DNA of 64,000 nt, from positions 81,865-145,864 of the forward strand of contig CAYNHV010000001.1 in the NCBI GenBank assembly GCA_964397315.1, given 5' to 3'. Positions 1 through 64,000 of the stretch are shown one piece after another. The number at the start of each line of letters is the position of its first letter. Within the stretch, counting starts at the first letter, position 1. This DNA is from an uncultured Methanosarcinales archaeon (GTDB lineage Archaea; Nanobdellota; Nanobdellia; Woesearchaeales; UBA12501). The notes below the pieces were generated by a model, which was given only the letters and a program-made list of their open reading frames with translations, did no database searches and was not told the origin of the DNA. The translations under genes were made by a program, and so were the position numbers.

Positions 1-191
1 GCAATAAAACCGCTTTTGAGATCAAGTACAGGGAGAAGATAAAGCCAGAGCATTACAAAACGCTTCAGGAGTTCAGCAACGGTTTTATGATAAGCAGGGA
101 TACTTTCGGAAGCAGGACCTTCCCCCTTCCGGTGTTTCTGCTGCTTTTAGAACAGTATCCTGAGAGATTCATAGGCGGTTTCCAGTCCTAA
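1..191 (+). CDS. C-terminal fragment of a probable AAA+ ATPase/DUF4143-type protein (runs off window start)
   Basis: Frame 3 reads NKTAFEIKYREKIKPEHYKTLQEF...FPLPVFLLLL...GGFQS-stop(189-191); the EIK motif and tail resemble AAA_14/DUF4143 C-termini. Confidence 0.5.
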   Translation, partial: NKTAFEIKYREKIKPEHYKTLQEFSNGFMISRDTFGSRTFPLPVFLLLLEQYPERFIGGFQS

Positions 192-239
192 TTCAAAAAT
201 CATACGCCCTCAGTAACCAGGAAAGCCAAGGCGGTAAGA

Positions 240-419
240 ATGAAATGTCCAATATGCGGCAAAGGAAAACTGAAAAAAGGAAAAACAAAGGAATACATGT
301 TCGGGGTCTACCTGGGTGAATTTCCGGCAGATGTATGCGATGAATGCAGGGAGTCATTCACAGATTCAGCCACAACAAAGAGGATAGAGCAGGAGGCAAA
401 GCCCCTTTTCTGTTTCTGA
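240..419 (+). CDS. YgiT/MqsA-type zinc-finger protein, probably truncated (59 aa)
   Basis: Read manually: MKCPICGKGKLKKGKTKEYMFGVYLGEFPADVCDECRESFTDSATTKRIEQEAKPLFCF; two CxxC motifs. Confidence 0.7.
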   Translation: MKCPICGKGKLKKGKTKEYMFGVYLGEFPADVCDECRESFTDSATTKRIEQEAKPLFCF

Positions 420-458
420 TTGAAATGCAGAAAACCCAGGGGGAAAGAGAGGGAGTTG

Positions 459-783
459 ATGAAATCTGATGAAATAATAGCCAGAGAAGGATATCTATCC
501 TGCAAAATCTGAATGGAGGGAGTAGATCAAGAAGAGGGAGTTTGACAAGTTTTTGCGTATCAAGGGAGCGAACATTCAGGAGATTTACAAAATCTTTCAG
601 AAGGACAAGATTCTTTATGTCCGGCCTGCTAAAAAAGGCAGGCTTGCGGTCAGGGTCAAACATTCCTCAAATTATGATGTTGAGGTTTTTCTCAAGTTTG
701 ACAAGCCGGAAAAGGGCATGATAGAAGTTTATACATATGTCAAAGAATCTAAGCAGCGCAGGAGGAAACAATTTTTCCAGTGA
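459..783 (+). pseudogene. Disrupted small basic protein, possibly a RelE/DUF4258-like toxin
   Basis: ATG near 459 after a purine-rich RBS stops early; the long frame (KDIYPAKSEWRE-stop-IKKREFDKFLRIKG...IEVYTYVKE) needs a frameshift and contains an in-frame TAG. Confidence 0.4.
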
Positions 784-1111
784 AATCTCTTCCTCCCAGG
801 TCTGCAGTGACAGGCAGCTGGATCTTTTCCTTTTCTTCCTTATAAACAAGCTGCACGAGTATAAAGATAATTTTTTCCTGGTGGTTGTATCTGAAGGTTG
901 TGTCAACCCCCTCTAGGTTTTTGAGCACCTTTTTTGGAATGTTGAATGTGTCTGCGAAATCCAGAAATTCAAGACCGACCACCTCATTATTCTTATTAAA
1001 ATCAATGATGCAGATGTCTCTATCATTAATAGAGTGGTCTGTTCTAGCTCCTTTTTTTCTCAAAGAGAGAATGTCCACATCATCGTCATATTTGGCGCAG
1101 TGACTTCCCAT
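749..1111 (-). CDS. DUF2283 (YuzE-like) protein
   Basis: YDDDVDILSL...IIDFNKNNEVVGLEFLD is the DUF2283 signature; start placed at ATG 1111 after AAGGTG. Confidence 0.8.
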   Translation of the reverse strand: MGSHCAKYDDDVDILSLRKKGARTDHSINDRDICIIDFNKNNEVVGLEFLDFADTFNIPKKVLKNLEGVDTTFRYNHQEKIIFILVQLVYKEEKEKIQLPVTADLGGRDFTGKIVSSCAA

Positions 1112-1350
1112 GTTCAACACCTTTTTAATGGGTTCTGCCCTCTCAAAACCCCCTGATTCCAGATGAAGAAGGGCCGAGAGCTTTAAAAATCTTTTGTTTT
1201 GCAACACTTTTTGACATTTTTAGTATGTTTCTGGGGTTGTGAACCTTTTTTTCAGGGAAGATAGAATCATTTCCTGCACCCTTTTTAAACAAATGGAATT
1301 ATTGGCAACAAAATGCCAAAGAATCTATGGCCTTACATTCCGCTTTTTGG

Positions 1351-2559
1351 CTATACCCTATGCTGCCGCATCCATTCCCTCGCAGGCATGACCTCTATGC
1401 TCCCTATCCTGTCCTTCTGGTCCATTGTGATTATGATTCCTCTCCCTGCCCCTGTGCTTTTAACAGCCTCTTTCAAGCCCTTAATCTCCCTTTCCTTGTT
1501 CTCTTCATTGAGCTCATAGCATACCTGGACAGCCAGTATTATGCTTCCTTTCTCCCTGACCAGGAAATCACATTCATTATCCCCCTTAAAATAGTATATC
1601 TCCCTGTGCTGCCTTCTGAGATGAAGGAACACTATGTTCTCCAGCATCCTCCCCTTGTCCTTTGAGAAAGAGAGGGAGTTAGCTCTCGCAATTCCTGTAT
1701 CAACAGCATACACCTTTTTGGGATTGACTGCCTGCTTTTTCTGAGAGCGACTGAAAACAGGGATTGTGAAGAGGAGATAGCTGTCCTGTAAGTATGAAAC
1801 ATAGGATATTGCTGTATTCACTGATCCCATGCCGAATATTTTTTTAAGCTGGTTGTATGAGAACACCTTCCCTGTGTTACTGAGGAGGTAAAGGGCTACA
1901 TCCCTGACTGTCTTCTCATTCCTGATGCCATGCCTTACTATGATATCCCTGGAGATTATATCATTGAAGAGCTGCTGGAGTATTGCCTCGTCATTATACA
2001 TGAGATATTCAGGGAATCCCCCTTTCTGAAGGTATTCCTCAAAGCTATGGGGAGAGTTCTTTTTACTTGTGAGCCTGAGCATCTCTGTGTATGAGAATGG
2101 AAACAAGTCATATGTCAGGTGCCTTCCGGTGAGTTTGGTTCCGAGCTCCCTGCTCAGGAGGGATGCATTAGAGCCTGTGATAAGGATCTTATTGTTCTGG
2201 TCCTGAAGTTTTCTCACAAATCTCTCCCAGCCTTCCACATTCTGGATCTCATCAAAGAAATACCTGCTGCTCTGGCCGTATACCTCCTTAAGAGCCTCTT
2301 CTAGTTTCTCAAAGTCGCTTACCTCAAAGCCTGCTGCCCGAGGGTCTTCAAAGTTGAAATAACAGGCATTCTCTTGTCTGTCCATCACCTGCCTCAAGAG
2401 GGTGCTCTTTCCGCATCTTCTTATGCCTGATATGACAAGTGCATGGTGCGAGTTCATGTCCAGAAGCACATCCTTCTCCCTGGGGATTCCCTTCTCCTTC
2501 CCTGAGAGTTCTTTTTTTTGGGTTTCTGCAATGTCATGCAGTGTTTTCCTGAGCAGCAT
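1351..2559 (-). CDS. AAA+ ATPase (AAA_14 + DUF4143)
   Basis: Walker A GIRRCGKS, FFDEIQN, ITGSNA, GGFPE, PKKVYAVDTG, ECDF. Confidence 0.92.
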   Translation of the reverse strand: MLLRKTLHDIAETQKKELSGKEKGIPREKDVLLDMNSHHALVISGIRRCGKSTLLRQVMDRQENACYFNFEDPRAAGFEVSDFEKLEEALKEVYGQSSRYFFDEIQNVEGWERFVRKLQDQNNKILITGSNASLLSRELGTKLTGRHLTYDLFPFSYTEMLRLTSKKNSPHSFEEYLQKGGFPEYLMYNDEAILQQLFNDIISRDIIVRHGIRNEKTVRDVALYLLSNTGKVFSYNQLKKIFGMGSVNTAISYVSYLQDSYLLFTIPVFSRSQKKQAVNPKKVYAVDTGIARANSLSFSKDKGRMLENIVFLHLRRQHREIYYFKGDNECDFLVREKGSIILAVQVCYELNEENKEREIKGLKEAVKSTGAGRGIIITMDQKDRIGSIEVMPAREWMRQHRV

Positions 2560-2635
2560 ATTATAAAGTTTTCATTACTATTATATAAATCTTTTCATTG
2601 CCATTATACAAATCCTTTCATTACCAATGAGAACT

Positions 2636-3748
2636 TTACAGCACATGCCTCAAAAGCCGCGGCCTTGCCATAAGAAGCTTAAAAACAAACCTCTTCGGAA
2701 AGTCCATGTCCCCCCTCTCCCTGAGCACTTTCCTTACAGCCCCGCAGTCCATGTCCCTCAGCAGGCTCTCCTTCCTCTCATCGCTCATCCTGTTCAGCTT
2801 TCTCCTTATAAGAAGGTGCAGCCTGAGGTTCCTCCTCACATGCCTTATCCTGCTCTCATAACTCCCTCCTTCAGCAATCACCCCTGCAAGCTCTTTTGCT
2901 GCCATGAAGCCGTTAACAACACCGCCTCCTGATGTTGCCTTGACCTGCATTGCAGCGTCTCCAACAAGAAACACATTATCTTTCTGCACCTGAGCTTTCT
3001 TGTATACCGGAATGATGCCCCCTGACCTTGACTCAATCCTGCAGCCCCAAAGCTTATCTCTTAAAAGCCTTTTCATGTGCCCCGCAGGCTGCGAGAAAGA
3101 GGCAAGCCCTGCCTTAGCCCTCTCCTCATTAATGGGCACGAGCCATGCAAAAAATCCGTCAGAATACCTCCTGTCAAGGTAAACATAAACATTGCCAGTG
3201 TCAAAACCCCCTTTCTTTGACCTTATTATTGCCTGCGTTCCTGTCCAGAACCTTCTTCCATTGTAAAGGCCTGAGTTTCTTGCAACACTTGAGTTTGGTC
3301 CGTCAGCTCCCACAAGCGCAGAGGCCCTTAGGTATTCTGTCTTAGAGCCCATTTTCAGGCCTATCCGGAGCTCTTTTCCAGCCTGCTTATGATTAACATA
3401 CCTGTGGCCCAGAACAAGGTCAGAACCTCTTTCTTTGGCTTTCTCAGCTATTGCCTTGTCAAAGGCAGTCCTGTCAAGCACATAAGCCATTGGTCCAGAG
3501 CCAGACACCTCAAAACTGGCCTTTCCGCAGCTTATGATAGCTCCTCTAACGCGATTCTGCACAGCCTTCCTGAGCCATGAGCCAGGCACAAACCCCTCTA
3601 TGTTCCTGCTTATGAGGCCTGTACACTGCTCTGGCCTGCCTACCTCATTGTGCTCCTCAACAATGGAATTACCAATGCCCCTTTTTGAGAGAAGATATCC
3701 AAGGTAGCATCCCACAGGGCCTGCTCCGATTATGGCAGCATCATGCAT
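2636..3748 (-). CDS. Geranylgeranyl reductase family FAD-dependent oxidoreductase
   Basis: IIGAGPVG, QCTGLIS, LDRTAFD, VGADG, FFAWLVP, LVGDAAMQVKATSGGG. Confidence 0.85.
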   Translation of the reverse strand: MHDAAIIGAGPVGCYLGYLLSKRGIGNSIVEEHNEVGRPEQCTGLISRNIEGFVPGSWLRKAVQNRVRGAIISCGKASFEVSGSGPMAYVLDRTAFDKAIAEKAKERGSDLVLGHRYVNHKQAGKELRIGLKMGSKTEYLRASALVGADGPNSSVARNSGLYNGRRFWTGTQAIIRSKKGGFDTGNVYVYLDRRYSDGFFAWLVPINEERAKAGLASFSQPAGHMKRLLRDKLWGCRIESRSGGIIPVYKKAQVQKDNVFLVGDAAMQVKATSGGGVVNGFMAAKELAGVIAEGGSYESRIRHVRRNLRLHLLIRRKLNRMSDERKESLLRDMDCGAVRKVLRERGDMDFPKRFVFKLLMARPRLLRHVL

Positions 3749-3861
3749 ATGGCCATATCAAAGCCCTGGCTATAAAAAATTAGTGTTAAAACAACTGTTT
3801 AACTGATTGAACAGAAAAGTCCAGATATTTGAACTAAAAAGGCCTGCTCAAAAAGAGATGA

Positions 3862-4578
3862 TTATTTCTCTCTCATCCTCGCCATCTCATACTCCTCTTT
3901 TGTGCCTATGCTGTACCATTCCGCATTGAGTTTGAAGCCGTACAGCCCTCCTGCAGCTGCTATCATGGGAAAGAGGTCTTTCTCAAGGCTTATAATCTTT
4001 TTGCGGGGAAGGAGTGAGAGGACTTCAGGCTCAAAGAGGTAATTGCCTGTGCTTATGAGGTTGGATGGAGCTTCCTCAGGAGAGGGCTTCTCAACAAACC
4101 TTTTTATCCTGCTGCCCTCAAGGTCAGCAACCCCCTTCTCGCTGACATTCTCTGTCTCTGTAAGGACTATTGATACCGCGGCCCTGCTCTTCTTGTGGAG
4201 CCTGTGGAACTTCTCAAGACCTTCCTTTCCAAGATCAAGTATGTCATCTCCATTGCAGACAAGGAAAGTCTCTTTGAACTTGCCATTTTCCGCAAGGTTT
4301 ATCCACCCTCCTGTTCCAAGAGGCTTTTCCTCAACAATGTAGCCCATCCTCACCCCAAAAGCTGAGCCGTCACCAAAGTATTCCTTTACCTTGCCGGCAT
4401 GATGGCCTATTGAGAGGAAGACATCAGTTATCCCCATTCGCTTAAGATTGTCAATCACAATCTCTGTTATTGTCCTGCTGTTCAGCTTCACCAGCGCCTT
4501 TGGAATCTCGTCATTGGTAAGATGCCTCATCCTTGTTCCGAGGCCTCCTGCAAGCACAACAGCCTTGGTTACTGCCAT
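3862..4578 (-). CDS. Sugar-phosphate nucleotidyltransferase (NTP_transferase family)
   Basis: AVVLAGGLGTRM, IPKAL, EEKPLGTGG, NGD, FVEKP; start at ATG 4578. Confidence 0.9.
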   Translation of the reverse strand: MAVTKAVVLAGGLGTRMRHLTNDEIPKALVKLNSRTITEIVIDNLKRMGITDVFLSIGHHAGKVKEYFGDGSAFGVRMGYIVEEKPLGTGGWINLAENGKFKETFLVCNGDDILDLGKEGLEKFHRLHKKSRAAVSIVLTETENVSEKGVADLEGSRIKRFVEKPSPEEAPSNLISTGNYLFEPEVLSLLPRKKIISLEKDLFPMIAAAGGLYGFKLNAEWYSIGTKEEYEMARMREK

Positions 4579-4684
4579 GAAGAAAAGATTATGCAAGGCA
4601 TATAAAAAATTATTGATGATGGGATGATGCAGGGGGTGTTTTTGTTAATCTTTTAGGGTGCTGGCTGTCTTAGATTGTGTTGAT

Positions 4685-5395
4685 GACTCCTGATACTTCC
4701 CAAGGGATAATAGATCCATGCTTATAACTCCTGGTAATTCCCGCCCTTTAGGCGAGGGGGTGTTTGAGTCAATTTTTCCTGATACTTCCCTCCTCAGAGA
4801 GGATTTTGTGTTAATGACTCATGATACTTCCCTCCCTTTTTCTAGAACCATCATGCAGGTTCTTTACTTCTGAAACAGCACAACTCCCAGCTTCTGCCTC
4901 TAATAAGCCCCCCCAGTAATATGCTTAAAATGCTCTGTTGGAGTTGGTGCTATAAGCATGTGTGAGGGGGACGGAGGGCGGGATTTGTCCCTCTGTAATT
5001 GTGTTTGGGGCGGTGGAGAACTCTGGATTAATCAAAACACTTAGAAGATGCTCAATTTCGTGGAATTTCGCTGCGCTTAATCCCACCTGCGCATGAACTG
5101 AGTAATACCTTTCCGGCGGTTAAGTCTGGACTAATCAAAATACTTTGGGAATGCTTTTAATCATAGTACTTCCCACCCTCTCTGCACAACCACCCAGCAG
5201 GCTTACTGCTTCTCAGACATCACAACTCTCTGCTTCTGCCTCTAATAAGCCCACCCAATGATATGCTTAAAGCGCTCTGTGGAGTTGGTGCTCTCAAGCT
5301 GTTGAAGGGGGAGGTGGGCGGGAAAAATCAGTTTGTAATCGCGACTGGGGTGGAGGATATGTCAGGAGGAATTAATAATAGTATAGATTAGATTC
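4685..5395 (+). repeat. Dispersed intergenic element, copy A (four left units plus a tandemly duplicated core)
   Basis: Shares long blocks (e.g. CTTCTGCCTCTAATAAGCCC, GCGCTCTGTGGAGTTGGTGC, TCTGGATTAATCAAAA) with 15.1, 46.0 and 57.5 kb. Confidence 0.92.
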
Positions 5396-5484
5396 TTAAC
5401 CATGGTGTTTCCCTTATCTCACCAAGAAGCCCGCCCACTAGCCCATATGAATAAAATAACAAGAAAAAGGAATAAAAAACAAAA

Positions 5485-6858
5485 TCAGTAGTAAGTCTGG
5501 CTTGCGCCTTCCTCAAGCTCTTCCTCGTCATCTCCGCCTTTCAGCTTGTTGAAGCCGATTATGAGGCCCAGGATGACAAGCAGCACTATAAGGACTACAA
5601 GCCCCACGAGCAGGCCTTTCTTGACGCTGTCCCATCCTGTATCGTCCTGCCCTTCTCCCTCTACCACGTTGGTGCTGAGGGGGAACTCCTTGAGCACATT
5701 GCCGTCCTTCTTGACCTGCACTCCAAAGGTGTGCGAGCCGAGTGTTGAGTCCTCCTTTGCTGAGACATAGACATAGAATGTCTCTGTCTTTCCGGGCTCA
5801 ACAACAAGCAGTGTGCTTGGGCTTACCTTGACTGTGCCGAATGACTCAACCCCTGTAACCCCTAATGAGAAGCTTTTTGCCTCTGAGGCGGGGTTTGTGA
5901 CTGAAACAGGGTAGATGACTCCTCCCTGGCCTCTTACAGTGTCCTGAGTCTGGGGCCCTGCTGTTATCTTGACAGATTCTCCTGATGGTGTTTCATTCTC
6001 TGCAGGCTGGGTTGGTGTTTCCTCTCCAACCACAGAGACCATCTCGCTTTTCTCTGTCTCTTCATAGCCGTCGTCATACTCTATAGTAATCACAGCCTCG
6101 TAATCTCCTGATTCAGCTGTTGAAGGTATCCTCATGTACATTTCCTCTGTGGAGACTGAGTCCTCTGATTCAAGCTCGTCAATGTAATCCACTGACTGTA
6201 TGTGGAGGTCAGGTATCTCAACCTTTACCTTGACGCTGTCCTCGTCCTCTGACCCCACATTCTTGACCCTCACGGTTGTGAGCAGGGCTCTTCCTGCCTT
6301 AACCTCATTGCTTGGGTTGAACACGATATCCTTTATGAGGACTGCGTGCTTCTTTGTGTCAATCTTGAGGGGGTAGCTGTATGTTTTGACAGCGCCTGTC
6401 CTTCCGGCAACAGTGACCCTAAGGTCATAATCATCCCTCTCCATGAGGTCCGGAAGCTCAAGATCAAGCTCCTTTATGTAAAGGGTCTGGTTTTCAGCGT
6501 CAAATGTCTTTGAGGAGTCAGCAATGTTCTCATGCTCATCCCCGAATATCTGGGCTTCAACTGTCACGTCATCAACATCATTGTTGGCCATGACCTCTAC
6601 TTTCACCTCAACCTCCTGGTCTCTCTCAAGGTTGAGCCTTATCTCATCGCCGTTCTCAACAATGTCGCCGTTAATCTTTACCCAGATGACGCTCAGATCA
6701 GGAAGGTCTCCCTGGTTAAGAACGTCCTCATTATCATTTCTTGTAAAGTTGCCGTCTGTCCTGTTCTCATACTCAATGGCCTGTGCAGTGCTTGAAAACA
6801 ACAGCACAGCTAGAAGCGCGAACAAAACAAATGCTGTCTTCATTTTACTACCACTCAT
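5485..6858 (-). CDS. Putative S-layer/CARDB-like surface protein with C-terminal membrane anchor
   Basis: Signal peptide, acidic Ig-like segments (VRVKNVGSEDEDSVKVKVEIPDL), C-terminal TM helix and acidic tail ending TYY. Confidence 0.75.
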   Translation of the reverse strand: MSGSKMKTAFVLFALLAVLLFSSTAQAIEYENRTDGNFTRNDNEDVLNQGDLPDLSVIWVKINGDIVENGDEIRLNLERDQEVEVKVEVMANNDVDDVTVEAQIFGDEHENIADSSKTFDAENQTLYIKELDLELPDLMERDDYDLRVTVAGRTGAVKTYSYPLKIDTKKHAVLIKDIVFNPSNEVKAGRALLTTVRVKNVGSEDEDSVKVKVEIPDLHIQSVDYIDELESEDSVSTEEMYMRIPSTAESGDYEAVITIEYDDGYEETEKSEMVSVVGEETPTQPAENETPSGESVKITAGPQTQDTVRGQGGVIYPVSVTNPASEAKSFSLGVTGVESFGTVKVSPSTLLVVEPGKTETFYVYVSAKEDSTLGSHTFGVQVKKDGNVLKEFPLSTNVVEGEGQDDTGWDSVKKGLLVGLVVLIVLLVILGLIIGFNKLKGGDDEEELEEGASQTYY

Positions 6859-7051
6859 TTTAATACCTCCAATCAGCTGATAAAGCTAATTATGACTGAA
6901 TAATCGCTTATGAAACACCCCGCAAGATCCTTTTTTTAGTTGCTTGGTAATCGCAACTTGTATTTAAATGTTTCGATTATTTTAGCATAGTAGAGTAGTT
7001 AATCATTTTAACTATTATATAGATACTACACCCTTGCCTGTTTTGCGCGCC

Positions 7052-9355
7052 TCAACCCAGCTCCTCAACAACAAACACGGGCCTGTATTTTGTCCTGCTA
7101 ACCTGCTCATTATGTGCTGTAATCTGCACATCATACACTCCTGGCTCTGAGTCCTCTGGAATATCAATCCTGAGCTGCCTTGTTGTGCTTTCTCCCTCAC
7201 CAAGGTCAAATACTGTGCTGTCTGAAACACCAAGTCCCATGACAAGCGCCCTGTACTCCAGCCTCTCAAGTTCCCTGTCACCTGTGTTCTCAAAATACAC
7301 ATTAACAAAAAGCTCCTCTCCTGGCCTTACGTGATTCTCGCCGTACTCGTCAACACACTGCGAGTACAATAGTATCCTGCCAATGTAAAGCTCATAATCC
7401 TCATCCTCTTCTTCCGGCTCTTCATCCTCATCTTCCCCTGCCTCTTCCACTGTTATCACAACTGAATCAGAGGCTGTGTCGCCGTCAGCGTCTGTTATGG
7501 TGAGGTGTGCTGTGTAAGCGCCAGAGCTTTCATATGCATGACTTGGGTTTTCCTGGCCTGATGTGCTTCCATCTCCAAAATCCCATGAGTATGATATTGG
7601 GCTGTTGCCTGCGGAGCTTGAGCTGAAATCAACCTCAAGAGGCTCTTCACCTTCTGACGGATCTGCTGTAATGTTAACCTCTGCAGGAATGTCCTCATAA
7701 GGGGATGTGCTTATTGTGAAAACAAGGCTTCTTGGAGCGAATGATGATGCTGTTCCGTCACTGCAGAGCACATTCCAGGTGTATGTTCCGTCAGATATGT
7801 TATTGAGCCTGAAGAAGTCTATGAAATGGTTCTGCGTGGTCTGCTCTGCAGCAGGCCCAAAGCTTCCTGTTATGTTGGTGTAAAGTGTGCAGTCAAGCTC
7901 TTCTGAACTGTCATCATGGACCCCATAAGCAAATGTTATGTTGCTTGTGTTAAAGACTGAATAGTCAGAAGGATAAAGAAGGGCAACTTCAGGCGCCCCT
8001 GTCTCATTCTCCCCTGATTCATCATCATCCTCAGGATAAAGGCAGTCAGGATCATCCATGTCAACAAGCCCGTCACCATCATTATCAATGCCGTCAGAAC
8101 ATTGGGGAAGCTCCTCGTCTGATTCATCATCGTCCTGCTCATCCTCGCAGCCAGGATCCTCAGGATAATCTATGAGCCCGTCATTGTCATTATCCACTCC
8201 ATCAGAGCACTCAGGAAGCTCCTCGTCTGATTCATCATCGTCTTCAGGGCTTTCGCATCCAGGGTCAGTAGGGAAATCAATCAGCCCGTCATTGTCATTG
8301 TCCATACCGTCAGAGCACTGGGGAAACTGCTGTTCTCCTGTAACATTTATTGCAACACTGCCGCTGTCCTCCTCTCCTGCAGAATCCTCAACAGAGCAGG
8401 TGATGTTGTACAATCCTTCAGAAAACACCCTGTTAATGGAAAGCTGCCTGCTTCCTGTTTCTGTGCTGAAGAAAAGGCTTCCATTCTCGTATAATGAATA
8501 ATCAAAATGCCCTTCTCCCCCAGCAGCAGTGCAGTTAAGGATGACATCAAGAGGCTCTTCACCTTCTGACGGATCTGCTGTAAGGCTGATATTCAGGGGG
8601 GCTGCCGGAGGAGCCTCCTCCACTGTGAATTCCTCCTCCTCAATCACGCTTATTGTGTTGTAGCACTGGCTGTCAGGAACTGTTGTCTCTATCTCTGCCC
8701 TGTAGTCTCCCGGATCAAGAGAGATCTCGCTGCTTGAGACAGAAACGCTTGAGTCCATGAATATGTTCGCATATGCTGTGTCCTGGAACACAAGCTCATT
8801 ATTGCTGTCATAAATCCTGAACTCAGCCTCAACCTCTGAGGAGTAGAAATCCTCCCTGTAATCCTCAGGAACATAACCAACATTATTGTCTATCTCATTG
8901 AATGCGCTCTGCACCCCTGCTGTCATGCTCGCTACGCCTGAGTCCACATTGACATTAAAATCCTGAATCGGCGAGGAGCAGTCAGCCTTTTTTGTGAACG
9001 CTATGTCAAAGCTTGTTGAGCCTGTGCCGTGCCATGTTGCCCTGTACTCCATTGGAACATGGCCGTCTGCAAAATAGTAGGCTGCGTAGCCGTGCTGCGT
9101 GGCAAGGCTTGTGGGATAGATTATTGTAAGATAAGATCTTGCTCCTGAATCGCCGCTGCCAGGAAGCGGGCTGTCAAGGTCAAGATTGTCGCAGCCGCTG
9201 TCAAGGCATGGGTAGACGAGAACATCAACATGATCAACAGGATTCCCTGACTGGGCATCCCTGAAGTTGTAGGTTACGCTTACAGATGCTGCAACAGCTG
9301 CAGCTAGAATGATCATCAGAAATACAGGCGCCAGTAGTCTGGTTATTCTTTTCAT
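7052..9355 (-). CDS. Secreted PKD-domain protein with Asp/Cys-rich Ca-binding-like repeats
   Basis: Signal peptide; three CSDGxDNDxDGLxD repeats; PKD motif YSWDFGDGS...NPSHAY...GAYTAHLTITD. Confidence 0.85.
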   Translation of the reverse strand: MKRITRLLAPVFLMIILAAAVAASVSVTYNFRDAQSGNPVDHVDVLVYPCLDSGCDNLDLDSPLPGSGDSGARSYLTIIYPTSLATQHGYAAYYFADGHVPMEYRATWHGTGSTSFDIAFTKKADCSSPIQDFNVNVDSGVASMTAGVQSAFNEIDNNVGYVPEDYREDFYSSEVEAEFRIYDSNNELVFQDTAYANIFMDSSVSVSSSEISLDPGDYRAEIETTVPDSQCYNTISVIEEEEFTVEEAPPAAPLNISLTADPSEGEEPLDVILNCTAAGGEGHFDYSLYENGSLFFSTETGSRQLSINRVFSEGLYNITCSVEDSAGEEDSGSVAINVTGEQQFPQCSDGMDNDNDGLIDFPTDPGCESPEDDDESDEELPECSDGVDNDNDGLIDYPEDPGCEDEQDDDESDEELPQCSDGIDNDGDGLVDMDDPDCLYPEDDDESGENETGAPEVALLYPSDYSVFNTSNITFAYGVHDDSSEELDCTLYTNITGSFGPAAEQTTQNHFIDFFRLNNISDGTYTWNVLCSDGTASSFAPRSLVFTISTSPYEDIPAEVNITADPSEGEEPLEVDFSSSSAGNSPISYSWDFGDGSTSGQENPSHAYESSGAYTAHLTITDADGDTASDSVVITVEEAGEDEDEEPEEEDEDYELYIGRILLYSQCVDEYGENHVRPGEELFVNVYFENTGDRELERLEYRALVMGLGVSDSTVFDLGEGESTTRQLRIDIPEDSEPGVYDVQITAHNEQVSRTKYRPVFVVEELG
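8020..8330 (-). repeat. Intragenic tandem repeat, three units of about 108 bp
   Basis: GGAAGCTCCTCGTCTGATTCATCATCGTC at 8106 and 8214; encodes CSDGxDNDxDG units. Confidence 0.85.
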
Positions 9356-9414
9356 ATTATTGCCCTTCTTTTTAACACACCCTTAATATCTGCATGGGTG
9401 GATTATAATCAGCA

Positions 9415-12105
9415 CTAAAAGCCCTGGCCGCCGTGCTGGCCGCCCTTCATTCCCTGCTCAATTACTTTTACTGTAGCCCCTTCTGCAGGCCCGAGTGCCT
9501 CATAAGCGCCTGCTGTTGCCGCGCTGCCGACTACAGCTCCTGCAGCAGCAGCTGTGCTGTTCCTCATCGGATCAACTTCAACTCTCTGGTCATGCCTGTC
9601 AACAACCTTTGGTGAGCCGTCTGTTTCGTGCCAAACATTAGTATGAAGGTTATAATTGTTCTCTCCCTCGCTGACCTCAACTCCTCCAAGCATACTATGT
9701 CCCTTGCCAAGGGGCCTGTAGCCTCCCTCAATCTTATGATCTACATGTTTGAACCTTACCTCATCAGGATGGCCTGACTCATTGCCGCAGATGCCGTTGT
9801 TTCCGTTGAGCACCACAGGCTCTCCATGTGTGCCGTCCTGGTGCTCTGCAATCTTGTACCTATACCACTCATTCTCCTTAGGGGTGAATATGTTCCTTGC
9901 CTTGGTGCCCAGTGTTTTCTTTCCGTAAACTTCCTCGCCATCTGAATGCTCAACAATTGTCTGAGTGTCATATCCGTTAGCTGCTGCCTCCTCAGAAGGG
10001 CCCACTCCGACCATGTCTCCTGAGTGCAGGACCATAGTCTTCCCTTCAAGGCTGTCTGCAGGATGCCTGCCTTCCAGACCTTCCCAGCCCCTGTCTGTGG
10101 TGTATGTTATGTCACTTTTAGGCAATGGCTCAGAAGGCCCGCTCACTATTGGCTCTGGCTCAGGCTTTGGGGGGAGGCGAACCACCTCTGTTGGCTGCCT
10201 GTGGTCCCAGCTTCCTTTCCTGTCAAATATGTGCACAGTATCATCATTATAACAGTCTGTCTCTCCAAGTTCAGGGTATGTTCCTTGTCTGTCAATCAGC
10301 GAGGCTTCTGCAACAAGGTTTCCACTGCTTATTCCGTTTATTATATCCCTTTCAGACATTTTCAGCCCTTCTCTCAGGGTCATCTCGTCAGCAAGACCGT
10401 TCTCTCCGACATCAGCTATTGCTATGGGGGTGCCGTCGCCGTGTCTGAAAATCCTCACCACAGCATCGCTCCCTTCAGGCAGGTAGCCTATGCTCTCATC
10501 CTGCGAGAGTCTCTTAAGCACTTCTGCTGTTTTGGCATCAGTGTTGTCAAGGCTGAAATGCAGATAATCATCTATTCCGTCATTGTCTATGTCTATAAGG
10601 TTAAGGTTTCCAACATTATGGAAGGTTCTCTGATGATTGCCGAAATTATTCTGGTAAGCCTTGTGATAATCATCAAGAAATGCCTGCGTGTCAGCAATGC
10701 TAACTCCTTTTGCATCATCTGAGAGCCTGAAGTCACCAAGATGATTATATCTTGCCCTTAAATGTTCTGCATCACTTCTTCCTTCAAGAAATTTGTTTAT
10801 TTCTTTCTCGGTTACGATCCCGTTATTGTCAATGTCAGCATCTGCCATAAGCCCCCATAATGGCTCGTTTGGACTCAGGTCAGCCATGTTATGGAACGAT
10901 CCCATGTATGCTTTCGCATCAGCAACGCTCAGTCCCTGCTCACTGTCAAAATCAGAGAAATCACCTATAGAGCTGTACCTCGTTTCTGCAAGCCTCCTCG
11001 CAGGGCTGTTCTTCAGGAAATCGTCCGCTTCATGATTTGTTATTATCCCATCATTATTCTTGTCAGCTTCTGCAAGCAACGCCCACAGGGGATCAGAATT
11101 CTTCCCTGTCATCTCTCTAAAAAGAGTGTCACCTTCCGGAGTTTCTCCATAATCGGTATCTCCTGGAGAGCCATCTCCGGTTCCATCTCCTGTTTCTGAT
11201 GCACTTGCATCATAGTCGCATCCTGCCATGCCAAAACCAACTGCCCCGATTGTGCTCAGCATCAGGGCGGGCTTAAGAATTGTTGATACTTTTCCAAGTG
11301 TGGTGCTTGTGTCTCCTCTTGATTTTTTTGCAGCATACTGGTTTGCGATCATCCCCGTGCCTCTTGCTCCGCTTAGAACATCTCCAGTTAGCAATCCTAC
11401 AGCAAGCATTCCTCCTGCAAGGGTATATCCAAAAACATCCGAGATTGCATCCGAGCCTGTTGCTTCTGAAATCCCCTGGACTGCAGTTCCTCCTGCGTAA
11501 AGGCCTGCTATCATAGCGCCTCCTGTTGCAAGAAGCGAGCCGCTGAAGAATGCTGATGTCTCGCCGCTGACTGTTGCATAATTCCTCCTAAATGTGTCCC
11601 CTTTGTCAACCCCCTGGTAGATCTCCAGGCGGCCAAGAACATTATCCAGCCCTGTGACATCCAGCGTATTGTTAAGGCCCCTCTGGAACTTGCCAAGAAG
11701 CCCTGGAACATGGTCTATCTCATGGGCGCTCTTTATTGGCCCGTCTATAGTATAATTTTCCTCAACAATATTCCTCAATGCCTTTCTTGTTCTCCTGTTG
11801 TTAACACCTGCAGAAAATTCAGCCTCCCACAGGTCTGCTCCGCTGATATGTCCGCATTCTGCCTTTGAGTTTACGGCCTCAAGGGCATTTCTTACAGCTG
11901 CATCATTTCTTTTAAGGCTGGAATATATAGGAATGTGGTTCTTGACTCCTCTTGCCAGCTTTCTGGAAAGTTGCCTGCTGCCTGCAGCCTCTCTGGATGT
12001 ATTCTCAGAAGGATGATTATTTGAGGGCAGTATTATCTCGTCAATGGTTATTGTGTCTGCGAGCACCATTTTTTCACCTTTAGGCCTCCAATATTGATTT
12101 ACCAT
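9415..12105 (-). CDS. Large hypothetical membrane protein with Gly/Ala-rich hydrophobic segments and EF-hand-like loops
   Basis: 896-aa ORF; hydrophobic Gly-rich helices at about aa 185-295; ADKNNDGIITNHE and ADIDNNGIVTEKE loops. Confidence 0.7.
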   Translation of the reverse strand: MVNQYWRPKGEKMVLADTITIDEIILPSNNHPSENTSREAAGSRQLSRKLARGVKNHIPIYSSLKRNDAAVRNALEAVNSKAECGHISGADLWEAEFSAGVNNRRTRKALRNIVEENYTIDGPIKSAHEIDHVPGLLGKFQRGLNNTLDVTGLDNVLGRLEIYQGVDKGDTFRRNYATVSGETSAFFSGSLLATGGAMIAGLYAGGTAVQGISEATGSDAISDVFGYTLAGGMLAVGLLTGDVLSGARGTGMIANQYAAKKSRGDTSTTLGKVSTILKPALMLSTIGAVGFGMAGCDYDASASETGDGTGDGSPGDTDYGETPEGDTLFREMTGKNSDPLWALLAEADKNNDGIITNHEADDFLKNSPARRLAETRYSSIGDFSDFDSEQGLSVADAKAYMGSFHNMADLSPNEPLWGLMADADIDNNGIVTEKEINKFLEGRSDAEHLRARYNHLGDFRLSDDAKGVSIADTQAFLDDYHKAYQNNFGNHQRTFHNVGNLNLIDIDNDGIDDYLHFSLDNTDAKTAEVLKRLSQDESIGYLPEGSDAVVRIFRHGDGTPIAIADVGENGLADEMTLREGLKMSERDIINGISSGNLVAEASLIDRQGTYPELGETDCYNDDTVHIFDRKGSWDHRQPTEVVRLPPKPEPEPIVSGPSEPLPKSDITYTTDRGWEGLEGRHPADSLEGKTMVLHSGDMVGVGPSEEAAANGYDTQTIVEHSDGEEVYGKKTLGTKARNIFTPKENEWYRYKIAEHQDGTHGEPVVLNGNNGICGNESGHPDEVRFKHVDHKIEGGYRPLGKGHSMLGGVEVSEGENNYNLHTNVWHETDGSPKVVDRHDQRVEVDPMRNSTAAAAGAVVGSAATAGAYEALGPAEGATVKVIEQGMKGGQHGGQGF

Positions 12106-12234
12106 GGGTAAGTAATAACTAATATTTAAATCTTTTGATTTTTGCTACTATAAAGTGAGTAAGAGATATACAGCTGTATTGCACAATATTTATAAAGACT
12201 CTGTTTTTTCACAAACTGAATCCAGGGGGTTTTT

Positions 12235-15072
12235 ATGGCCGGAAAAAAAGAAGATGAGCTTGCTATTGACTTCAGCAGGATAACCAGCTTCTTCAAGAAA
12301 AAGCCTGCAAAAGGAGCAGAAAGCCCTCCTGAGGGAAAGGAAGACCTTTCTATAGACCTGGAAAGCGCAAAGAAATTCTTAAAAAGGCATCATGTCCTCC
12401 TGCTGATACTCATACCCCTCACATTAAGCATCTTCTTCAGGGCCCAGACTTTCTACCTGCCCCAGACAGACGCGTGGGCAGAGGATTCTGTACAGAGCTA
12501 CTACAAGTCACAGCTCGCAGGCCAGATAAACAGGCAGTACCCTAACCTGCCTGCCTCAAACAAGGAGCAGATACTCCAGCAGGAGCTGAGCAACTACATA
12601 CAGTCCCACAGGAGCGAATACGAGAATCAGGTGGAGCAGACCTCAAACCATTTCAGGTCAAAAATGCAGGATTCCACAGGCCAGACATACCTCCTCGCCA
12701 TAGACCCATACCAGTGGTACAGGTATGGAGGGGACATAATTGAGCACGGCCACATGGGTGACAAGCTCGTCAATGGCACGCCCCATGACATGCACATGCT
12801 CGCCCCAGAGGGAAAGCCGGTAAGCAGGGAGCTGCACCCATACCTTGGAGCATACCTGTACAAGATAATCAACCCAATAACAGGAACAAACCTCATGGGG
12901 GCGTTCTTCCTCCTGCCTGTCCTGCTCATGTCTCTCGCTGTAATACCTGCTTTCTTTGTGGGCAGAAAGCTCGGCGGAAACATAGCCGGATTTTTCGCGT
13001 CACTTGTGGTTGCTGTGCATCCTGCTGTCCTCACCAGAACAATGGGCGGCTTCTCTGACACAGACGCATACACCGTGTTGTTTCCCCTCGCAATCTTCTG
13101 GCTGTTCATAGAGGCAGCAGAAGCAGGGGATTACAGGAAAAAAGCAGCATACGCCGGGCTCGCCGGACTGTGCACAGGCATATTTGCATTTGCATGGTAC
13201 GGCTGGTGGTACATATTTGACTTTGTCATAGGAGCAGCAGGCATTTACATTGCTTACCTCATAATATCAGAATACCTTGTAAAGAAAAAGAGGCTTCTCA
13301 ATGACCTTAAGAGCGACAGGAGAATAAGAAGCATGCTCGCCATACTCCTGGTATTCTTCATCTCCTCAGCGCTCTTTGTAATGCTCTTCACAAACGCCAA
13401 TAATTTTGCAGGAGCTGCCATAGAAAAGCCCCTGAGCGTGATACGGCTCAAGGAAGCTGCCAAGGCAACATTATGGCCCAATGTTTACACAACTGTCGCA
13501 GAGATGAACCAGGCCACCTTCTCCAACATAATGGACACAATGGGAGGCAAGCTGCTCTTCATTATAGGCATTGCAGGGGTGTTCCTCGTGCTCATGAACA
13601 TAACAGGCTCTGAAAACAGGGACAGGAAAACAGCCTATTTTGTGCTCCTTGCCCTCTGGTTCTTTGGAGCGTTATATGCGAGCACAAAAGGCATAAGGTT
13701 CACTATTATACTCACCCCTGCATACGCGCTGGGATTCGGAGTTGTAGCAGCAGCTGTGTATTACCGTCTAAGCAGGATAGTCTCCAAAGGGATGAACCTG
13801 AACATAAACATAGTAAAGGCCATATTCATAATAGCGCCCCTCCTGATCCTCATACCAACCTTAAGCTCTGCAGCCAACACAGCAGGCAATGAGGTGCCGA
13901 GCATGAATGACGCATGGCACACATCTCTCACAAACATAAAAGGCAATTCAAGCGAGGACGCTATAATAAACTCCTGGTGGGACTTCGGCCACTGGTTCAA
14001 GGCAATCGCTGACAGGCCTGTCACGTTTGACGGGGCCTCCCAGAACAAGCCGCAGGCGCACTGGATAGGAAGGACCCTCCTGACATCAGATGAGGATGAG
14101 GCTGTGGGCATACTCAGAATGCTGGACTGCGGAGCCAACAGCGCTTTTGAGCTGCTCTACAACAAGACAGGAAAGGCAAAGATGTCAGTTGATATCATCT
14201 ATGAGATAATAAAGATGGACAGGGGAGAAGCAAAAAAAGTTCTTGCAGATTATGTCACAGAAGAAGAGGCTGAGAAGATACTGAAAAACACGCACTGCCA
14301 GCCTCCTGAGAATTTCTTCATAACAAGCGAGGACATGGTGGGCAAGGCAGGAGTGTGGGCTCACTTCGGCTCATGGGACTTTGACAAGGCAAAGATATGG
14401 AGGGACTACAGGAAGAAAAAGATGGATGCTGCTGTCAGCGGAATGATGGAGGAATTCAATTACTCAAGAGAGAAGGCAGAAAAGACCTACTATGACATAC
14501 AGGCGCTCTCCAATGAGCAGGACGCAAACACGTGGATAAGCCCGTGGCCGGGATACATCTCAAACACCCAGTGCTCAAAAGAGTCCAACACCACAATCAT
14601 GTGCACATTTAATGTTCAGAAGCAGCAGCTTCCTGTAAAAGTCAATGTATCCTCAGAAGACGCTTACATAGAGACGGGCAAGGGCAGGGTAAGGCCGAAA
14701 TCATTATCATACATAAACAGCAGGGGGGGATTCACTGTGAAGGAGTTCAAAAACAGCACACTCCCTTACTCCATGGCGCTCTCAGTCAGGCCCAACAGGA
14801 TAACAGGAGTTCTCATGTTCCCGGAGCTGAGCGCAAGCATGTTTACGAGGCTGTTCTACTTTGATGGGGCAGGCCTTGAACACTTTGACTTCTTTGATTA
14901 CCAGAAAAGCTTCACAGGCCAGGAGATATTCACATGGAAGGTTGACTGGGACGGGAAATCTGACTCTGCAGCTGAGGCAGGTTATGATGATCAGGAAGAG
15001 GATCTTGGGGAGGAAGTGGTGACAAACCCGCCTGCGAGAGAGATTCTGGATAGTGAAGGGATGCTTGAATAG
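12235..15072 (+). CDS. aglB: Oligosaccharyltransferase AglB (STT3 family)
   Basis: IDPY, GGFSDTD, TVAE, multiple TMs, SWWDFGHW, DMVGK. Confidence 0.95.
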   Translation: MAGKKEDELAIDFSRITSFFKKKPAKGAESPPEGKEDLSIDLESAKKFLKRHHVLLLILIPLTLSIFFRAQTFYLPQTDAWAEDSVQSYYKSQLAGQINRQYPNLPASNKEQILQQELSNYIQSHRSEYENQVEQTSNHFRSKMQDSTGQTYLLAIDPYQWYRYGGDIIEHGHMGDKLVNGTPHDMHMLAPEGKPVSRELHPYLGAYLYKIINPITGTNLMGAFFLLPVLLMSLAVIPAFFVGRKLGGNIAGFFASLVVAVHPAVLTRTMGGFSDTDAYTVLFPLAIFWLFIEAAEAGDYRKKAAYAGLAGLCTGIFAFAWYGWWYIFDFVIGAAGIYIAYLIISEYLVKKKRLLNDLKSDRRIRSMLAILLVFFISSALFVMLFTNANNFAGAAIEKPLSVIRLKEAAKATLWPNVYTTVAEMNQATFSNIMDTMGGKLLFIIGIAGVFLVLMNITGSENRDRKTAYFVLLALWFFGALYASTKGIRFTIILTPAYALGFGVVAAAVYYRLSRIVSKGMNLNINIVKAIFIIAPLLILIPTLSSAANTAGNEVPSMNDAWHTSLTNIKGNSSEDAIINSWWDFGHWFKAIADRPVTFDGASQNKPQAHWIGRTLLTSDEDEAVGILRMLDCGANSAFELLYNKTGKAKMSVDIIYEIIKMDRGEAKKVLADYVTEEEAEKILKNTHCQPPENFFITSEDMVGKAGVWAHFGSWDFDKAKIWRDYRKKKMDAAVSGMMEEFNYSREKAEKTYYDIQALSNEQDANTWISPWPGYISNTQCSKESNTTIMCTFNVQKQQLPVKVNVSSEDAYIETGKGRVRPKSLSYINSRGGFTVKEFKNSTLPYSMALSVRPNRITGVLMFPELSASMFTRLFYFDGAGLEHFDFFDYQKSFTGQEIFTWKVDWDGKSDSAAEAGYDDQEEDLGEEVVTNPPAREILDSEGMLE

Positions 15073-15090
15073 GCCATGTTCTAATGCATC

Positions 15091-15690
15091 TCATGATTTC
15101 TGGATATGTTTTTGTTGATTCCTTGTGGTACTCTCCGCCCTCTGGAAAAGATGTGGTTTTGTTAGTTTTTCATGGGGCTTCCCAGAGGGGTAACAGATTT
15201 ATGATTATAACTCCTGGTGCTTCCTTGGGAATATTGAGTTTATGATTGTTATTCCTGATGCTTCCCGCTAACCTGGTGAGATCATACTTAAGTTGGTACG
15301 TCCTGGTACCTCCCACCCTTACTGCACAACCAGACAGCAGGTTCTCTGATTCTGAAAAAGCACAGCTCCCAGCTCCTGCCTCTAATAAGCCCTCCCATTA
15401 ATTTGCTTAAATTGCGCTCTGTGGAGTTGGTGCGATTAGCATGTGTGAGGGGGAGGGGGGGTGGGATTTGTCCATCTGTAACTGTGATGAGGGCGGTGGA
15501 GAACTCTGGATTAACCAAAACACTTAGAGGAGATTTTTTAAGTATAGTGCCTCTTTTAAATTGCGCTTTTTGTGGGATTGAGCGCAGCGAAATCCCGCCT
15601 ACGCGTGAACAGAGTAATGCCGTTCTGGTGGAGAAATTAGGAGGATTCATATACTTATACAACATCCAGGAGGAATTAATATTAGATTAT
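15091..15690 (+). repeat. Dispersed intergenic element, copy B
   Basis: Left units at 15124, 15170, 15212, 15253 and 15301; core and right end CAGGAGGAATTAATA shared with copy A. Confidence 0.92.
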
Positions 15691-15825
15691 AATGCTCTGG
15701 AAGGCTTAAAAGTTTTGCATAACCCATGGAATGTTATTGGCCAGGATTCACAACCTAATGAAGAAACATTTAAAGCTCCAAAACCTTTTTAAATACAGTA
15801 TTAATCTCATCCCCTGGTTGTTGCA

Positions 15826-16725
15826 ATGGATCTCAGCATAGTCATACCGGTCTATAATGAAGAGAAGAATGTTCTGCTGCTGTACAGGGAGCTGAAAGAC
15901 GTGCTTGAGGGGATGGGGAAAAAGTACGAGATAATATTTGTGGATGATGGCAGCATAGACAGCACAAGCAAGGCAGTAACAAAAATCTCAGGAAAGGACA
16001 GCAGGGTAAAGGCGGTCTCATTCAGGAGGAACAGGGGAAAGTCTGCCGCTCTCATGGAAGGATTCAGGAAAAGTAAAGGGAATATAATATTCACCCTTGA
16101 CGGAGACCTGCAGGACAACCCAAGGGAGATACCGAAGTTCCTTGACAAGATAAAAAAAGGGTATGACATTGTCAACGGCTGGAAATTCAGGAGACATGAC
16201 CCTCTCACAAAGACCCTTCCTTCAAGATTCTTCAACTTCCTGACAAGGCTCTTAACAGGAGTCAGGGTGCATGACTCAAACTGCGGGTTCAAGGCCTACA
16301 GGAGAGAGGCAGCGGAAAGCCTCAGGATTTACGGAGAGCTGCACAGGTACATACCCTCCCTCGCCAACTGGATGGGCTTCAGGGTTGGAGAGGTAAAGGT
16401 GAGGCACAGGCCCAGGAAGCACGGCAAAAGCAAGTACGGGGTGACAAGGCTTATGAAAGGATTTCTTGATCTTATAACAATAAAGTTCCTTAACAAGTTT
16501 TCTGAGAGGCCGCTTCATTTCTTCGGCCCGATGGGTATACTTCTGGCCCTGGCAGGGTTCATAGCAGGAGTTTATCTTGTGGTGATGTGGTGCATGGGCC
16601 ATGGCATAGGGGACAGGCCGCTTCTTATACTATCAGTCCTTCTTATGATAGTGGGGATACAGACGTTCTCAATAGGGCTTATAGGGGAGATGATAATAAG
16701 CAGCAAGGAGAAGAGGAAAAACTGA
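15826..16725 (+). CDS. Glycosyltransferase family 2 (polyprenol-phosphate GT, ArnC/DPM-like)
   Basis: SIVIPVYNEE, VDDGS, NRGKSAAL, LDGDLQ, HDSNCGFKAY, two C-terminal TMs. Confidence 0.93.
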   Translation: MDLSIVIPVYNEEKNVLLLYRELKDVLEGMGKKYEIIFVDDGSIDSTSKAVTKISGKDSRVKAVSFRRNRGKSAALMEGFRKSKGNIIFTLDGDLQDNPREIPKFLDKIKKGYDIVNGWKFRRHDPLTKTLPSRFFNFLTRLLTGVRVHDSNCGFKAYRREAAESLRIYGELHRYIPSLANWMGFRVGEVKVRHRPRKHGKSKYGVTRLMKGFLDLITIKFLNKFSERPLHFFGPMGILLALAGFIAGVYLVVMWCMGHGIGDRPLLILSVLLMIVGIQTFSIGLIGEMIISSKEKRKN

Positions 16726-16757
16726 GGGCTTTATAACAGCGGAGACGAGAATAAAAA

Positions 16758-17759
16758 ATGAAGGTGTGCTTCATATGCAGGACCTACCCCCCTGTAGTGG
16801 GGGGTATGGAGGACTATGCTTCAAGCCTTGTCAAGCACTTGAGAAGAAAGCAGCCTGACACAGGAGTCATCGTAAACACAAAAGGCAAGAAGAACATTCC
16901 CTTCTTCTTCATGAGAGCGTTATTCAGGCTCTTCTCCTGCAGCCCGGATGTCTACCACCTTGGTGACGGAGTTACGGCCCTGATGGCTCCGCTCATCAGG
17001 ATTCTCAAGAGAAAACCTGTGGTGACAACGATACACGGGCTGGACATAACATACAACAGCTTCCTCTACCAGAAGCTGGTTGTGCCATGCATAAGAAAAT
17101 CTGACAGGATAATTGCTGTAAGCGCATACACAAGAAAAGCCTGCATGAGCAAGGGAATACCAAAAGAGAGGATAACCATAGTGCACAATGCCCTTGACCG
17201 GGAAAAACACAGGAAACCAAGGAGAATGAGAAAGGACAGGAGCATGATGATAAGCGTTGGAAGGCAGATAAGGAGAAAGGGCATTGCAGAGTTCATAAAA
17301 GGAAAGCTGAACAGTCTAATGAAAGACAATCCTTCCCTAGGGTATTATATAATAGGAGACGGCCCTGAGTCAGCGAGAATAAAGAAGGCAATATCACGCT
17401 CGGAATACAGGGACAGAATATTCCAACTGGGAAGGCTCAGTGACAGGAAAGTGCAGGAATACTACCAGAAGGCAGCTTATTTTGCAATGCCCAACATGAG
17501 GGTAAAGGGAGATGTGGAGGGCTTCGGCATTGTGATACTTGAAGCCATACACTACAGCCTGGTCATACTGGCAAACCCTATTGAGGGAATAAAAGACGCC
17601 CTCAATTACACAAGAAACTGGATTGACCTGAACAGAAAAAGCATAATCCTCAGGAATCACCCTTACAGGAGAGAAAAGACAAGCATCGGGTGGGAAGACA
17701 GGATAAAGGAATATATAAGAGTGTACAAGAGCATGGCAGAAGATAGAGGAGGAAAGTGA
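16758..17759 (+). CDS. Glycosyltransferase family 4
   Basis: YPPVVGGM, TTIHGLD, VGRQIRRKG, IIGDGP, EGFGIVILEA. Confidence 0.92.
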   Translation: MKVCFICRTYPPVVGGMEDYASSLVKHLRRKQPDTGVIVNTKGKKNIPFFFMRALFRLFSCSPDVYHLGDGVTALMAPLIRILKRKPVVTTIHGLDITYNSFLYQKLVVPCIRKSDRIIAVSAYTRKACMSKGIPKERITIVHNALDREKHRKPRRMRKDRSMMISVGRQIRRKGIAEFIKGKLNSLMKDNPSLGYYIIGDGPESARIKKAISRSEYRDRIFQLGRLSDRKVQEYYQKAAYFAMPNMRVKGDVEGFGIVILEAIHYSLVILANPIEGIKDALNYTRNWIDLNRKSIILRNHPYRREKTSIGWEDRIKEYIRVYKSMAEDRGGK

Positions 17760-17772
17760 AACGAGGCAGATT

Positions 17773-18804
17773 ATGGCAGGAGTGAAAAAAACCCGCAGCA
17801 AAGGCGCCCTCAGCAAGAGCAGGGGGAGAAGAGGGAAGAGCATAAGATATGCAGCAGGAATTATCGTAACAGCCATAATAGTGTGGTTTTTAGGAGCTGC
17901 GCTGGCAAGGAACTGGCAGTCACTCATGGACAACATGAAGAGCTTCAGCTGGGGGTGCCTGGCAGCATCAGTGCTGCTGCTCGCACTGGCCCAGATATTC
18001 AATGCTCTGATATGGAAAGATATTCTTAAAAGGCTCAAAGCAAGGCTTGGAATGCAGCAGGCCCTGAAGATAAGGTCTGTCTCAGAGCTGGGAAGATACA
18101 CTCCCGGAAAGATATGGCATGTGCTGGGCAGGACATACTTTGCAAAAAGGATGGGAATACCTTCAAGAACAACCCTGGCAAGCATATTCATAGAGCTTCT
18201 CTTCACAATGCTCTCAGCAGCTCTTGTGTTTCTCATATTCAGCCCTGACGTGCTAAGGATAAGCAAGAGCCTTGTCTGGCCTGCTGCAATAATCGTAATC
18301 CTGGCTGTTCTCCTAATGAGGTTTGACATATTCACGGGAATAATGGACTGGGCTGTAAAGAAGCTAAAGAAGAGGAATTATCCTGCAACGCTCATAAACC
18401 TTCCGTTTGCCCAGAAGCTTAAGCTGCTGGCATTTTACAGCCTCAACTGGGGGTTTATGGGAGGGTCTTTCTTCTTTGTCATAAAGGCATTTTATGCAGG
18501 AACAGGATATGATGTCCTGCCCGCAGTCATAGGAGGATACTCAATAGCATGGGTTATAGGCTTTCTGACATTCCTCACTCCTGGCGGGCTTGGAGTCAGG
18601 GAAGGTCTCCTCACCCTTATCCTCTCCCACATGGGTATAGTGCCTGTCTCAATAGCTGTAGTGGCTCCTGTGATGATGAGGCTGGTCTCAATAGGAGTAA
18701 ATGCCCTTATGGCTGTGCTTACACTGGGGGTGGATGTTTCAGGCAGAGGCACCACTAAAAATAGAAGGGGTAAAAAAAGAAAGCATAAGAAATCTAAAAG
18801 ATAG
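17773..18804 (+). CDS. Lysylphosphatidylglycerol-synthase-TM / flippase-like membrane protein (UPF0104)
   Basis: LGRYTPGK and TPGGLGVREG motifs, multiple TMs. Confidence 0.88.
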   Translation: MAGVKKTRSKGALSKSRGRRGKSIRYAAGIIVTAIIVWFLGAALARNWQSLMDNMKSFSWGCLAASVLLLALAQIFNALIWKDILKRLKARLGMQQALKIRSVSELGRYTPGKIWHVLGRTYFAKRMGIPSRTTLASIFIELLFTMLSAALVFLIFSPDVLRISKSLVWPAAIIVILAVLLMRFDIFTGIMDWAVKKLKKRNYPATLINLPFAQKLKLLAFYSLNWGFMGGSFFFVIKAFYAGTGYDVLPAVIGGYSIAWVIGFLTFLTPGGLGVREGLLTLILSHMGIVPVSIAVVAPVMMRLVSIGVNALMAVLTLGVDVSGRGTTKNRRGKKRKHKKSKR

Positions 18805-18816
18805 TATCAGAATCAT

Positions 18817-19761
18817 TCATACCTTGTCATAACCCCATAGCTTCACAAGATTTTTTCCTATCAGCCTGCTCAGTTTCCTTACTTCAGGCTTGTACTTTCT
18901 CATCAGCTGCTTTCTTGTCTCATCAGGTATGCTTTTTCTGGGTGCTTTTCTTGTGAACAACTTCTTGAAAATGCCCTCAACAGCGCCGTATATCCTCAGG
19001 GGAATCAGGAAGTGCACAGCTCTCCAGACAGCGGGCTTCCTCAGGAAAGATTTCAAGAAAGCAAACCTTAACTCCTTATTGGGGTTGACATCTGAGAGTG
19101 AAGGCCTGAAAGTATCATCAACCCCCAGAAACCTGTAGATATCCCTGCAAACCCCGAGGTTGTCCCTCCTGAAATCATCAAAAACTATGATCTTGACCTG
19201 TTTTCTGGGAAACTCCCTGAGATACCTGCTTATGTTATCCGAATATTTAAGCCATTCTGAATAATAAAGGAGGGATGGAGTTCCCGCGCTTTCAGGCAGG
19301 CTTTTCCCTTTTCTTCTCTTGTTCTCCAAAGCAAGGGCTTTTTCCATGTCCTTTTCTGTCTCATGGAGGTTGAAAACCATCTCAGAATGAAATGACTGCA
19401 GAAACACCACAGGCTCCCTCACCAGAATCAGTATCTTTGCCGAAGGGTTGAACCTGCGTATGTTTGATGCTGCATCTTTTGAGATTATGTAATGGGGGGA
19501 TGCCTCTCCTATTATAGTGCTGTTCCCTGCATCTTCAAAGAGCCTGAGATAATCAGAAAGCTTTCTCACAGGGAAAAAAGATCCTTTTCCCCTGAAACTG
19601 TCGCTCTCTTTGTGAAGGTCAGTTGCAAAGAATCTGGGCTCCTTGTATTCGCTCATGAAAACCTGCGGGTGCTGCTTAAGATACTCATATACAGCTGTGG
19701 TCCCGCTCTTTGGAAGCCCCACTACAAAAAGATTGGGTTTTTTCATCTTGGTATCATACAC
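18817..19761 (-). CDS. Sulfotransferase
   Basis: PNLFVVGLPKSGTT (PAPS loop), QHPQVFMS, KEPRFF, GEASPHY, KILILVREP. Confidence 0.92.
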   Translation of the reverse strand: MYDTKMKKPNLFVVGLPKSGTTAVYEYLKQHPQVFMSEYKEPRFFATDLHKESDSFRGKGSFFPVRKLSDYLRLFEDAGNSTIIGEASPHYIISKDAASNIRRFNPSAKILILVREPVVFLQSFHSEMVFNLHETEKDMEKALALENKRRKGKSLPESAGTPSLLYYSEWLKYSDNISRYLREFPRKQVKIIVFDDFRRDNLGVCRDIYRFLGVDDTFRPSLSDVNPNKELRFAFLKSFLRKPAVWRAVHFLIPLRIYGAVEGIFKKLFTRKAPRKSIPDETRKQLMRKYKPEVRKLSRLIGKNLVKLWGYDKV

Positions 19762-19764
19762 TTA

Positions 19765-21522
19765 TCATATGCTGGAGTAATAGAGTGTCCTGCTGCCCTT
19801 TGTTGATTCATACTCTCTTCTCTTAAGCTGGCTGGTTTTTATGGAATCAGATAGGTTCTCCAGCCTGAATGATCCCCCCTCTCTCAGAAGGAGGTATAAA
19901 GGCCTGAGGCCCTCACCAGAGCCTGACTGGACAAACCCTGCCTGGGCAAGATCATAATTTGATTCAAGATACTGTTTTACTTCAGGATTATTCAGGTCTG
20001 AGAGGCCCCACTCATAAAGGAAAACCCATCTGTAACCATTGTTCATCTCACCCTCCGTTATCAATGAAAGATTATCGGGCAGAGTCCATCCCTTGCGGTG
20101 CGCGTGCCAGAGGAAGCCCCTGCTCTGGAATCCGGAGTGGAATGCCTTCTCAGACTCAGATGAGTGATCCTTGACATACTCGCCGGCAACATCAAGGCCT
20201 ATGAACTGCGTGTCAAACATCCTGTTTTTCGCATCAAAAATGCCGCCCATGCTGCTGAAAACTGGGGGGTAGATAAGCAGGAGGAAGAGAACTATTATGC
20301 CCGCCCACCTGAGGTGTTTCATCTTCAAAGCGTTTTCAAGAGTTACTCCTGCAACCACAAAAAAGAAAGCCATCAGTATTATGACCGGCAGAGCCACAGG
20401 ATACTGGTGGTAATTATGGTTGGCGAGCTTGTCCCCCATGATCCAGATCCAGGGTATTGAGCCTATGAGATATGCAAGAAGGAATACATCACCTCTCCTG
20501 CTCTCATCTTCAGATGATTTCCTATTGTAGAAGTACAGGAAAAGCAGAAGGCCTATGAATGCAAAGAAAACGCCTATAATGGAGTAATTGTCAGCAGCGT
20601 ATGACTTCATTATTGACCAGAACTTTGAGGAGAAGACCATGCCGAGGTCAAGCTGTATGTCTCCCAAGAGCGACCCTCCTGATCCTGCCGCGCCTCCCAG
20701 ACTGCTTTTTATGATCTTGTTGTTCAACAACCACAATGGAAGCAGCACAACAGGTGATGCTGCATAGAGGTAAGCCTTCCAGTTTTTCCTGAGGTGGGTC
20801 TTTGAAATTTTGCTCCAGGGGAACACTGCGAGCATCGGTATTGCAATGAGAGCAAAGGAGTACTTTGTGAGGAATGATATCATGAAGCTGAGGGCAGCGA
20901 AAAACAGCATATTGGAGTTGTGAAGCTTATCATCAGACGGTTTTTGAGTGTCAAGCCACTTCAGGTATAGGAGCATTGACAGCAGGCCGAAGAAAAGAGC
21001 TGGGTTTATCATCTGAACCTGCCTTCCGAAGAACACAAACAGGGGATTAAGGGAGGCTATAAGGGCTGCAGTAAGGGCCAGGTCCTCTCTCCTGAAAAGC
21101 ATTTTAACGACAAAATAAAAGAGCGCTATGCTGGCCATCATGAACATTATGGAAGTCCATCTCGCCACCCCTGCATCAACACCAAAAAGCTTGAATGCAG
21201 CTCCTGCTGCCAGGGAGGTGGCAGGGAATGTGTCAGCGTGAACACCCCCATCCATTGTTTCAAGATTATATGTCTGCTTCTCAGGTGCTAGGAACCCGTT
21301 TGCAAAGAATCCGTCTTCTGCATAATTCCTCGCCTCTGAGAGATAGTGTGTCTCTTTCCAGTTGTGGTATCCTATTACGGGATAGTCAGCATGATATGCC
21401 CTCAGCCAGAACCCTGCCAGAAGGATTACAGCAAGAATTATCAGATTCCAGCGGCTCTTCAGGGCCTCCAGTGAGAGCACCACCTCTTCAGACCCCTCCT
21501 TTTTGCTTTTATTCCCCCCCAT
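19765..21522 (-). CDS. Membrane glycosyltransferase (ArnT/PMT_2, GT-C fold)
   Basis: LLAGFWLRAY N-terminal motif, about 11 TMs, FLTKY. Confidence 0.8.
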   Translation of the reverse strand: MGGNKSKKEGSEEVVLSLEALKSRWNLIILAVILLAGFWLRAYHADYPVIGYHNWKETHYLSEARNYAEDGFFANGFLAPEKQTYNLETMDGGVHADTFPATSLAAGAAFKLFGVDAGVARWTSIMFMMASIALFYFVVKMLFRREDLALTAALIASLNPLFVFFGRQVQMINPALFFGLLSMLLYLKWLDTQKPSDDKLHNSNMLFFAALSFMISFLTKYSFALIAIPMLAVFPWSKISKTHLRKNWKAYLYAASPVVLLPLWLLNNKIIKSSLGGAAGSGGSLLGDIQLDLGMVFSSKFWSIMKSYAADNYSIIGVFFAFIGLLLFLYFYNRKSSEDESRRGDVFLLAYLIGSIPWIWIMGDKLANHNYHQYPVALPVIILMAFFFVVAGVTLENALKMKHLRWAGIIVLFLLLIYPPVFSSMGGIFDAKNRMFDTQFIGLDVAGEYVKDHSSESEKAFHSGFQSRGFLWHAHRKGWTLPDNLSLITEGEMNNGYRWVFLYEWGLSDLNNPEVKQYLESNYDLAQAGFVQSGSGEGLRPLYLLLREGGSFRLENLSDSIKTSQLKRREYESTKGSRTLYYSSI

Positions 21523-21614
21523 CTTAACCCGCCCTGAAGCATATTTAGGACACGCCGCCCTCTTATACCTTAGTTTTGAATTCCTGCCTTTCTTACCAGG
21601 ATCTGAACTCTTGC

Positions 21615-22409
21615 TTATTTTATTATCCCGAACCAGTCAAACAAGAGCCTGTCTGTTGCCTTTACAAGGCTTGTGCCCTTTCCAGCTATCCTTATGCATC
21701 CTTCATTCTCCCTTACAACCTCATTATCATCTGACTTGTCCATGAATATGACTGGATTTTTGGGATTGCTGCAGTTCACGATGGGCCTGCTGTAGCAGAC
21801 TGGTGTTGTGTTCCTGGTGCATGCTGCAACAGGCATTATGTTGAATACCTGGGCGAGATTCACGCTAAGCTCTGCGCTTGCCAGCGCAGTATAGGTGTGA
21901 TTCCTTCCTGAAGGGTCAAATGCCACGTGAGTCCCGTTGAAGTTCTTGAAATCGCTCACACTGCCCACAACAGGGATGTTTTCCACCTCTCTTGGCCCGT
22001 AGTGCAGCCTGACATTGTAAAGCTCTTTAGTGCCTTTCCTCTGAACCTGGGTGAACCACATTCCCCCTCTCCTTACAAATGAGTACCCATCATACATATA
22101 GCCCTCGTCAGGGCCAAGCTCTCCCTTAATGTTTTTCTCATGAAGCTCGCTTATGGTGTCCCTCTCCGGGCCTTTTCCCGCCATCTTGTAGCCTGCAAGA
22201 ATTATGCCAAACAGGACAAGGATTGTTATCACAGCCCAAAGAAGGTGCCTGTCTGAGCTTGATGAGCCTCCAGGGGAGGGGCTTTTCCTCTCCTGCTTTT
22301 GGTCTTGCTTTGCGTCCTCCCTTTTTCTCTCTGTCTTGCTGGCCGGCTCTGATTCTCCCTTTTTGACTGTTTTTCTCCTTGATGTCTTTTTTGATTTCTT
22401 CTTGGTCAT
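21615..22409 (-). CDS. Membrane-anchored hypothetical protein
   Basis: Start MTKKKSKK overlaps upstream stop (ATGA); one TM; YDGYSF...WFT...LHYGP; similar to neighbour. Confidence 0.7.
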   Translation of the reverse strand: MTKKKSKKTSRRKTVKKGESEPASKTERKREDAKQDQKQERKSPSPGGSSSSDRHLLWAVITILVLFGIILAGYKMAGKGPERDTISELHEKNIKGELGPDEGYMYDGYSFVRRGGMWFTQVQRKGTKELYNVRLHYGPREVENIPVVGSVSDFKNFNGTHVAFDPSGRNHTYTALASAELSVNLAQVFNIMPVAACTRNTTPVCYSRPIVNCSNPKNPVIFMDKSDDNEVVRENEGCIRIAGKGTSLVKATDRLLFDWFGIIK

Positions 22410-23035
22410 CCTATCACTCCCAGAAATGCGTAGAGCAGCCTGTCCCTCATGGCAAGAACATCCTGCGGGGATTCCGCTTCCATCACAAGGCAGTTGCTGC
22501 TGTAGCTTATCCCTGTCTTGTTTCCGCTCCTGATGTATATGACAGGCACCGCAGTTGTGGCATTGCCGCATGTTATGACTGTCTTGTTGAACTCGTTCTC
22601 TCCTGTAAAGGCGTATTCAAGAAAAGTGCCTTTTTCCTCCATCACTCTCTTCATCTCAAACTCAGCTTTGCCGATATAGCTCTTCAGGCTGTCATCAGGG
22701 TCTGAGGTTATGTATGCCATTCTTGTCTGCCTGAGGGATGATGCCGCAGCAGGCTTTAAATTGAGGTCCTCCACCTCAAGGGGGTGGTGATAGAATGTTA
22801 TGGTTTCCCCTGAGTGCTCTGTCTGCCAGAGCCTGTTCTGCGTCAGCCTGAAATCATAGCCATTGTATTCCTGCTTTGTGTCTGAGCCTCCTTTCCACAT
22901 GAATCCCACAACACTCAGCATCATTATTACAACTATAAACAGGCTCATCCAGAATCCCTTAGAGAGCCTTCTGCCCTTTTTCCCCTCTTTTTGGGCTGCA
23001 AGAGCCCTTTTCCTGCTCTTTTTATGCTTTTTCAT
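22406..23035 (-). CDS. Membrane-anchored hypothetical protein (paralog-like of neighbour)
   Basis: One TM; YNGYDF...WQT...FYHHP; both proteins end with a DRLL motif. Confidence 0.75.
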   Translation of the reverse strand: MKKHKKSRKRALAAQKEGKKGRRLSKGFWMSLFIVVIMMLSVVGFMWKGGSDTKQEYNGYDFRLTQNRLWQTEHSGETITFYHHPLEVEDLNLKPAAASSLRQTRMAYITSDPDDSLKSYIGKAEFEMKRVMEEKGTFLEYAFTGENEFNKTVITCGNATTAVPVIYIRSGNKTGISYSSNCLVMEAESPQDVLAMRDRLLYAFLGVIG

Positions 23036-23174
23036 GGCTTAACTGTCCTCCACTAAGCTCGTTTTTAAAGTTTTTGAAGAGCAGAACCAAAAATTTATAA
23101 ATTTCAGATTATTTTAAATATACAGAACATTCAATAAATAATAAATTTTGTGAATATGCCTCAAAAACAGGGAG

Positions 23175-23678
23175 ATGTGGGAGATATCAATGCCTGAAAA
23201 GACCAGGGAGATTGAGGAGAAGATGCTTGACCTTTTCAGCAGGATCAATTACGAGTTCGGCAATGATGATGCAACCGCAAGGCTTGCTGGCATGATATAC
23301 CTAAGCCCAAAAGAAGTCTCTCTTGAGGAGCTGGCTGAAAGAACAGGATACAGCCATGCCTCAATAAGCAACAAGACAGGAATGCTTATTAATGTCGGAA
23401 TAATAAAGAAAGTGCGCAGACCGGGAACAAAAAAAGCCTACTTCTACATGGAAAAGGACATGAAAAAGCTGATGTGCAGCACATTCAAGAAGGTTCTTGA
23501 GCTTAAGCTAAGGCCCATAAAGAACAGGATGCCTCCCCTGATAGAGGAGTACAAGAAGGAGGTCAAGAAGGGAGACAGCGAGTCAGAGCAGAAGCTCAGG
23601 ATACTCCAGAACTATCTCAAGGATATCAAGGTTATTGAAGAGAAGATGAGCAGGATGGTGAATGAGCTATGCCAGTAA
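23175..23678 (+). CDS. GbsR/MarR-type HTH transcriptional regulator
   Basis: SLEELAERTGYSHASISN, RPGTKKAYF; true start may be 23190. Confidence 0.85.
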   Translation: MWEISMPEKTREIEEKMLDLFSRINYEFGNDDATARLAGMIYLSPKEVSLEELAERTGYSHASISNKTGMLINVGIIKKVRRPGTKKAYFYMEKDMKKLMCSTFKKVLELKLRPIKNRMPPLIEEYKKEVKKGDSESEQKLRILQNYLKDIKVIEEKMSRMVNELCQ

Positions 23679-24400
23679 AAGCCAGAAAAAGCAGGGAAGG
23701 AGATCTCATAATCAGGCTGGAGAAAGTATGGAAGGTATACCAGATGGGAGATGTTGAGGTGCCTGCCCTCAGAGGGATGAACATTGAGATAAGCGACGGA
23801 GAATTTGTCGCGATAATGGGGCCTTCTGGCTCTGGAAAATCAACAGCAATGAACATGGTGGGCTGCCTGGACATACCCACAAAAGGAAAAATATCTCTTG
23901 ATGGAAAAGACATATCCCATCTTGAGGAGTCAGACCTCGCCCAGATAAGAGGCCAGAGAATAGGCTTCATATTCCAGCAGTTCAACCTGATCCCGACTCT
24001 TACTGCGCTGGAGAATGTTACACTGCCCATGGTGTTCCAGGGAATGCCGAAGGAGAAGAGGCTTGAGAGAGCCAGAAAACTGCTTGAGATGGTGGGCTTG
24101 GGAGACAGGACAAACCACAAGCCAGCAGAGCTCAGCGGAGGGCAGCAGCAGAGAGTGGCCATCGCAAGATCCCTGGCCAATGACCCTGAGGTCATATTGG
24201 CAGACGAGCCCACAGGCAATCTTGACACCAAAACAGGAGGCACTGTCATGAGCTTCCTGTGCAAGCTTAACAAGGAGGAAGGCAAGACAATAGTCATGGT
24301 GACCCATGACCCAAAGGTGGCTGAGAGCGCTGAAAGGATTGAGCAGCTGCAGGATGGGGTCATAGTCAGAACAGCAAAAGGAAAGAATCACAAGAAATGA
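23669..24400 (+). CDS. ABC transporter ATP-binding protein (LolD/MacB type)
   Basis: GPSGSGKS, LSGGQQQRVAIAR, LADEPTGNLD, VTHD. Confidence 0.95.
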   Translation: MPVKARKSREGDLIIRLEKVWKVYQMGDVEVPALRGMNIEISDGEFVAIMGPSGSGKSTAMNMVGCLDIPTKGKISLDGKDISHLEESDLAQIRGQRIGFIFQQFNLIPTLTALENVTLPMVFQGMPKEKRLERARKLLEMVGLGDRTNHKPAELSGGQQQRVAIARSLANDPEVILADEPTGNLDTKTGGTVMSFLCKLNKEEGKTIVMVTHDPKVAESAERIEQLQDGVIVRTAKGKNHKK

Positions 24401-24417
24401 AAGGGAGGTAATAGAAA

Positions 24418-25758
24418 ATGAAAAGAAACATAGGATCAAGGATGATGATTATCACAGCAATAATGATGCTGATGGCGTTCTGCCTCTCGCCAGCAGTGGC
24501 TTACGAGAGCAGCAAGACCATGGCAATGGCGGAGACAGGCCACACCCCGAACCTGCAGGTGCTGGCAACCAAGTATGAGCCTTATCCTGTAGAGCCTGGG
24601 GAGTACTTTGACGTATGGCTCAAGATAGGCAATGAGGGCAACTCTGACATAGACGACTTCACATTTGAGCTCACTCATGAGTATCCGTTCAGCCTTGACG
24701 CTGGAGAGACAGCCAAGAGGCACTTTGGAAAGATACCCTCCCACTCAATAATGCTCGTGCACTACAAGGTTAGGGTAAGCGAGGATGCTGTTGAAGGGGC
24801 CAATGCCCTGAACTACAGGTACAGGTACGTGCAGAGCGACCTTAAGTGGATAGAGGCTCAGGAGAGCATAAAGGTGCAGACAAGAGAGGCTGTGCTTAAT
24901 ATAATATCTGTGGAATCAGAGCCTGACACCATACCTCCCGGAAAAGAAGCGAATGTGACAATAACCCTGAAGAACCATGCGGGCTCTGTGATAAGGGATG
25001 TGCTTTTCAAGCTGGACCTCTCAATGTCAACAGTGGCTCAGAACCCATCTTCACTGACACCAACAAGCGCGGTGATTGACTATTACTATAATGCAATACC
25101 TCTTGTTCCGGTTGACTCATCCACTGAAAAGAGAATAGGCCACATCAAGGGGGGAGAGGAGAAAAAGGTCACCTACCATCTCAAGGCGTTTCCTGATGCA
25201 GAGTCAAGAGTCTACAAGGTGCCCATAAGGGCAACATACCAGGACGAGGTAGGAAGGAACTACACAAAGGACGATGTTGTGGGAATAACAATAGGCGATG
25301 TTCCAGAGCTTGACATAAAAGTGGATGACAACAACATATACCGGGCAGGAATGACAGGAGACGCAACAATCAGGGTGGTCAACAGGGGAGTGACAGACGT
25401 CAAGTTCTTCAACATAAAGCTAAAAGAATCAGACAGCTATGATATAATCTCCTCAGACAGCGTATATGTGGGGGATGTTGACTCAGATGACTATGAGACA
25501 GTTGATTTCAGGCTCTATGTCAAGGGCCTTGAGGATGACATTCTTAAGCTTCCCCTTGAAGTCCAGTACAGGGACTCAAACAACAAGCCTTACAGCAGGG
25601 AATTAACGCTTGAGATGAAAGCCTACTCCCAGAACAAGAGAGAGGCTGGAAACGGAAGCTCGCTCAGCATAGTGGTCCTTGTGCTCGTGCTTCTCGGAGG
25701 AGCATGGCTGGCATACAGGAGATGGGAGAAGAAAAAGAGAAAAAAGAGCCAGAAGTGA
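24418..25758 (+). CDS. COG1361 S-layer-like protein
   Basis: Signal peptide, YEPYPVEPGE, YVGDVDSDDYET, C-terminal TM; located inside an ABC operon. Confidence 0.85.
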   Translation: MKRNIGSRMMIITAIMMLMAFCLSPAVAYESSKTMAMAETGHTPNLQVLATKYEPYPVEPGEYFDVWLKIGNEGNSDIDDFTFELTHEYPFSLDAGETAKRHFGKIPSHSIMLVHYKVRVSEDAVEGANALNYRYRYVQSDLKWIEAQESIKVQTREAVLNIISVESEPDTIPPGKEANVTITLKNHAGSVIRDVLFKLDLSMSTVAQNPSSLTPTSAVIDYYYNAIPLVPVDSSTEKRIGHIKGGEEKKVTYHLKAFPDAESRVYKVPIRATYQDEVGRNYTKDDVVGITIGDVPELDIKVDDNNIYRAGMTGDATIRVVNRGVTDVKFFNIKLKESDSYDIISSDSVYVGDVDSDDYETVDFRLYVKGLEDDILKLPLEVQYRDSNNKPYSRELTLEMKAYSQNKREAGNGSSLSIVVLVLVLLGGAWLAYRRWEKKKRKKSQK

Positions 25759-25795
25759 AGCCTGGCCTCTTTTTTAACCCCAGGGGAAGATAGCC

Positions 25796-27016
25796 ATGTT
25801 AGGGGATTTCATAAAGCTTTCATTTGAAAACCTGAAAAGGAGAAGGCTCAGGTCCTGGCTCACCATGATAGGCATCTTTATAGGGATTGCTGCTGTGGTG
25901 GCTCTTATAGGCCTTGGAGAGGGCCTCAGCAACGCCATAAACGCCCAGTTTGGATTTCTTGGAACAGACATGATCTCAGTTACCGCATCGGGAGGCTTCG
26001 GTCCCCCTGGAGCAGGCACAGTCAATCCCCTCACAGACAAGGAGCTTGAGGCTGTAAAGGATGTCAGGGGGGTGAAGGAGACAGCAGGAAGGCTGCTGGA
26101 GCCCGCCAAGCTGGTGTACAACAATAAGGCTGCCTTCACATACGTGGCAAGCATGCCTGATGGAGATGGAAGAAAACTGATAGAGAACTTCATGGGCCTT
26201 GAAACAGAAAGAGGAAGGCTGCTTGAGGACGGGGATGGGGAATCTGCTGTTGTGGGCTATAATTTCATGGAGGATGAGATATTCGGAAAGCAAGTCATTC
26301 CCGGCAAGAAGATAAGAATACAGGACAGGGATTTTGAGGTGGTGGGGGTTGTTGAGAAAAAAGGCAATTTCCAGATTGACAGGTCCGTCCTCATAAATGA
26401 GGATGTGATGAGGGAGGTTTTCAACAGGGAAAGCGATGTCTATGACCTGATTGCAGCAAGGTTTGACGAGAATGATGACCTGGAGAGGATAAAGAAAGAT
26501 ATTGAAAAGGAATTAAGGAAAGTGAGGGATGTTGAGAAGGGAGAGGAGGACTTCTCAGTAGACACGCCCCAGTCAATGCTTGAAAACGTAAACTCTGTCC
26601 TGCTTGGGGTGCAGATATTCGTCTACATAATAGCAGGAATATCAATCCTTGTGGGAGGGATAGGCATAATGAACACAATGTACACTGCGGTTGTTGAGAG
26701 AACAAAGGAGATTGGGATAATGAAATCCATAGGCGCAAGGAACTCCGCCATTTTCATACTCTTTTTCATGGAATCAGGGTTTTTGGGTGCTGCAGGAGGC
26801 GCGATAGGCGCTGCAGCAGGCTACGGCCTGGCAAAGGGGCTTGCTTTCGCAGGAAAGCTCGCCCTCGGCTCAGGGCTCATCTCAGCCCACATAACCCCCC
26901 AGCTGATCATGGGCTCAATCCTCTTTTCCTTCCTCATAGGCTCTTTTTTCGGAACCCTGCCGGCATGGCAGGCCTCAAAGCTTAATCCGGTTGAAGCCAT
27001 AAGATACGCAAAATGA
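25796..27016 (+). CDS. ABC transporter permease (MacB/FtsX)
   Basis: RSWLTMIGIFIGIAAVV, GIMNTMYTAVVERTKEIGIMKSIGA. Confidence 0.95.
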   Translation: MLGDFIKLSFENLKRRRLRSWLTMIGIFIGIAAVVALIGLGEGLSNAINAQFGFLGTDMISVTASGGFGPPGAGTVNPLTDKELEAVKDVRGVKETAGRLLEPAKLVYNNKAAFTYVASMPDGDGRKLIENFMGLETERGRLLEDGDGESAVVGYNFMEDEIFGKQVIPGKKIRIQDRDFEVVGVVEKKGNFQIDRSVLINEDVMREVFNRESDVYDLIAARFDENDDLERIKKDIEKELRKVRDVEKGEEDFSVDTPQSMLENVNSVLLGVQIFVYIIAGISILVGGIGIMNTMYTAVVERTKEIGIMKSIGARNSAIFILFFMESGFLGAAGGAIGAAAGYGLAKGLAFAGKLALGSGLISAHITPQLIMGSILFSFLIGSFFGTLPAWQASKLNPVEAIRYAK

Positions 27017-27035
27017 AAAAACAAGGATTGTAAAA

Positions 27036-28253
27036 ATGATAAGGGACATTACAAAATACGCGCTGTCAAACATATGGAACAGAAAGCTCAGGAGTTTTCT
27101 CAGTGTCCTGTCCATAATGATAGGGATAACCGCCATATTCGCCCTGGCAAGCTTCGGCCTTGGCATGCAGTATTTTGTTGAGGATTTCGGAAAGCAGATG
27201 GGAACAGACAAGATAATGATAATGCCAAAGGACTTCATGACAGCAGCTGCTGAGTCAAATGTGGAGTTTGATGATGAGGACCTGGAGTTCATAAAGAAGG
27301 TGAATGGCGTGGACGGGGCCACAGGCATGGTGGTGACGTACGCGAAAGTGGGTTTCAAGGATTACAGGCCAACATACCCATTTGTGATGGGGTTTTCAAC
27401 AGAGGCTGAGGAGATGAGGCTTGTTGAAGAGACCTTCTCTGGCATAGACATCATAGACGGGAGGGCCCTTAAGGAGGGTGATGTCTATAACTCTGTCCTG
27501 GGATACAATTACAGGATACCTGAGAGGATATTTGACAAGGGAGTCAAGGTAGGGGACGAAATAAAGATAAATGACATTGAGGTGGAGGCTGTTGGATTCT
27601 ATGAGGAAGTGGGAAATCCTGAGGATGACAGGAATGTCTACCTCAGTCTTGAGGGGGCAGAAGAGATCCTGAAAAAAGAAAACTATATTTACATCCTGGT
27701 GAGGTCTTCCGCAGCAGAGGATCCCACAGAGCTGGCAGATGAGATAAAAGAGGATTTCAGACAGCACAGGAACCAGGAAGAGGGCCAGGAGGATTTTGTG
27801 GTGCAGACATTTGAGCAGGTAATGGAAACATACACCTCAATACTGAACATCATAGTGTCAATTCTTGTGCTGATAGCCCTGGTCTCTGTTGTTGTTGCTG
27901 CGGTGAACATAATGAACACGATGTACACCTCAATCATGGAGAGGACAAGGGAGATAGGAGTGATGAAGTCCATAGGCGCAAGAAACAACCTTATACTGGG
28001 CGTTTTCATGGTGGAGGCTGGCGCTCTGGGCATAATAGGGGGGATACTGGGCGTTGTCTTCGGCTACGCTGTCGCAAAGGCAGGAGGGCTCGTGGCAACG
28101 TATTACGGCATCGGAATGCTCCAGCCTTACTTCCCTTCATGGCTTATAATGGGATGCCTGCTTTTCGCTTTTGCAGTTGGAGCAGGAGCAGGCGTATTTC
28201 CTGCAAGGCAGGCAGCAAAGCTCAAGCCTGTGGATGCTTTGAGGTATGAGTGA
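27036..28253 (+). CDS. ABC transporter permease (MacB/FtsX)
   Basis: RSFLSVLSIMIGI, IMNTMYTSIMERTREIG, PVDALRYE. Confidence 0.95.
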   Translation: MIRDITKYALSNIWNRKLRSFLSVLSIMIGITAIFALASFGLGMQYFVEDFGKQMGTDKIMIMPKDFMTAAAESNVEFDDEDLEFIKKVNGVDGATGMVVTYAKVGFKDYRPTYPFVMGFSTEAEEMRLVEETFSGIDIIDGRALKEGDVYNSVLGYNYRIPERIFDKGVKVGDEIKINDIEVEAVGFYEEVGNPEDDRNVYLSLEGAEEILKKENYIYILVRSSAAEDPTELADEIKEDFRQHRNQEEGQEDFVVQTFEQVMETYTSILNIIVSILVLIALVSVVVAAVNIMNTMYTSIMERTREIGVMKSIGARNNLILGVFMVEAGALGIIGGILGVVFGYAVAKAGGLVATYYGIGMLQPYFPSWLIMGCLLFAFAVGAGAGVFPARQAAKLKPVDALRYE

Positions 28254-28259
28254 ATGTAA

Positions 28260-28913
28260 ATGGGAACAAAAGGCGCTATAAGGGGAAGGCATGCGCAGAG
28301 TTTCGCGCAAAGGGCAAGGAAGGCGGATTTCCAAGCTATAATGAAAGAAGAGGTAGCCCCTCTGATCAAGAAGAATGATGTTGTCGCAGACATATGCGCC
28401 GGCTCAGGGCAGTTAATCCCCTATATTTTAAGGAATGCCAAGCGGGTGACAGCAGTTGATGCAAGTGATGACATGATCAACATCCTTTCCAGGAGATATG
28501 GAAAGGATAGAAGGGTGAAGATAATCAGGGCTGACGCTGCTAGAACCAGCCTTCCGACAGAATCTTTTGACGCTATAACATTCACCTTCAGCCTCCACCA
28601 TATAAGAGAAGGAGGGGAGGTACTGCGTGAATCAGCAAGGCTTCTCAGGCCTAATGGAAGGCTCGTTCTCGTTGACATGGTGTTTAATGGAAGGTGGTAC
28701 CATAAGATTTTTGAGCCACTATGGAGATTAAGAAAGGCGGTGAAGCAGGGATGGCATGAGATATATTGTGTGTATAGGGATACGAGGAACATTGAAAAAC
28801 TTATCAAAGAATCTGGCTTTAGAATAAGAAGGAAGAAAAGGATGAAGAGGTACAGGAAGGGTTACAGGGACAGGGTGTATCCTACACTCCTTTATGAACT
28901 TGAGAAGGCCTGA
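28260..28913 (+). CDS. Class I SAM-dependent methyltransferase
   Basis: VADICAGSG, TAVDAS, SFDAI, LHHI, LLRPNGRLVLVD. Confidence 0.88.
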   Translation: MGTKGAIRGRHAQSFAQRARKADFQAIMKEEVAPLIKKNDVVADICAGSGQLIPYILRNAKRVTAVDASDDMINILSRRYGKDRRVKIIRADAARTSLPTESFDAITFTFSLHHIREGGEVLRESARLLRPNGRLVLVDMVFNGRWYHKIFEPLWRLRKAVKQGWHEIYCVYRDTRNIEKLIKESGFRIRRKKRMKRYRKGYRDRVYPTLLYELEKA

Positions 28914-29859
28914 CCATCCTTTTAAGATAAGCATAAATCTTCTTCTTTACCTTGTCTTTAAGGTCATCATCAACATTAAGCTTTTCAACCTCCTTTTCCC
29001 AGTCAGCATCAGGCAGTCTTGTCAGGCTTCCCGCAAACTCCCTGCCTGCATTTTCCGCCTCCTGCTCAATCCGCCTTGCGTAGCTGGTGTTGAAGAGCTT
29101 TATCGCAGGAAATTTTGTTATGGCATCTGCTCCTGCCTCCAGAAGCTGGTGTATCTCTCCAAGCCTGTCCACCCATGAGCCTGCTATTATCTGCATCCCG
29201 GGAAATTCTTTTCTCACAGCCCTTATCCACTTGACGTAATAATCAGTTTCAGGGCCTTTTGTAAACGGCGTACCCTCATGAGGGTTCAGGGCGTAGAATG
29301 TTATCCTGTCAAGCCCGTGCTTTCTTATGAACTCAAGCAGCAGAGGGATGTCATCTTCTGTCTCTCCCAGGCCTATGATTATGGTGGCTGCCTTCTCAAG
29401 ACCGAGGTCTCCTGCTGCATCAAGCATTGCCTCTATGGGCTCAAGGGGCTTTGAAGGGCATACCTTTTTCCTGATGTCAGGATTAACGCACTCCACTGCC
29501 CCGCACACGCCCTTAATGTGAGGCATGAAACTCTCAATCTCCTGCCGGCTGAGGGCCCCTATGTTCAGCCACTGCTTCCTGCCTGTTATTCTGCTTAGCT
29601 GTTCTGCAAACCAGACAATATCAGGGAGGGGGTGGGAATCATATCCTCCGCTCAGGAACTCAATTCTCCACCCGCATGCTTTTGATATGAGAGCTTCTGC
29701 CAGTATGCTCTCCCTTTTCCTTACTGCATTCGCCCCCTTTATCCTCTGTTTCTGGGTTGACATGTAGCAGAAGCTGCAGTCTCCGATGCTGCAGTACCAG
29801 CTTAAGAAGATTGCCCTTTCAAACCACGTCCTTCCTGAAGAATATGCCGGAGATTCCAT
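28882..29859 (-). CDS. Radical SAM protein (biotin synthase-like)
   Basis: CSIGDCSFCYM cluster motif, LSGG, IIIGLGET, LNPHEGTP. Confidence 0.85.
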   Translation of the reverse strand: MESPAYSSGRTWFERAIFLSWYCSIGDCSFCYMSTQKQRIKGANAVRKRESILAEALISKACGWRIEFLSGGYDSHPLPDIVWFAEQLSRITGRKQWLNIGALSRQEIESFMPHIKGVCGAVECVNPDIRKKVCPSKPLEPIEAMLDAAGDLGLEKAATIIIGLGETEDDIPLLLEFIRKHGLDRITFYALNPHEGTPFTKGPETDYYVKWIRAVRKEFPGMQIIAGSWVDRLGEIHQLLEAGADAITKFPAIKLFNTSYARRIEQEAENAGREFAGSLTRLPDADWEKEVEKLNVDDDLKDKVKKKIYAYLKRMVRPSQVHKGV

Positions 29860-29888
29860 TTTAGTTCTTGTTTTTAAGTAATCAAACT

Positions 29889-30638
29889 TCAGTAATCAAA
29901 CAGGTTCCTCTGGCGGCTGTTGAACCTCTCCCTGTACTTTGGAGGCTCTGCCTTCCTGTACTCAAACCCCCAGTCCTCAAGCATCTTCCTTGCGTTAGGT
30001 GTTACGCCGTTGCAGGCCAGAATCCCTCTTATCCTCTCAGTGCCTTTTGACTCCTTAATCTTCTCAACATACCTTCTTAACTGCGTGACATCAGAGAGGC
30101 CTCCCTTGTACCTCTTGCATTCTATCACAACAAGATTTCCTCCTGCATCGCGGGCGAGCACATCCACAAAACCGTATCTTGTCTGCTCCTCCTGGCTCAC
30201 TGTCCTCAGCCCTTCCTCTATAATGTCAGGGCTGCACATTATCATCTCAGCCATGTCCCGCTCTGTTCCATTGAGCTGTATCTTCTGGCCGTCCTCCAGC
30301 CTTGAGCTGTTCATGAAGTGCACTTTCCTTATCAGTATGTCAAGATATTCCTTCTGGGAGATGTTCCTGCTTTTCAGGACAAGAGAGCCTTCCTTAACCC
30401 CTGCCTCATGGGCTGACTGGGCCTTCATGTAATTCACAGGATTAGAGCCGTCAGGCTGGTGCACCAGCAGTGTCTTGTCTCCTTTAATGATAACAAGCCT
30501 GTCCCCCTCAGGAAGAAAGCTCTCTGCCCTTCCTGAGTATCTCACCTCGCACCTGCAACCGAGGGTTACGGTCTCAGAACTGCTCAATGCCTGGTTTATG
30601 TCCTCTGCAATCCTGTCTGCTGGTTTTTCCATGGTCAT
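29889..30638 (-). CDS. nucS: Mismatch endonuclease NucS/EndoMS
   Basis: CEVRYSGRAES, DRLVIIKGDKTLLVH, PVNY, GFVDVL, VVIECK, QLRRY. Confidence 0.92.
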   Translation of the reverse strand: MTMEKPADRIAEDINQALSSSETVTLGCRCEVRYSGRAESFLPEGDRLVIIKGDKTLLVHQPDGSNPVNYMKAQSAHEAGVKEGSLVLKSRNISQKEYLDILIRKVHFMNSSRLEDGQKIQLNGTERDMAEMIMCSPDIIEEGLRTVSQEEQTRYGFVDVLARDAGGNLVVIECKRYKGGLSDVTQLRRYVEKIKESKGTERIRGILACNGVTPNARKMLEDWGFEYRKAEPPKYRERFNSRQRNLFDY

Positions 30639-30656
30639 CACACAATCATTATGCAA

Positions 30657-30741
30657 AGCCCCTGGCCGGATTTGAACCGGCGATCTTCTGCTTGCTCTGT
30701 AAGATACGAGGCAGATGCATTAGCCGCTATGCTACAGGGGC
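30657..30741 (-). tRNA. tRNA-Thr(CGT) with 12-nt intron at 37/38
   Basis: GCCCCTG/CAGGGGC acceptor, TCTGC/GCAGA anticodon stem, loop CT-CGT-A then intron TCTTACAGAGCA then A, GGTTCAAATCC T-arm, U73. Confidence 0.9.
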
Positions 30742-30770
30742 GTATTAGTGTATTTGAAAAAGCAGAAGAA

Positions 30771-30932
30771 TCAGAGGTTTTTAAGTATTTCTTCTTTAGA
30801 GCCTTTCTGTTTCTGGCATTCAGGGCAGAGGGGGTGTTTCTTTCCCTTCTTATCCTTCACATAAGTGCCGAGTATCTTCTTCAGGAAGGTCTCCTCAATC
30901 TTCTTGCCGCATATCCTGCATTTTAATGCCAT
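30771..30932 (-). CDS. Small basic zinc-finger protein (53 aa; below ORF-track cutoff)
   Basis: MALKCRICGKKIEETFLKKILGTYVKDKKGKKHPLCPECQKQKGSKEEILKNL; two CxxC motifs. Confidence 0.75.
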   Translation of the reverse strand: MALKCRICGKKIEETFLKKILGTYVKDKKGKKHPLCPECQKQKGSKEEILKNL

Positions 30933-30948
30933 AATCCTTATCTAGGGG

Positions 30949-31142
30949 GGCGCATATTTAAATATTTCCTGCAAGGGTCTTGTTCATTTTTGGAGTTTAC
31001 TACAAAAATTTCCAAAAATCTTTGATTTTTGATACTTGAGCCCGCCATCAAGGACTACATCCTCGCTTCGCTCGGAGTAGCCCGAATAACTAACTGAATT
31101 TACAACTACACCTTCACAAGGCGCATATTTAAATATTTCCTG
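30949..31142. repeat. 23-bp direct repeat flanking a 148-bp segment with a REP-like hairpin
   Basis: GGCGCATATTTAAATATTTCCTG at 30949-30971 and 31120-31142; hairpin 31052-31082 with TCGCTTCGCTC loop. Confidence 0.85.
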
Positions 31143-31151
31143 TTGTAATTC

Positions 31152-32912
31152 ATGCTCATGACAAGGATAGCTGTTATTGAGAAGGAGAAATGCAACCCAT
31201 CCGGCTGCGGGGATTACCTCTGCATCAGGCTGTGCCCTGTCAACAGGACAGGAGAGGAATGCATTGTCAGGGGAGACGACAACAAGGCAGGCATAAACAC
31301 TGAGCTGTGCACTGGCTGCGGAATCTGCTCCAAGAGATGCCCTTTTGGAGCGATACACATAGTCAACCTTCCTGAGGCGCTGAAGCAGGAGCCGATCCAC
31401 AGGTATGGTGAGAACGGATTCCACCTGTACAGCCTTCCAGCGCCAATGTTCGGCAAGGTCGTGGGAGTGCTGGGTGTGAATGGCATAGGAAAATCAAGCG
31501 CAATAAAGATACTCGCAGGAGTCCTGAAACCCAATCTTGGAGGTGACAAGGAGGCGGATTACAGCAGCATAATAGAGTATTTCAAGGGCAGCGAGGCCCA
31601 GCTCTTCTTTGAAAAGGTGAGAGACAGCAAGATAAAGGTCTCATACAAGCCCCAGCAGGTTGAGCTCATCCCAAAGCAGTTCAGAGGAAAGGTTATTGAC
31701 CTTCTCAACAGGGTGGATGAGAAGGGAAAGGCGCAGGAGATAATTGACCTGCTTGACCTGAGGGATTTCATTGACACAGACATATCAGACATATCAGGGG
31801 GGGAGCTGCAGAGGGTTGCTATAGCAGCCACTGTGCTGAAGGATGCCAATCTTTACATATTTGACGAGCCAACATCCTACCTTGACATAAAGCAGAGGAT
31901 AAAGGTCAGCAGGTTCATAAGGGAGCTTGCTGACGAGAACACAGCAGTGATTGCCGTGGAGCACGACCTCATAGTACTGGATTACATGGCAGACCTTGTA
32001 AGCATAATGTACGGCGAGAAAGGCGCTTATGGGATAGTGAGCCAGCCCAAGCCTGTAAAGTCAGGAATAAACACCTTCCTTGAGGGGTATCTGAAAGAGG
32101 AGAACATAAGGTTCAGGGATTCCAGCATAAGGTTTGGCTCAAGGTCCGCGCAAAAGGAGAGGGAGAAGCCGGTTCTTGTGTCGTGGACAGGGCTGAAGAA
32201 GAGCCTTGGAAGGTTTGAGCTTACAGCAGAGGAAGGAAAGCTTAAGAAGAGCGATGTTTGCGGAATTCTCGGCGAGAACGGCATAGGAAAGACCACATTC
32301 GCCAGGCTGCTTGCAGGTGTTGAGGAGCAGGACAGCGGAGAGATCAACGAGAACATCAAGGTGAGCCACAAGCCCCAGTACCTTCAGTCTGACAGCGACG
32401 AGCTTGTTGCCTCATACATAAGCGATGCTGTGCAGAATTACGAGGTGCAGCTTGTCAGACCCCTCGGCCTTAAGGGGCTTTTCACAAAAAAGCTCAGCGA
32501 ACTCTCAGGAGGAGAGCTGCAGAAGGTGGCAATAGCAAGGTGCCTCTCCCAGGATGCAGACCTTTACCTTCTTGACGAGCCATCTGCCTATCTTGATGTT
32601 GAGCAGAGGCTTGTTGTCTCAAGAATGATAAGAGACATGATGGAACAGAAGGGAAAGTCCTGCCTTGTTGTGGACCATGACCTTCTTTTCATAGATTACC
32701 TGTCTGACAGCCTCATGATATTTAAGGGAGAGCCCGCAAGGCGCGGCATGGTAAGTGGGCCTTTTGACATGGCAGGAGGCATGAACACCTTCCTCTCAGG
32801 GCTTGACATAACAATGAGAAGGGATAAGGAGAGCAACAGGCCGAGGATAAACAAGCCGCAGAGCCAGATGGAAAGGAAGCAGAAGTCTGAGGAAAAGCTT
32901 TATTACAGCTAG
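31152..32912 (+). CDS. rli1: Ribosome recycling ATPase ABCE1/Rli1
   Basis: N-terminal Fe-S Cys motifs (CTGCGICSKRCPF), HRYGENGF, two ABC domains, RPRINK. Confidence 0.96.
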   Translation: MLMTRIAVIEKEKCNPSGCGDYLCIRLCPVNRTGEECIVRGDDNKAGINTELCTGCGICSKRCPFGAIHIVNLPEALKQEPIHRYGENGFHLYSLPAPMFGKVVGVLGVNGIGKSSAIKILAGVLKPNLGGDKEADYSSIIEYFKGSEAQLFFEKVRDSKIKVSYKPQQVELIPKQFRGKVIDLLNRVDEKGKAQEIIDLLDLRDFIDTDISDISGGELQRVAIAATVLKDANLYIFDEPTSYLDIKQRIKVSRFIRELADENTAVIAVEHDLIVLDYMADLVSIMYGEKGAYGIVSQPKPVKSGINTFLEGYLKEENIRFRDSSIRFGSRSAQKEREKPVLVSWTGLKKSLGRFELTAEEGKLKKSDVCGILGENGIGKTTFARLLAGVEEQDSGEINENIKVSHKPQYLQSDSDELVASYISDAVQNYEVQLVRPLGLKGLFTKKLSELSGGELQKVAIARCLSQDADLYLLDEPSAYLDVEQRLVVSRMIRDMMEQKGKSCLVVDHDLLFIDYLSDSLMIFKGEPARRGMVSGPFDMAGGMNTFLSGLDITMRRDKESNRPRINKPQSQMERKQKSEEKLYYS

Positions 32913-33487
32913 GCATTCCCCCTGCTCTCTCCCATTGTGATTCCCTGGGCTATGAGGTGGGCTGCCCTTACAGGCTCTGGTATGCAGGACCTTGTGCATG
33001 CAATCCTGAGCATCTCCCTGACATCCCCCTCCTTTATTCCGGTGTGCTGCACGTATATCTCCCCCATCCTTACAGGTTCTCCTGCGTTTTCAAGAAGCCT
33101 TATCCTGCTGTCCATCCCGAGCTTTTTAAGCGCGGAGTGTATCTTTTTCAGGTCAGGCTTTCTCCTTATTATCACAATAACAGGAATCTTTGTCTTTCTG
33201 CTGAGGGCCTCAATGTCAATCACATTAAACCCTCCCACCGCAATCCCGTCAAGAAATACCGCCTGGATCTGGCTGCGGAACTTGCTCCGGTTTATCATTC
33301 CCGCGATTTTTTCTGTTGAGTCAATTCCGTCAACATCTGCCTTTGTTGACATCACGCCGTCAAGAGAGCTCCCTCCCCTGAAGAAAGCGCCCACTACAAT
33401 AACTTCAGAATCATTGAACTTGTCAAAGCAGCCGTCATCAATCCCGACCATCCTGATCTCTTTTTTCATGAGAGAATCCTCTTCCAT
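32909..33487 (-). CDS. DUF99 family protein (endonuclease V-like)
   Basis: VGIDDG, DGIAVGGFNVID, IPEPVRAAHLIA. Confidence 0.9.
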   Translation of the reverse strand: MEEDSLMKKEIRMVGIDDGCFDKFNDSEVIVVGAFFRGGSSLDGVMSTKADVDGIDSTEKIAGMINRSKFRSQIQAVFLDGIAVGGFNVIDIEALSRKTKIPVIVIIRRKPDLKKIHSALKKLGMDSRIRLLENAGEPVRMGEIYVQHTGIKEGDVREMLRIACTRSCIPEPVRAAHLIAQGITMGESRGNA

Positions 33488-33494
33488 AAGATGA

Positions 33495-34229
33495 TTATCC
33501 GAATTTTCTGAGGAATGTCAGAAATCCGGTGTGGCCAAGCCCCTTGAAGTCGGGCCTGGCCTTGTTTCCCTCAACAACCCACTCCCTTTCTATGAGCTCA
33601 ATAGTCTTTAAGTGTATGAAGCCCTTCTGCAGCGCCTCGTTTACTGTCCTCTGGGATTGTGTTATGTGGGGGGAGTATGAGACCATGAAACCTCCAGGCT
33701 TAAGGGCCTTCCGCGAGCTGTCAAGCGCCTTCCACGGCTCTGGCAGGTCTGCTGTTATGACGTCAATGTCTCTCTCGTCTACGCCCGTGTAGCAGTCCTT
33801 GTTCTTCACCCTGAGGTTTTTCAGGCCCAGCATTTCCGCGTTCTCCCTTGCTGTCCTTATGCTTCTTTGGTCAATGTCATATGTTGTCACTTTTTTGGCA
33901 ATGCCGGCAATGAGGCAGGCGAGAGCCCCTGATCCTGAACCCAGGTCCGCCACTTCTGATTTCCTGTTGATTCCGGTGAAGGCTGTTATCATGCCCGCGT
34001 CTTTTGGCGTTATGATCTGGGCGTGCCTTTTTATTTTCCTCCACGCGTCAGAGAATGAGGGCGTCACAACAGCCACTTCCTCCCCCTTGTTTGTTCTGGC
34101 AAGGCCGTCTCTTTTCATGTCTTTTTTGCTTATGAAGCCGTGCTGGGTGTGAAAGTCCTTTTTCGTCTCATCCGCGATTATCTGTCTTCCCTGCCTTGTG
34201 AGGATCAGCCTTTTCTTTGTTTTCTTCAT
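33495..34229 (-). CDS. trmI: tRNA (adenine-N1)-methyltransferase TrmI/Trm61
   Basis: HTQHG, AQIITPKD, DLGSGSGAL, DLPEPW, GHTGFL; start overlaps upstream stop (ATGA). Confidence 0.9.
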   Translation of the reverse strand: MKKTKKRLILTRQGRQIIADETKKDFHTQHGFISKKDMKRDGLARTNKGEEVAVVTPSFSDAWRKIKRHAQIITPKDAGMITAFTGINRKSEVADLGSGSGALACLIAGIAKKVTTYDIDQRSIRTARENAEMLGLKNLRVKNKDCYTGVDERDIDVITADLPEPWKALDSSRKALKPGGFMVSYSPHITQSQRTVNEALQKGFIHLKTIELIEREWVVEGNKARPDFKGLGHTGFLTFLRKFG

Positions 34230-37200
34230 TTCATCACCCCGTCTATGTCTGATTCCTTCCATCCTCTTTCAATCAGGCTTTTCTTTATGTCCTCCCTGCT
34301 CACTCCCTCTTCAAGAGCCTCATTTATCTTTTTCTCAAGCTCCCTCTTCATCATCGCCCTTGACTCCATCTTTAGTATGGAGTCCACAACCTGAGGCTCC
34401 CATCCCGCGTCTATGAGCTTTCTTCTGACTTTTGTTTTGGACACGCCTTTCTCAAATGCGTTTTCAACATAATCCTCTGCTCTTTTTACATTGCCTATGA
34501 ACCTGCTGTAAGAGACCGCTCCCGCCCCCAGGAGGAAGACAACTGCCAGGGCAGCAACGGCTGGAAGGCCGTACTTCAGCATTTTCCTGCCTGTGCTTAG
34601 AGCTTTTTTCCCTGCTTCGGATATTCTGGAGGGCTTTTCCTCTGAGGATTCCTTTCCTTCTTCATCCTCCTTTTGTTTTTTCTCTGTTTCCTTGTCTTTC
34701 TCCTCTGGCTCCAGTTCCTGCTCAGGTCTTGTTTCCCTTGTTACGCTGCTGACCTCCAGCACTGCAGCAGAGCCTTTTATTGAGGAAAGGCTGACCTCAA
34801 AATCATTAAGAGTGTCATCATCAATGTCAAAGCTCTGGGACTGGTTTATTTCCAGTGTCATGCTCCTGCCAAGGGATTCTATGCTGAGGTTTATCTTGTC
34901 AAAGTAAACCTTGTTGAGCCTGAGCACCTGCTTCTTCCCTTTCATTTCAAAAGATGCTGCTTCCCCCCTGTAGAGCACAAACACAGGGTTCTCATCTATG
35001 TTCTGCTTCTTCTCCTTCCCTTCTATTGATAAGCCTCCAATTGCTGATCCTCCGCTTGAGCCTGAGCCCGCGCTTGGGAAGCTCTCCCTGGAGCATGCTC
35101 CATCATCAACGCTTCCGTCACAATCATTGTCTATGTCATCGCAGTACTCAGTGGCTCCAGGATATGTGTACTTGTTGCTGTCAAGGCAGTCATGAAGTAT
35201 GGAGTAATAGCCGTCATTGTCAGAGTCGTCAAAAGGCTCTGTAAGGTTGCCGCAGGATCCCACAGGAGCGAAACTGCTGTTTATGCTGCTGTTGTAATAG
35301 TTGCCCTTGGATTGTGTCAGTTTCTTTGCCGAATAGACTCCCCCCTCAAGATGGCTTATGACATTGACGCATAGCGAGGTGGATGTCCCGTTGTCCATGA
35401 CTCCTCCTGAATAGAAGTTGTTGAGCCAGATATTGTTTGAAACCATGGAATACAGTATGTGGATTCCGTAGTATGAGTCTGCAGCATCCCTGAAAGTGTT
35501 TGCTGTTATGTTGTTGTGATGGCCCTTAACTGTTATAAGGCTTTCAAGTGTTGAGTTTGAGAGTGTTGAGTTTGCTATGAGGGTGTTATTGGAGCCCGAG
35601 CCTATACTGACTGCCTCATAGGCATTGTTATCCAGCTCAAGCTCATTAAGCGTGTTGTAGGATGACTGGCTTAAATTCATTCCTGAGCCGGAGGATTCTG
35701 TGGTGTTGGAATAAGTTATCAGGTTGTGGTGGGAGCTGACCAGGAGGATGTTCTCCCTTGCATTGCTTTCCGCGCTGCTGTGCTCAACAAGGCTGCTGTT
35801 CACGCTCTCAAGCATGATTCCGTAATAGGAGTTGCCTGAGGATGATGCCCATGAGAGGTTGGCATCCTGCGAGTCCTTAATGTAAACGCCTGTCAGGTAT
35901 TCTCTGAAGGTGCAGTTTATGAGGGTGAGGTTGTTGAACCCCTCGCTAAATGCGCCGTATCCCTGTTTCATGCCCTCAATAACAGATCCCCTGCAGTCCA
36001 GTGTCACGTCTGACGCGTTGAATTCCAGAGCTCCCCGCCCAGGGGAGGGGGATATGTTGTATATGCCTTGGCTGCTTATGGTGTAATTGGCTCCGCTGTC
36101 CATGAAGGTTATTGTGTTTGATGTCAGATTCTCCTCAATCAGGGCCTGGGTTATGTTGGAATACTCGCAGGATGATGTATTAGCGCATATCATCTCATTG
36201 TCAACAATAGTGAAATTATCATTCAGGGATGCAAGGTTTGTGGTGGAGTCATTAGAGTATACTGTATAGTTGGCATGGCCGAACTCAGGAAAGCTCTCAT
36301 TGAGGGTTATGTTGATTCTCCACACTCCGTCATATATTGTGCCGCTTGCAAGGCTCAGATCCTGAGACCACACAACTGAGGAGCCGTTGCCTTCAGACCA
36401 GAAGTCAATCCATGCTTTGTCCACTCCAAAGGTGTCGTTTATCTCTGCATTGATTATAAGCTGCTCCCCTGAGCCCAGCCTTAATGGGAAAGTGACAGAA
36501 ATGCCATTGCCGTCTGTCTCGTTAAGTATGGAGATGTCCGGCTCTGAATTGTCTATGCCAAACACTGAGCTGTTGTCATTAGTGCCGTAGTGAAGCGAGT
36601 CAAAAGGCCTTACGCTTATCATGTAGCCTGTCATGTCAGCCATGCCTGAAACATTCCAGGAGTAGTTCTTATTGGAGGTGTTGGTTATGGGATGCCAGGA
36701 TGTTCCCGAATCCTTGGAGTACCTCAGAGAATAGTTCAGGTTTCCCCTTGTTTTTGTCTGACCTGTCCAGTTTATGAAGATCGTGCCTGTATGGTTTGTG
36801 TGGGCTTGAGGGGCTGTCAGATTGGTCAGTCCGCAGTCATGAAGGGTGTTCTCAATGTAATCCCTGCTTATGCCCTGCTGGTAGAAGTTTCCCCTGAGCC
36901 TGAAAGGCACACCCAAAAGATAATCGTGGACGCAGAAGCTGCTGGAGCTTCCGGAATCATTAACGCCCCTGCTGTAGAAGCTGTTATGGGATACATTGAC
37001 ATTTGAGGCAGTGGAGGTTATGTTAAGGTCAGAGAGCTGGCTGTAGTCTATGAGATTGAACTTGAGGAAAGCGCTTGAAGTGTCATTAACCAAAATTCCC
37101 TGACTGTAGTTGTAGATGTAGCATTTCCTCACAGAGTCAGAATCAAACCCGCTTATGAGAACGCCGTATCCTGTGCCGGACCCTTCTATTTTTCCGTAAT

Positions 37201-39298
37201 CGCAGTTGAGTGTTGTGTTGGTGGCGTTTATCCTGATTGCCGGCTCTCCTGAGGGGGGAGAGATGTTGTAAGATCCCCTGCCTGAGAGGAGGTATGTTCT
37301 GGAGGCGTCAAGCAGTGTAAGGGTGCTGTCTGTGTTGTTCGCCCTGTCCAGCGCATGGGTTATGTTGGGGTATGCGCAGTAGGTCTGGTTGGAGCAAACC
37401 CAGTCGTTCATCTCAAGGGTGAAGGAGTTGTTGTCATTAGTGCCGTTGTAAGCTCCGTCTGAAGGCACGATCCTGAACCTGTAATTGCCGCTCTCGTTCA
37501 TGCCGAGCAGTGACATGTTGTAAGTCAGGCCAGGAGTTGATCCCAGGGAGTGCCATGTTGAGGCAGAGTCATTGGAGTAGTAGATGTAGTAGGTTATGCT
37601 TTTCTGGGAGCTCTGGCCGGTCCATGATGTTATGAGCCTTGCTGTCCCCACTGTATCTCCAGAGGAAGGGGCTGTTATGTTAGGGGGCCCGCAGTCACCC
37701 CCAAAATAGCCCTTGCTCTCTCCTGTACCGTTTCCGATGAATGAGATGTTGATGGTTTCAGCATAAAAGTTTCCCTCACCATTGGTGCAGTAATTGTTAG
37801 AGCTTCCAGAGTCGTTTATTCCCCTGCTGTACAGGTCATTGAGCCAGAGGTCTGTGCCAATGGCGGATCCTGAGAGGGTAATGTCATAATTTCCTGAGTC
37901 ATAGAATGAGTTGTTGACTATGTCAGAGTATGAGCTCTGGTTGATGTAAAGGCCAAAAGTGAAATTCCTGAATATGCAGTTCTTCAATGTTGCATTGTCA
38001 GCGTCTATGCTGGCCCCGTAGCCTGTTTCTGTGCCTGTTATCGTGCTGTCATTGCAGTTGATGGTTATGTTTGTTGCGTTAATCCTTATCACTGACTCTG
38101 CTGCCTGGGAGAGGGGCATGCGGAATGTGTAGTCTGAGTTCATCTCATATAATGTGTTGGACTGGTTGAGGAAGCAGCCCGCATCTGTGTTGTTTATTGC
38201 AATAAGGCAGTCAGTGAGGTTCTTGTAAGTGCATCCTGAACAGACATAGTTTGAGGCAAAGTTTTCTGCAATCGCGCTGGAGCTGCCAAAGCTGAAGAGG
38301 AGCTTGTGGGTTCCGCTGGTAATCACTTTAGAGGTCTCGTATCCTGTGCTGCTGCAGGAGTAGTTGTGGTAGAAAATCCTGCTGCCATCATACTCAGGCT
38401 CAAGGGTATTGTCTCCGCACCTCAGCTCAAGGAATTCAAGATCGGTGCTGAACTCTGTCCCTTCAATGCCCCTTATGGTGAGGTTGGCGGTGCCTGTTGT
38501 GTTGAACTCCACAGTCCAGTTGCCGCCTACAGAAGGGCGGCTTTTGAGGTTTATGACCTCAATCCCGAATTCAAAGATGTCAGACTCTGGCCCAACGTGC
38601 AGCCTGAACTTTGGAACTCTGCCTTTCTTCAGGGGGATTGTGAGGGTGACTGTCTCGTTCAGCCCTGCCATGCCTGATGTAAGATCGTAATCCGGCGCTT
38701 TCTCAACCCATACTGGCTGGGGTGTTGTGGAGTTGTGATGGAACTTCACAATAAATCTGTTTCCCCTCTTTTCAACGCTTGTGAAGAAGGTCTCAAAACT
38801 CTCATCATCCTTAATCTTTCTCCCTACTTCCCTGTTCTCCCCATCCTTTATTGTCTCATTGACCTTTGCTGCCACCTGCGCTTCTTCCTGTTCTGGCTTT
38901 AAAGCGCCATCACTTGACTGCTTACCTCTTTTTCCCCTCCCCCTGCCTTTTTTGGCATTCTCCACCACTTCAAAACCCGTGCTCACATTTGCTGTGATGT
39001 TCTTAAGCCTCAATACAGCGTATGCTGTGTAATTGCCTGCTTTTTCAACCGGAAAGTCGGTTGAGGTAGCATACAGTTTTTTGTCAGGCCCGTAAACCTC
39101 TAGGTCATAGTCAGCGCTCGCAGGCACCACAAACAGGTGCGCCATCTCGCCCTTCTCGTAAGAGCTCTTGCCTGGAAACACCTCTGCATTCTCCAGAACC
39201 GCGCTGCCTGTCATGGATGGGCTGTTAAGAACAGCCACTATTATGAGGGCGGCTACTGCAAAGAGGAATACAGCCTGCAAAGACGGCAGCTTTCTCAT
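34226..39298 (-). CDS. Giant membrane-anchored surface glycoprotein with repeated parallel beta-helix modules
   Basis: Signal peptide; three modules with INATNITINC/INATNTTLNC/FNASDVTLDC; DSDNDGY...DC...PGATEYCDDIDNDCDG motif; C-terminal TM; many N-x-S/T sequons. Confidence 0.85.
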   Translation of the reverse strand: MRKLPSLQAVFLFAVAALIIVAVLNSPSMTGSAVLENAEVFPGKSSYEKGEMAHLFVVPASADYDLEVYGPDKKLYATSTDFPVEKAGNYTAYAVLRLKNITANVSTGFEVVENAKKGRGRGKRGKQSSDGALKPEQEEAQVAAKVNETIKDGENREVGRKIKDDESFETFFTSVEKRGNRFIVKFHHNSTTPQPVWVEKAPDYDLTSGMAGLNETVTLTIPLKKGRVPKFRLHVGPESDIFEFGIEVINLKSRPSVGGNWTVEFNTTGTANLTIRGIEGTEFSTDLEFLELRCGDNTLEPEYDGSRIFYHNYSCSSTGYETSKVITSGTHKLLFSFGSSSAIAENFASNYVCSGCTYKNLTDCLIAINNTDAGCFLNQSNTLYEMNSDYTFRMPLSQAAESVIRINATNITINCNDSTITGTETGYGASIDADNATLKNCIFRNFTFGLYINQSSYSDIVNNSFYDSGNYDITLSGSAIGTDLWLNDLYSRGINDSGSSNNYCTNGEGNFYAETINISFIGNGTGESKGYFGGDCGPPNITAPSSGDTVGTARLITSWTGQSSQKSITYYIYYSNDSASTWHSLGSTPGLTYNMSLLGMNESGNYRFRIVPSDGAYNGTNDNNSFTLEMNDWVCSNQTYCAYPNITHALDRANNTDSTLTLLDASRTYLLSGRGSYNISPPSGEPAIRINATNTTLNCDYGKIEGSGTGYGVLISGFDSDSVRKCYIYNYSQGILVNDTSSAFLKFNLIDYSQLSDLNITSTASNVNVSHNSFYSRGVNDSGSSSSFCVHDYLLGVPFRLRGNFYQQGISRDYIENTLHDCGLTNLTAPQAHTNHTGTIFINWTGQTKTRGNLNYSLRYSKDSGTSWHPITNTSNKNYSWNVSGMADMTGYMISVRPFDSLHYGTNDNSSVFGIDNSEPDISILNETDGNGISVTFPLRLGSGEQLIINAEINDTFGVDKAWIDFWSEGNGSSVVWSQDLSLASGTIYDGVWRINITLNESFPEFGHANYTVYSNDSTTNLASLNDNFTIVDNEMICANTSSCEYSNITQALIEENLTSNTITFMDSGANYTISSQGIYNISPSPGRGALEFNASDVTLDCRGSVIEGMKQGYGAFSEGFNNLTLINCTFREYLTGVYIKDSQDANLSWASSSGNSYYGIMLESVNSSLVEHSSAESNARENILLVSSHHNLITYSNTTESSGSGMNLSQSSYNTLNELELDNNAYEAVSIGSGSNNTLIANSTLSNSTLESLITVKGHHNNITANTFRDAADSYYGIHILYSMVSNNIWLNNFYSGGVMDNGTSTSLCVNVISHLEGGVYSAKKLTQSKGNYYNSSINSSFAPVGSCGNLTEPFDDSDNDGYYSILHDCLDSNKYTYPGATEYCDDIDNDCDGSVDDGACSRESFPSAGSGSSGGSAIGGLSIEGKEKKQNIDENPVFVLYRGEAASFEMKGKKQVLRLNKVYFDKINLSIESLGRSMTLEINQSQSFDIDDDTLNDFEVSLSSIKGSAAVLEVSSVTRETRPEQELEPEEKDKETEKKQKEDEEGKESSEEKPSRISEAGKKALSTGRKMLKYGLPAVAALAVVFLLGAGAVSYSRFIGNVKRAEDYVENAFEKGVSKTKVRRKLIDAGWEPQVVDSILKMESRAMMKRELEKKINEALEEGVSREDIKKSLIERGWKESDIDGVMK

Positions 39299-39585
39299 AT
39301 TTCCCTGAACCCTCCGTTTTCTTTTTTTGCGTATGCCTGGATTGTGCTGGTTATGTTCTTCTTTTCTATGCCTATCTTCTCGCTTTTCTCGTATATCTCC
39401 TTGAGCGAGGCATCGTGATAGTCAATCTCGTCATCATCAATCCTCTTGAGAAGTATTCCCTCATCCTTCAGATAGAAAACCCAGAAGGCAGTTCCCTGAT
39501 CTATGAGCAGCTCTCTCCTGACGTCCCGGGGGATGACCATCTGCCCGCGGGAGTCACAGCTTACCGGCTTGTCAAACTTCTTCAT
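39295..39585 (-). CDS. AbrB/MazE/SpoVT-family DNA-binding protein
   Basis: DSRGQMVIPRDVRREL...GILLKRI. Confidence 0.85.
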   Translation of the reverse strand: MKKFDKPVSCDSRGQMVIPRDVRRELLIDQGTAFWVFYLKDEGILLKRIDDDEIDYHDASLKEIYEKSEKIGIEKKNITSTIQAYAKKENGGFREI

Positions 39586-39757
39586 TAGCCTGCCTCTTCC
39601 TGCCTTTTCCTGTCTTGAGCTTCAGAAATATTCCCTTGTCTCCCACTGCAAAAAGGTCAAAATCAGCTTCCCTGATTCCCAGCCTCTTTCTTATCTCCTT
39701 TGGGATTACTATCTGGCCCCTCCTGCCGCACTGTACAATCTCGGGTGTTAACAGCAT
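39572..39757 (-). CDS. AbrB/MazE/SpoVT-family DNA-binding protein
   Basis: RRGQIVIPKEIRKRLGI...GIFLKL. Confidence 0.82.
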   Translation of the reverse strand: MLLTPEIVQCGRRGQIVIPKEIRKRLGIREADFDLFAVGDKGIFLKLKTGKGRKRQANEEV

Positions 39758-39779
39758 TTTCTGAATTTAAGTTTTTTTA

Positions 39780-39886
39780 TCTTATTTTCTGATTTTTATT
39801 CTTATTATCTTACTAAAGGATTTACTAGAGTCTGAAAAATAAAAAAAATATCTTATTTTCCCTAATTTTTTCTGAAAATAAGAAAC
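39780..39886. promoter_or_regulatory. AT-rich promoter region with repeated TCTTATTTTC boxes
   Basis: TCTTATTTTC at 39780 and 39851, TCTTATTATC at 39800, inverted GAAAATAAGA at 39874. Confidence 0.5.
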
Positions 39887-40008
39887 TTAATATAAAAAGT
39901 TTGCGGTGGAGAGCTCAGCAGTCTCTGCCCTGCAGGAAGCAAGCCATAGCTTCAAGCTGTCTGGAAGCCTTAATAATATTTATATAGGCCCTGCGCGAAC
40001 ACAGGTGC

Positions 40009-40635
40009 ATGGCAAAAAAAGAGACCTTCATGCTTGTAAGCCTTGAGGAGGAAAAGGCAAGGAAGCTCGCCCAGGTCATCTCAAACAACACAAGCAGGAA
40101 GATACTTGATTATCTTGCAAAGAAAAAGGCAACAGAGACAGAGCTCTCAAAGGAGCTGGGAATCCCCATCAGCACAGTGCATTATAATCTAAAGCATCTG
40201 GTGGAGAACAAGCTTGTGGAGTCAGAGGAGTACCATTACTCTGAAAAGGGAAGGGAGGTCCTTCACTACAGCCTCGCAAACAAGTATGTCATAATAGCCC
40301 CAAAGAGGGTTGATGGCAGCCTCAAGGAGAAGCTTAAATCAATAATCCCTGCTGTGATTGGGGTGGGGGTGATTGCAGCTGCGCTGCAGCTTGGAAGGTT
40401 GTTTCTTTTTGGCTCTGCAAAGGCAGCATCCCCTGTGATGCAGGCAGCCCAGGAGGACGGGATAATGGCAATGGCAGGGGAGAGCGCTGCAAGAGAAGCC
40501 TCCTCATCCGCAGCTGTAACTGCAGCAGGCGCAGTGCCTGACCTCATAGGGCTTTGGTTTGCCATAGGCGCAGTAACGTTCCTAATAATATATCTTGCTG
40601 CTGATTACATCATAAAGGGCAGAAAAAGCAGATGA
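40009..40635 (+). CDS. ArsR-type winged HTH regulator with C-terminal TM helices
   Basis: TSRKILDYL, TETELSKELGIPISTVHYNLKHL, two hydrophobic segments. Confidence 0.87.
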   Translation: MAKKETFMLVSLEEEKARKLAQVISNNTSRKILDYLAKKKATETELSKELGIPISTVHYNLKHLVENKLVESEEYHYSEKGREVLHYSLANKYVIIAPKRVDGSLKEKLKSIIPAVIGVGVIAAALQLGRLFLFGSAKAASPVMQAAQEDGIMAMAGESAAREASSSAAVTAAGAVPDLIGLWFAIGAVTFLIIYLAADYIIKGRKSR

Positions 40636-40654
40636 AACCCGGAAAAGAGCGCTT

Positions 40655-40891
40655 ATGAACCACAAAAGGATAATCCTGGCAAGCTTCATAGCAACAGTTA
40701 TTGCCTGGCTTGCAATGTACGCTGTGGGAAGCAGCCTGAGGCTTTTTGTAGTCCTTTGCAAAAGCGGGGTTGACTGCCCTTCAGGGCTTGACCTGTTTCT
40801 TTCCTACTCAATAATCCTGCTCCCTCTCCTTTTCCTGTTTGTCCTGGGAATCGCGTACCTCCTGAGCCATATTCTCGGAAAAGGCAAGTAA
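40655..40891 (+). CDS. Small two-TM membrane protein
   Basis: Two hydrophobic helices with a CxxxxxC loop; operon-like position. Confidence 0.65.
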   Translation: MNHKRIILASFIATVIAWLAMYAVGSSLRLFVVLCKSGVDCPSGLDLFLSYSIILLPLLFLFVLGIAYLLSHILGKGK

Positions 40892-40917
40892 TTTAAAGGA
40901 GGAGTGGGTGGGGTTGA

Positions 40918-41385
40918 ATGATGGAGATTCCAAAAAAGCTCCCCCCAATAGTCATAGTAACAGGAACTCCCGGAACAGGAAAAACAACCCTGGCCAGGAG
41001 AATAGCAGAAGAGCAGGGGCATGAGCGCATTGATGTCAATGATGTTGTCAGGAAAGAGAAGCTTTCTGAAGGATATGACAGGAGCAGGAAGACAAGGGTT
41101 GTTGACGAGAAAAAGCTTGCGCTTGCCCTTGAGAGCATTATAAGAAAGGCAAGAAAAGAGGGGAGAAAGCTGGTGATTGACAGCCACATGAGCCATTACG
41201 CAAGCCCGAAGCTTGTTGACCTGTGCATTGTGACAAGGACAGGCCTTAAAGAGCTGGAGAAGAGGCTCAGGAAGAAGGGTTACAGCAGGGCCAAGATTGA
41301 TGAGAACATGGAATGTGAGATAATGGATCTCATTCTTGAAGAGGCAAAGAATGCCGGGCATAAGGTAAGGGTTGTTGAGACTTGA
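40918..41385 (+). CDS. Adenylate kinase-like ATPase (AK6/Fap7 family)
   Basis: IVTGTPGTGKTT, VIDSH, LEKRLRKKGYSRAKIDENMECE. Confidence 0.9.
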   Translation: MMEIPKKLPPIVIVTGTPGTGKTTLARRIAEEQGHERIDVNDVVRKEKLSEGYDRSRKTRVVDEKKLALALESIIRKARKEGRKLVIDSHMSHYASPKLVDLCIVTRTGLKELEKRLRKKGYSRAKIDENMECEIMDLILEEAKNAGHKVRVVET

Positions 41386-41472
41386 ATGATAAATGAATTT
41401 GATATCAGATCAAAAAAAGATTATAGGAAAAAAAGAAATAAAAAAATAAATCAAGATCATTCAAAGACAATC

Positions 41473-42735
41473 CTAAAAGTCCTCGCTTGTCAGCACATTA
41501 ACTCTTGTATTGCCGCTGAACTTTGAGTCCATGCCCACCAGGAACTGCACCCTGGACTTGTCTGCTGTCTCAACAAGGCTCTTGTCCACGCTTCCGTCAA
41601 AGACTATTGCGTACACTCCAGAGCCCAGGCTCTTGACAGTGGTCTCCAGCTCTGTCAGGGGAACCTTGCCAAGGATGTTCATCTCCTTGTCAAGTATGTA
41701 GGCGCCTCTTGTTCCTATCAGGTCTTCCAGCATTCCCTTGAACTTCTCTTTTTCGCCCTCGCTGATCCTGGCCTTCCTCTGGGGCTTCTGGGCCTGCTTC
41801 TGCTGGCCTCTGGAGTCCCTTGAGCCCTGATATCCTCCTCTGCGATCCTTGCCTGAATTCTGCTGTGCCTTCTGGCCCTGTGGCTGCTGCTCCTGGCCTT
41901 TTCCATTGAGCTCCATCTTTGCCTGCTCCACAGCAACCTTTGCCCTTAATGCAGTGTGAATCTCCTTCTTTGTCAGCTCCTCAACTTCCTTGCCTGCAGG
42001 AGCCTTGCACACAAAGTCTATCTCTGCAACACCGAGAAGGGCCTTGACTATGAGGTCTCCTCCCCTGTCTCCGTCTGTGAACACAGTCACTTCCTTCTTC
42101 TTGCACAGGTCCAGCACAGTCTGCGGCACTGATGTCCCGTTTATTCCTATAGAATTCTTTATGCCGTGCTTCAGGAGATTGATCACGTCAGCTCTTCCTT
42201 CCACGAGGATTATGTCGTCGCTCTCATCTATTAGAGGTCCTGCAGGCAGCCTGTCCTTTCCGTACTCTCTTGCCTCCATCACCCTGACAGAATAAGCCAC
42301 CTCGTCTGCAAGCTCCTGGGAGTCAGGCATTGTTGAGTCAACCAGGGTCTTGAGCAGGGCCTTTGCCCTGTCTATGACAAAGTTCCTTTTTGATATCCTG
42401 ACATCCTCTATCTTTTTCACTCTAATCTTTGCATTGCAGGGCCCTATCCTCTGGATTATCTCCATTGCAGCAGCTATTATCGCGGTCTCTGCCCTGTCAA
42501 GGGATGAGGGGATTATGATCTCTCCTCTGGTCTTGCCTGACCTTGTGTCTGTGTTAACTTCTATTCTTCCTATTCTTCCTGAGCGCTGAAGCTCCCTGAG
42601 CTCCAGCTCTGTGCCGAGGAGCCCCTCTGTCTGGCCGAATATAGCTCCTATGACATCAGGCCTGTCAACAACACCATCTATTTCTATTTCTGCGTGTACT
42701 ATGTACTTTGCAGCAACCGGGCTGATCTTTCCCAT
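41473..42735 (-). CDS. dnaG: Archaeal DnaG (TOPRIM; exosome-associated)
   Basis: GVVDRPDVIGAIFGQTEGLLG, GRIGRIEV, VEGRADVINL, DGDRGG. Confidence 0.96.
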   Translation of the reverse strand: MGKISPVAAKYIVHAEIEIDGVVDRPDVIGAIFGQTEGLLGTELELRELQRSGRIGRIEVNTDTRSGKTRGEIIIPSSLDRAETAIIAAAMEIIQRIGPCNAKIRVKKIEDVRISKRNFVIDRAKALLKTLVDSTMPDSQELADEVAYSVRVMEAREYGKDRLPAGPLIDESDDIILVEGRADVINLLKHGIKNSIGINGTSVPQTVLDLCKKKEVTVFTDGDRGGDLIVKALLGVAEIDFVCKAPAGKEVEELTKKEIHTALRAKVAVEQAKMELNGKGQEQQPQGQKAQQNSGKDRRGGYQGSRDSRGQQKQAQKPQRKARISEGEKEKFKGMLEDLIGTRGAYILDKEMNILGKVPLTELETTVKSLGSGVYAIVFDGSVDKSLVETADKSRVQFLVGMDSKFSGNTRVNVLTSEDF

Positions 42736-42789
42736 TTTTCTCGCCTCCTGAGTCTAATCTTTACACTGGATTGTGTCTCTCATTGTATT

Positions 42790-43125
42790 TCAGAAGAAGC
42801 ATTAGCTCTAAAGCCTGTTGTCTGTAAAGCAGTCTTTGCTGCCTTCTAAGGTGAACATGGTGATGCCTTTGATAATGCTTCTTCCTGCCAGCTAGAACAA
42901 GACAAACACAGCACTAAGTGCCCCCCTATGAGTGTCTGAATGATAGTGAAATGATTGTAATGTGTCTTTTTCCAGCTGGTACTTTTGATTTTGCTTTGAA
43001 AAGCAATTCTGAGCTTCAAATGAAAAATAAAGGTTAATAAGGGTTTTGTTGCCCGAAACACTAACTCCCAAGCTCATTGCTTGGCTTTGCCGTAAGCTCC
43101 ATTGAGTACTCTCGTGTCGGGCTGT
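42790..43125 (-). ncRNA. Candidate structured leader/ncRNA upstream of dnaG
   Basis: Three long stems: 43051-43061/43114-43122, 42888-42904/42963-42979, 42792-42804/42873-42885; wobble pairs are G-U on the minus strand. Confidence 0.5.
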
Positions 43126-43569
43126 TTTATGCAAGAGTGGCTTGTTTTCATGGCTTAAAACAGCTGTTTTAGCTCAACAAGGACCCATTTGCATAAATTT
43201 TGAATATGATTCTCTAATGACAGAGCTTTTTTAAGCTTTTTGCACAGCAAGGATTATCATCAGCAGAGCCGGGCCTGTAAAGGGATTAAAAACCCCTCAG
43301 GACCAGTATGACAGGTCCCTTGGGGAAAAAGAGGTGATAGGTTTATGAAAAAGAAGAAAGCAGATAACCAATGGTTATCTGCATCCTTATAGGGGGTGTC
43401 AAGTTGTTACTTAACAGTAATGCATAGGAACTATATAAATATTTCTGTTTTTTAGTCACTATTTAGTGGTTTATTAAGGTGTTTATACTTACATTGTAAG
43501 TAGAGATGTTGGTTATCTGCCTCAGCAAGAACATCAACATTTAAAAAGCAGCTTTTTTATCTGCAGGAG

Positions 43570-44445
43570 ATGGAATTGCCAGAAGAGCAGTGGAATGAGT
43601 TCATAATCAGCATCAGGCAGGGCATGGGCAGGATGATAAAAGACAGGCAAGAGGCTAAAGACCTGCTCAAAACAGCTCTTGTTGAGGCAGTGAGGGCGAG
43701 GCTGCCTGAAAAGGGAAACATAGGGGTGTTGTTCTCAGGAGGAGTGGACTCAACACTTCTTGCAGTGATAACAAAAAGCCTTGGCCATAATCCAATATGC
43801 TATTCAGTCGGTCTGGAGGGTGCAGAAGACCTTGAATGGGCAGAAGGGGCTGCAAAAAAGCTCGGGTTAAAGCTCAGGAAAAGAGTGCTGGCAGATGATG
43901 ACATAGAGAGTACAATTGTAAAGCTTGCGGGATTCCTAAGAGGATTTGACATAATAAAGGCAGGAGTTGGCTGCGTAACATATGCTGCTGCAGAGATGGC
44001 AGCAGGGGACAAGTGCAGCACTGTCATCACAGGCCTGGGCTCAGAGGAGATATTCGCAGGATACCAGAGGCATTATGAAGCAGAGGATGCCAATGAGGAA
44101 TGCTGGAAAGGCCTCCTGTCAATGTGGCAGAGGGACCTTATGAGGGACATCCCTGTTGCAGAAAGCCTTGGATTGAGGATTGAAACGCCGTTCCTTGACA
44201 AAAAGGTCATAGAAACAGCAATGAGAATGCCTGCAGAATGGAAGCTTAAAGGGGAGCAGAACAAGATAATGCTGAGAGAGGCTGCAGAGGATCTTGGAGT
44301 TCCTGAAGAATTCGCGTGGAGAAAGAAAAGAGCAGCCCAGTACGGCAGCAGGACAGACAAGGCGCTTGCAAGAATAGCAAAGAAGAAAGGCATGAGAAAA
44401 TCAGAATACATAAAAAGGCTGGCTGAAACCAAAGGAGGTGCATAA
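43570..44445 (+). CDS. Asparagine synthase C-terminal (synthetase) domain protein lacking the glutaminase domain
   Basis: FSGGVDS, GLGSEEIFAGY, PFLD, KIMLREAA, KRAAQYGS. Confidence 0.88.
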   Translation: MELPEEQWNEFIISIRQGMGRMIKDRQEAKDLLKTALVEAVRARLPEKGNIGVLFSGGVDSTLLAVITKSLGHNPICYSVGLEGAEDLEWAEGAAKKLGLKLRKRVLADDDIESTIVKLAGFLRGFDIIKAGVGCVTYAAAEMAAGDKCSTVITGLGSEEIFAGYQRHYEAEDANEECWKGLLSMWQRDLMRDIPVAESLGLRIETPFLDKKVIETAMRMPAEWKLKGEQNKIMLREAAEDLGVPEEFAWRKKRAAQYGSRTDKALARIAKKKGMRKSEYIKRLAETKGGA

Positions 44446-45145
44446 GATGAAGCTGGGAGTGCTGTTCAGCTCAGGCAAGGACAGCAATTACGCAATGTGG
44501 GTGATGAAAGAGAGGGGCCACGAAATAGCCTGCCTCATCCTCATGAGAAGCAGGAACAAGGAATCATACATGTTCCACACCCCTGGAATTGATATTGCAG
44601 GGCTGCAGGCAGAGGCAATGGGGATCCCTATTGCAGAGCACGAGACAGAGGGGGAAAAGGAAGCAGAGCTTGAAGACCTTGAAAAGGGGATGATAGATGC
44701 AAAAGAGAGGTTCGGGATTGAGGGGGTTGTCACAGGAGCGTTATTCTCTGAATACCAGAAGAACAGGATTGAGAAGGTCTGCAAGGGGCTTGGCCTGAAT
44801 GTATTCTCCCCCCTCTGGCACAGGAGCCAGGAGGAGTACATGAGGGAGCTTCTTGAAAACGGCTTCAGGTTCGTGATTGTTTCTGTGGCAGCAGAAGGGC
44901 TTGACAGCTCATGGCTTGGAAGGGAGATAACACATGAGGACATTGACAGGCTCGCTGAGCTTAACAGGAAAAACAGAATAAACATTGCCTTTGAAGGAGG
45001 GGAAGCAGAAACATTAATTATTGACAGCCCCATGTTCAGGAAGAGGATAAGACTCATGGAAAAAGAGATAAATGAGGAGAACGCCAGCACTGCAGTGCTT
45101 GAGATAAGAAAAGCAGAGCTGGAGGAAAGAGAGAAGAGGGGATGA
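44438..45145 (+). CDS. dph6: Diphthine--ammonia ligase Dph6
   Basis: LFSSGKDS, SYMFH, GALFSEYQKNRIE, PLW, EGGEAET; start may be 44447. Confidence 0.92.
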   Translation: MHKMKLGVLFSSGKDSNYAMWVMKERGHEIACLILMRSRNKESYMFHTPGIDIAGLQAEAMGIPIAEHETEGEKEAELEDLEKGMIDAKERFGIEGVVTGALFSEYQKNRIEKVCKGLGLNVFSPLWHRSQEEYMRELLENGFRFVIVSVAAEGLDSSWLGREITHEDIDRLAELNRKNRINIAFEGGEAETLIIDSPMFRKRIRLMEKEINEENASTAVLEIRKAELEEREKRG

Positions 45146-45154
45146 AAAAGCATA

Positions 45155-45922
45155 ATGGTCTCAATAATCAACGCAATACTGCTGGGGATAATCCAGGGCA
45201 TAACAGAATGGCTGCCTGTATCAAGCTCAGGCCACCTTGCAATAGCAGAGCATTTCTTAGGCATAACAGAGCCCCTCCTGCTCAACATAAGCCTTCACAT
45301 AGGGACTCTTCTTGTGGTGCTGCTCGTCTTTCACAAGGATGTACTGCAAATAATAAGGTCATTTGCAAGACTGGATTTCAGGTCAGAGCATGGAAGGCTG
45401 GGAATACTCATACTCGTTGGCTCTGTGCCCACTGCAATAATAGGGTATTCCTTCCATGACCTCTTTGCCTCGTTCTTCACAAGCATGACAGCAGTCGGAG
45501 CCGCGCTTATAGCCACCTCAGCGCTGCTCTTCTTCAGCAAAAGGTTTGCAGGAAAAAGAAGGGTGGATGTGTGGGATTCAATCATAGTCGGAGCAGCGCA
45601 GGGCCTTGCCATAATACCAGGCATCTCAAGGAGCGGGGCCACCATAAGCGCTGCAATGATAAGCGGGGTGGAGAGGGCAAAGGCGGCAAGATACTCCTTC
45701 CTCCTGATGATGCCCGCTGTTCTGGGGGCTGCAGCTTATGAATTTGACGCGGCAGCTCTCGGCGCTGACCTTGGCCCTGTACTGGCTGGAACCGCAGCCT
45801 CAATCATCGCAGGATACATCTCCCTAAGGTATCTCCTCAGGCTCATAATGAAGGGCAAGTTCCACTTGTTTGCATACTACTGCTTTGCTGCCGGAATACT
45901 CCTGCTCGCTTTTGCGGTTTGA
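45155..45922 (+). CDS. uppP: Undecaprenyl-diphosphate phosphatase (BacA/UppP)
   Basis: QGITEWLPVSSSGHL, LHIGT, PGISRSGATI. Confidence 0.95.
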   Translation: MVSIINAILLGIIQGITEWLPVSSSGHLAIAEHFLGITEPLLLNISLHIGTLLVVLLVFHKDVLQIIRSFARLDFRSEHGRLGILILVGSVPTAIIGYSFHDLFASFFTSMTAVGAALIATSALLFFSKRFAGKRRVDVWDSIIVGAAQGLAIIPGISRSGATISAAMISGVERAKAARYSFLLMMPAVLGAAAYEFDAAALGADLGPVLAGTAASIIAGYISLRYLLRLIMKGKFHLFAYYCFAAGILLLAFAV

Positions 45923-45998
45923 TGGCTGTTTATGCTGATAAAACCCGGGGGGCTGTCCATTCTATTGGCAAGATGGAGCTGACTTTTTTATTTTTGAT

Positions 45999-46410
45999 AA
46001 CTCCTGGTAATTCCAGCTATTTAGAGAATTTGCTTGTGTTTATGATTCCAGATTCTCCTCCTTAGAGTGGTTTGTTTATGATAATAACTCCTGGTACTTC
46101 CCACCCTTACTGCACAACCACTTAGCAGGCTCACACCTTCTGGAACAGCACGACTCTCTGCTTCTGCCTCCAATAAGCCCACCCAATGATATGCTTAAAG
46201 CGCTCTGTGGAATTGGTGCTCTGAGCATGTGTGAGGGGGACGGAGGGCGGGATTTGTCCATCTGTAACTGTGATGAGGGCGGTGGTTAAGTCTGGATTAA
46301 TCAAAACACTTAGAAGATGCTCAATTTCGTGGAATTTCGCTGCGCTTAATCCCACCTACGCGTGAACTGAGTAATGCCGTTCCGGAGGTCAAGTCTGGAT
46401 TAATCAAAAT
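45999..46410 (+). repeat. Dispersed intergenic element, copy C
   Basis: Left units at 46002, 46047 and 46089; 46225-46410 is nearly identical to 4955-5143. Confidence 0.92.
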
Positions 46411-46500
46411 ATGAATGGAAATTATTAATCAGAATGCTGCCTGTTCCTGGCTCTTAGCCCCATCAAAAGTATTTTAAATAACACCCTCTTTTTCCATCCC

Positions 46501-47127
46501 ATGATTGACATAGTCATACCAGAGCAGAACGAGAGGGAATTCATTGCAATGGCAGAGAAGCTGGGCTATGACAGCCTGTGCTTCTATTACAGGCAGCTAA
46601 AGCCTGCCTACCTGAAGCACCTTGAGACCCTTGCAGCAGGCACAAGGCTAAAGCTTTGCACAGCAGCGCCGCAGGCAAAAAAAACAAGGCCGGACATTGT
46701 GATTGTCAAGACAACAGATCCAAGGCAGTGGATTGAGAGCAGAAAGGCGGACATTGTCTACGGAATGGAGCAGTCAAGGGAGAGGGACACCATAAAGCAG
46801 AAGAAGTCAGGCCTGAATCAGGTGCTGTGCAGCCTGGCCAGGAAGAAAGGGAGGATGATAGGCCTTGACTTCGCCTCAATTGCAAAGGCAGAGGGCCAGA
46901 AGAGGGTGGTGCTCCTGGGAAGGATGATCCAGAACATATGGCTCTGCAGGAAGTACAAGGCAGAGACATGCATTGCCTCTTTCGCGCATGACCCAATGGA
47001 TATGAGAAACCCAAAGGACATCATGGCCCTGTTCCAGATGCTCGGCATGGAGGCAGGGGATGCAAAGGAATCCCTTGAAAGGGCAGGGAGAAGGATAAGG
47101 GAGCAGAGGAAACCAGGCCAGTCCTGA
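46501..47127 (+). CDS. rnp3: RNase P protein subunit Rnp3 (p30)
   Basis: AEKLGY, SGLNQVLCSLA, RMIQNIWLCRKY, SFAHDPMDMRNPKD. Confidence 0.85.
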   Translation: MIDIVIPEQNEREFIAMAEKLGYDSLCFYYRQLKPAYLKHLETLAAGTRLKLCTAAPQAKKTRPDIVIVKTTDPRQWIESRKADIVYGMEQSRERDTIKQKKSGLNQVLCSLARKKGRMIGLDFASIAKAEGQKRVVLLGRMIQNIWLCRKYKAETCIASFAHDPMDMRNPKDIMALFQMLGMEAGDAKESLERAGRRIREQRKPGQS

Positions 47128-47214
47128 GGCCGGAGAGGCAGGAACTGACAGAAATATTTTTAAAGTAAGGTTGTTTTAAACTTTTAATACGCAGTATAAA
47201 AAGAGGATGGACAA

Positions 47215-50200
47215 ATGAATAAAGGCATATCCTTTGTGATCAACAGTTTCATAATGCTGTTAATCATCCTGCCATTTTTTGTGAACGGAGCTTCTGTAAG
47301 TGTTAACAATGAAGGGTATGCTGAAACAGAAGCATTAGATGCCCCATCCAACTCTGGCTTTAAGGGCAGGACAATTAATCTCGGAGATTACAATTATGTT
47401 GAGGGGGCTGTACATGTCAAAATAGTGAGTGAGGGATGCATACAGGTCAAGGATTTCAGGCTGGTCGGCGCGGATGGGGGAGAGTACTCAGCCAGTGATA
47501 AGAATGAAATAATATGCTATAACTCACCAGACCACACTCCACAGGCAGTGATATACCCTAATGCAGGGGGAATGAGTGTCAGCAGTTTCAAGTTCAATAT
47601 AAACAATGATGTCAGAGAGGCTGAGCCAAACACTGTTCCAGAGTGCGGGGGAGTGTGGTGTAAACACCCCTGCAGCATTGGATTTTCTGGCTGCCAATGT
47701 AAGCCCTCTTGGGATTTCTGCTCCTTCCACTCTGTGAGTTGTACCAAATTTGGTATTACTACAACAGAGACATATAATTCTTGTCAGCCTTCAGCAACAC
47801 AGCAAACGTGGGGCACTGGGGAGAAGTATGTCCTCATGTGGGTGACTGACGCTGACAAGGATGGCCATTTCAGGGAGACTGACTGTGATGACTCTGACGG
47901 AACAGTCTATCCAGGGGCTCCTGAGGTGTGCGACGGCCAGAGGAACAACTGCGGGTGGAATGAGGAAAAGACAGAGTGCGAGTGCTCAGGCCCTGTGGAA
48001 GGGGACTGTGAAGATTATGATAATGATGATTACTGCAGTGCGGGCATGAATGTCAGCCTGGAATACCTGATGGACAACTGCCCTGGAGGCGAATGCTGCG
48101 GAACTCTTGACTTCTACAGGGAGCTCACAGGAGCAGAGAATCCCTCATCAGGAGATGCATGGAGCCAGATAATTTCTGAAGAGGATGAGTATGGCAAGAA
48201 AAGATACAGCGCATCCGTAAAAATAGTGAAAGGTGAAGAGCATCATTTTGTCACAGGATCTGATTGCGATGATTACAATGAGAATGTAAACCCTGGAGAG
48301 GAAGAGGCTTGCCATCCAGACACTTTTGATAATGATTGTGATGATTGGGATGGGAAGTGGGATAACAAGGCGCAAACCGGTGTTAATGAAGGTTGTGAAG
48401 CGCAGAGTGTTCAGGACTGCGGATCATTAGGAGGTGAATGGGTTGGTTTGAAAGACCCTGGAGCAGGGGATTGCTGCGGCGAGGACGGCGACGGCGACAA
48501 CAAACCGGATATTGAAGAAAATTTCACAAGATGGGTGAAGCAGGTTGCTGATAACGAAAAATCGGCATGCTTTAGGTCAGAGGCGTTTGAGAACCTGGCA
48601 GTTGTTGATAAAAGCGAAAAAGTTCTCCACTACAATGGGAATTTCTATGGGTGCAATCTTGATGATGCAGAGGACTTAAAGGATTTTGAGTACAGATTCA
48701 TGCTTGAGTCTGAAAAAAGGCAGATAACAGAGAAATCCAGCACTGAACAGGGATGCGATAATGTGGGTGATGAAGAGGGAGGACACTACTTCTGCTCCCA
48801 GGAGGGTGTTTGGAAAACTTACAATGGCCTGAAGGCAGGGAACATTAAAACAACCCCTTTTGAGAATGACGGCCTTCCTGGCTTCTCAGAAAGTGAATGC
48901 TGCCCTGAGCTCTGGTGCTGGGATGGCCATGAGTGTGTTGACGGCTCAAACCCAGAGGGAGGGCAAAATACCCTAAGAAAATGCGTGCGCGGGGAGTGGG
49001 AGGAGATTGAGGAAAAGCCCTCCCAGTCAAATCCAAACCAAAGGGGACAATGCGCCATAAGCCAGTGCTATTACCTCCCAGAGTCAGGGGATGGAATGTG
49101 CGTTAATGAGGGCAACTGGACAAAGGACCACTATTGCAATGAGGGGGAGTGGACCACAAGAACAGCGCTGCTGGCAAATGAGCTTCAGGGCTTTGCTGAG
49201 GATGAATCAGATGATTACTCAATCTTCTGCGGAGCGTATGACAAGGTGCTGAATGACCTTCAGGCAGTTGAAGGTGAGATAACATTCTCAATACAGACCT
49301 ATCTCAGCAATCAGCAGTCCAACAATTTCTGCGCTCTCCTCTACAATGATGGCAGCGAGAAAAAGGTTGTAATAGGGGCATCGCTAAACATGCCTGTGAA
49401 CTCTGAAGAGTCGGAATTTCTCTACCTTTTTGAGGAGTCAAGATATCAGATGGGGCCTGTAACCTATTACAATTACTGCGACGGCGCAATAGAGGAAGGA
49501 GAATCAGAGGGGGCTGGCTACTTTGGATGTAATTATTACAATGTGAAAGACAATGCAAAGATATGGTACAATGCAAAGCTTGACAGCATAATATACTCCT
49601 CAGAGGAGATAAGCCTCAATGGAGAAGAATCGCTTATAGAGTTGTTCATAGGGTATATCAGGAGCATGATAGGTGGAGAGGAAGAAGCAGAAGAGGATGC
49701 TGTTCCTGCAAAGCACTTTGACAGGCTGTACATGAACAAGAAAGAAGGCAAGCTCATAAAGGGTTTTATGGACGAAACAAGAAACAAGATGAGAGTGGAA
49801 TATTCTGGTGTCGGATCAGATATCTGTGGATACCTGAATGATGTTTTTGCCGAGGAGTTGCAGGGAACGAACATAAACTGCAGAAGAAGCCTAAACTCTA
49901 AGGGAATCCCCTTCTATTACATTGAATCCAATGATGAAAACATAGCTAAAGACTACTGGCAGGACCTGACAGGCAAGATAAGGCTGAATGATAAGGAATA
50001 TCTTGAAGAGAGGGACGACCTTATAGAAAGCATAGGCGCTGAAAGAGAAAACAAAGAGGTGATAGGGGACCAGCTTTCCTGTTCAGTTAAAGAAGCCTGC
50101 GCACCATGGGAGCTGCCCCTGTTCTCAATGTACAGCCTTTCTGATTCCCATGCGGGCACGCAGGACTATTTTGGGAATAATGTCTGCTGCGGTATAGAGG

Positions 50201-50505
50201 GGCTGAAGCCAGGAATGGACTGCACTGCAGGAGCATTTGTGCTCACAAAGTTCCAGCCTGACGACAGTCATGTGAGCGTGACAGAGGGCTATTATGATCA
50301 TGATGTGTGCCTGAGAGTGGAGGGAGGGAGCGTCAGCTGCAGGGTTGACAAGAGCCCTTCAGACGGCAGGTGCGAAGAGGAAGAGGCCTGTGTAGCAACC
50401 CTCTATCAGGATGATGATTCGCACATCGCAGCATGCCCTGACAGCACAGGAGATCCTTATGATAATACAGTATGCTGCAAATACACTAAAACATGGGGTG
50501 AGTAA
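47215..50505 (+). CDS. Large secreted Cys/Asp-rich surface protein
   Basis: Signal peptide; DADKDGH..DCDD..YPGAPEVCDG repeats; C-terminal domain with three DSH repeats. Confidence 0.8.
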   Translation: MNKGISFVINSFIMLLIILPFFVNGASVSVNNEGYAETEALDAPSNSGFKGRTINLGDYNYVEGAVHVKIVSEGCIQVKDFRLVGADGGEYSASDKNEIICYNSPDHTPQAVIYPNAGGMSVSSFKFNINNDVREAEPNTVPECGGVWCKHPCSIGFSGCQCKPSWDFCSFHSVSCTKFGITTTETYNSCQPSATQQTWGTGEKYVLMWVTDADKDGHFRETDCDDSDGTVYPGAPEVCDGQRNNCGWNEEKTECECSGPVEGDCEDYDNDDYCSAGMNVSLEYLMDNCPGGECCGTLDFYRELTGAENPSSGDAWSQIISEEDEYGKKRYSASVKIVKGEEHHFVTGSDCDDYNENVNPGEEEACHPDTFDNDCDDWDGKWDNKAQTGVNEGCEAQSVQDCGSLGGEWVGLKDPGAGDCCGEDGDGDNKPDIEENFTRWVKQVADNEKSACFRSEAFENLAVVDKSEKVLHYNGNFYGCNLDDAEDLKDFEYRFMLESEKRQITEKSSTEQGCDNVGDEEGGHYFCSQEGVWKTYNGLKAGNIKTTPFENDGLPGFSESECCPELWCWDGHECVDGSNPEGGQNTLRKCVRGEWEEIEEKPSQSNPNQRGQCAISQCYYLPESGDGMCVNEGNWTKDHYCNEGEWTTRTALLANELQGFAEDESDDYSIFCGAYDKVLNDLQAVEGEITFSIQTYLSNQQSNNFCALLYNDGSEKKVVIGASLNMPVNSEESEFLYLFEESRYQMGPVTYYNYCDGAIEEGESEGAGYFGCNYYNVKDNAKIWYNAKLDSIIYSSEEISLNGEESLIELFIGYIRSMIGGEEEAEEDAVPAKHFDRLYMNKKEGKLIKGFMDETRNKMRVEYSGVGSDICGYLNDVFAEELQGTNINCRRSLNSKGIPFYYIESNDENIAKDYWQDLTGKIRLNDKEYLEERDDLIESIGAERENKEVIGDQLSCSVKEACAPWELPLFSMYSLSDSHAGTQDYFGNNVCCGIEGLKPGMDCTAGAFVLTKFQPDDSHVSVTEGYYDHDVCLRVEGGSVSCRVDKSPSDGRCEEEEACVATLYQDDDSHIAACPDSTGDPYDNTVCCKYTKTWGE

Positions 50506-50507
50506 AA

Positions 50508-51083
50508 ATGAAGTTTGAGATAAACATTGCGAAGAAGCATGCCTGGATGATTGTGGCGGCGGTGACGCTTTTGAGCGTTACAATGCTTGTTTTTGCCACA
50601 GGCTATTCAAGTGGTCTCCAGTCCCATGCCACACTGTTTGCTGACACAATAAGAGGGAAGTCAGGAGGGAGTGTGACTGTTGATGATACGCTGTCAACCA
50701 CTGGAGACATTTCCGCTGACGGGACAATATCAGGAGACGGCTCTGGGTTGAGTAATGTCCATAGTTCCTTATGTATGCATAAAAGAGGCGATTCAAGCCG
50801 AAATGATAAGGTTTTATGGTGCACTGAAGATTATCCCGTGCTGGTTCACTGCTCGGGGCCGGATGATCAAGCCCCAGATAGTGTAGATGACCTAAGTTCC
50901 GAATGCTCTGACGATGGAGATTGTGAATTTAGTGGTGAAAGAGGTTCTCTGGGGGGGGATTATATATACTTTGAAATAATCAGGAAAATAACATCCGATG
51001 GCGTGGAAGTACGAGGGTGTGCGGGTTATGATTATGAACATAGTCACGTGGATTACAAGCTTGATATAGTATGTTGCAAATAA
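50508..51083 (+). CDS. Secreted/anchored hypothetical protein with Cys-rich C-terminus
   Basis: N-terminal TM, GDISADGTISGDGSGLSNV linker, C-terminus IVCCK. Confidence 0.75.
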   Translation: MKFEINIAKKHAWMIVAAVTLLSVTMLVFATGYSSGLQSHATLFADTIRGKSGGSVTVDDTLSTTGDISADGTISGDGSGLSNVHSSLCMHKRGDSSRNDKVLWCTEDYPVLVHCSGPDDQAPDSVDDLSSECSDDGDCEFSGERGSLGGDYIYFEIIRKITSDGVEVRGCAGYDYEHSHVDYKLDIVCCK

Positions 51084-51169
51084 GACTGGCAAAAACACTG
51101 CTCAAAAGCAGAAAATTATAAAACCAAGTGAAGAGGAGTGTCCTCTGTGACTTAAAACAATAAGCTAAA

Positions 51170-53452
51170 ATGCCCAAGAAACGCAAAGCAGGACTGTGGA
51201 TGGTGGTTTTGGTAGCTCTGGCTGTGATGGCAGGGAGTGTTTATGGTGAAATGATTACAAAATCATCTTCTTGTGGAGAAGAAGGAACTGTTTCATGCCC
51301 TCCTGAATGTGCTGAGCATGGTGTTGAGTGCACCACTTCCTCCTGCAGTCTTCCACAGTCTTACCATATAAATTGTGGACCCCCCTCCTCAGGTTCGGGG
51401 TGTGAAGGAACGTACGATGAAAACAGCGACCTGTCTAAAGGATTTTGCGCGAGTTTTTGTACGCAGCAGTCAAACCTTGAGTTTATAGAATGTTCTCAAG
51501 AGAACTGCGTCGCCTCCGGAGGCAGTGACAGTTCCTGTTGCTGTAATGATATGGTCTGCTATTATGAGGGTGTAAAAAAAATATGCACTTATGAGGTGAT
51601 TAGTTGTACAGATTCTGATAATGATGGATATTCTAAGGAAGGCGGAGAGTGCGGAATCGTGGATTGCGATGATTCTGACTCTTCCATAAATCCGGATTCT
51701 TCAGAAATCTGCGACGGCATTGACAATGACTGCGACGGCCAGGTTGATGAGGGCTGTGATGATGATGGTGATGATTATTGCGATGCTGAAATGGAGGTTG
51801 TAGGCACTCCTGGTGTATGCTCTAACGGAGGAGGTGACTGCGATGACACAGACCCTGACATAAACCCCTCAGCTGCAGAATCCTGCGACGGCATTGACAA
51901 TGATTGTGATGGCCAGGTTGATGAGGATTTTGACCTGCAGACTGACCCTGAGAACTGCGGCAGCTGCGGTAATGTATGCGGAGCAGATGAGACCTGCGAA
52001 GCAGGCGAATGTGTTCCTGCGGAGCAGGAATGCACAGACTTCTCTGACTGCCCTTCAGGCGAGGTTTGCAAGGGAGGCCTCTGCGTCAGGGGCATAATGG
52101 ACTGGAGCGATGATGACTTTGCAATATGCCACACTGAGACTTGCGCTCCGTCATGCGTTGTGCCTGAGGATGACACCATACTTAACAATGACACTGTCCT
52201 GTGCAGGGGCTATTATGAGGTGGCTGACCAGGCCAATAACGGCACTATAATATTCAACTCAAGCGGCATAGAGCTTGACTGTAATGGAGCAGAGCTGAGA
52301 GGGGACTGGACAGGAACAGGAATACTCGCTCCAAAGGACAATGTTAACATAACAGGCTGCAATATATCAGGGTACAGCACAGGAATAAACCTCAGCTCCT
52401 CATCATCCATTGTTGAGAAAAGCACGCTTAACAACACAATGGACCTTCTCATACAAGGATCCTCCAATGAGTTCTCCCTCAACCACTTCTACGGAGGAGG
52501 CGTGCAGGACTCAGGCAGCGGAAACGTGTTCTGCAGGGACAGCAAGGGAAGCTTCTACCATGAGAGCCTTGGATTTGAGAGCATAGGAGGCTCTGGAGAG
52601 AGCGAGGACTGCGGGCTCAGCATAATAACACAGCCCTCATACAGGTCACTCTTCTCCCCCGGCGAGGTGATTGACATCTCATGGAGCAGCCAGTCAACAA
52701 AATACAGCGAGCCTGTGAGCTACTGGCTCGGCTACTCTTATGAAGGCGGGGAGTGGAGCACCCTCTACACAGGAGATGGAACAAGCTACACATGGGACAC
52801 AGCTGAGAGCATAGACACAGGGGAGTATGATGTAAAAGTAATTCCCAATGATGGGTATGCCAACGGCACAATGAATTCCACCCTTATATTAATAAGCAAT
52901 TATGGTATTGTGGAAGGAGAAGTCTCCTGCAATGGAGATTCTGTTGAGGGAGCCACTGTGACAGTGGCTGGATACCCTGACACTACTGTAACAACAGAAA
53001 GTGGCGGCTCTTACACCATAGACAATGCGCCTTTCGGCACCCACACTATCACAGCATCAAAAGAAGGCAGGACAACAAGGCAGAAGAGCTACACTATTGA
53101 GTCAGGAGGTAACGATCAGGCAGAAGTTAACTTTGAGGATGTCTGCCCTGTGAGCCTTGACTGCGAGTCTGACTGCACTCTCAAGGGAGGGGACGTGTGC
53201 ATGGCAGAATGCAGCGGTTTTGAGGGCTGCTCTCTTGAGCCCTTGTGCGATGGTGTTAAGAAAGGCCTGCTCCTGGACACTGACGACTCGCTGATGCTCA
53301 GATGCTGCCAGGGAGAGATTGTTGAAAAGAGCGAGGAGATATCTGACGTGCAGCTGAATGAGACAGTTGACGCAGAGAACATAATAAGGACAACAAGGAT
53401 TGTCTATCACGAGGGCAAGCCTGTGAAGATGGTGGTGGTCACCTGGGAGTGA
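51170..53452 (+). CDS. Secreted multidomain protein (Cys-rich, DxDxDG repeats, beta-helix, carboxypeptidase-regulatory-like domain)
   Basis: CDGIDNDCDGQVDE twice; IELDCNGA; VEGATVTV...GSYTI...GTHTITASKEG. Confidence 0.82.
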   Translation: MPKKRKAGLWMVVLVALAVMAGSVYGEMITKSSSCGEEGTVSCPPECAEHGVECTTSSCSLPQSYHINCGPPSSGSGCEGTYDENSDLSKGFCASFCTQQSNLEFIECSQENCVASGGSDSSCCCNDMVCYYEGVKKICTYEVISCTDSDNDGYSKEGGECGIVDCDDSDSSINPDSSEICDGIDNDCDGQVDEGCDDDGDDYCDAEMEVVGTPGVCSNGGGDCDDTDPDINPSAAESCDGIDNDCDGQVDEDFDLQTDPENCGSCGNVCGADETCEAGECVPAEQECTDFSDCPSGEVCKGGLCVRGIMDWSDDDFAICHTETCAPSCVVPEDDTILNNDTVLCRGYYEVADQANNGTIIFNSSGIELDCNGAELRGDWTGTGILAPKDNVNITGCNISGYSTGINLSSSSSIVEKSTLNNTMDLLIQGSSNEFSLNHFYGGGVQDSGSGNVFCRDSKGSFYHESLGFESIGGSGESEDCGLSIITQPSYRSLFSPGEVIDISWSSQSTKYSEPVSYWLGYSYEGGEWSTLYTGDGTSYTWDTAESIDTGEYDVKVIPNDGYANGTMNSTLILISNYGIVEGEVSCNGDSVEGATVTVAGYPDTTVTTESGGSYTIDNAPFGTHTITASKEGRTTRQKSYTIESGGNDQAEVNFEDVCPVSLDCESDCTLKGGDVCMAECSGFEGCSLEPLCDGVKKGLLLDTDDSLMLRCCQGEIVEKSEEISDVQLNETVDAENIIRTTRIVYHEGKPVKMVVVTWE

Positions 53453-53489
53453 GCCAGGCTAAAGATTAATAAATCTCTCCTTTTTCCTT

Positions 53490-54032
53490 ATGGCCATGCA
53501 AAAAAGAGGTTACTTTTTCACGCTTGACGTATTGATAGCCCTTATTGTGATTGTGGTCGGCTTCATCCTCATATGGTCGTCAATGGCGTCCAGGACGCAT
53601 ATTGTCCAGCCATACTTCCTCTCGCAGGACACTCTTGACCTTCTGGCATCTTCCACTGTTGCTGACGTTAGCTCTTTGGATTATGTGAAAAAGCTCAGAG
53701 AAGACGGCAATATCACCCTCCAGCAGTATGACAACACCCTGCTGGAGCAGATGGCCCTCTATTATCACCAGAATGAAACTGGTTCAAGGCCCAATGATTA
53801 TGTGCTGAAGAACTTCACAAGAGTCATACTCACGAATGCCACGCCAGAGCAGTACTCCCTTGAGCTGAGGCTTGACAACAAGACGCTCTATTACCAGCAG
53901 AATCCATTCAACAAGCCGCAGGATGACTCTGGGGCTCTCGTGTCCTCAAAGACAGTTGTTTCTGTGGTTATACAGGGTGATGAGATATCAATCTCTGAGC
54001 CTTACATTGCTGAGGTGAGAGTGTGGCAGTGA
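53490..54032 (+). CDS. Pilin-like protein with class III signal peptide
   Basis: QKRG/YFFTLDVLIALIVIVVGFILIW: basic leader, Gly at -1, hydrophobic helix. Confidence 0.7.
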   Translation: MAMQKRGYFFTLDVLIALIVIVVGFILIWSSMASRTHIVQPYFLSQDTLDLLASSTVADVSSLDYVKKLREDGNITLQQYDNTLLEQMALYYHQNETGSRPNDYVLKNFTRVILTNATPEQYSLELRLDNKTLYYQQNPFNKPQDDSGALVSSKTVVSVVIQGDEISISEPYIAEVRVWQ

Positions 54033-55105
54033 GAAATAAAGGCTCAGCCAGGGGAAAGGGAAGAAAGGCGGTCTTCTTCACCCTCTCTTCAATAATTATA
54101 GTGTCGCTGTTCATGCTCTATTTCTCCACACAGGGAGAGCTCACTGTCAAGGAAAAGGCTGAGATACAGGAGTTCAGGGTCTCTGCTGTAAACGAGTTTG
54201 CAAAGAACTTTGAGAATGTCTATTTTCCCAGGGCATTGTATGCAACAAGCCAGAAGGCGCTGTACTCTCTTACAGAGCGCATGATTGAAAGATCTGAAAA
54301 CACTTACCCCAACCCTTATGTGAACCTTTCAAGAGACTTCCACACTGTCCTTGTTAACGGAACAATATACAATGAGGAGACAGAAGAATATGAAGCTCTT
54401 AAGTCAATGGAGGAGAGCACTCTTGAATACTGGCTTGAGAAGCTCACCAATGTCTCAAGGCAGGAGATGAACCTTTACGCAGAGTTCAACATAACAAGGA
54501 TTGTCATAAACCAGACAAAGCCCTGGTATGCTAATGTGACAGCATACCTGAGCTATAACATCACAAGCCCTGGTGTTGTGAGGATAACCAAGGAGGACGC
54601 GGCCATATCAACAGAGTTCAGCATACAGGGCTTTACTGACCCTCTTATTGCGGTTGAGACAGGAGTTAAGAGGAAGATCAACCGCTCCAGCCTTCCCATT
54701 GAGGAGGAATCAGAGGATCTTAATATTGACGCTGGAGATCTGATTGACAGCGGATCATACATATTCCAGAACAAGACAGCGCCGAGCTTCCTGATGCGGT
54801 TTGAGAAGAACCTCAATGCATCACCCTGCTGCGGAATAGAAACCCTTATTTCGCCTGAAATCTATACTGCCTCTGGCTACAGTGGCAAGATATCAAAGGC
54901 ATTCACTGGCTACCAGTTCCTTGTGCAGGAAAGTGCAGATCCTCCAGGCCTGTGCTATGACTGGAATCTAGATGAAGAAGACACACTCTATAACATAACT
55001 CTAGATGTTGCCACAAACGAATTCCCGTTCAGGATTGATGAGTTCCATACTTTCATGATCTACACAAAGGGTAGATCAGAAGAGACAAAAGACAGTTGCA
55101 CCTGA
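54023..55105 (+). CDS. Pilin-like protein with class III signal peptide
   Basis: GRKA/VFFTLSSIIIVSLFMLYF; overlaps upstream gene. Confidence 0.65.
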   Translation: MAVRNKGSARGKGRKAVFFTLSSIIIVSLFMLYFSTQGELTVKEKAEIQEFRVSAVNEFAKNFENVYFPRALYATSQKALYSLTERMIERSENTYPNPYVNLSRDFHTVLVNGTIYNEETEEYEALKSMEESTLEYWLEKLTNVSRQEMNLYAEFNITRIVINQTKPWYANVTAYLSYNITSPGVVRITKEDAAISTEFSIQGFTDPLIAVETGVKRKINRSSLPIEEESEDLNIDAGDLIDSGSYIFQNKTAPSFLMRFEKNLNASPCCGIETLISPEIYTASGYSGKISKAFTGYQFLVQESADPPGLCYDWNLDEEDTLYNITLDVATNEFPFRIDEFHTFMIYTKGRSEETKDSCT

Positions 55106-55164
55106 GGAGCATCAGAAAAAATGTTTTGCGTGACTGATGGAGAATGCTGCCTCTCAGAACAAGG

Positions 55165-55920
55165 TCACCTGAACCTTTCAAGAGACTCTTCCTCCATGAA
55201 GTGAAGCTCAGAGGGTACTATAATGCAGTAAGGCGGCTTTCCGAAGTGCACCTCCCCAAGCTCCCCTGCTTTTCCTGCCTTTATGAACGCATCATCAGAG
55301 CCGAGCCTTGCGCAGCCCACAATGAGGGTGTCTTCAGTAAAAACCTGCTCTTTTCTCTTCTCCTCTGCGCTGTTCAGGATTGATATTGCATCCTTTATTG
55401 TCATGAACCTGTCTTTTGCAGGCTCAAGGTCAAGAAGAACAAGGGTGTGCATCCTGCTGCTCATGTTCTGCTTTACAGCATCATATGCTGCTTCTGCGCT
55501 TCCGTTCTCAGGAAATGGAATGCTTGTTGTCCTGCCGAACTTGTACAGCTGCAGGCCAGTAATCCCAACTGCTGTGAGCACAGACGCATTGTTTATTACC
55601 CTGACCTCAATGCCTTTTTCCTCTGCCCTGAGCATCATGTCAATATGGGTTGTTGCTGACATTGGATCTCCCACAACAAGCAGGGCTGTGTCTTCCTGGC
55701 CTGCCTTATCAAGAATTGTGTCAGCCTTGCTCTCAACCATGTCCCTGTCTGCCTTTGCTATCCTCCTGCCGTAGAACTCCTCAAGCTTCTTCAAAGGCAC
55801 CTGCAGCAATGAGGTGTAGGTTTCAATATACACATGGCTGCATGCCTTCACTGCCTCAAGGCCCTTTACAGTTATGTCCTTCTCGTCAGAGAGCCCTATT
55901 CCTATGATGTAGAGTGTCAT
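55165..55920 (-). CDS. dph5: Diphthine synthase Dph5
   Basis: LYIIGIGL, ETYTS, VGDPMSATTH, GLQLYKFG, HTLVLLD, LHFMEEE. Confidence 0.96.
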   Translation of the reverse strand: MTLYIIGIGLSDEKDITVKGLEAVKACSHVYIETYTSLLQVPLKKLEEFYGRRIAKADRDMVESKADTILDKAGQEDTALLVVGDPMSATTHIDMMLRAEEKGIEVRVINNASVLTAVGITGLQLYKFGRTTSIPFPENGSAEAAYDAVKQNMSSRMHTLVLLDLEPAKDRFMTIKDAISILNSAEEKRKEQVFTEDTLIVGCARLGSDDAFIKAGKAGELGEVHFGKPPYCIIVPSELHFMEEESLERFR

Positions 55921-56102
55921 GGTGCCTGTTCTGCTGCCCCTCCTTATAAATATTTTTAAATCTTGCCACTGTTAATATGGAGCTGCACGTACATTAACCA
56001 AACCAATATACAGAAATCCATACTAATATATCCTTTAAAATATAGTTTTAATCTCAGAAATATATTTATATCATATATGTTTTATAAAAATAAGAAATAT
56101 TC

Positions 56103-56175
56103 GGGTTTTTTGGCGAAAACCCTTGTATGGCGATTAAAAGTTTTGGCGATAAAAGTTAAGTATACTTGTTGGCGC
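56103..56175 (+). promoter_or_regulatory. Cluster of TGGCG(A) direct repeats upstream of ftsZ
   Basis: TGGCGA at 56111, 56128 and 56144; TGGCGC at 56170. Confidence 0.5.
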
Positions 56176-56313
56176 AAGTAAACTTGTTCTAGGGAGAATA
56201 TAGTGTAAGCCTATATTTAAATATTTAGGTAGTTTAGACTATATTCTCAAAAATATAAGCCACAGGCTATAAAAGGTGAAAGCTGGACAAAAACCAAAAG
56301 GGGGTTTAAGAAA

Positions 56314-57384
56314 ATGGATTTTATTGTGCAAGACGCTGTAAAACAACAGGAAGAGCAGAAGGAAGAGCTTGATCTGAATCAGGCCAACATAAAGGTGATT
56401 GGTGTTGGAGGGGCCGGAAACAACATGATAAACTGGCTCTACAAGAAGGGAATACAGGGCGCTGAGATACTTGCTGTGAACACTGACTCGCAGCACCTTG
56501 GAATAACAAGCGCTGACAAGAAGTTCGTCATCGGCCAGGAGCTCACAAGAGGCCTGGGCTGCGGAGGCTTCCCGAACAGGGGGGCAGAAGCGGCAAAAGA
56601 ATCAATACAGAATATCAAGGAAACCCTTAAAGAGTCTGACATGGTTTTTGTCTGCGCAGGCCTTGGAGGAGGAACAGGCACAGGCGCAGGTCCGGTAGTG
56701 GCCAAAGTGGCAAAAGACACAGGAGCGATAGTCATAGGAACTGTTACAATGCCCTTCAAGATTGAGAGGGCAAGGATAGACAAGGCAGAGTTCGGGCTGC
56801 AGCAGCTCAGGGAAGTCTCAGACACTGTGATTGTCATTGACAACAACAGGCTGGTGTCCATAGCAGGAAACCTTCCTGTGCAGCAGGCATTCGCAGTTGC
56901 AAACGAGCTCATCTCAACAATGATCAAGGGAATTGTGGAGACAATAGCCATACCAAGCCTGGTGAACCTTGACTATGCTGATGTGAGGGCGATAATGACA
57001 GATGGAGGAGTGGCAGCAATAGGAGTTGGAGCCTCAGACACAAGCAGCAAGGTTGACGAGGCAGTGAAGGGAGCGCTGACAAACCCCCTCCTTGACATAA
57101 GCTATGAGGGAGCGACAGGAGCGATCATACACGTGTGCGGAGGGCCTGACCTCACCCTTGACGAGATATCAAAGGTGGGAGAGCTTGTCACAGAAGCCAT
57201 GGACCCTGATGCCAATGTCATATGGGGCGCAAGAATTGACGACAATATGAAGGGCAAGCTCACAGTGATGACAATCATCACAGGAGTCAACTCCCCATGG
57301 ATACTCGGGAAGGCAGACTACAGCCAGCCAAGCCCTCAGGCGCAGCAGGTAAGCGACGAGCTGGGCATTGAGATGGTGAAGTAA
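56314..57384 (+). CDS. ftsZ: Cell division protein FtsZ
   Basis: GVGGAGNN, NTD, GLGGGTGTG, NLDYADV, VIWGARID. Confidence 0.97.
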   Translation: MDFIVQDAVKQQEEQKEELDLNQANIKVIGVGGAGNNMINWLYKKGIQGAEILAVNTDSQHLGITSADKKFVIGQELTRGLGCGGFPNRGAEAAKESIQNIKETLKESDMVFVCAGLGGGTGTGAGPVVAKVAKDTGAIVIGTVTMPFKIERARIDKAEFGLQQLREVSDTVIVIDNNRLVSIAGNLPVQQAFAVANELISTMIKGIVETIAIPSLVNLDYADVRAIMTDGGVAAIGVGASDTSSKVDEAVKGALTNPLLDISYEGATGAIIHVCGGPDLTLDEISKVGELVTEAMDPDANVIWGARIDDNMKGKLTVMTIITGVNSPWILGKADYSQPSPQAQQVSDELGIEMVK

Positions 57385-57408
57385 GGCAGTTTTATTTTCA
57401 TTAATTTC

Positions 57409-57454
57409 TGCCTTCATCTTTTAAACCACCCCCAAACCAACTTGGATGAAGGCA
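57409..57454 (+). terminator. Stem-loop downstream of ftsZ
   Basis: TGCCTTCATC (57409-57418) / GATGAAGGCA (57445-57454). Confidence 0.5.
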
Positions 57455-57457
57455 AGC

Positions 57458-57935
57458 ATTGCCCCTTCGGGGGCTTTTTCTTTTTTTTCTTAAGAAAAAG
57501 TAAGTCCTGGTGATTCTCGCCCTTGGGAGGCTGATATTTTGGTTTTTACAACTCCAGATTCCTCCCGCCCTTAGGAAGGTTTATTTATGATAATAAATCC
57601 TAATTATTCCCGCCCTTTCTGCAGAACCACCCAGCAGGCTATCTGATTCTAAAACAGCACAATTCCCAGCTCCTGCTTCAGATAAGCCCGCCCAATGATA
57701 TACTTAAAGCGCTCTGTGGAGTTTGTGCTCTCAAGCTGTTGAAGGGGGAGGTGGGTGGGATTTGTCTATCTGTAAGTGCGACTGGGGTGGTGGAGAAATC
57801 TGGATTAACCAAAATACACACAGGAGATTTAATCATGGTGCTTCAACGCTTAAAGGGCATTTTATGGGATTGAGCGCAGTGAAATCCCGCCTGCGCTTGA
57901 ACAGAGTAACGCCGTCCCGGAGGAGAACTCCGGAG
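57458..57935 (+). repeat. Dispersed intergenic element, copy D (with left-end hairpin module)
   Basis: Left units at 57505, 57553 and 57598; core matches the second core of copy A; first 46 bp shared with 63902-63946. Confidence 0.92.
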
Positions 57936-57980
57936 GGATCCCATTTTTACAATGAAATTATTCTTAGAACTCATAGACAT

Positions 57981-58679
57981 TCACTCTGTATCAACGCCTT
58001 TCTTCTTCATCTTCTCCTTTATCCTGTCCTTGTGATGGGTGATCTTCTCCTTCATGCTGTTCCACATCTTCCTTGCCTTCTCCTTACTCTCTTTTGCAGT
58101 CTCCTCCATCTGCAGGCTCCAGTCCCAAAGCACCATGTTAAAGTTCTTAACCCTGTTCTTGTACTTCTGTATGTAAACCATTGACTCAAAGACATCTCTT
58201 GGAGGCACCGGCACCTGCTCGTCAGGATAGCCAAGTGTTATCAGCATGTGCGGTACAGCTCTTGCAGGAGCGCCTATGGCCTCCATTACCTTGTCAGTGT
58301 CAAAAGCCCCGACCCAGCAGCTTCCCACTCCCAGGTCAGTTGCTGTTAGGAGCATGTTCTCTGCCACTGCAGCGCATCCCTGAGTGAGGTAGAACTTCCC
58401 CCTCTCGCCGTAATAATGCACGAGCCTGTCCTCTTTTCCGCATATCGCAAGTATCACAGGAGCCTCCTCTATCCAGTACTGCTTCAGGCAGGCCTCTGCC
58501 AGCTGCTTCTTAATCCCAGGGTCAGACACAACAACAATCCTGAAAGACTGCAGGTTGCCTGCGGCAGGAGCGTACCTTCCTGCCTCCAGAATCTGGACCA
58601 CCTTGTCCCATTCCACAGGGACATCAAGGTATTTTCTTATGCTCCTCCTCTTTTTGCAGATCTCAAGCACGTGGCTCAT
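57981..58679 (-). CDS. Nitroreductase family protein
   Basis: RRSIRKY, APAAGNLQ, AENMLLTATDLGVGSCWVG, LGYP. Confidence 0.93.
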   Translation of the reverse strand: MSHVLEICKKRRSIRKYLDVPVEWDKVVQILEAGRYAPAAGNLQSFRIVVVSDPGIKKQLAEACLKQYWIEEAPVILAICGKEDRLVHYYGERGKFYLTQGCAAVAENMLLTATDLGVGSCWVGAFDTDKVMEAIGAPARAVPHMLITLGYPDEQVPVPPRDVFESMVYIQKYKNRVKNFNMVLWDWSLQMEETAKESKEKARKMWNSMKEKITHHKDRIKEKMKKKGVDTE

Positions 58680-58802
58680 AACCTCAGCTTATATCCTATT
58701 ATTTAAATAGTTTTTGTTAAGCATGAACCCTGGCTGCGCTTTTGGGGTTTCATGCAGCGCAGGGTGGTAAAATTTATATATCCTCCTGCAAACTATTACT
58801 TC

Positions 58803-60560
58803 ATGGATTACAGCGAACTGGCAGAAGTGTATGACCATCTTGAGTCAACATCAAAAAGGCTTGAGAAGACATGGATAGTCTCACGGCTTCTGAAGAGGAC
58901 AGGCAAGGAGGACCTTCCCCAGATAACCCTTCTCCTGCAGGGAAGAATCTTCCCCCAGTGGTATGAGGGCAAGATAGGCGTTGCAGCAAAGACAGTCATC
59001 AAGGCGCTAAGCCTGTCAACAGGCGCAAAGGCTGATGACATAAACTCAGAATGGAGCAGGATAGGCGACCTTGGCAGGGTGTCAGAGAAGCTTGTTAAGG
59101 GGAAGAAGCAGGCCACTCTCTTCTCAGGAAGGCTTGATGTCTCAAAGGTCTACAACAACCTGAGAAAGCTGCCTGAGCTTGAGGGAGAGGGCTCTGTTGA
59201 CCAGAAGGTTCAGCTCATCTCAGAGCTTCTCACAAGCGCAAAGCCCATGGAGGCAAGGTACATAGTCAGGACAGTGCTTGAGGACCTCAGGGTTGGAGTT
59301 GCAGACGGAACAATGAGGGATGCTATTGCATGGGCGTTCTTTGAGGATGAGATATGCCTGAACTATGACAATGAGAAAAAGACAATATCTCCTGAAAGCA
59401 GGGAGGAGTACAACAGGTACATTGATGCTGTGCAGAACGCTTATGATATGTGTAACGACTTCTCTGTTGTCGCCGGAGCAGCGATGGAGGAAGGCATTGA
59501 GGGGCTGAAGAATATCCGGCTTGTGGTGGGAAAGCCTGTCAAGGTAATGCTGTTCCAGAAAGCAGAAGGTATTAAGGACGCGTTTGAGAGAGTGGGAAAG
59601 CCCGCAGCATTTGAGTACAAGTATGACGGGTTCAGGCTTAATGTCCACAAGAAAGATGATAAGATAATCCTCTTCACAAGAAGGCTTGAGGACGTGACAA
59701 GGCAGTTCCCTGAGGTTGTTGAATATGTAAGGAAAAATGTTAAGGGAAGCAGCTTTATCCTTGATGCAGAGGCAGTCGGCTATGACCCTGAAACAGGGGA
59801 TTATCTTCCGTTCCAGAGCATAAGCCAGAGAATAAAAAGAAAGTACAGCATTAAGGAGATGGCAGAAAGGTTTCCTGTGGAGCTTAATGTCTTTGACATA
59901 CTCAGCTTTGAGGGAAAAAACCTCATGAGAGAGCCCTTCAGGAAAAGAAGAAAGCAGATTGAGAGCATGACAACAGAGGAGCAGGGAAAGATAGTGCTTG
60001 CAAAGCAGATAATAACCTCTGATCCCGGAGAGGCTGAGGAGTTCTACAAGGAAAGCCTTGGCAGGGGCGAGGAGGGAGTCATGGCAAAGAACCTTGAAGG
60101 CATATACAAGCCGGGCTCAAGAGTGGGTTATGGGGTGAAGATAAAGCCTGTAATGGAGACTCTTGATCTTGTTATTGTGGGGGCAGAGTGGGGCACAGGA
60201 AAGAGATCCGGGTGGCTCAGCTCGTTTTCAATAGCCTGCAGGGATGACAGCACAGGAGAGCTGCTTGAGATAGGCAAGGTGGGAACAGGCATAAAGGAGC
60301 TTGAGGGAAGCGGTGTAACTTTTGAGCGCCTGACAAACCTCCTTAAGCCGCTCATAACAGAAGAGCACGCCAGGGAGGTGAAGATAAGGCCTGCTGTTGT
60401 GATTGAGATAAATTATGAGGAGATACAGAAGTCACCCACCTACAGCTCCGGATTCGCGCTCAGGTTTCCCAGGCTTGTCAGGATAAGGGATGACAGGGGG
60501 CCTGATGACGCCTCTTCACTCTCAACAGTTGAGGACCTTTACTACAGCCAGGGAAGGTAA
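58803..60560 (+). CDS. lig: ATP-dependent DNA ligase
   Basis: EYKYDG, FDIL, EGVMAK, GTGKRSG, LRFPR; start at MDYS. Confidence 0.96.
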   Translation: MDYSELAEVYDHLESTSKRLEKTWIVSRLLKRTGKEDLPQITLLLQGRIFPQWYEGKIGVAAKTVIKALSLSTGAKADDINSEWSRIGDLGRVSEKLVKGKKQATLFSGRLDVSKVYNNLRKLPELEGEGSVDQKVQLISELLTSAKPMEARYIVRTVLEDLRVGVADGTMRDAIAWAFFEDEICLNYDNEKKTISPESREEYNRYIDAVQNAYDMCNDFSVVAGAAMEEGIEGLKNIRLVVGKPVKVMLFQKAEGIKDAFERVGKPAAFEYKYDGFRLNVHKKDDKIILFTRRLEDVTRQFPEVVEYVRKNVKGSSFILDAEAVGYDPETGDYLPFQSISQRIKRKYSIKEMAERFPVELNVFDILSFEGKNLMREPFRKRRKQIESMTTEEQGKIVLAKQIITSDPGEAEEFYKESLGRGEEGVMAKNLEGIYKPGSRVGYGVKIKPVMETLDLVIVGAEWGTGKRSGWLSSFSIACRDDSTGELLEIGKVGTGIKELEGSGVTFERLTNLLKPLITEEHAREVKIRPAVVIEINYEEIQKSPTYSSGFALRFPRLVRIRDDRGPDDASSLSTVEDLYYSQGR

Positions 60561-60609
60561 CAGCCTCATGATAAAAAAGAAAAGGAATAAATGAAAAAGA
60601 TTTGCCCTT

Positions 60610-61149
60610 TTAATCATAGGATGGCTTTGCAAGGTATGTCTTTGAGTCAGAGCCCAGCTCCTTCTCATTCTGCAGCCCGTCCCTTAATGTGGCCTTTATT
60701 GAGTTAGGCTCGTGCAGGCCTGAGACTGCCATGCTGACCTCCTCTGTCCTGAACATCTTGTAGCCTGAAGGCAGAGTCTCATACTCAAACCTTTTTATGC
60801 TGCTGTCGCTCTCTCCTCCCACATAAAGGATTACGATTGGCTTTATAGGGCTGTCACCAAAATTCCTTATGTCAAACTTGACTGATTCAACAACACCAAT
60901 ATCCTCATCATCTATTGTGTACTTGAGAGTTATCGGATCAGCAGTGTCTGATATTGATATCTCATAGGTGTCCTCAGGAAGTTCAGGCCCTGAGTCCTCT
61001 GCCTCACCTGTCTCCTGCTCCTCCTGCATTTCATCCTCAGCTTGAGTTCCTGCAGCATCCTGCTGCTCCTGCACAGGCTGCTCAGCACTGCTGCAGCCTC
61101 CAAGAGCAAGAATAATCAAGATTACAGACAAAAGTATTTCCTTTCTCAT
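60610..61149 (-). CDS. Putative lipoprotein
   Basis: MRKEILLSVILIILALGGC lipobox-like leader, acidic linker. Confidence 0.75.
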   Translation of the reverse strand: MRKEILLSVILIILALGGCSSAEQPVQEQQDAAGTQAEDEMQEEQETGEAEDSGPELPEDTYEISISDTADPITLKYTIDDEDIGVVESVKFDIRNFGDSPIKPIVILYVGGESDSSIKRFEYETLPSGYKMFRTEEVSMAVSGLHEPNSIKATLRDGLQNEKELGSDSKTYLAKPSYD

Positions 61150-61249
61150 TAAATCACCCCCATGATCTTATGCTGGATTGTGAACTTTCATTTATAAAGA
61201 TTGCGGAAGAGTGATGGTATGGGCCAGATATCTACTCTCAGATTAAAGA

Positions 61250-61495
61250 TTATCTAGTGTTGTTTAATCCTTTATAAAAGGTGGAGCGGATTATCTCAGC
61301 TTGGTCAAGACCCAGCTCTTGTTCTTCGTGACTTTTAGAATAATAGCAGTTAGGATTAATCTTTTGGCTGCTTTTAATTCTGTCTTCCACTTGGAATTGA
61401 AAAGTTTTTTCAGGACTATCAGGGGCAAAATATGGGTAAACATCCCTGATATCTCTTAGCTCAAAATTTCTCTCAGTGGTTCTTAATCTTGGCAT
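61250..61495 (-). CDS. Hypothetical protein (81 aa)
   Basis: ATG preceded by GGAGG and a TTTATAAA box; no recognisable motif. Confidence 0.5.
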   Translation of the reverse strand: MPRLRTTERNFELRDIRDVYPYFAPDSPEKTFQFQVEDRIKSSQKINPNCYYSKSHEEQELGLDQAEIIRSTFYKGLNNTR

Positions 61496-61865
61496 CTGAA
61501 TCCTCCTTTTCGTAAGCCGGTGAGCATCACAGATTTATAAAGCTTTCTCAAGTGAAGGGTATCTCCGGAATCTATGAAACAATTATCCAGCGGCAGACCT
61601 TATTTTTAGAGCAAAGAATTTCTTTATAAACCAGAACAAGGTTTTTCTAGTCCTAATCACCTTTCAAACAGACTCTGAAGGCTATCTAAAACAAGAAATT
61701 AGGAACCCAAACATTAAGCTTACAGGATCTTTTTTCTTGAGATTCCCTTCAACCAAGCTACTTATACCAGATAAATCTTCATAGGCTGTCATATATGAAA
61801 ATATATAGGGGAGCATACAAAAATTTAAATATCTGCAAAAGCATTATATCCCTGTTGCATATAAA

Positions 61866-61937
61866 ATCCCCTTTGAAAGAAGTCCCTTAAGGGCGCTTCA
61901 TTGCATAAGCGGTGGAGCTTGACGAGTAAGAGGGGTG
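61866..61937. ncRNA. Candidate structured RNA next to the DUF3800 gene
   Basis: CCCCT...AGGGG outer stem enclosing GAAGTCCC-TTAA-GGGCGCTTC and CGCTT...AAGCG hairpins; GC-rich within AT-rich DNA. Confidence 0.45.
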
Positions 61938-61949
61938 TTGTAACAATAT

Positions 61950-62687
61950 TCATTTCTTTCTTAATACCTGGCCAGAGAGTTTAGCTTTTCCCCCCGATAC
62001 AAAATTAATGTAATAACTGTCTTTATTCTCAAATTTTCTAAACAAGGCACCGCTGATTATATCTGTTGCCTGCAAGAGCTCTGATTGCCTGGAGTTTTTA
62101 TGTTCAATTATTAGAGGAAAACGTGTCTCATCACAATCTTTCATCTTTGAATATTCCTTCTCATCTATGACTCTAAAAGATACCGGTACATTACTATGTT
62201 CCTTTTTGCTTCCATCTCCATTATCTTCTATTACCTTTGAGGTTTCATACTTCTCAAGTGAAAAATAATTCACTTTATTCCTGTTGCTGAAGAAATTTAA
62301 GTCAGCTACAACCTTCTTTGGAGGTATGCTGTTGGAATTATTGAAGATATGTGTGAACAGGTAACCTAAGATAGTGGGTTTAACATCCTCCTTTATTGCG
62401 CCTTCTTTTACAAAGCACAAATAGTAGATATGCATATCAATATTGGATAATTCTTTCAGAAATCTCTCTAAAAGTTTTTTGTCAGGAAAACCGTAAAACT
62501 TGATCTCTCCTCCATGCTGGTTTAGCCATTTGGCGTGTTTGTTTTTCTTCAAAATGGTTTGTTTTACATTTCTAACAAGTTTTGTGATTCTTTTTACTTT
62601 TCTGGTGCACATCAGTACTAAGATAAGGTGGCCACTATCACTGCCGAGATCACCACTCTCATCCAGATAAGCAAATTCCATAATCAT
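61950..62687 (-). CDS. DUF3800 domain protein (RNase H-like)
   Basis: AYLDESGDLG, EIKF, LLQATDIISG; AT-rich. Confidence 0.88.
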   Translation of the reverse strand: MIMEFAYLDESGDLGSDSGHLILVLMCTRKVKRITKLVRNVKQTILKKNKHAKWLNQHGGEIKFYGFPDKKLLERFLKELSNIDMHIYYLCFVKEGAIKEDVKPTILGYLFTHIFNNSNSIPPKKVVADLNFFSNRNKVNYFSLEKYETSKVIEDNGDGSKKEHSNVPVSFRVIDEKEYSKMKDCDETRFPLIIEHKNSRQSELLQATDIISGALFRKFENKDSYYINFVSGGKAKLSGQVLRKK

Positions 62688-62784
62688 CCTTACAGAGGGT
62701 GTACTTTATTAAGATTTTGCTCTGTCAGGAGCTTTCATGAGAACTCTTAAAATAAGGGGCTTTACAGACCTTAGAAATATCAAA

Positions 62785-62856
62785 TGCCCCTGCCGGGAAT
62801 CAAACCCGGGTCTCCAGGACCGCAACCTGGTATTCTATTCATTAGACTACAGGGGC
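62785..62856 (-). tRNA. tRNA-Arg(GCG)
   Basis: GCCCCTG/CAGGGGC acceptor, CCAGG-TT-GCG-GT-CCTGG anticodon arm, CCGGG-TTTGATT-CCCGG T-arm. Confidence 0.9.
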
Positions 62857-62911
62857 CTGGAGGGCTTTAACAAACTCTCATTTAAAAAGAAATCGGAAAT
62901 CTGCTTTCAAA

Positions 62912-63796
62912 TCACTGCTTTTTTATTGAGTTCTTCCTGCTGCTTATCCTGTCCCTTATGTTGTTGAATCCGTTCCTCAGGGCAGTGCCTGAGTGTATCC
63001 TCACTGAAGGGCCTATGTACCTTGAGTGTTTTGTCAGCGCTTTTGAGTATGATATTGCCCTTGGAAGCATCTTTGTCTCCCTCCCTGCCACATAGTTCTT
63101 CTTCTTTATTATTGAGTCAAGGAAGGAATTGACATCATCAGCTCTTGAGTAAGTGACAACAGATCCCAGCTTGTAGAGGGTGTGGCCGTCAGAGCCTCCT
63201 GTTATGCCCAGTTTTTCCTCAAAAGCCCACTCAACAGCCCTCACATTAAGCCTTCTTAGGATGAGGCCGCATATGACCTCTGCGCAGTCAAGGTGTTTCA
63301 TTATTCCCCTGCTTATCTTTCCCTTCTTTATCTTTTTCATGAAATCCCATCTGGGCGTTGCCCTTGGGTGTGCTGCTGACACGATTGCGTTGTAATCCTT
63401 TGCCCTCCTTGCGATCTCCAGGGATGAGAGCTTCAGCGCCATGTAAGGGTTCTTGTCCTTGTTGTCTTTTACGTGCTTTTCATAGAACTCTGTCATGTCT
63501 TTCAGGCTGTAAAAATAAGCGAGAAGGTGAGGTCCTTCTTTTGATGATATCTCCATGCCGTTTATCAGCGGAACATTCCTTTCCCTTGCTTCTTTTCTTG
63601 CGTCAGCGCATGCCTTTATGTTGTTGTGGTCTGTGATGGCAACGCCCACACCCCTCTTATCTGCGAGCTTTATTATTGATTTCGGCCTTGTGAATGTGTC
63701 AGAATACCTGCTGTGGAAGTGCATGTCAGCGCAGAAGAACCCCTCTTTTTTCAGCTGCCTGAGCTGCGGAACTCCGAAATGTATCCTCTCTATCAT
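62912..63796 (-). CDS. PHP domain metal-dependent phosphoesterase
   Basis: DMHFHSRYSD, AITDHN, GMEIS, AHP, GGSDGH. Confidence 0.92.
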   Translation of the reverse strand: MIERIHFGVPQLRQLKKEGFFCADMHFHSRYSDTFTRPKSIIKLADKRGVGVAITDHNNIKACADARKEARERNVPLINGMEISSKEGPHLLAYFYSLKDMTEFYEKHVKDNKDKNPYMALKLSSLEIARRAKDYNAIVSAAHPRATPRWDFMKKIKKGKISRGIMKHLDCAEVICGLILRRLNVRAVEWAFEEKLGITGGSDGHTLYKLGSVVTYSRADDVNSFLDSIIKKKNYVAGRETKMLPRAISYSKALTKHSRYIGPSVRIHSGTALRNGFNNIRDRISSRKNSIKKQ

Positions 63797-63901
63797 ACAA
63801 GGTTATTTCTGAAACAGCTTTATAAATGTTGCTGAACCTGGAAGTTCAGGGCGGATTGTCTGAAGCTCTTATAATGCCTCTCAAGGTCTCTTATAGCCGT
63901 T

Positions 63902-64000
63902 ATTGCCCCTTCGGGGGCTTTTTCTTTTTTTCTTAAGAAAAAGTAATAAACAGCACAAGACTCCTGAAGAGATATGTTTATGATTTCTGGTGCTTTTATG
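63902..64000 (+). repeat. Probable start of a fifth element copy (E), cut by window end
   Basis: ATTGCCCCTTCGGGGGCTTTTTC(T)nCTTAAGAAAAAGTAA matches 57458-57503, followed by ACTCCTGA and TTTATGATTTCTGGTGCTT unit-like sequence. Confidence 0.75.

What the first reader, a model, noticed from the sequence alone, without database searches (positions are those of the whole stretch)
4685..64000. Family of large, co-oriented, non-coding fold-back elements dispersed about every 13 kb
Seen: homologous 0.4-0.7 kb intergenic blocks at 4685-5395, 15091-15690, 45999-46410 and 57458-57935, plus a probable start at 63902. All lie in the same orientation regardless of neighbouring gene direction (between minus genes, between plus genes, between convergent genes). 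Each complete copy has C-rich left units, an about 200-bp conserved core and G-rich right units that are inverted versions of the left ones (57550-57570 AACTCCAGATTCCTCCCGCCC vs 57784-57806 GGGGTGGTGGAGAAATCTGGATT). An inner stem pairs AGCACAACTCCCAG (4877-4890) with CTGTTGGAGTTGGTGCT (4935-4951); variants in copies B and D give G-U/G-T wobbles on the + strand. No reading frame is conserved between copies and no transposase is in the window. Inference: a possibly undescribed non-autonomous mobile element (REPIN/MITE-like), a multicopy structured RNA, or strand-polarised chromosome-organising sites. Such a repeat load is unexpected in a compact DPANN genome.
Basis: partly seen in the sequence, partly recalled or inferred. 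Interest (0 to 1): 0.85.

Follow-up and report, generated by a model that had tools for sequence, protein, structure and literature searches.

The report
Abundant modular intergenic repeat in Woesearchaeote
A small DPANN archaeal genome carries about ninety copies of a previously undescribed, non-coding, modular repeat between its genes; it behaves like a proliferating DNA element rather than a proven structured RNA, and its means of spread is unknown.

Summary
The five blocks belong to one family with 77 intergenic loci and 91 profile matches to the ~215-nt core. That is 1.8% of a 1.47-Mb, 61-contig genome whose same-family relative is labelled Candidatus Woesearchaeota.

Each locus is polar: a 5' array of C-rich ~45-nt units, then one or two cores, then G-rich units that are degenerate inverted copies of the 5' units.

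Evidence for a proliferating DNA repeat:
- It is not coding and has no Rfam match.
- It was found in 2 of 17 family genomes, with weak traces in a third, and in 0 of 150 other genomes of the order.
- Four orthologous sites in same-genus genomes lack it.

- Co-orientation holds for all 9 loci on this contig. Genome-wide it is only a tendency (28 same versus 11 different neighbours) and does not follow GC skew.
- Base-pair covariation is absent in two alignments.
- Folding is barely better than shuffled sequence.
- No crisp terminal repeats, target duplications or autonomous partner were found.

The only candidate enzyme is a single-copy IS200-type Y1 transposase, and nothing links it to the repeat.

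A separate young hairpin cassette sits at one fixed core position in 7 cores.

Verdict: a new variant of the prokaryotic intergenic repeat kind, of moderate interest.

The parts
4676..5381 (+). Locus A: left-unit array (4676-4814), core 1 (4815-5032), linker plus S module (5033-5157), core 2 (5158-5372), short tail
   Evidence: Limits from all-against-all BLAST of the loci. Cores from profile R1 (C1:86679-86896 and C1:87022-87236, minus 81864). S module 5053-5145, family D4.
15091..15699 (+). Locus B: degenerate and intact left units (15091-15298), core (15299-15515), linker plus S module (15565-15657), tail with an AT-rich TATA-like stretch ending ...ATAATGCTCTG
   Evidence: (C1:97163-97379). 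It lies between AglB and a GT2 gene, which are 17 nt apart in same-genus genome G003.
45986..46419 (+). Locus C: left units (45986-46084), core (46085-46301), S module (46322-46414)
   Evidence: (C1:127949-128165). It lies between the BacA/UppP gene and the RNase P p30 gene.
57501..57979 (+). Locus D: left units (57501-57593), core (57594-57809), S module (57857-57949), terminal module ending one base before the stop codon (57981-57983) of the minus-strand nitroreductase gene
   Evidence: (C1:139458-139673). In G001-G003 a small minus-strand ORF lies here instead.
63978..64000 (+). Locus E, first left unit only. The locus runs on beyond the window (core at window-equivalent 64107-64355).
   Evidence: (C1:145971-146219).
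57385..57498 (+). NOT part of the family. This is a host segment downstream of ftsZ: an 11-bp stem hairpin, then GCCCC-TTCG-GGGGC and a T-run.
   Evidence: It matches four same-genus genomes that lack the element at 75-86% identity. It folds at -26.7 kcal/mol, z = -2.28. Its last 41 nt recur at 63902-63942 (family D16). The exact hairpin occurs only twice in the genome.

Best explanation
This is a lineage-restricted, non-coding, composite DNA repeat that has multiplied in the intergenic regions of this Woesearchaeote.

Shown: a locus is built in one polarity. It starts with one to about five C-rich ~45-nt left units (...TTTATGATAATAACTCCTGGTACTTCCCRCCC...). One or two ~215-nt cores follow, in which invariant motifs alternate with blocks of shuffled variants. 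The invariant motifs are TTCCCNCCCTT, ATAAGCCCNCCC, GGGGG, GGGNGGG, TGTAA and GGGNGGNGG. G-rich right units (GGGCGGTGGAGAACTCTGGA...) end the locus; they are degenerate inverted copies of the left units.

Inferred mechanism: new copies arise by a strand-specific copy process supplied in trans. Arrays then grow by local duplication, and dispersed copies exchange blocks by recombination at the invariant motifs.

Candidate enzyme: the only one seen is the single-copy IS200-type Y1 (HUH) transposase on contig C20, which acts on single-stranded hairpin DNA. This step is a guess (about 1 in 4). The conserved motifs would then be what the copying machinery, or a host protein, recognises.

No role as a structured RNA is shown.
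For: Abundance and place:
- 77 merged loci cover 26,102 nt, 1.77% of the genome. All lie between called ORFs.
- Profile R1 finds 91 core matches in G000.
- 25 of the 77 loci lie within 300 nt of a contig end.
- Summed contig depth over the elements is 129, 81 and 51 in three DNA runs, against roughly 8, 6 and 4 in most other bins.

Polarity and grammar:
- 131 of 131 left-unit motif matches in or near loci are on the locus strand, as are 47 of 47 right-unit matches.
- Only 10 left-unit matches lie elsewhere, against 18 in a reversed-genome control.

Not ancestral at its sites:
- AglB-GT2 spacer: 17 nt in G003 and at most 77 nt in G004, against 753 nt here.
- PHP gene to its neighbour: 43 nt in G002 against 694 nt here.
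- NTP-transferase locus: at most about 220 nt in G001 and G004 against 888 nt here.
- ftsZ-nitroreductase locus: other sequence lies there in G001-G004.
- The AglB and BacA loci of G007 have no match to R1 better than E = 0.34.

Patchy distribution:
- R1 finds G000 (91 matches), G007 (17) and G004 (2 weak, right half only) among 17 family genomes.
- It finds 0 of 150 other genomes of the order.
- A pattern scan of 185,579 species genomes hit one other MAG only.

Not coding: the best frame is open in 14 of 42 cores.

Not a known RNA.

Recombination: 2044 of 2556 informative site pairs show all four gametes. Private variants are no rarer in conserved columns (51 in 108) than in variable ones (32 in 110), so the variable blocks are shared alleles and not decay.

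Local duplication: 7 of 7 neighbouring loci less than 5 kb apart share orientation.

For the Y1 idea only: both element-bearing genomes have a Y1 gene. Y1 is present in 5 of the 17 family genomes.
Against: - No crisp terminal inverted repeats or target-site duplications; locus limits are ragged.
- No autonomous relative. No protein family is multicopy at 60% identity or more, except ORFs that lie inside the repeats.
- TnpB (PF07282, PF01385), reverse transcriptase (PF00078) and IS110 transposase (PF01548) were not found in the 93%-complete genome.
- No near-identical copies. Best-neighbour identity of the cores has a median of 0.87 and a maximum of 0.94, so recent transposition is not shown.
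- Motifs are invariant all along the core: 50 of 218 columns against 1.2 expected at equal rates. This is unusual for MITEs and leaves room for a function of the whole core.

Against Y1 in particular:
- The gene scores as IS200 (86.8 bits, cut-off 55) and falls below the REP-transposase cut-off (52.1 against 80).
- It is not flanked by the repeat.
- Three family genomes have a Y1 gene but no element.
- The G007 left units I read do not resemble the hairpins flanking the G007 Y1 gene.
- Element orientation does not follow GC skew: 28 of 60 agree.
Confidence: 0.55

Rival explanations
1. The cores are a multicopy family of structured non-coding RNA genes read from the + strand. The AT-rich part of each left unit would serve as a TATA-like promoter and the T-runs after the right units as terminators. 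The C-tracts would pair with the G-tracts.
For: - 50 of 218 core columns are invariant across 42 copies from two genera, against 1.2 expected.
- In the helices I chose, G-U cells outnumber A-C cells 108 to 23. C-to-T changes (0.105) are twice as common as G-to-A (0.053). This fits constraint on the + strand, but the helices were picked allowing G-U on that strand, so the count is biased.
- Mean folding z is -0.82 on the + strand against -0.47 on the - strand.
- The TTTATGATAATAA stretch lies about 20-33 nt before the core, and T5 runs follow many terminal right units (read; their role is my inference).
Against: - No covariation. RNAalifold gives -11.4 kcal/mol with a covariation term of -0.39, and -10.8 with -0.19 when 8 G007 copies are added.
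- Named-structure counts equal the shuffles: score 0.104 against 0.102, reached by 157 of 500 shuffles; and 0.098 against 0.101, reached by 396 of 500.
- The top mutual-information pair (0.41) is at the null maximum (0.40).
By my reading of the alignment it is poorly kept in some G007 copies.
- No Rfam family matches.
- Seven cores are split by an inserted cassette.
- No complementary targets were found for the variable blocks: 24 antisense against 24 sense matches.
Confidence: 0.2
2. The loci are host-used double-stranded DNA sites. Arrays of a roughly 25-bp motif, in opposite orientation on either side of a core, would be bound by a host protein for chromosome organisation or for regulation of neighbouring genes.
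For: - The unit arrays have a strict order and strand: 131 of 131 and 47 of 47.
- Motifs are invariant.
- Neighbouring loci share orientation more often than not: 28 against 11, binomial p = 0.009; all 9 on contig C1.
Against: - The repeat is missing from 14 of 17 family genomes (3 of the 4 same-genus ones) and from four orthologous sites, so it is not a conserved host feature.
- Without contig C1 the orientation excess is 20 against 11 (p = 0.15).
- There is no relation to GC skew (28 of 60) and no robust relation to the strand of neighbouring genes: 27 and 25 of 60 agree within 5 and 10 kb, 21 of 60 within 20 kb (uncorrected p = 0.03). The classes by flanking-gene direction are 15, 14, 14 and 9.
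- No binding protein is known.
Confidence: 0.1
3. The family is an assembly or binning artefact, for example a chimeric repeat from another organism.
For: Many loci lie at contig ends: 25 of 77.
Against: - Long contigs from three separate runs cover the window flanks and run into the elements with no differing letters. One example is an 11,169-nt contig covering 46587-57755.
- Copies lie inside long contigs, between housekeeping genes.
- A second MAG carries 17 diverged copies.
Confidence: 0.01

Closest known systems
BOX elements of Streptococcus pneumoniae and BIMEs (REP clusters) of enterobacteria. Architecture recalled from memory, not tested against their sequences.
   Same: Intergenic, non-coding and multicopy. 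Built from a small set of modules, with a variable number of repeated sub-units in a fixed order and polarity. No transposase of their own.
   Different: There is no sequence relation; blastn found nothing in the plasmid or phage collections and nothing matches in Rfam. Here a long (~215-nt) core with invariant motifs lies between two arrays that are inverted relative to each other. The host is a DPANN archaeon.
REPIN-RAYT systems
   Same: Many intergenic copies with inverted arms. A single-copy Y1 (HUH) gene is present in the genome. Single-strand, strand-specific mobilisation would fit the polarity.
   Different: - REPINs are about 100 bp, with two short palindromic REPs and a variable spacer (passage read). 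Here the middle is long and conserved.
- The Y1 gene scores as IS200 and is below the REP-transposase cut-off.
- It is not flanked by the repeat.
- REPINs are stated not to have been detected in archaea (10.1101/2021.07.10.451892, passage read).
MITEs, including the archaeal ones counted in PMC11602168
   Same: Short, non-coding, intergenic and multicopy, with a patchy distribution. The left and right ends are inverted relative to each other. The census names a Woesearchaeal genome among the archaea richest in MITEs, at 105 per Mb (passage read).
   Different: No crisp terminal inverted repeats, no target-site duplication and no related autonomous IS. The ends are arrays of degenerate units. 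I could not see the census supplements, so I cannot tell whether this family is in its list.
IS200/IS605-derived miniature elements (PATEs)
   Same: Rich in hairpins, with polarity and no target duplication. An IS200 copy and tnpA-less derivatives exist in this genome.
   Different: The ends of the large repeat do not match the IS200 end hairpins (CCCCRACCTTTAGGT...). They share only a loose C-rich-stem plus TTTAGG look in some G000 left units. TnpB is not found.

Membership tests
MITE | Short, non-coding and multicopy | tested here: met
   Loci span roughly 60-880 nt as merged BLAST intervals; those delimited are 181-720 nt. There are 77 loci. The best frame is open in 14 of 42 cores.
MITE | Defined terminal inverted repeats at both ends | tested here: not met
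   The left and right units are degenerate inverted copies, but locus limits are ragged and share no terminal sequence.
MITE | Target-site duplication flanking each copy | tested here: not met
   None was visible at the 48 delimited loci. No exact empty site from a close strain was available, so short duplications cannot be excluded.
MITE | Related autonomous IS with the same ends | tested here: not met
   There is no multicopy protein family. The left-unit motif is not found outside the loci above chance. Nothing was found in other genomes, viral contigs or metagenome contigs.
REPIN-RAYT | Single-copy RAYT-class Y1 transposase | tested here: not met
   There is one Y1 gene. It scores as IS200 (86.8 bits, cut-off 55). 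The REP-associated model gives 52.1 bits against a cut-off of 80.
REPIN-RAYT | The Y1 gene is flanked by the repeat it mobilises | tested here: not met
   R1 finds no significant match in the 3.3-kb locus around the gene (best E = 0.7). Its flanks carry other hairpins.
REPIN-RAYT | Two short palindromic REPs in inverted orientation around a variable spacer, about 100 bp in all | tested here: not met
   The arms are arrays of ~45-nt units, and the middle is a conserved 215-nt core. The definition is from the passage read.
Rfam structured RNA family | Match to a curated covariance model | tested here: not met
   At gathering score the window has only two tRNAs. At E up to 10 the best hit over locus B is 13.9 bits against a gathering score of 40.
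Structured RNA (any) | Base pairs kept through compensatory change | tested here: not met
   The observed covariation equals the shuffled controls. The best-kept helices (C-tract with G-tract) almost never vary, which says nothing either way.
Structured RNA (any) | Expressed as a discrete transcript | not testable with these tools
   No RNA run is listed for this organism.
IS200/IS605-derived miniature element | Ends carry the hairpins of the parent IS | tested here: not met
   The IS200 end hairpins are absent from the ends of the repeat. True mini-IS200 copies exist elsewhere in the genome.

The most novel reading that the evidence does not exclude
This would be the first archaeal counterpart of a REP/REPIN-like system. 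A single-strand-mobilised, strand-polar repeat would be maintained over the long term in a DPANN lineage, serviced by a single-copy IS200-type Y1 transposase or by an unknown enzyme. Its invariant C-tract and G-tract motifs would act as recognition sites on one DNA strand. Its core would also be the homing site of a second, currently active hairpin cassette.
Probability: 0.15. Interest if true: 0.75.

Novelty: new variant of a known kind. Interest (0 to 1): 0.42.

Why it matters
DPANN archaea have small, gene-dense genomes, yet one repeat family takes up 1.8% of this one and breaks its assembly at about a fifth of the contig ends.

The family is restricted to two of seventeen related genomes. 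It is therefore a marker of recent genome dynamics in a lineage that cannot yet be cultured.

If its spread depends on a single-strand transposase, it would extend REP-like biology to archaea, where a preprint (passage read) states that REPINs have not been detected.

The fixed-site insertion of a nearly identical hairpin cassette into diverged cores gives a natural target-and-invader pair that could be tested in vitro.

In practice, annotators should mask this family. Its spurious ORFs of 70-130 aa would otherwise be called as genes.

Tried and rejected
Known RNA. Rfam at gathering score and at E up to 10 over locus B gave nothing.

Known mobile DNA. blastn against the plasmid and phage collections gave no match.

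Coding. No frame is conserved.

Partner enzymes. TnpB (PF07282, PF01385), RT (PF00078) and IS110 (PF01548) were not found in the genome. No protein is multicopy.

Guide-RNA idea. The variable block at alignment columns 73-90 has 24 complementary and 24 same-sense near-matches elsewhere in the genome; reversed controls gave 11 and 10. The block at columns 181-205 has 1 and 2, with controls 2 and 0. Rejected.

Replication polarity. Element strand agrees with the sign of the local GC skew in 28, 28 and 29 of 60 loci, using 5, 10 and 20 kb on each side. Agreement with local gene-strand bias is 27, 25 and 21 of 60. The last figure has an uncorrected p of 0.03, in the opposite direction, and is not robust. 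The genome is in 61 contigs, so origins are unknown.

In-place purifying selection. A tree-based count suggested it: 50 invariant columns against 1.2 expected, with 70% of the tree length in terminal branches. I withdrew that reading. Private variants are as frequent in conserved as in variable columns, and recombination is rampant.

Expression. No RNA holder is listed. The three DNA runs come from one microbial-mat study.

Empty sites within the population. Contigs of the three runs showed no joint that cleanly skips an element. The joints seen link one element copy to another. A loose end behind 57499, seen in all three runs, is not in this assembly and was left unexplained.

Wider collections. 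Two IUPAC patterns found nothing in viral or metagenome contigs. These scans need exact matches to the pattern, so diverged relatives would be missed.

The supplements of PMC11602168 were not seen; they may list this family among its archaeal MITEs.


Full report
1. THE OBSERVATION

The repeat finder confirms homologous blocks at the stated places. The families are 134 nt in 5 copies, 209 nt in 3, 118 nt in 4 and 93 nt in 4. I read all five stretches.

The window is G000:C1:81865-145864 of a 1,471,575-base genome in 61 contigs, rated 93% complete.

Copy number:
- blastn with the four window copies gives 77 merged loci when hits up to 300 nt apart are joined. They cover 26,102 nt, 1.77% of the genome.
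- A sequence profile of the core (R1, built from 42 copies) finds 91 matches in G000 at E up to 0.01.
- All loci lie between my called ORFs.
- 25 of the 77 loci lie within 300 nt of a contig end.
- Summed contig depth over the elements in three DNA runs is 129, 81 and 51, against roughly 8, 6 and 4 in most other bins.

The family is therefore real and multicopy, and its count is probably an underestimate.

A same-family genome that also carries the repeat is titled Candidatus Woesearchaeota. The DPANN guess is thus reasonable.

2. ANATOMY

Every locus has one polarity; BLAST hits within a locus never mix strands. From 5' to 3' a locus contains:

(i) One to about five left units of about 45 nt. 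Each has an AT-rich stretch followed by ACTCCTGGTACTTCCCRCCC.

(ii) A core of about 215 nt.

(iii) Optionally a linker (CTGGATTAAYCAAAACACTTAGA) followed by an 'S module' of about 93 nt or by a second core.

(iv) Right units of the form GGGCGGTGGAGAACTCTGGAGGAAT. These are often followed by a T-run and ...ACAATGAGCAGTATCTTTAACTCATAAACAGG.

The order and strand of the units are strict:
- The left-unit motif occurs 141 times with up to 2 mismatches. Of these, 131 are in or near loci, and all 131 are on the locus strand.
- The right-unit motif is on the locus strand in 47 of 47 in-locus matches.
- Matches outside the loci number 10 and 27, no more than in a reversed-genome control (18 and 33).

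By my own reading, the reverse complement of a left unit resembles a right unit at roughly two thirds of positions.

Locus limits are ragged. The outermost units fade out. No shared terminal sequence or flanking duplication is visible at the 48 delimited loci.

3. THE CORE

In the 42-copy alignment, the alignment tool lists 45 invariant and 61 nearly invariant columns. They are clustered in motifs: TTCCCNCCCTT, GCAGG, GCACAACT, ATAAGCCCNCCC, GGGGG, GGGNGGG, TGTAA and GGGNGGNGG. Between the motifs lie blocks with several discrete variants.

- Mean pairwise identity of the 40 G000 cores is 0.76. Best-neighbour identity has a median of 0.87 and a maximum of 0.94. G007 copies average 0.65 against G000.
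- With an equal-rate tree of length 5.44 substitutions per site, 1.2 invariant columns are expected and 50 of 218 are seen.
- Variants private to one copy are not rarer in conserved columns (51 in 108) than in variable ones (32 in 110).
- 2044 of 2556 informative site pairs show all four combinations.

My reading is that the variable blocks are old shared alleles, shuffled among copies by recombination at the invariant motifs, and not neutral decay. The invariance reflects constraint on the lineages that get copied. Selection acting on each resident copy is not shown.

4. STRUCTURED RNA?

- Rfam gives only two tRNAs in the window and nothing over locus B at E up to 10.
- RNAalifold on the 42 cores gives -11.4 kcal/mol with a covariation term of -0.39. 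Only 2 of 17 pairs show any double change.
- I then named a structure of 36 pairs.
  - Of its cells, 90.8% pair, against 90.5% after shuffling.
  - The covariation score is 0.104 against 0.102, reached by 157 of 500 shuffles.
- Adding 8 copies from the other genus changes nothing. RNAalifold gives -10.8 and -0.19. The score is 0.098 against 0.101, reached by 396 of 500 shuffles.
- The inner stem is kept in 87.7% of cells in that alignment, with 4-10 unpaired cells at each pair. By my reading it is poorly kept in some G007 copies.
- Mutual information between distant columns peaks at 0.41. The maximum over 30 permutations is 0.40.
- Core folding is only slightly better than dinucleotide shuffles: mean z = -0.82 on the + strand (8 of 40 below -2) and -0.47 on the - strand (3 of 40 below -2).
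- One hint of a single-strand constraint remains. In my chosen pairs, G-U cells outnumber A-C cells 108 to 23, and C-to-T changes are twice as frequent as G-to-A. The pairs were chosen allowing G-U on the + strand, so this is weak.

The best-kept helices almost never vary, so they remain untested rather than refuted. Expression could not be examined, because no RNA run is listed.

5. ORIENTATION

- On contig C1 all 9 loci are on the + strand. On other contigs the strands are mixed, for example C2 -+-+++++, C3 --+-+ and C5 +--++.
- Neighbouring loci agree in 28 cases and differ in 11 (p = 0.009). Without C1 the counts are 20 and 11 (p = 0.15). All 7 pairs closer than 5 kb agree.
- Element strand is unrelated to the direction of the flanking genes: the four classes hold 15, 14, 14 and 9 loci, of the 52 with both flanks.
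- It is also unrelated to local GC skew: 28 of 60 agree.

Co-orientation is thus a regional tendency, explained in part by local duplication. It is not a genome-wide rule.

6. DISTRIBUTION AND EMPTY SITES

- blastn finds the core in 2 of 41 genomes, counting G000 itself: only G007, of another genus in the same family, besides G000.
- Among the 17 genomes of the family, the profile finds G000 (91), G007 (17) and two weak right-half matches in same-genus G004. The other 14 have none.
- It finds 0 of 150 other genomes of the order, under stricter filters.
- An exact-pattern scan of 185,579 species genomes hit four contigs of one Woesearchaeota MAG. Viral and metagenome collections gave nothing.

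Orthologous sites were compared at four loci:
- AglB and GT2 are 17 nt apart in G003 and at most 77 nt apart in G004, against 753 nt here.
- The PHP gene and its neighbour are 43 nt apart in G002, against 694 nt here.
- The NTP-transferase locus has at most about 220 nt in G001 and G004, against 888 nt here.
- Downstream of ftsZ, all four same-genus genomes share a roughly 100-nt hairpin segment with G000. G001-G003 then carry a small minus-strand ORF of 121-138 aa where G000 has element D.

The AglB and BacA loci of G007 have no element.

The repeat is therefore not ancestral at these sites. It entered or expanded in particular lineages.

7. WHAT MOVES IT?

- No protein family is multicopy.
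- TnpB, RT and IS110 transposases were not found.
- There is one Y1 (HUH) gene, at C20:6920-7330. It lies beside an ISL3 transposase ORF that runs off the fetched locus.
- NCBIfam calls it IS200 (86.8 bits, cut-off 55). The REP-associated model stays below its cut-off (52.1 against 80).
- Its flanks carry hairpins of the form CCCCRACC-TTTA-GGTYG. Some G000 left units look loosely similar (CCCGCC-CTTTA-GGCGAGGG). The G007 left units I read do not resemble the hairpins flanking the G007 Y1 gene.
- Y1 genes occur in 5 of the 17 family genomes. These include both element bearers, but also three genomes without the element.

By my recall, Y1 transposases act on one DNA strand, use hairpins and leave no target duplication. 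That would fit the polarity and the missing duplications. The link is a lead only.

Published context:
- The passages of PMC6006769 that I read say only the IS200-type subclass of Y1 proteins occurs in archaea.
- A passage of PMC11602168 lists a Woesearchaeal genome among the archaea densest in MITEs, at 105 per Mb.

My searches for 'Woesearchaeota' with 'repetitive extragenic palindromic' found no paper. 'DPANN' with 'miniature inverted-repeat' found three papers. I read passages of only one of them (the census), and those passages do not describe this family.

8. A SECOND ELEMENT INSIDE THE FIRST

Seven cores are interrupted at the same position, between ...GGAG and GGCGGGA..., at profile position about 161. 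The interruption is a cassette of 4-6 short hairpins, 115-181 nt long.

- Over the 21 pairs of these loci, the first 88 nt of the cassette are 98-100% identical. The host core halves are only 67-87% identical.
- All 7 cassette copies with an intact 5' end lie in cores, in one orientation. I saw no flanking duplication in the junction sequences.

This is a young, site-specific invader of an older repeat. It also shows that single cores can be broken without obvious cost.

9. VERDICT

The finding is a genuine, previously undescribed repeat family. It works most like the modular intergenic repeats of bacteria (BOX, BIME/REP; recalled from memory). It fails the membership tests for MITE, REPIN-RAYT, IS200-derived miniatures and any Rfam RNA.

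I rate it a new variant of a known kind, with moderate interest. The mechanism of spread and any host role remain open.

Noticed in passing
G000:C1:38501-38682, C2:70094-70274, C3:110305-110424, C8:40168-40340, C9:15160-15340, C25:16322-16499, C33:5208-5327 (all outside the window): A cassette of 4-6 short hairpins, 115-181 nt long, is inserted at one fixed position of seven different cores. The cassette is 98-100% identical between copies, while the host cores are only 67-87% identical. It has a single orientation and I saw no flanking duplication. It comes in a long and a short form.
   Followed up: partly
window 5061-5087 and 46330-46356 versus 15573-15599 and 57865-57891: The hairpin of the S module (GGRATT-loop-AATCCC) occurs in two states that are reverse complements of each other. 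Genome-wide, 11 copies have one state and 8 the other. The context is otherwise collinear, which points to small DNA inversions at a hairpin.
   Followed up: partly
window 57385-57498: A roughly 100-nt non-coding segment lies just downstream of ftsZ. It has an 11-bp stem with a loop containing CCACCCCCAAACC, then GCCCC-TTCG-GGGGC and a T-run. It matches four same-genus genomes at 75-86% identity. It folds at z = -2.28. No Rfam match reaches a gathering score. It may be a 3' UTR element or a small RNA.
   Followed up: partly
window 57458-57498 and 63902-63942: The same 41-nt hairpin plus T-run (88% identical) lies directly before two elements 6.4 kb apart. In G002 the second site is a 43-nt spacer. 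The hairpin may therefore have been copied to the second site together with an element.
   Followed up: partly
G000:C20:5459-8806 (L016); C1:65728; C3:95751; C3:96633; C5:63962; C33:32; C55:3122: There is a single IS200-type Y1 transposase gene beside an ISL3 transposase ORF, and a tnpA-less mini-IS200 at C1:65728. A small repeat, bounded by TTGACCAT...ATGGTCAA, carries the IS200-like hairpin CCCCAACCTTTAGGTTGGGG. Five copies were seen (C3:95751, C3:96633, C5:63962, C33:32, C55:3122).
   Followed up: partly
L074:1502-1604 and L076:241-346 (genome G004): Two roughly 100-nt sequences resemble only the G-rich right half of the core (GGGGGTGGCGGGCGGGATT...GAGGGTGGTGGA). One lies next to a probable tRNA gene, judged by my reading of the sequence. 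They may be a related half-element or a remnant.
   Followed up: no
L084, L085, L088 (G001-G003), between ftsZ and the nitroreductase gene: A small cysteine-rich ORF of 121-138 aa on the minus strand (one reads MNNCVICKE...) is present in three same-genus genomes. It is absent from G000, where element D lies instead.
   Followed up: no
window 8009-8336 and 51662-51933: In-frame tandem repeats occur inside two large ORFs. One has a 108-nt period, in the minus-strand ORF 7052-9355. The other is a 174-nt repeat in the ORF 51170-53452.
   Followed up: no
window 15288-15665 (-), 15403-15792 (+), 57723-58184 (+): Spurious ORFs of 125-153 aa lie wholly or partly inside the repeats. Similar ORFs elsewhere form the only 'multicopy protein' cluster of the genome. 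They are likely to be mis-annotated as genes.
   Followed up: yes
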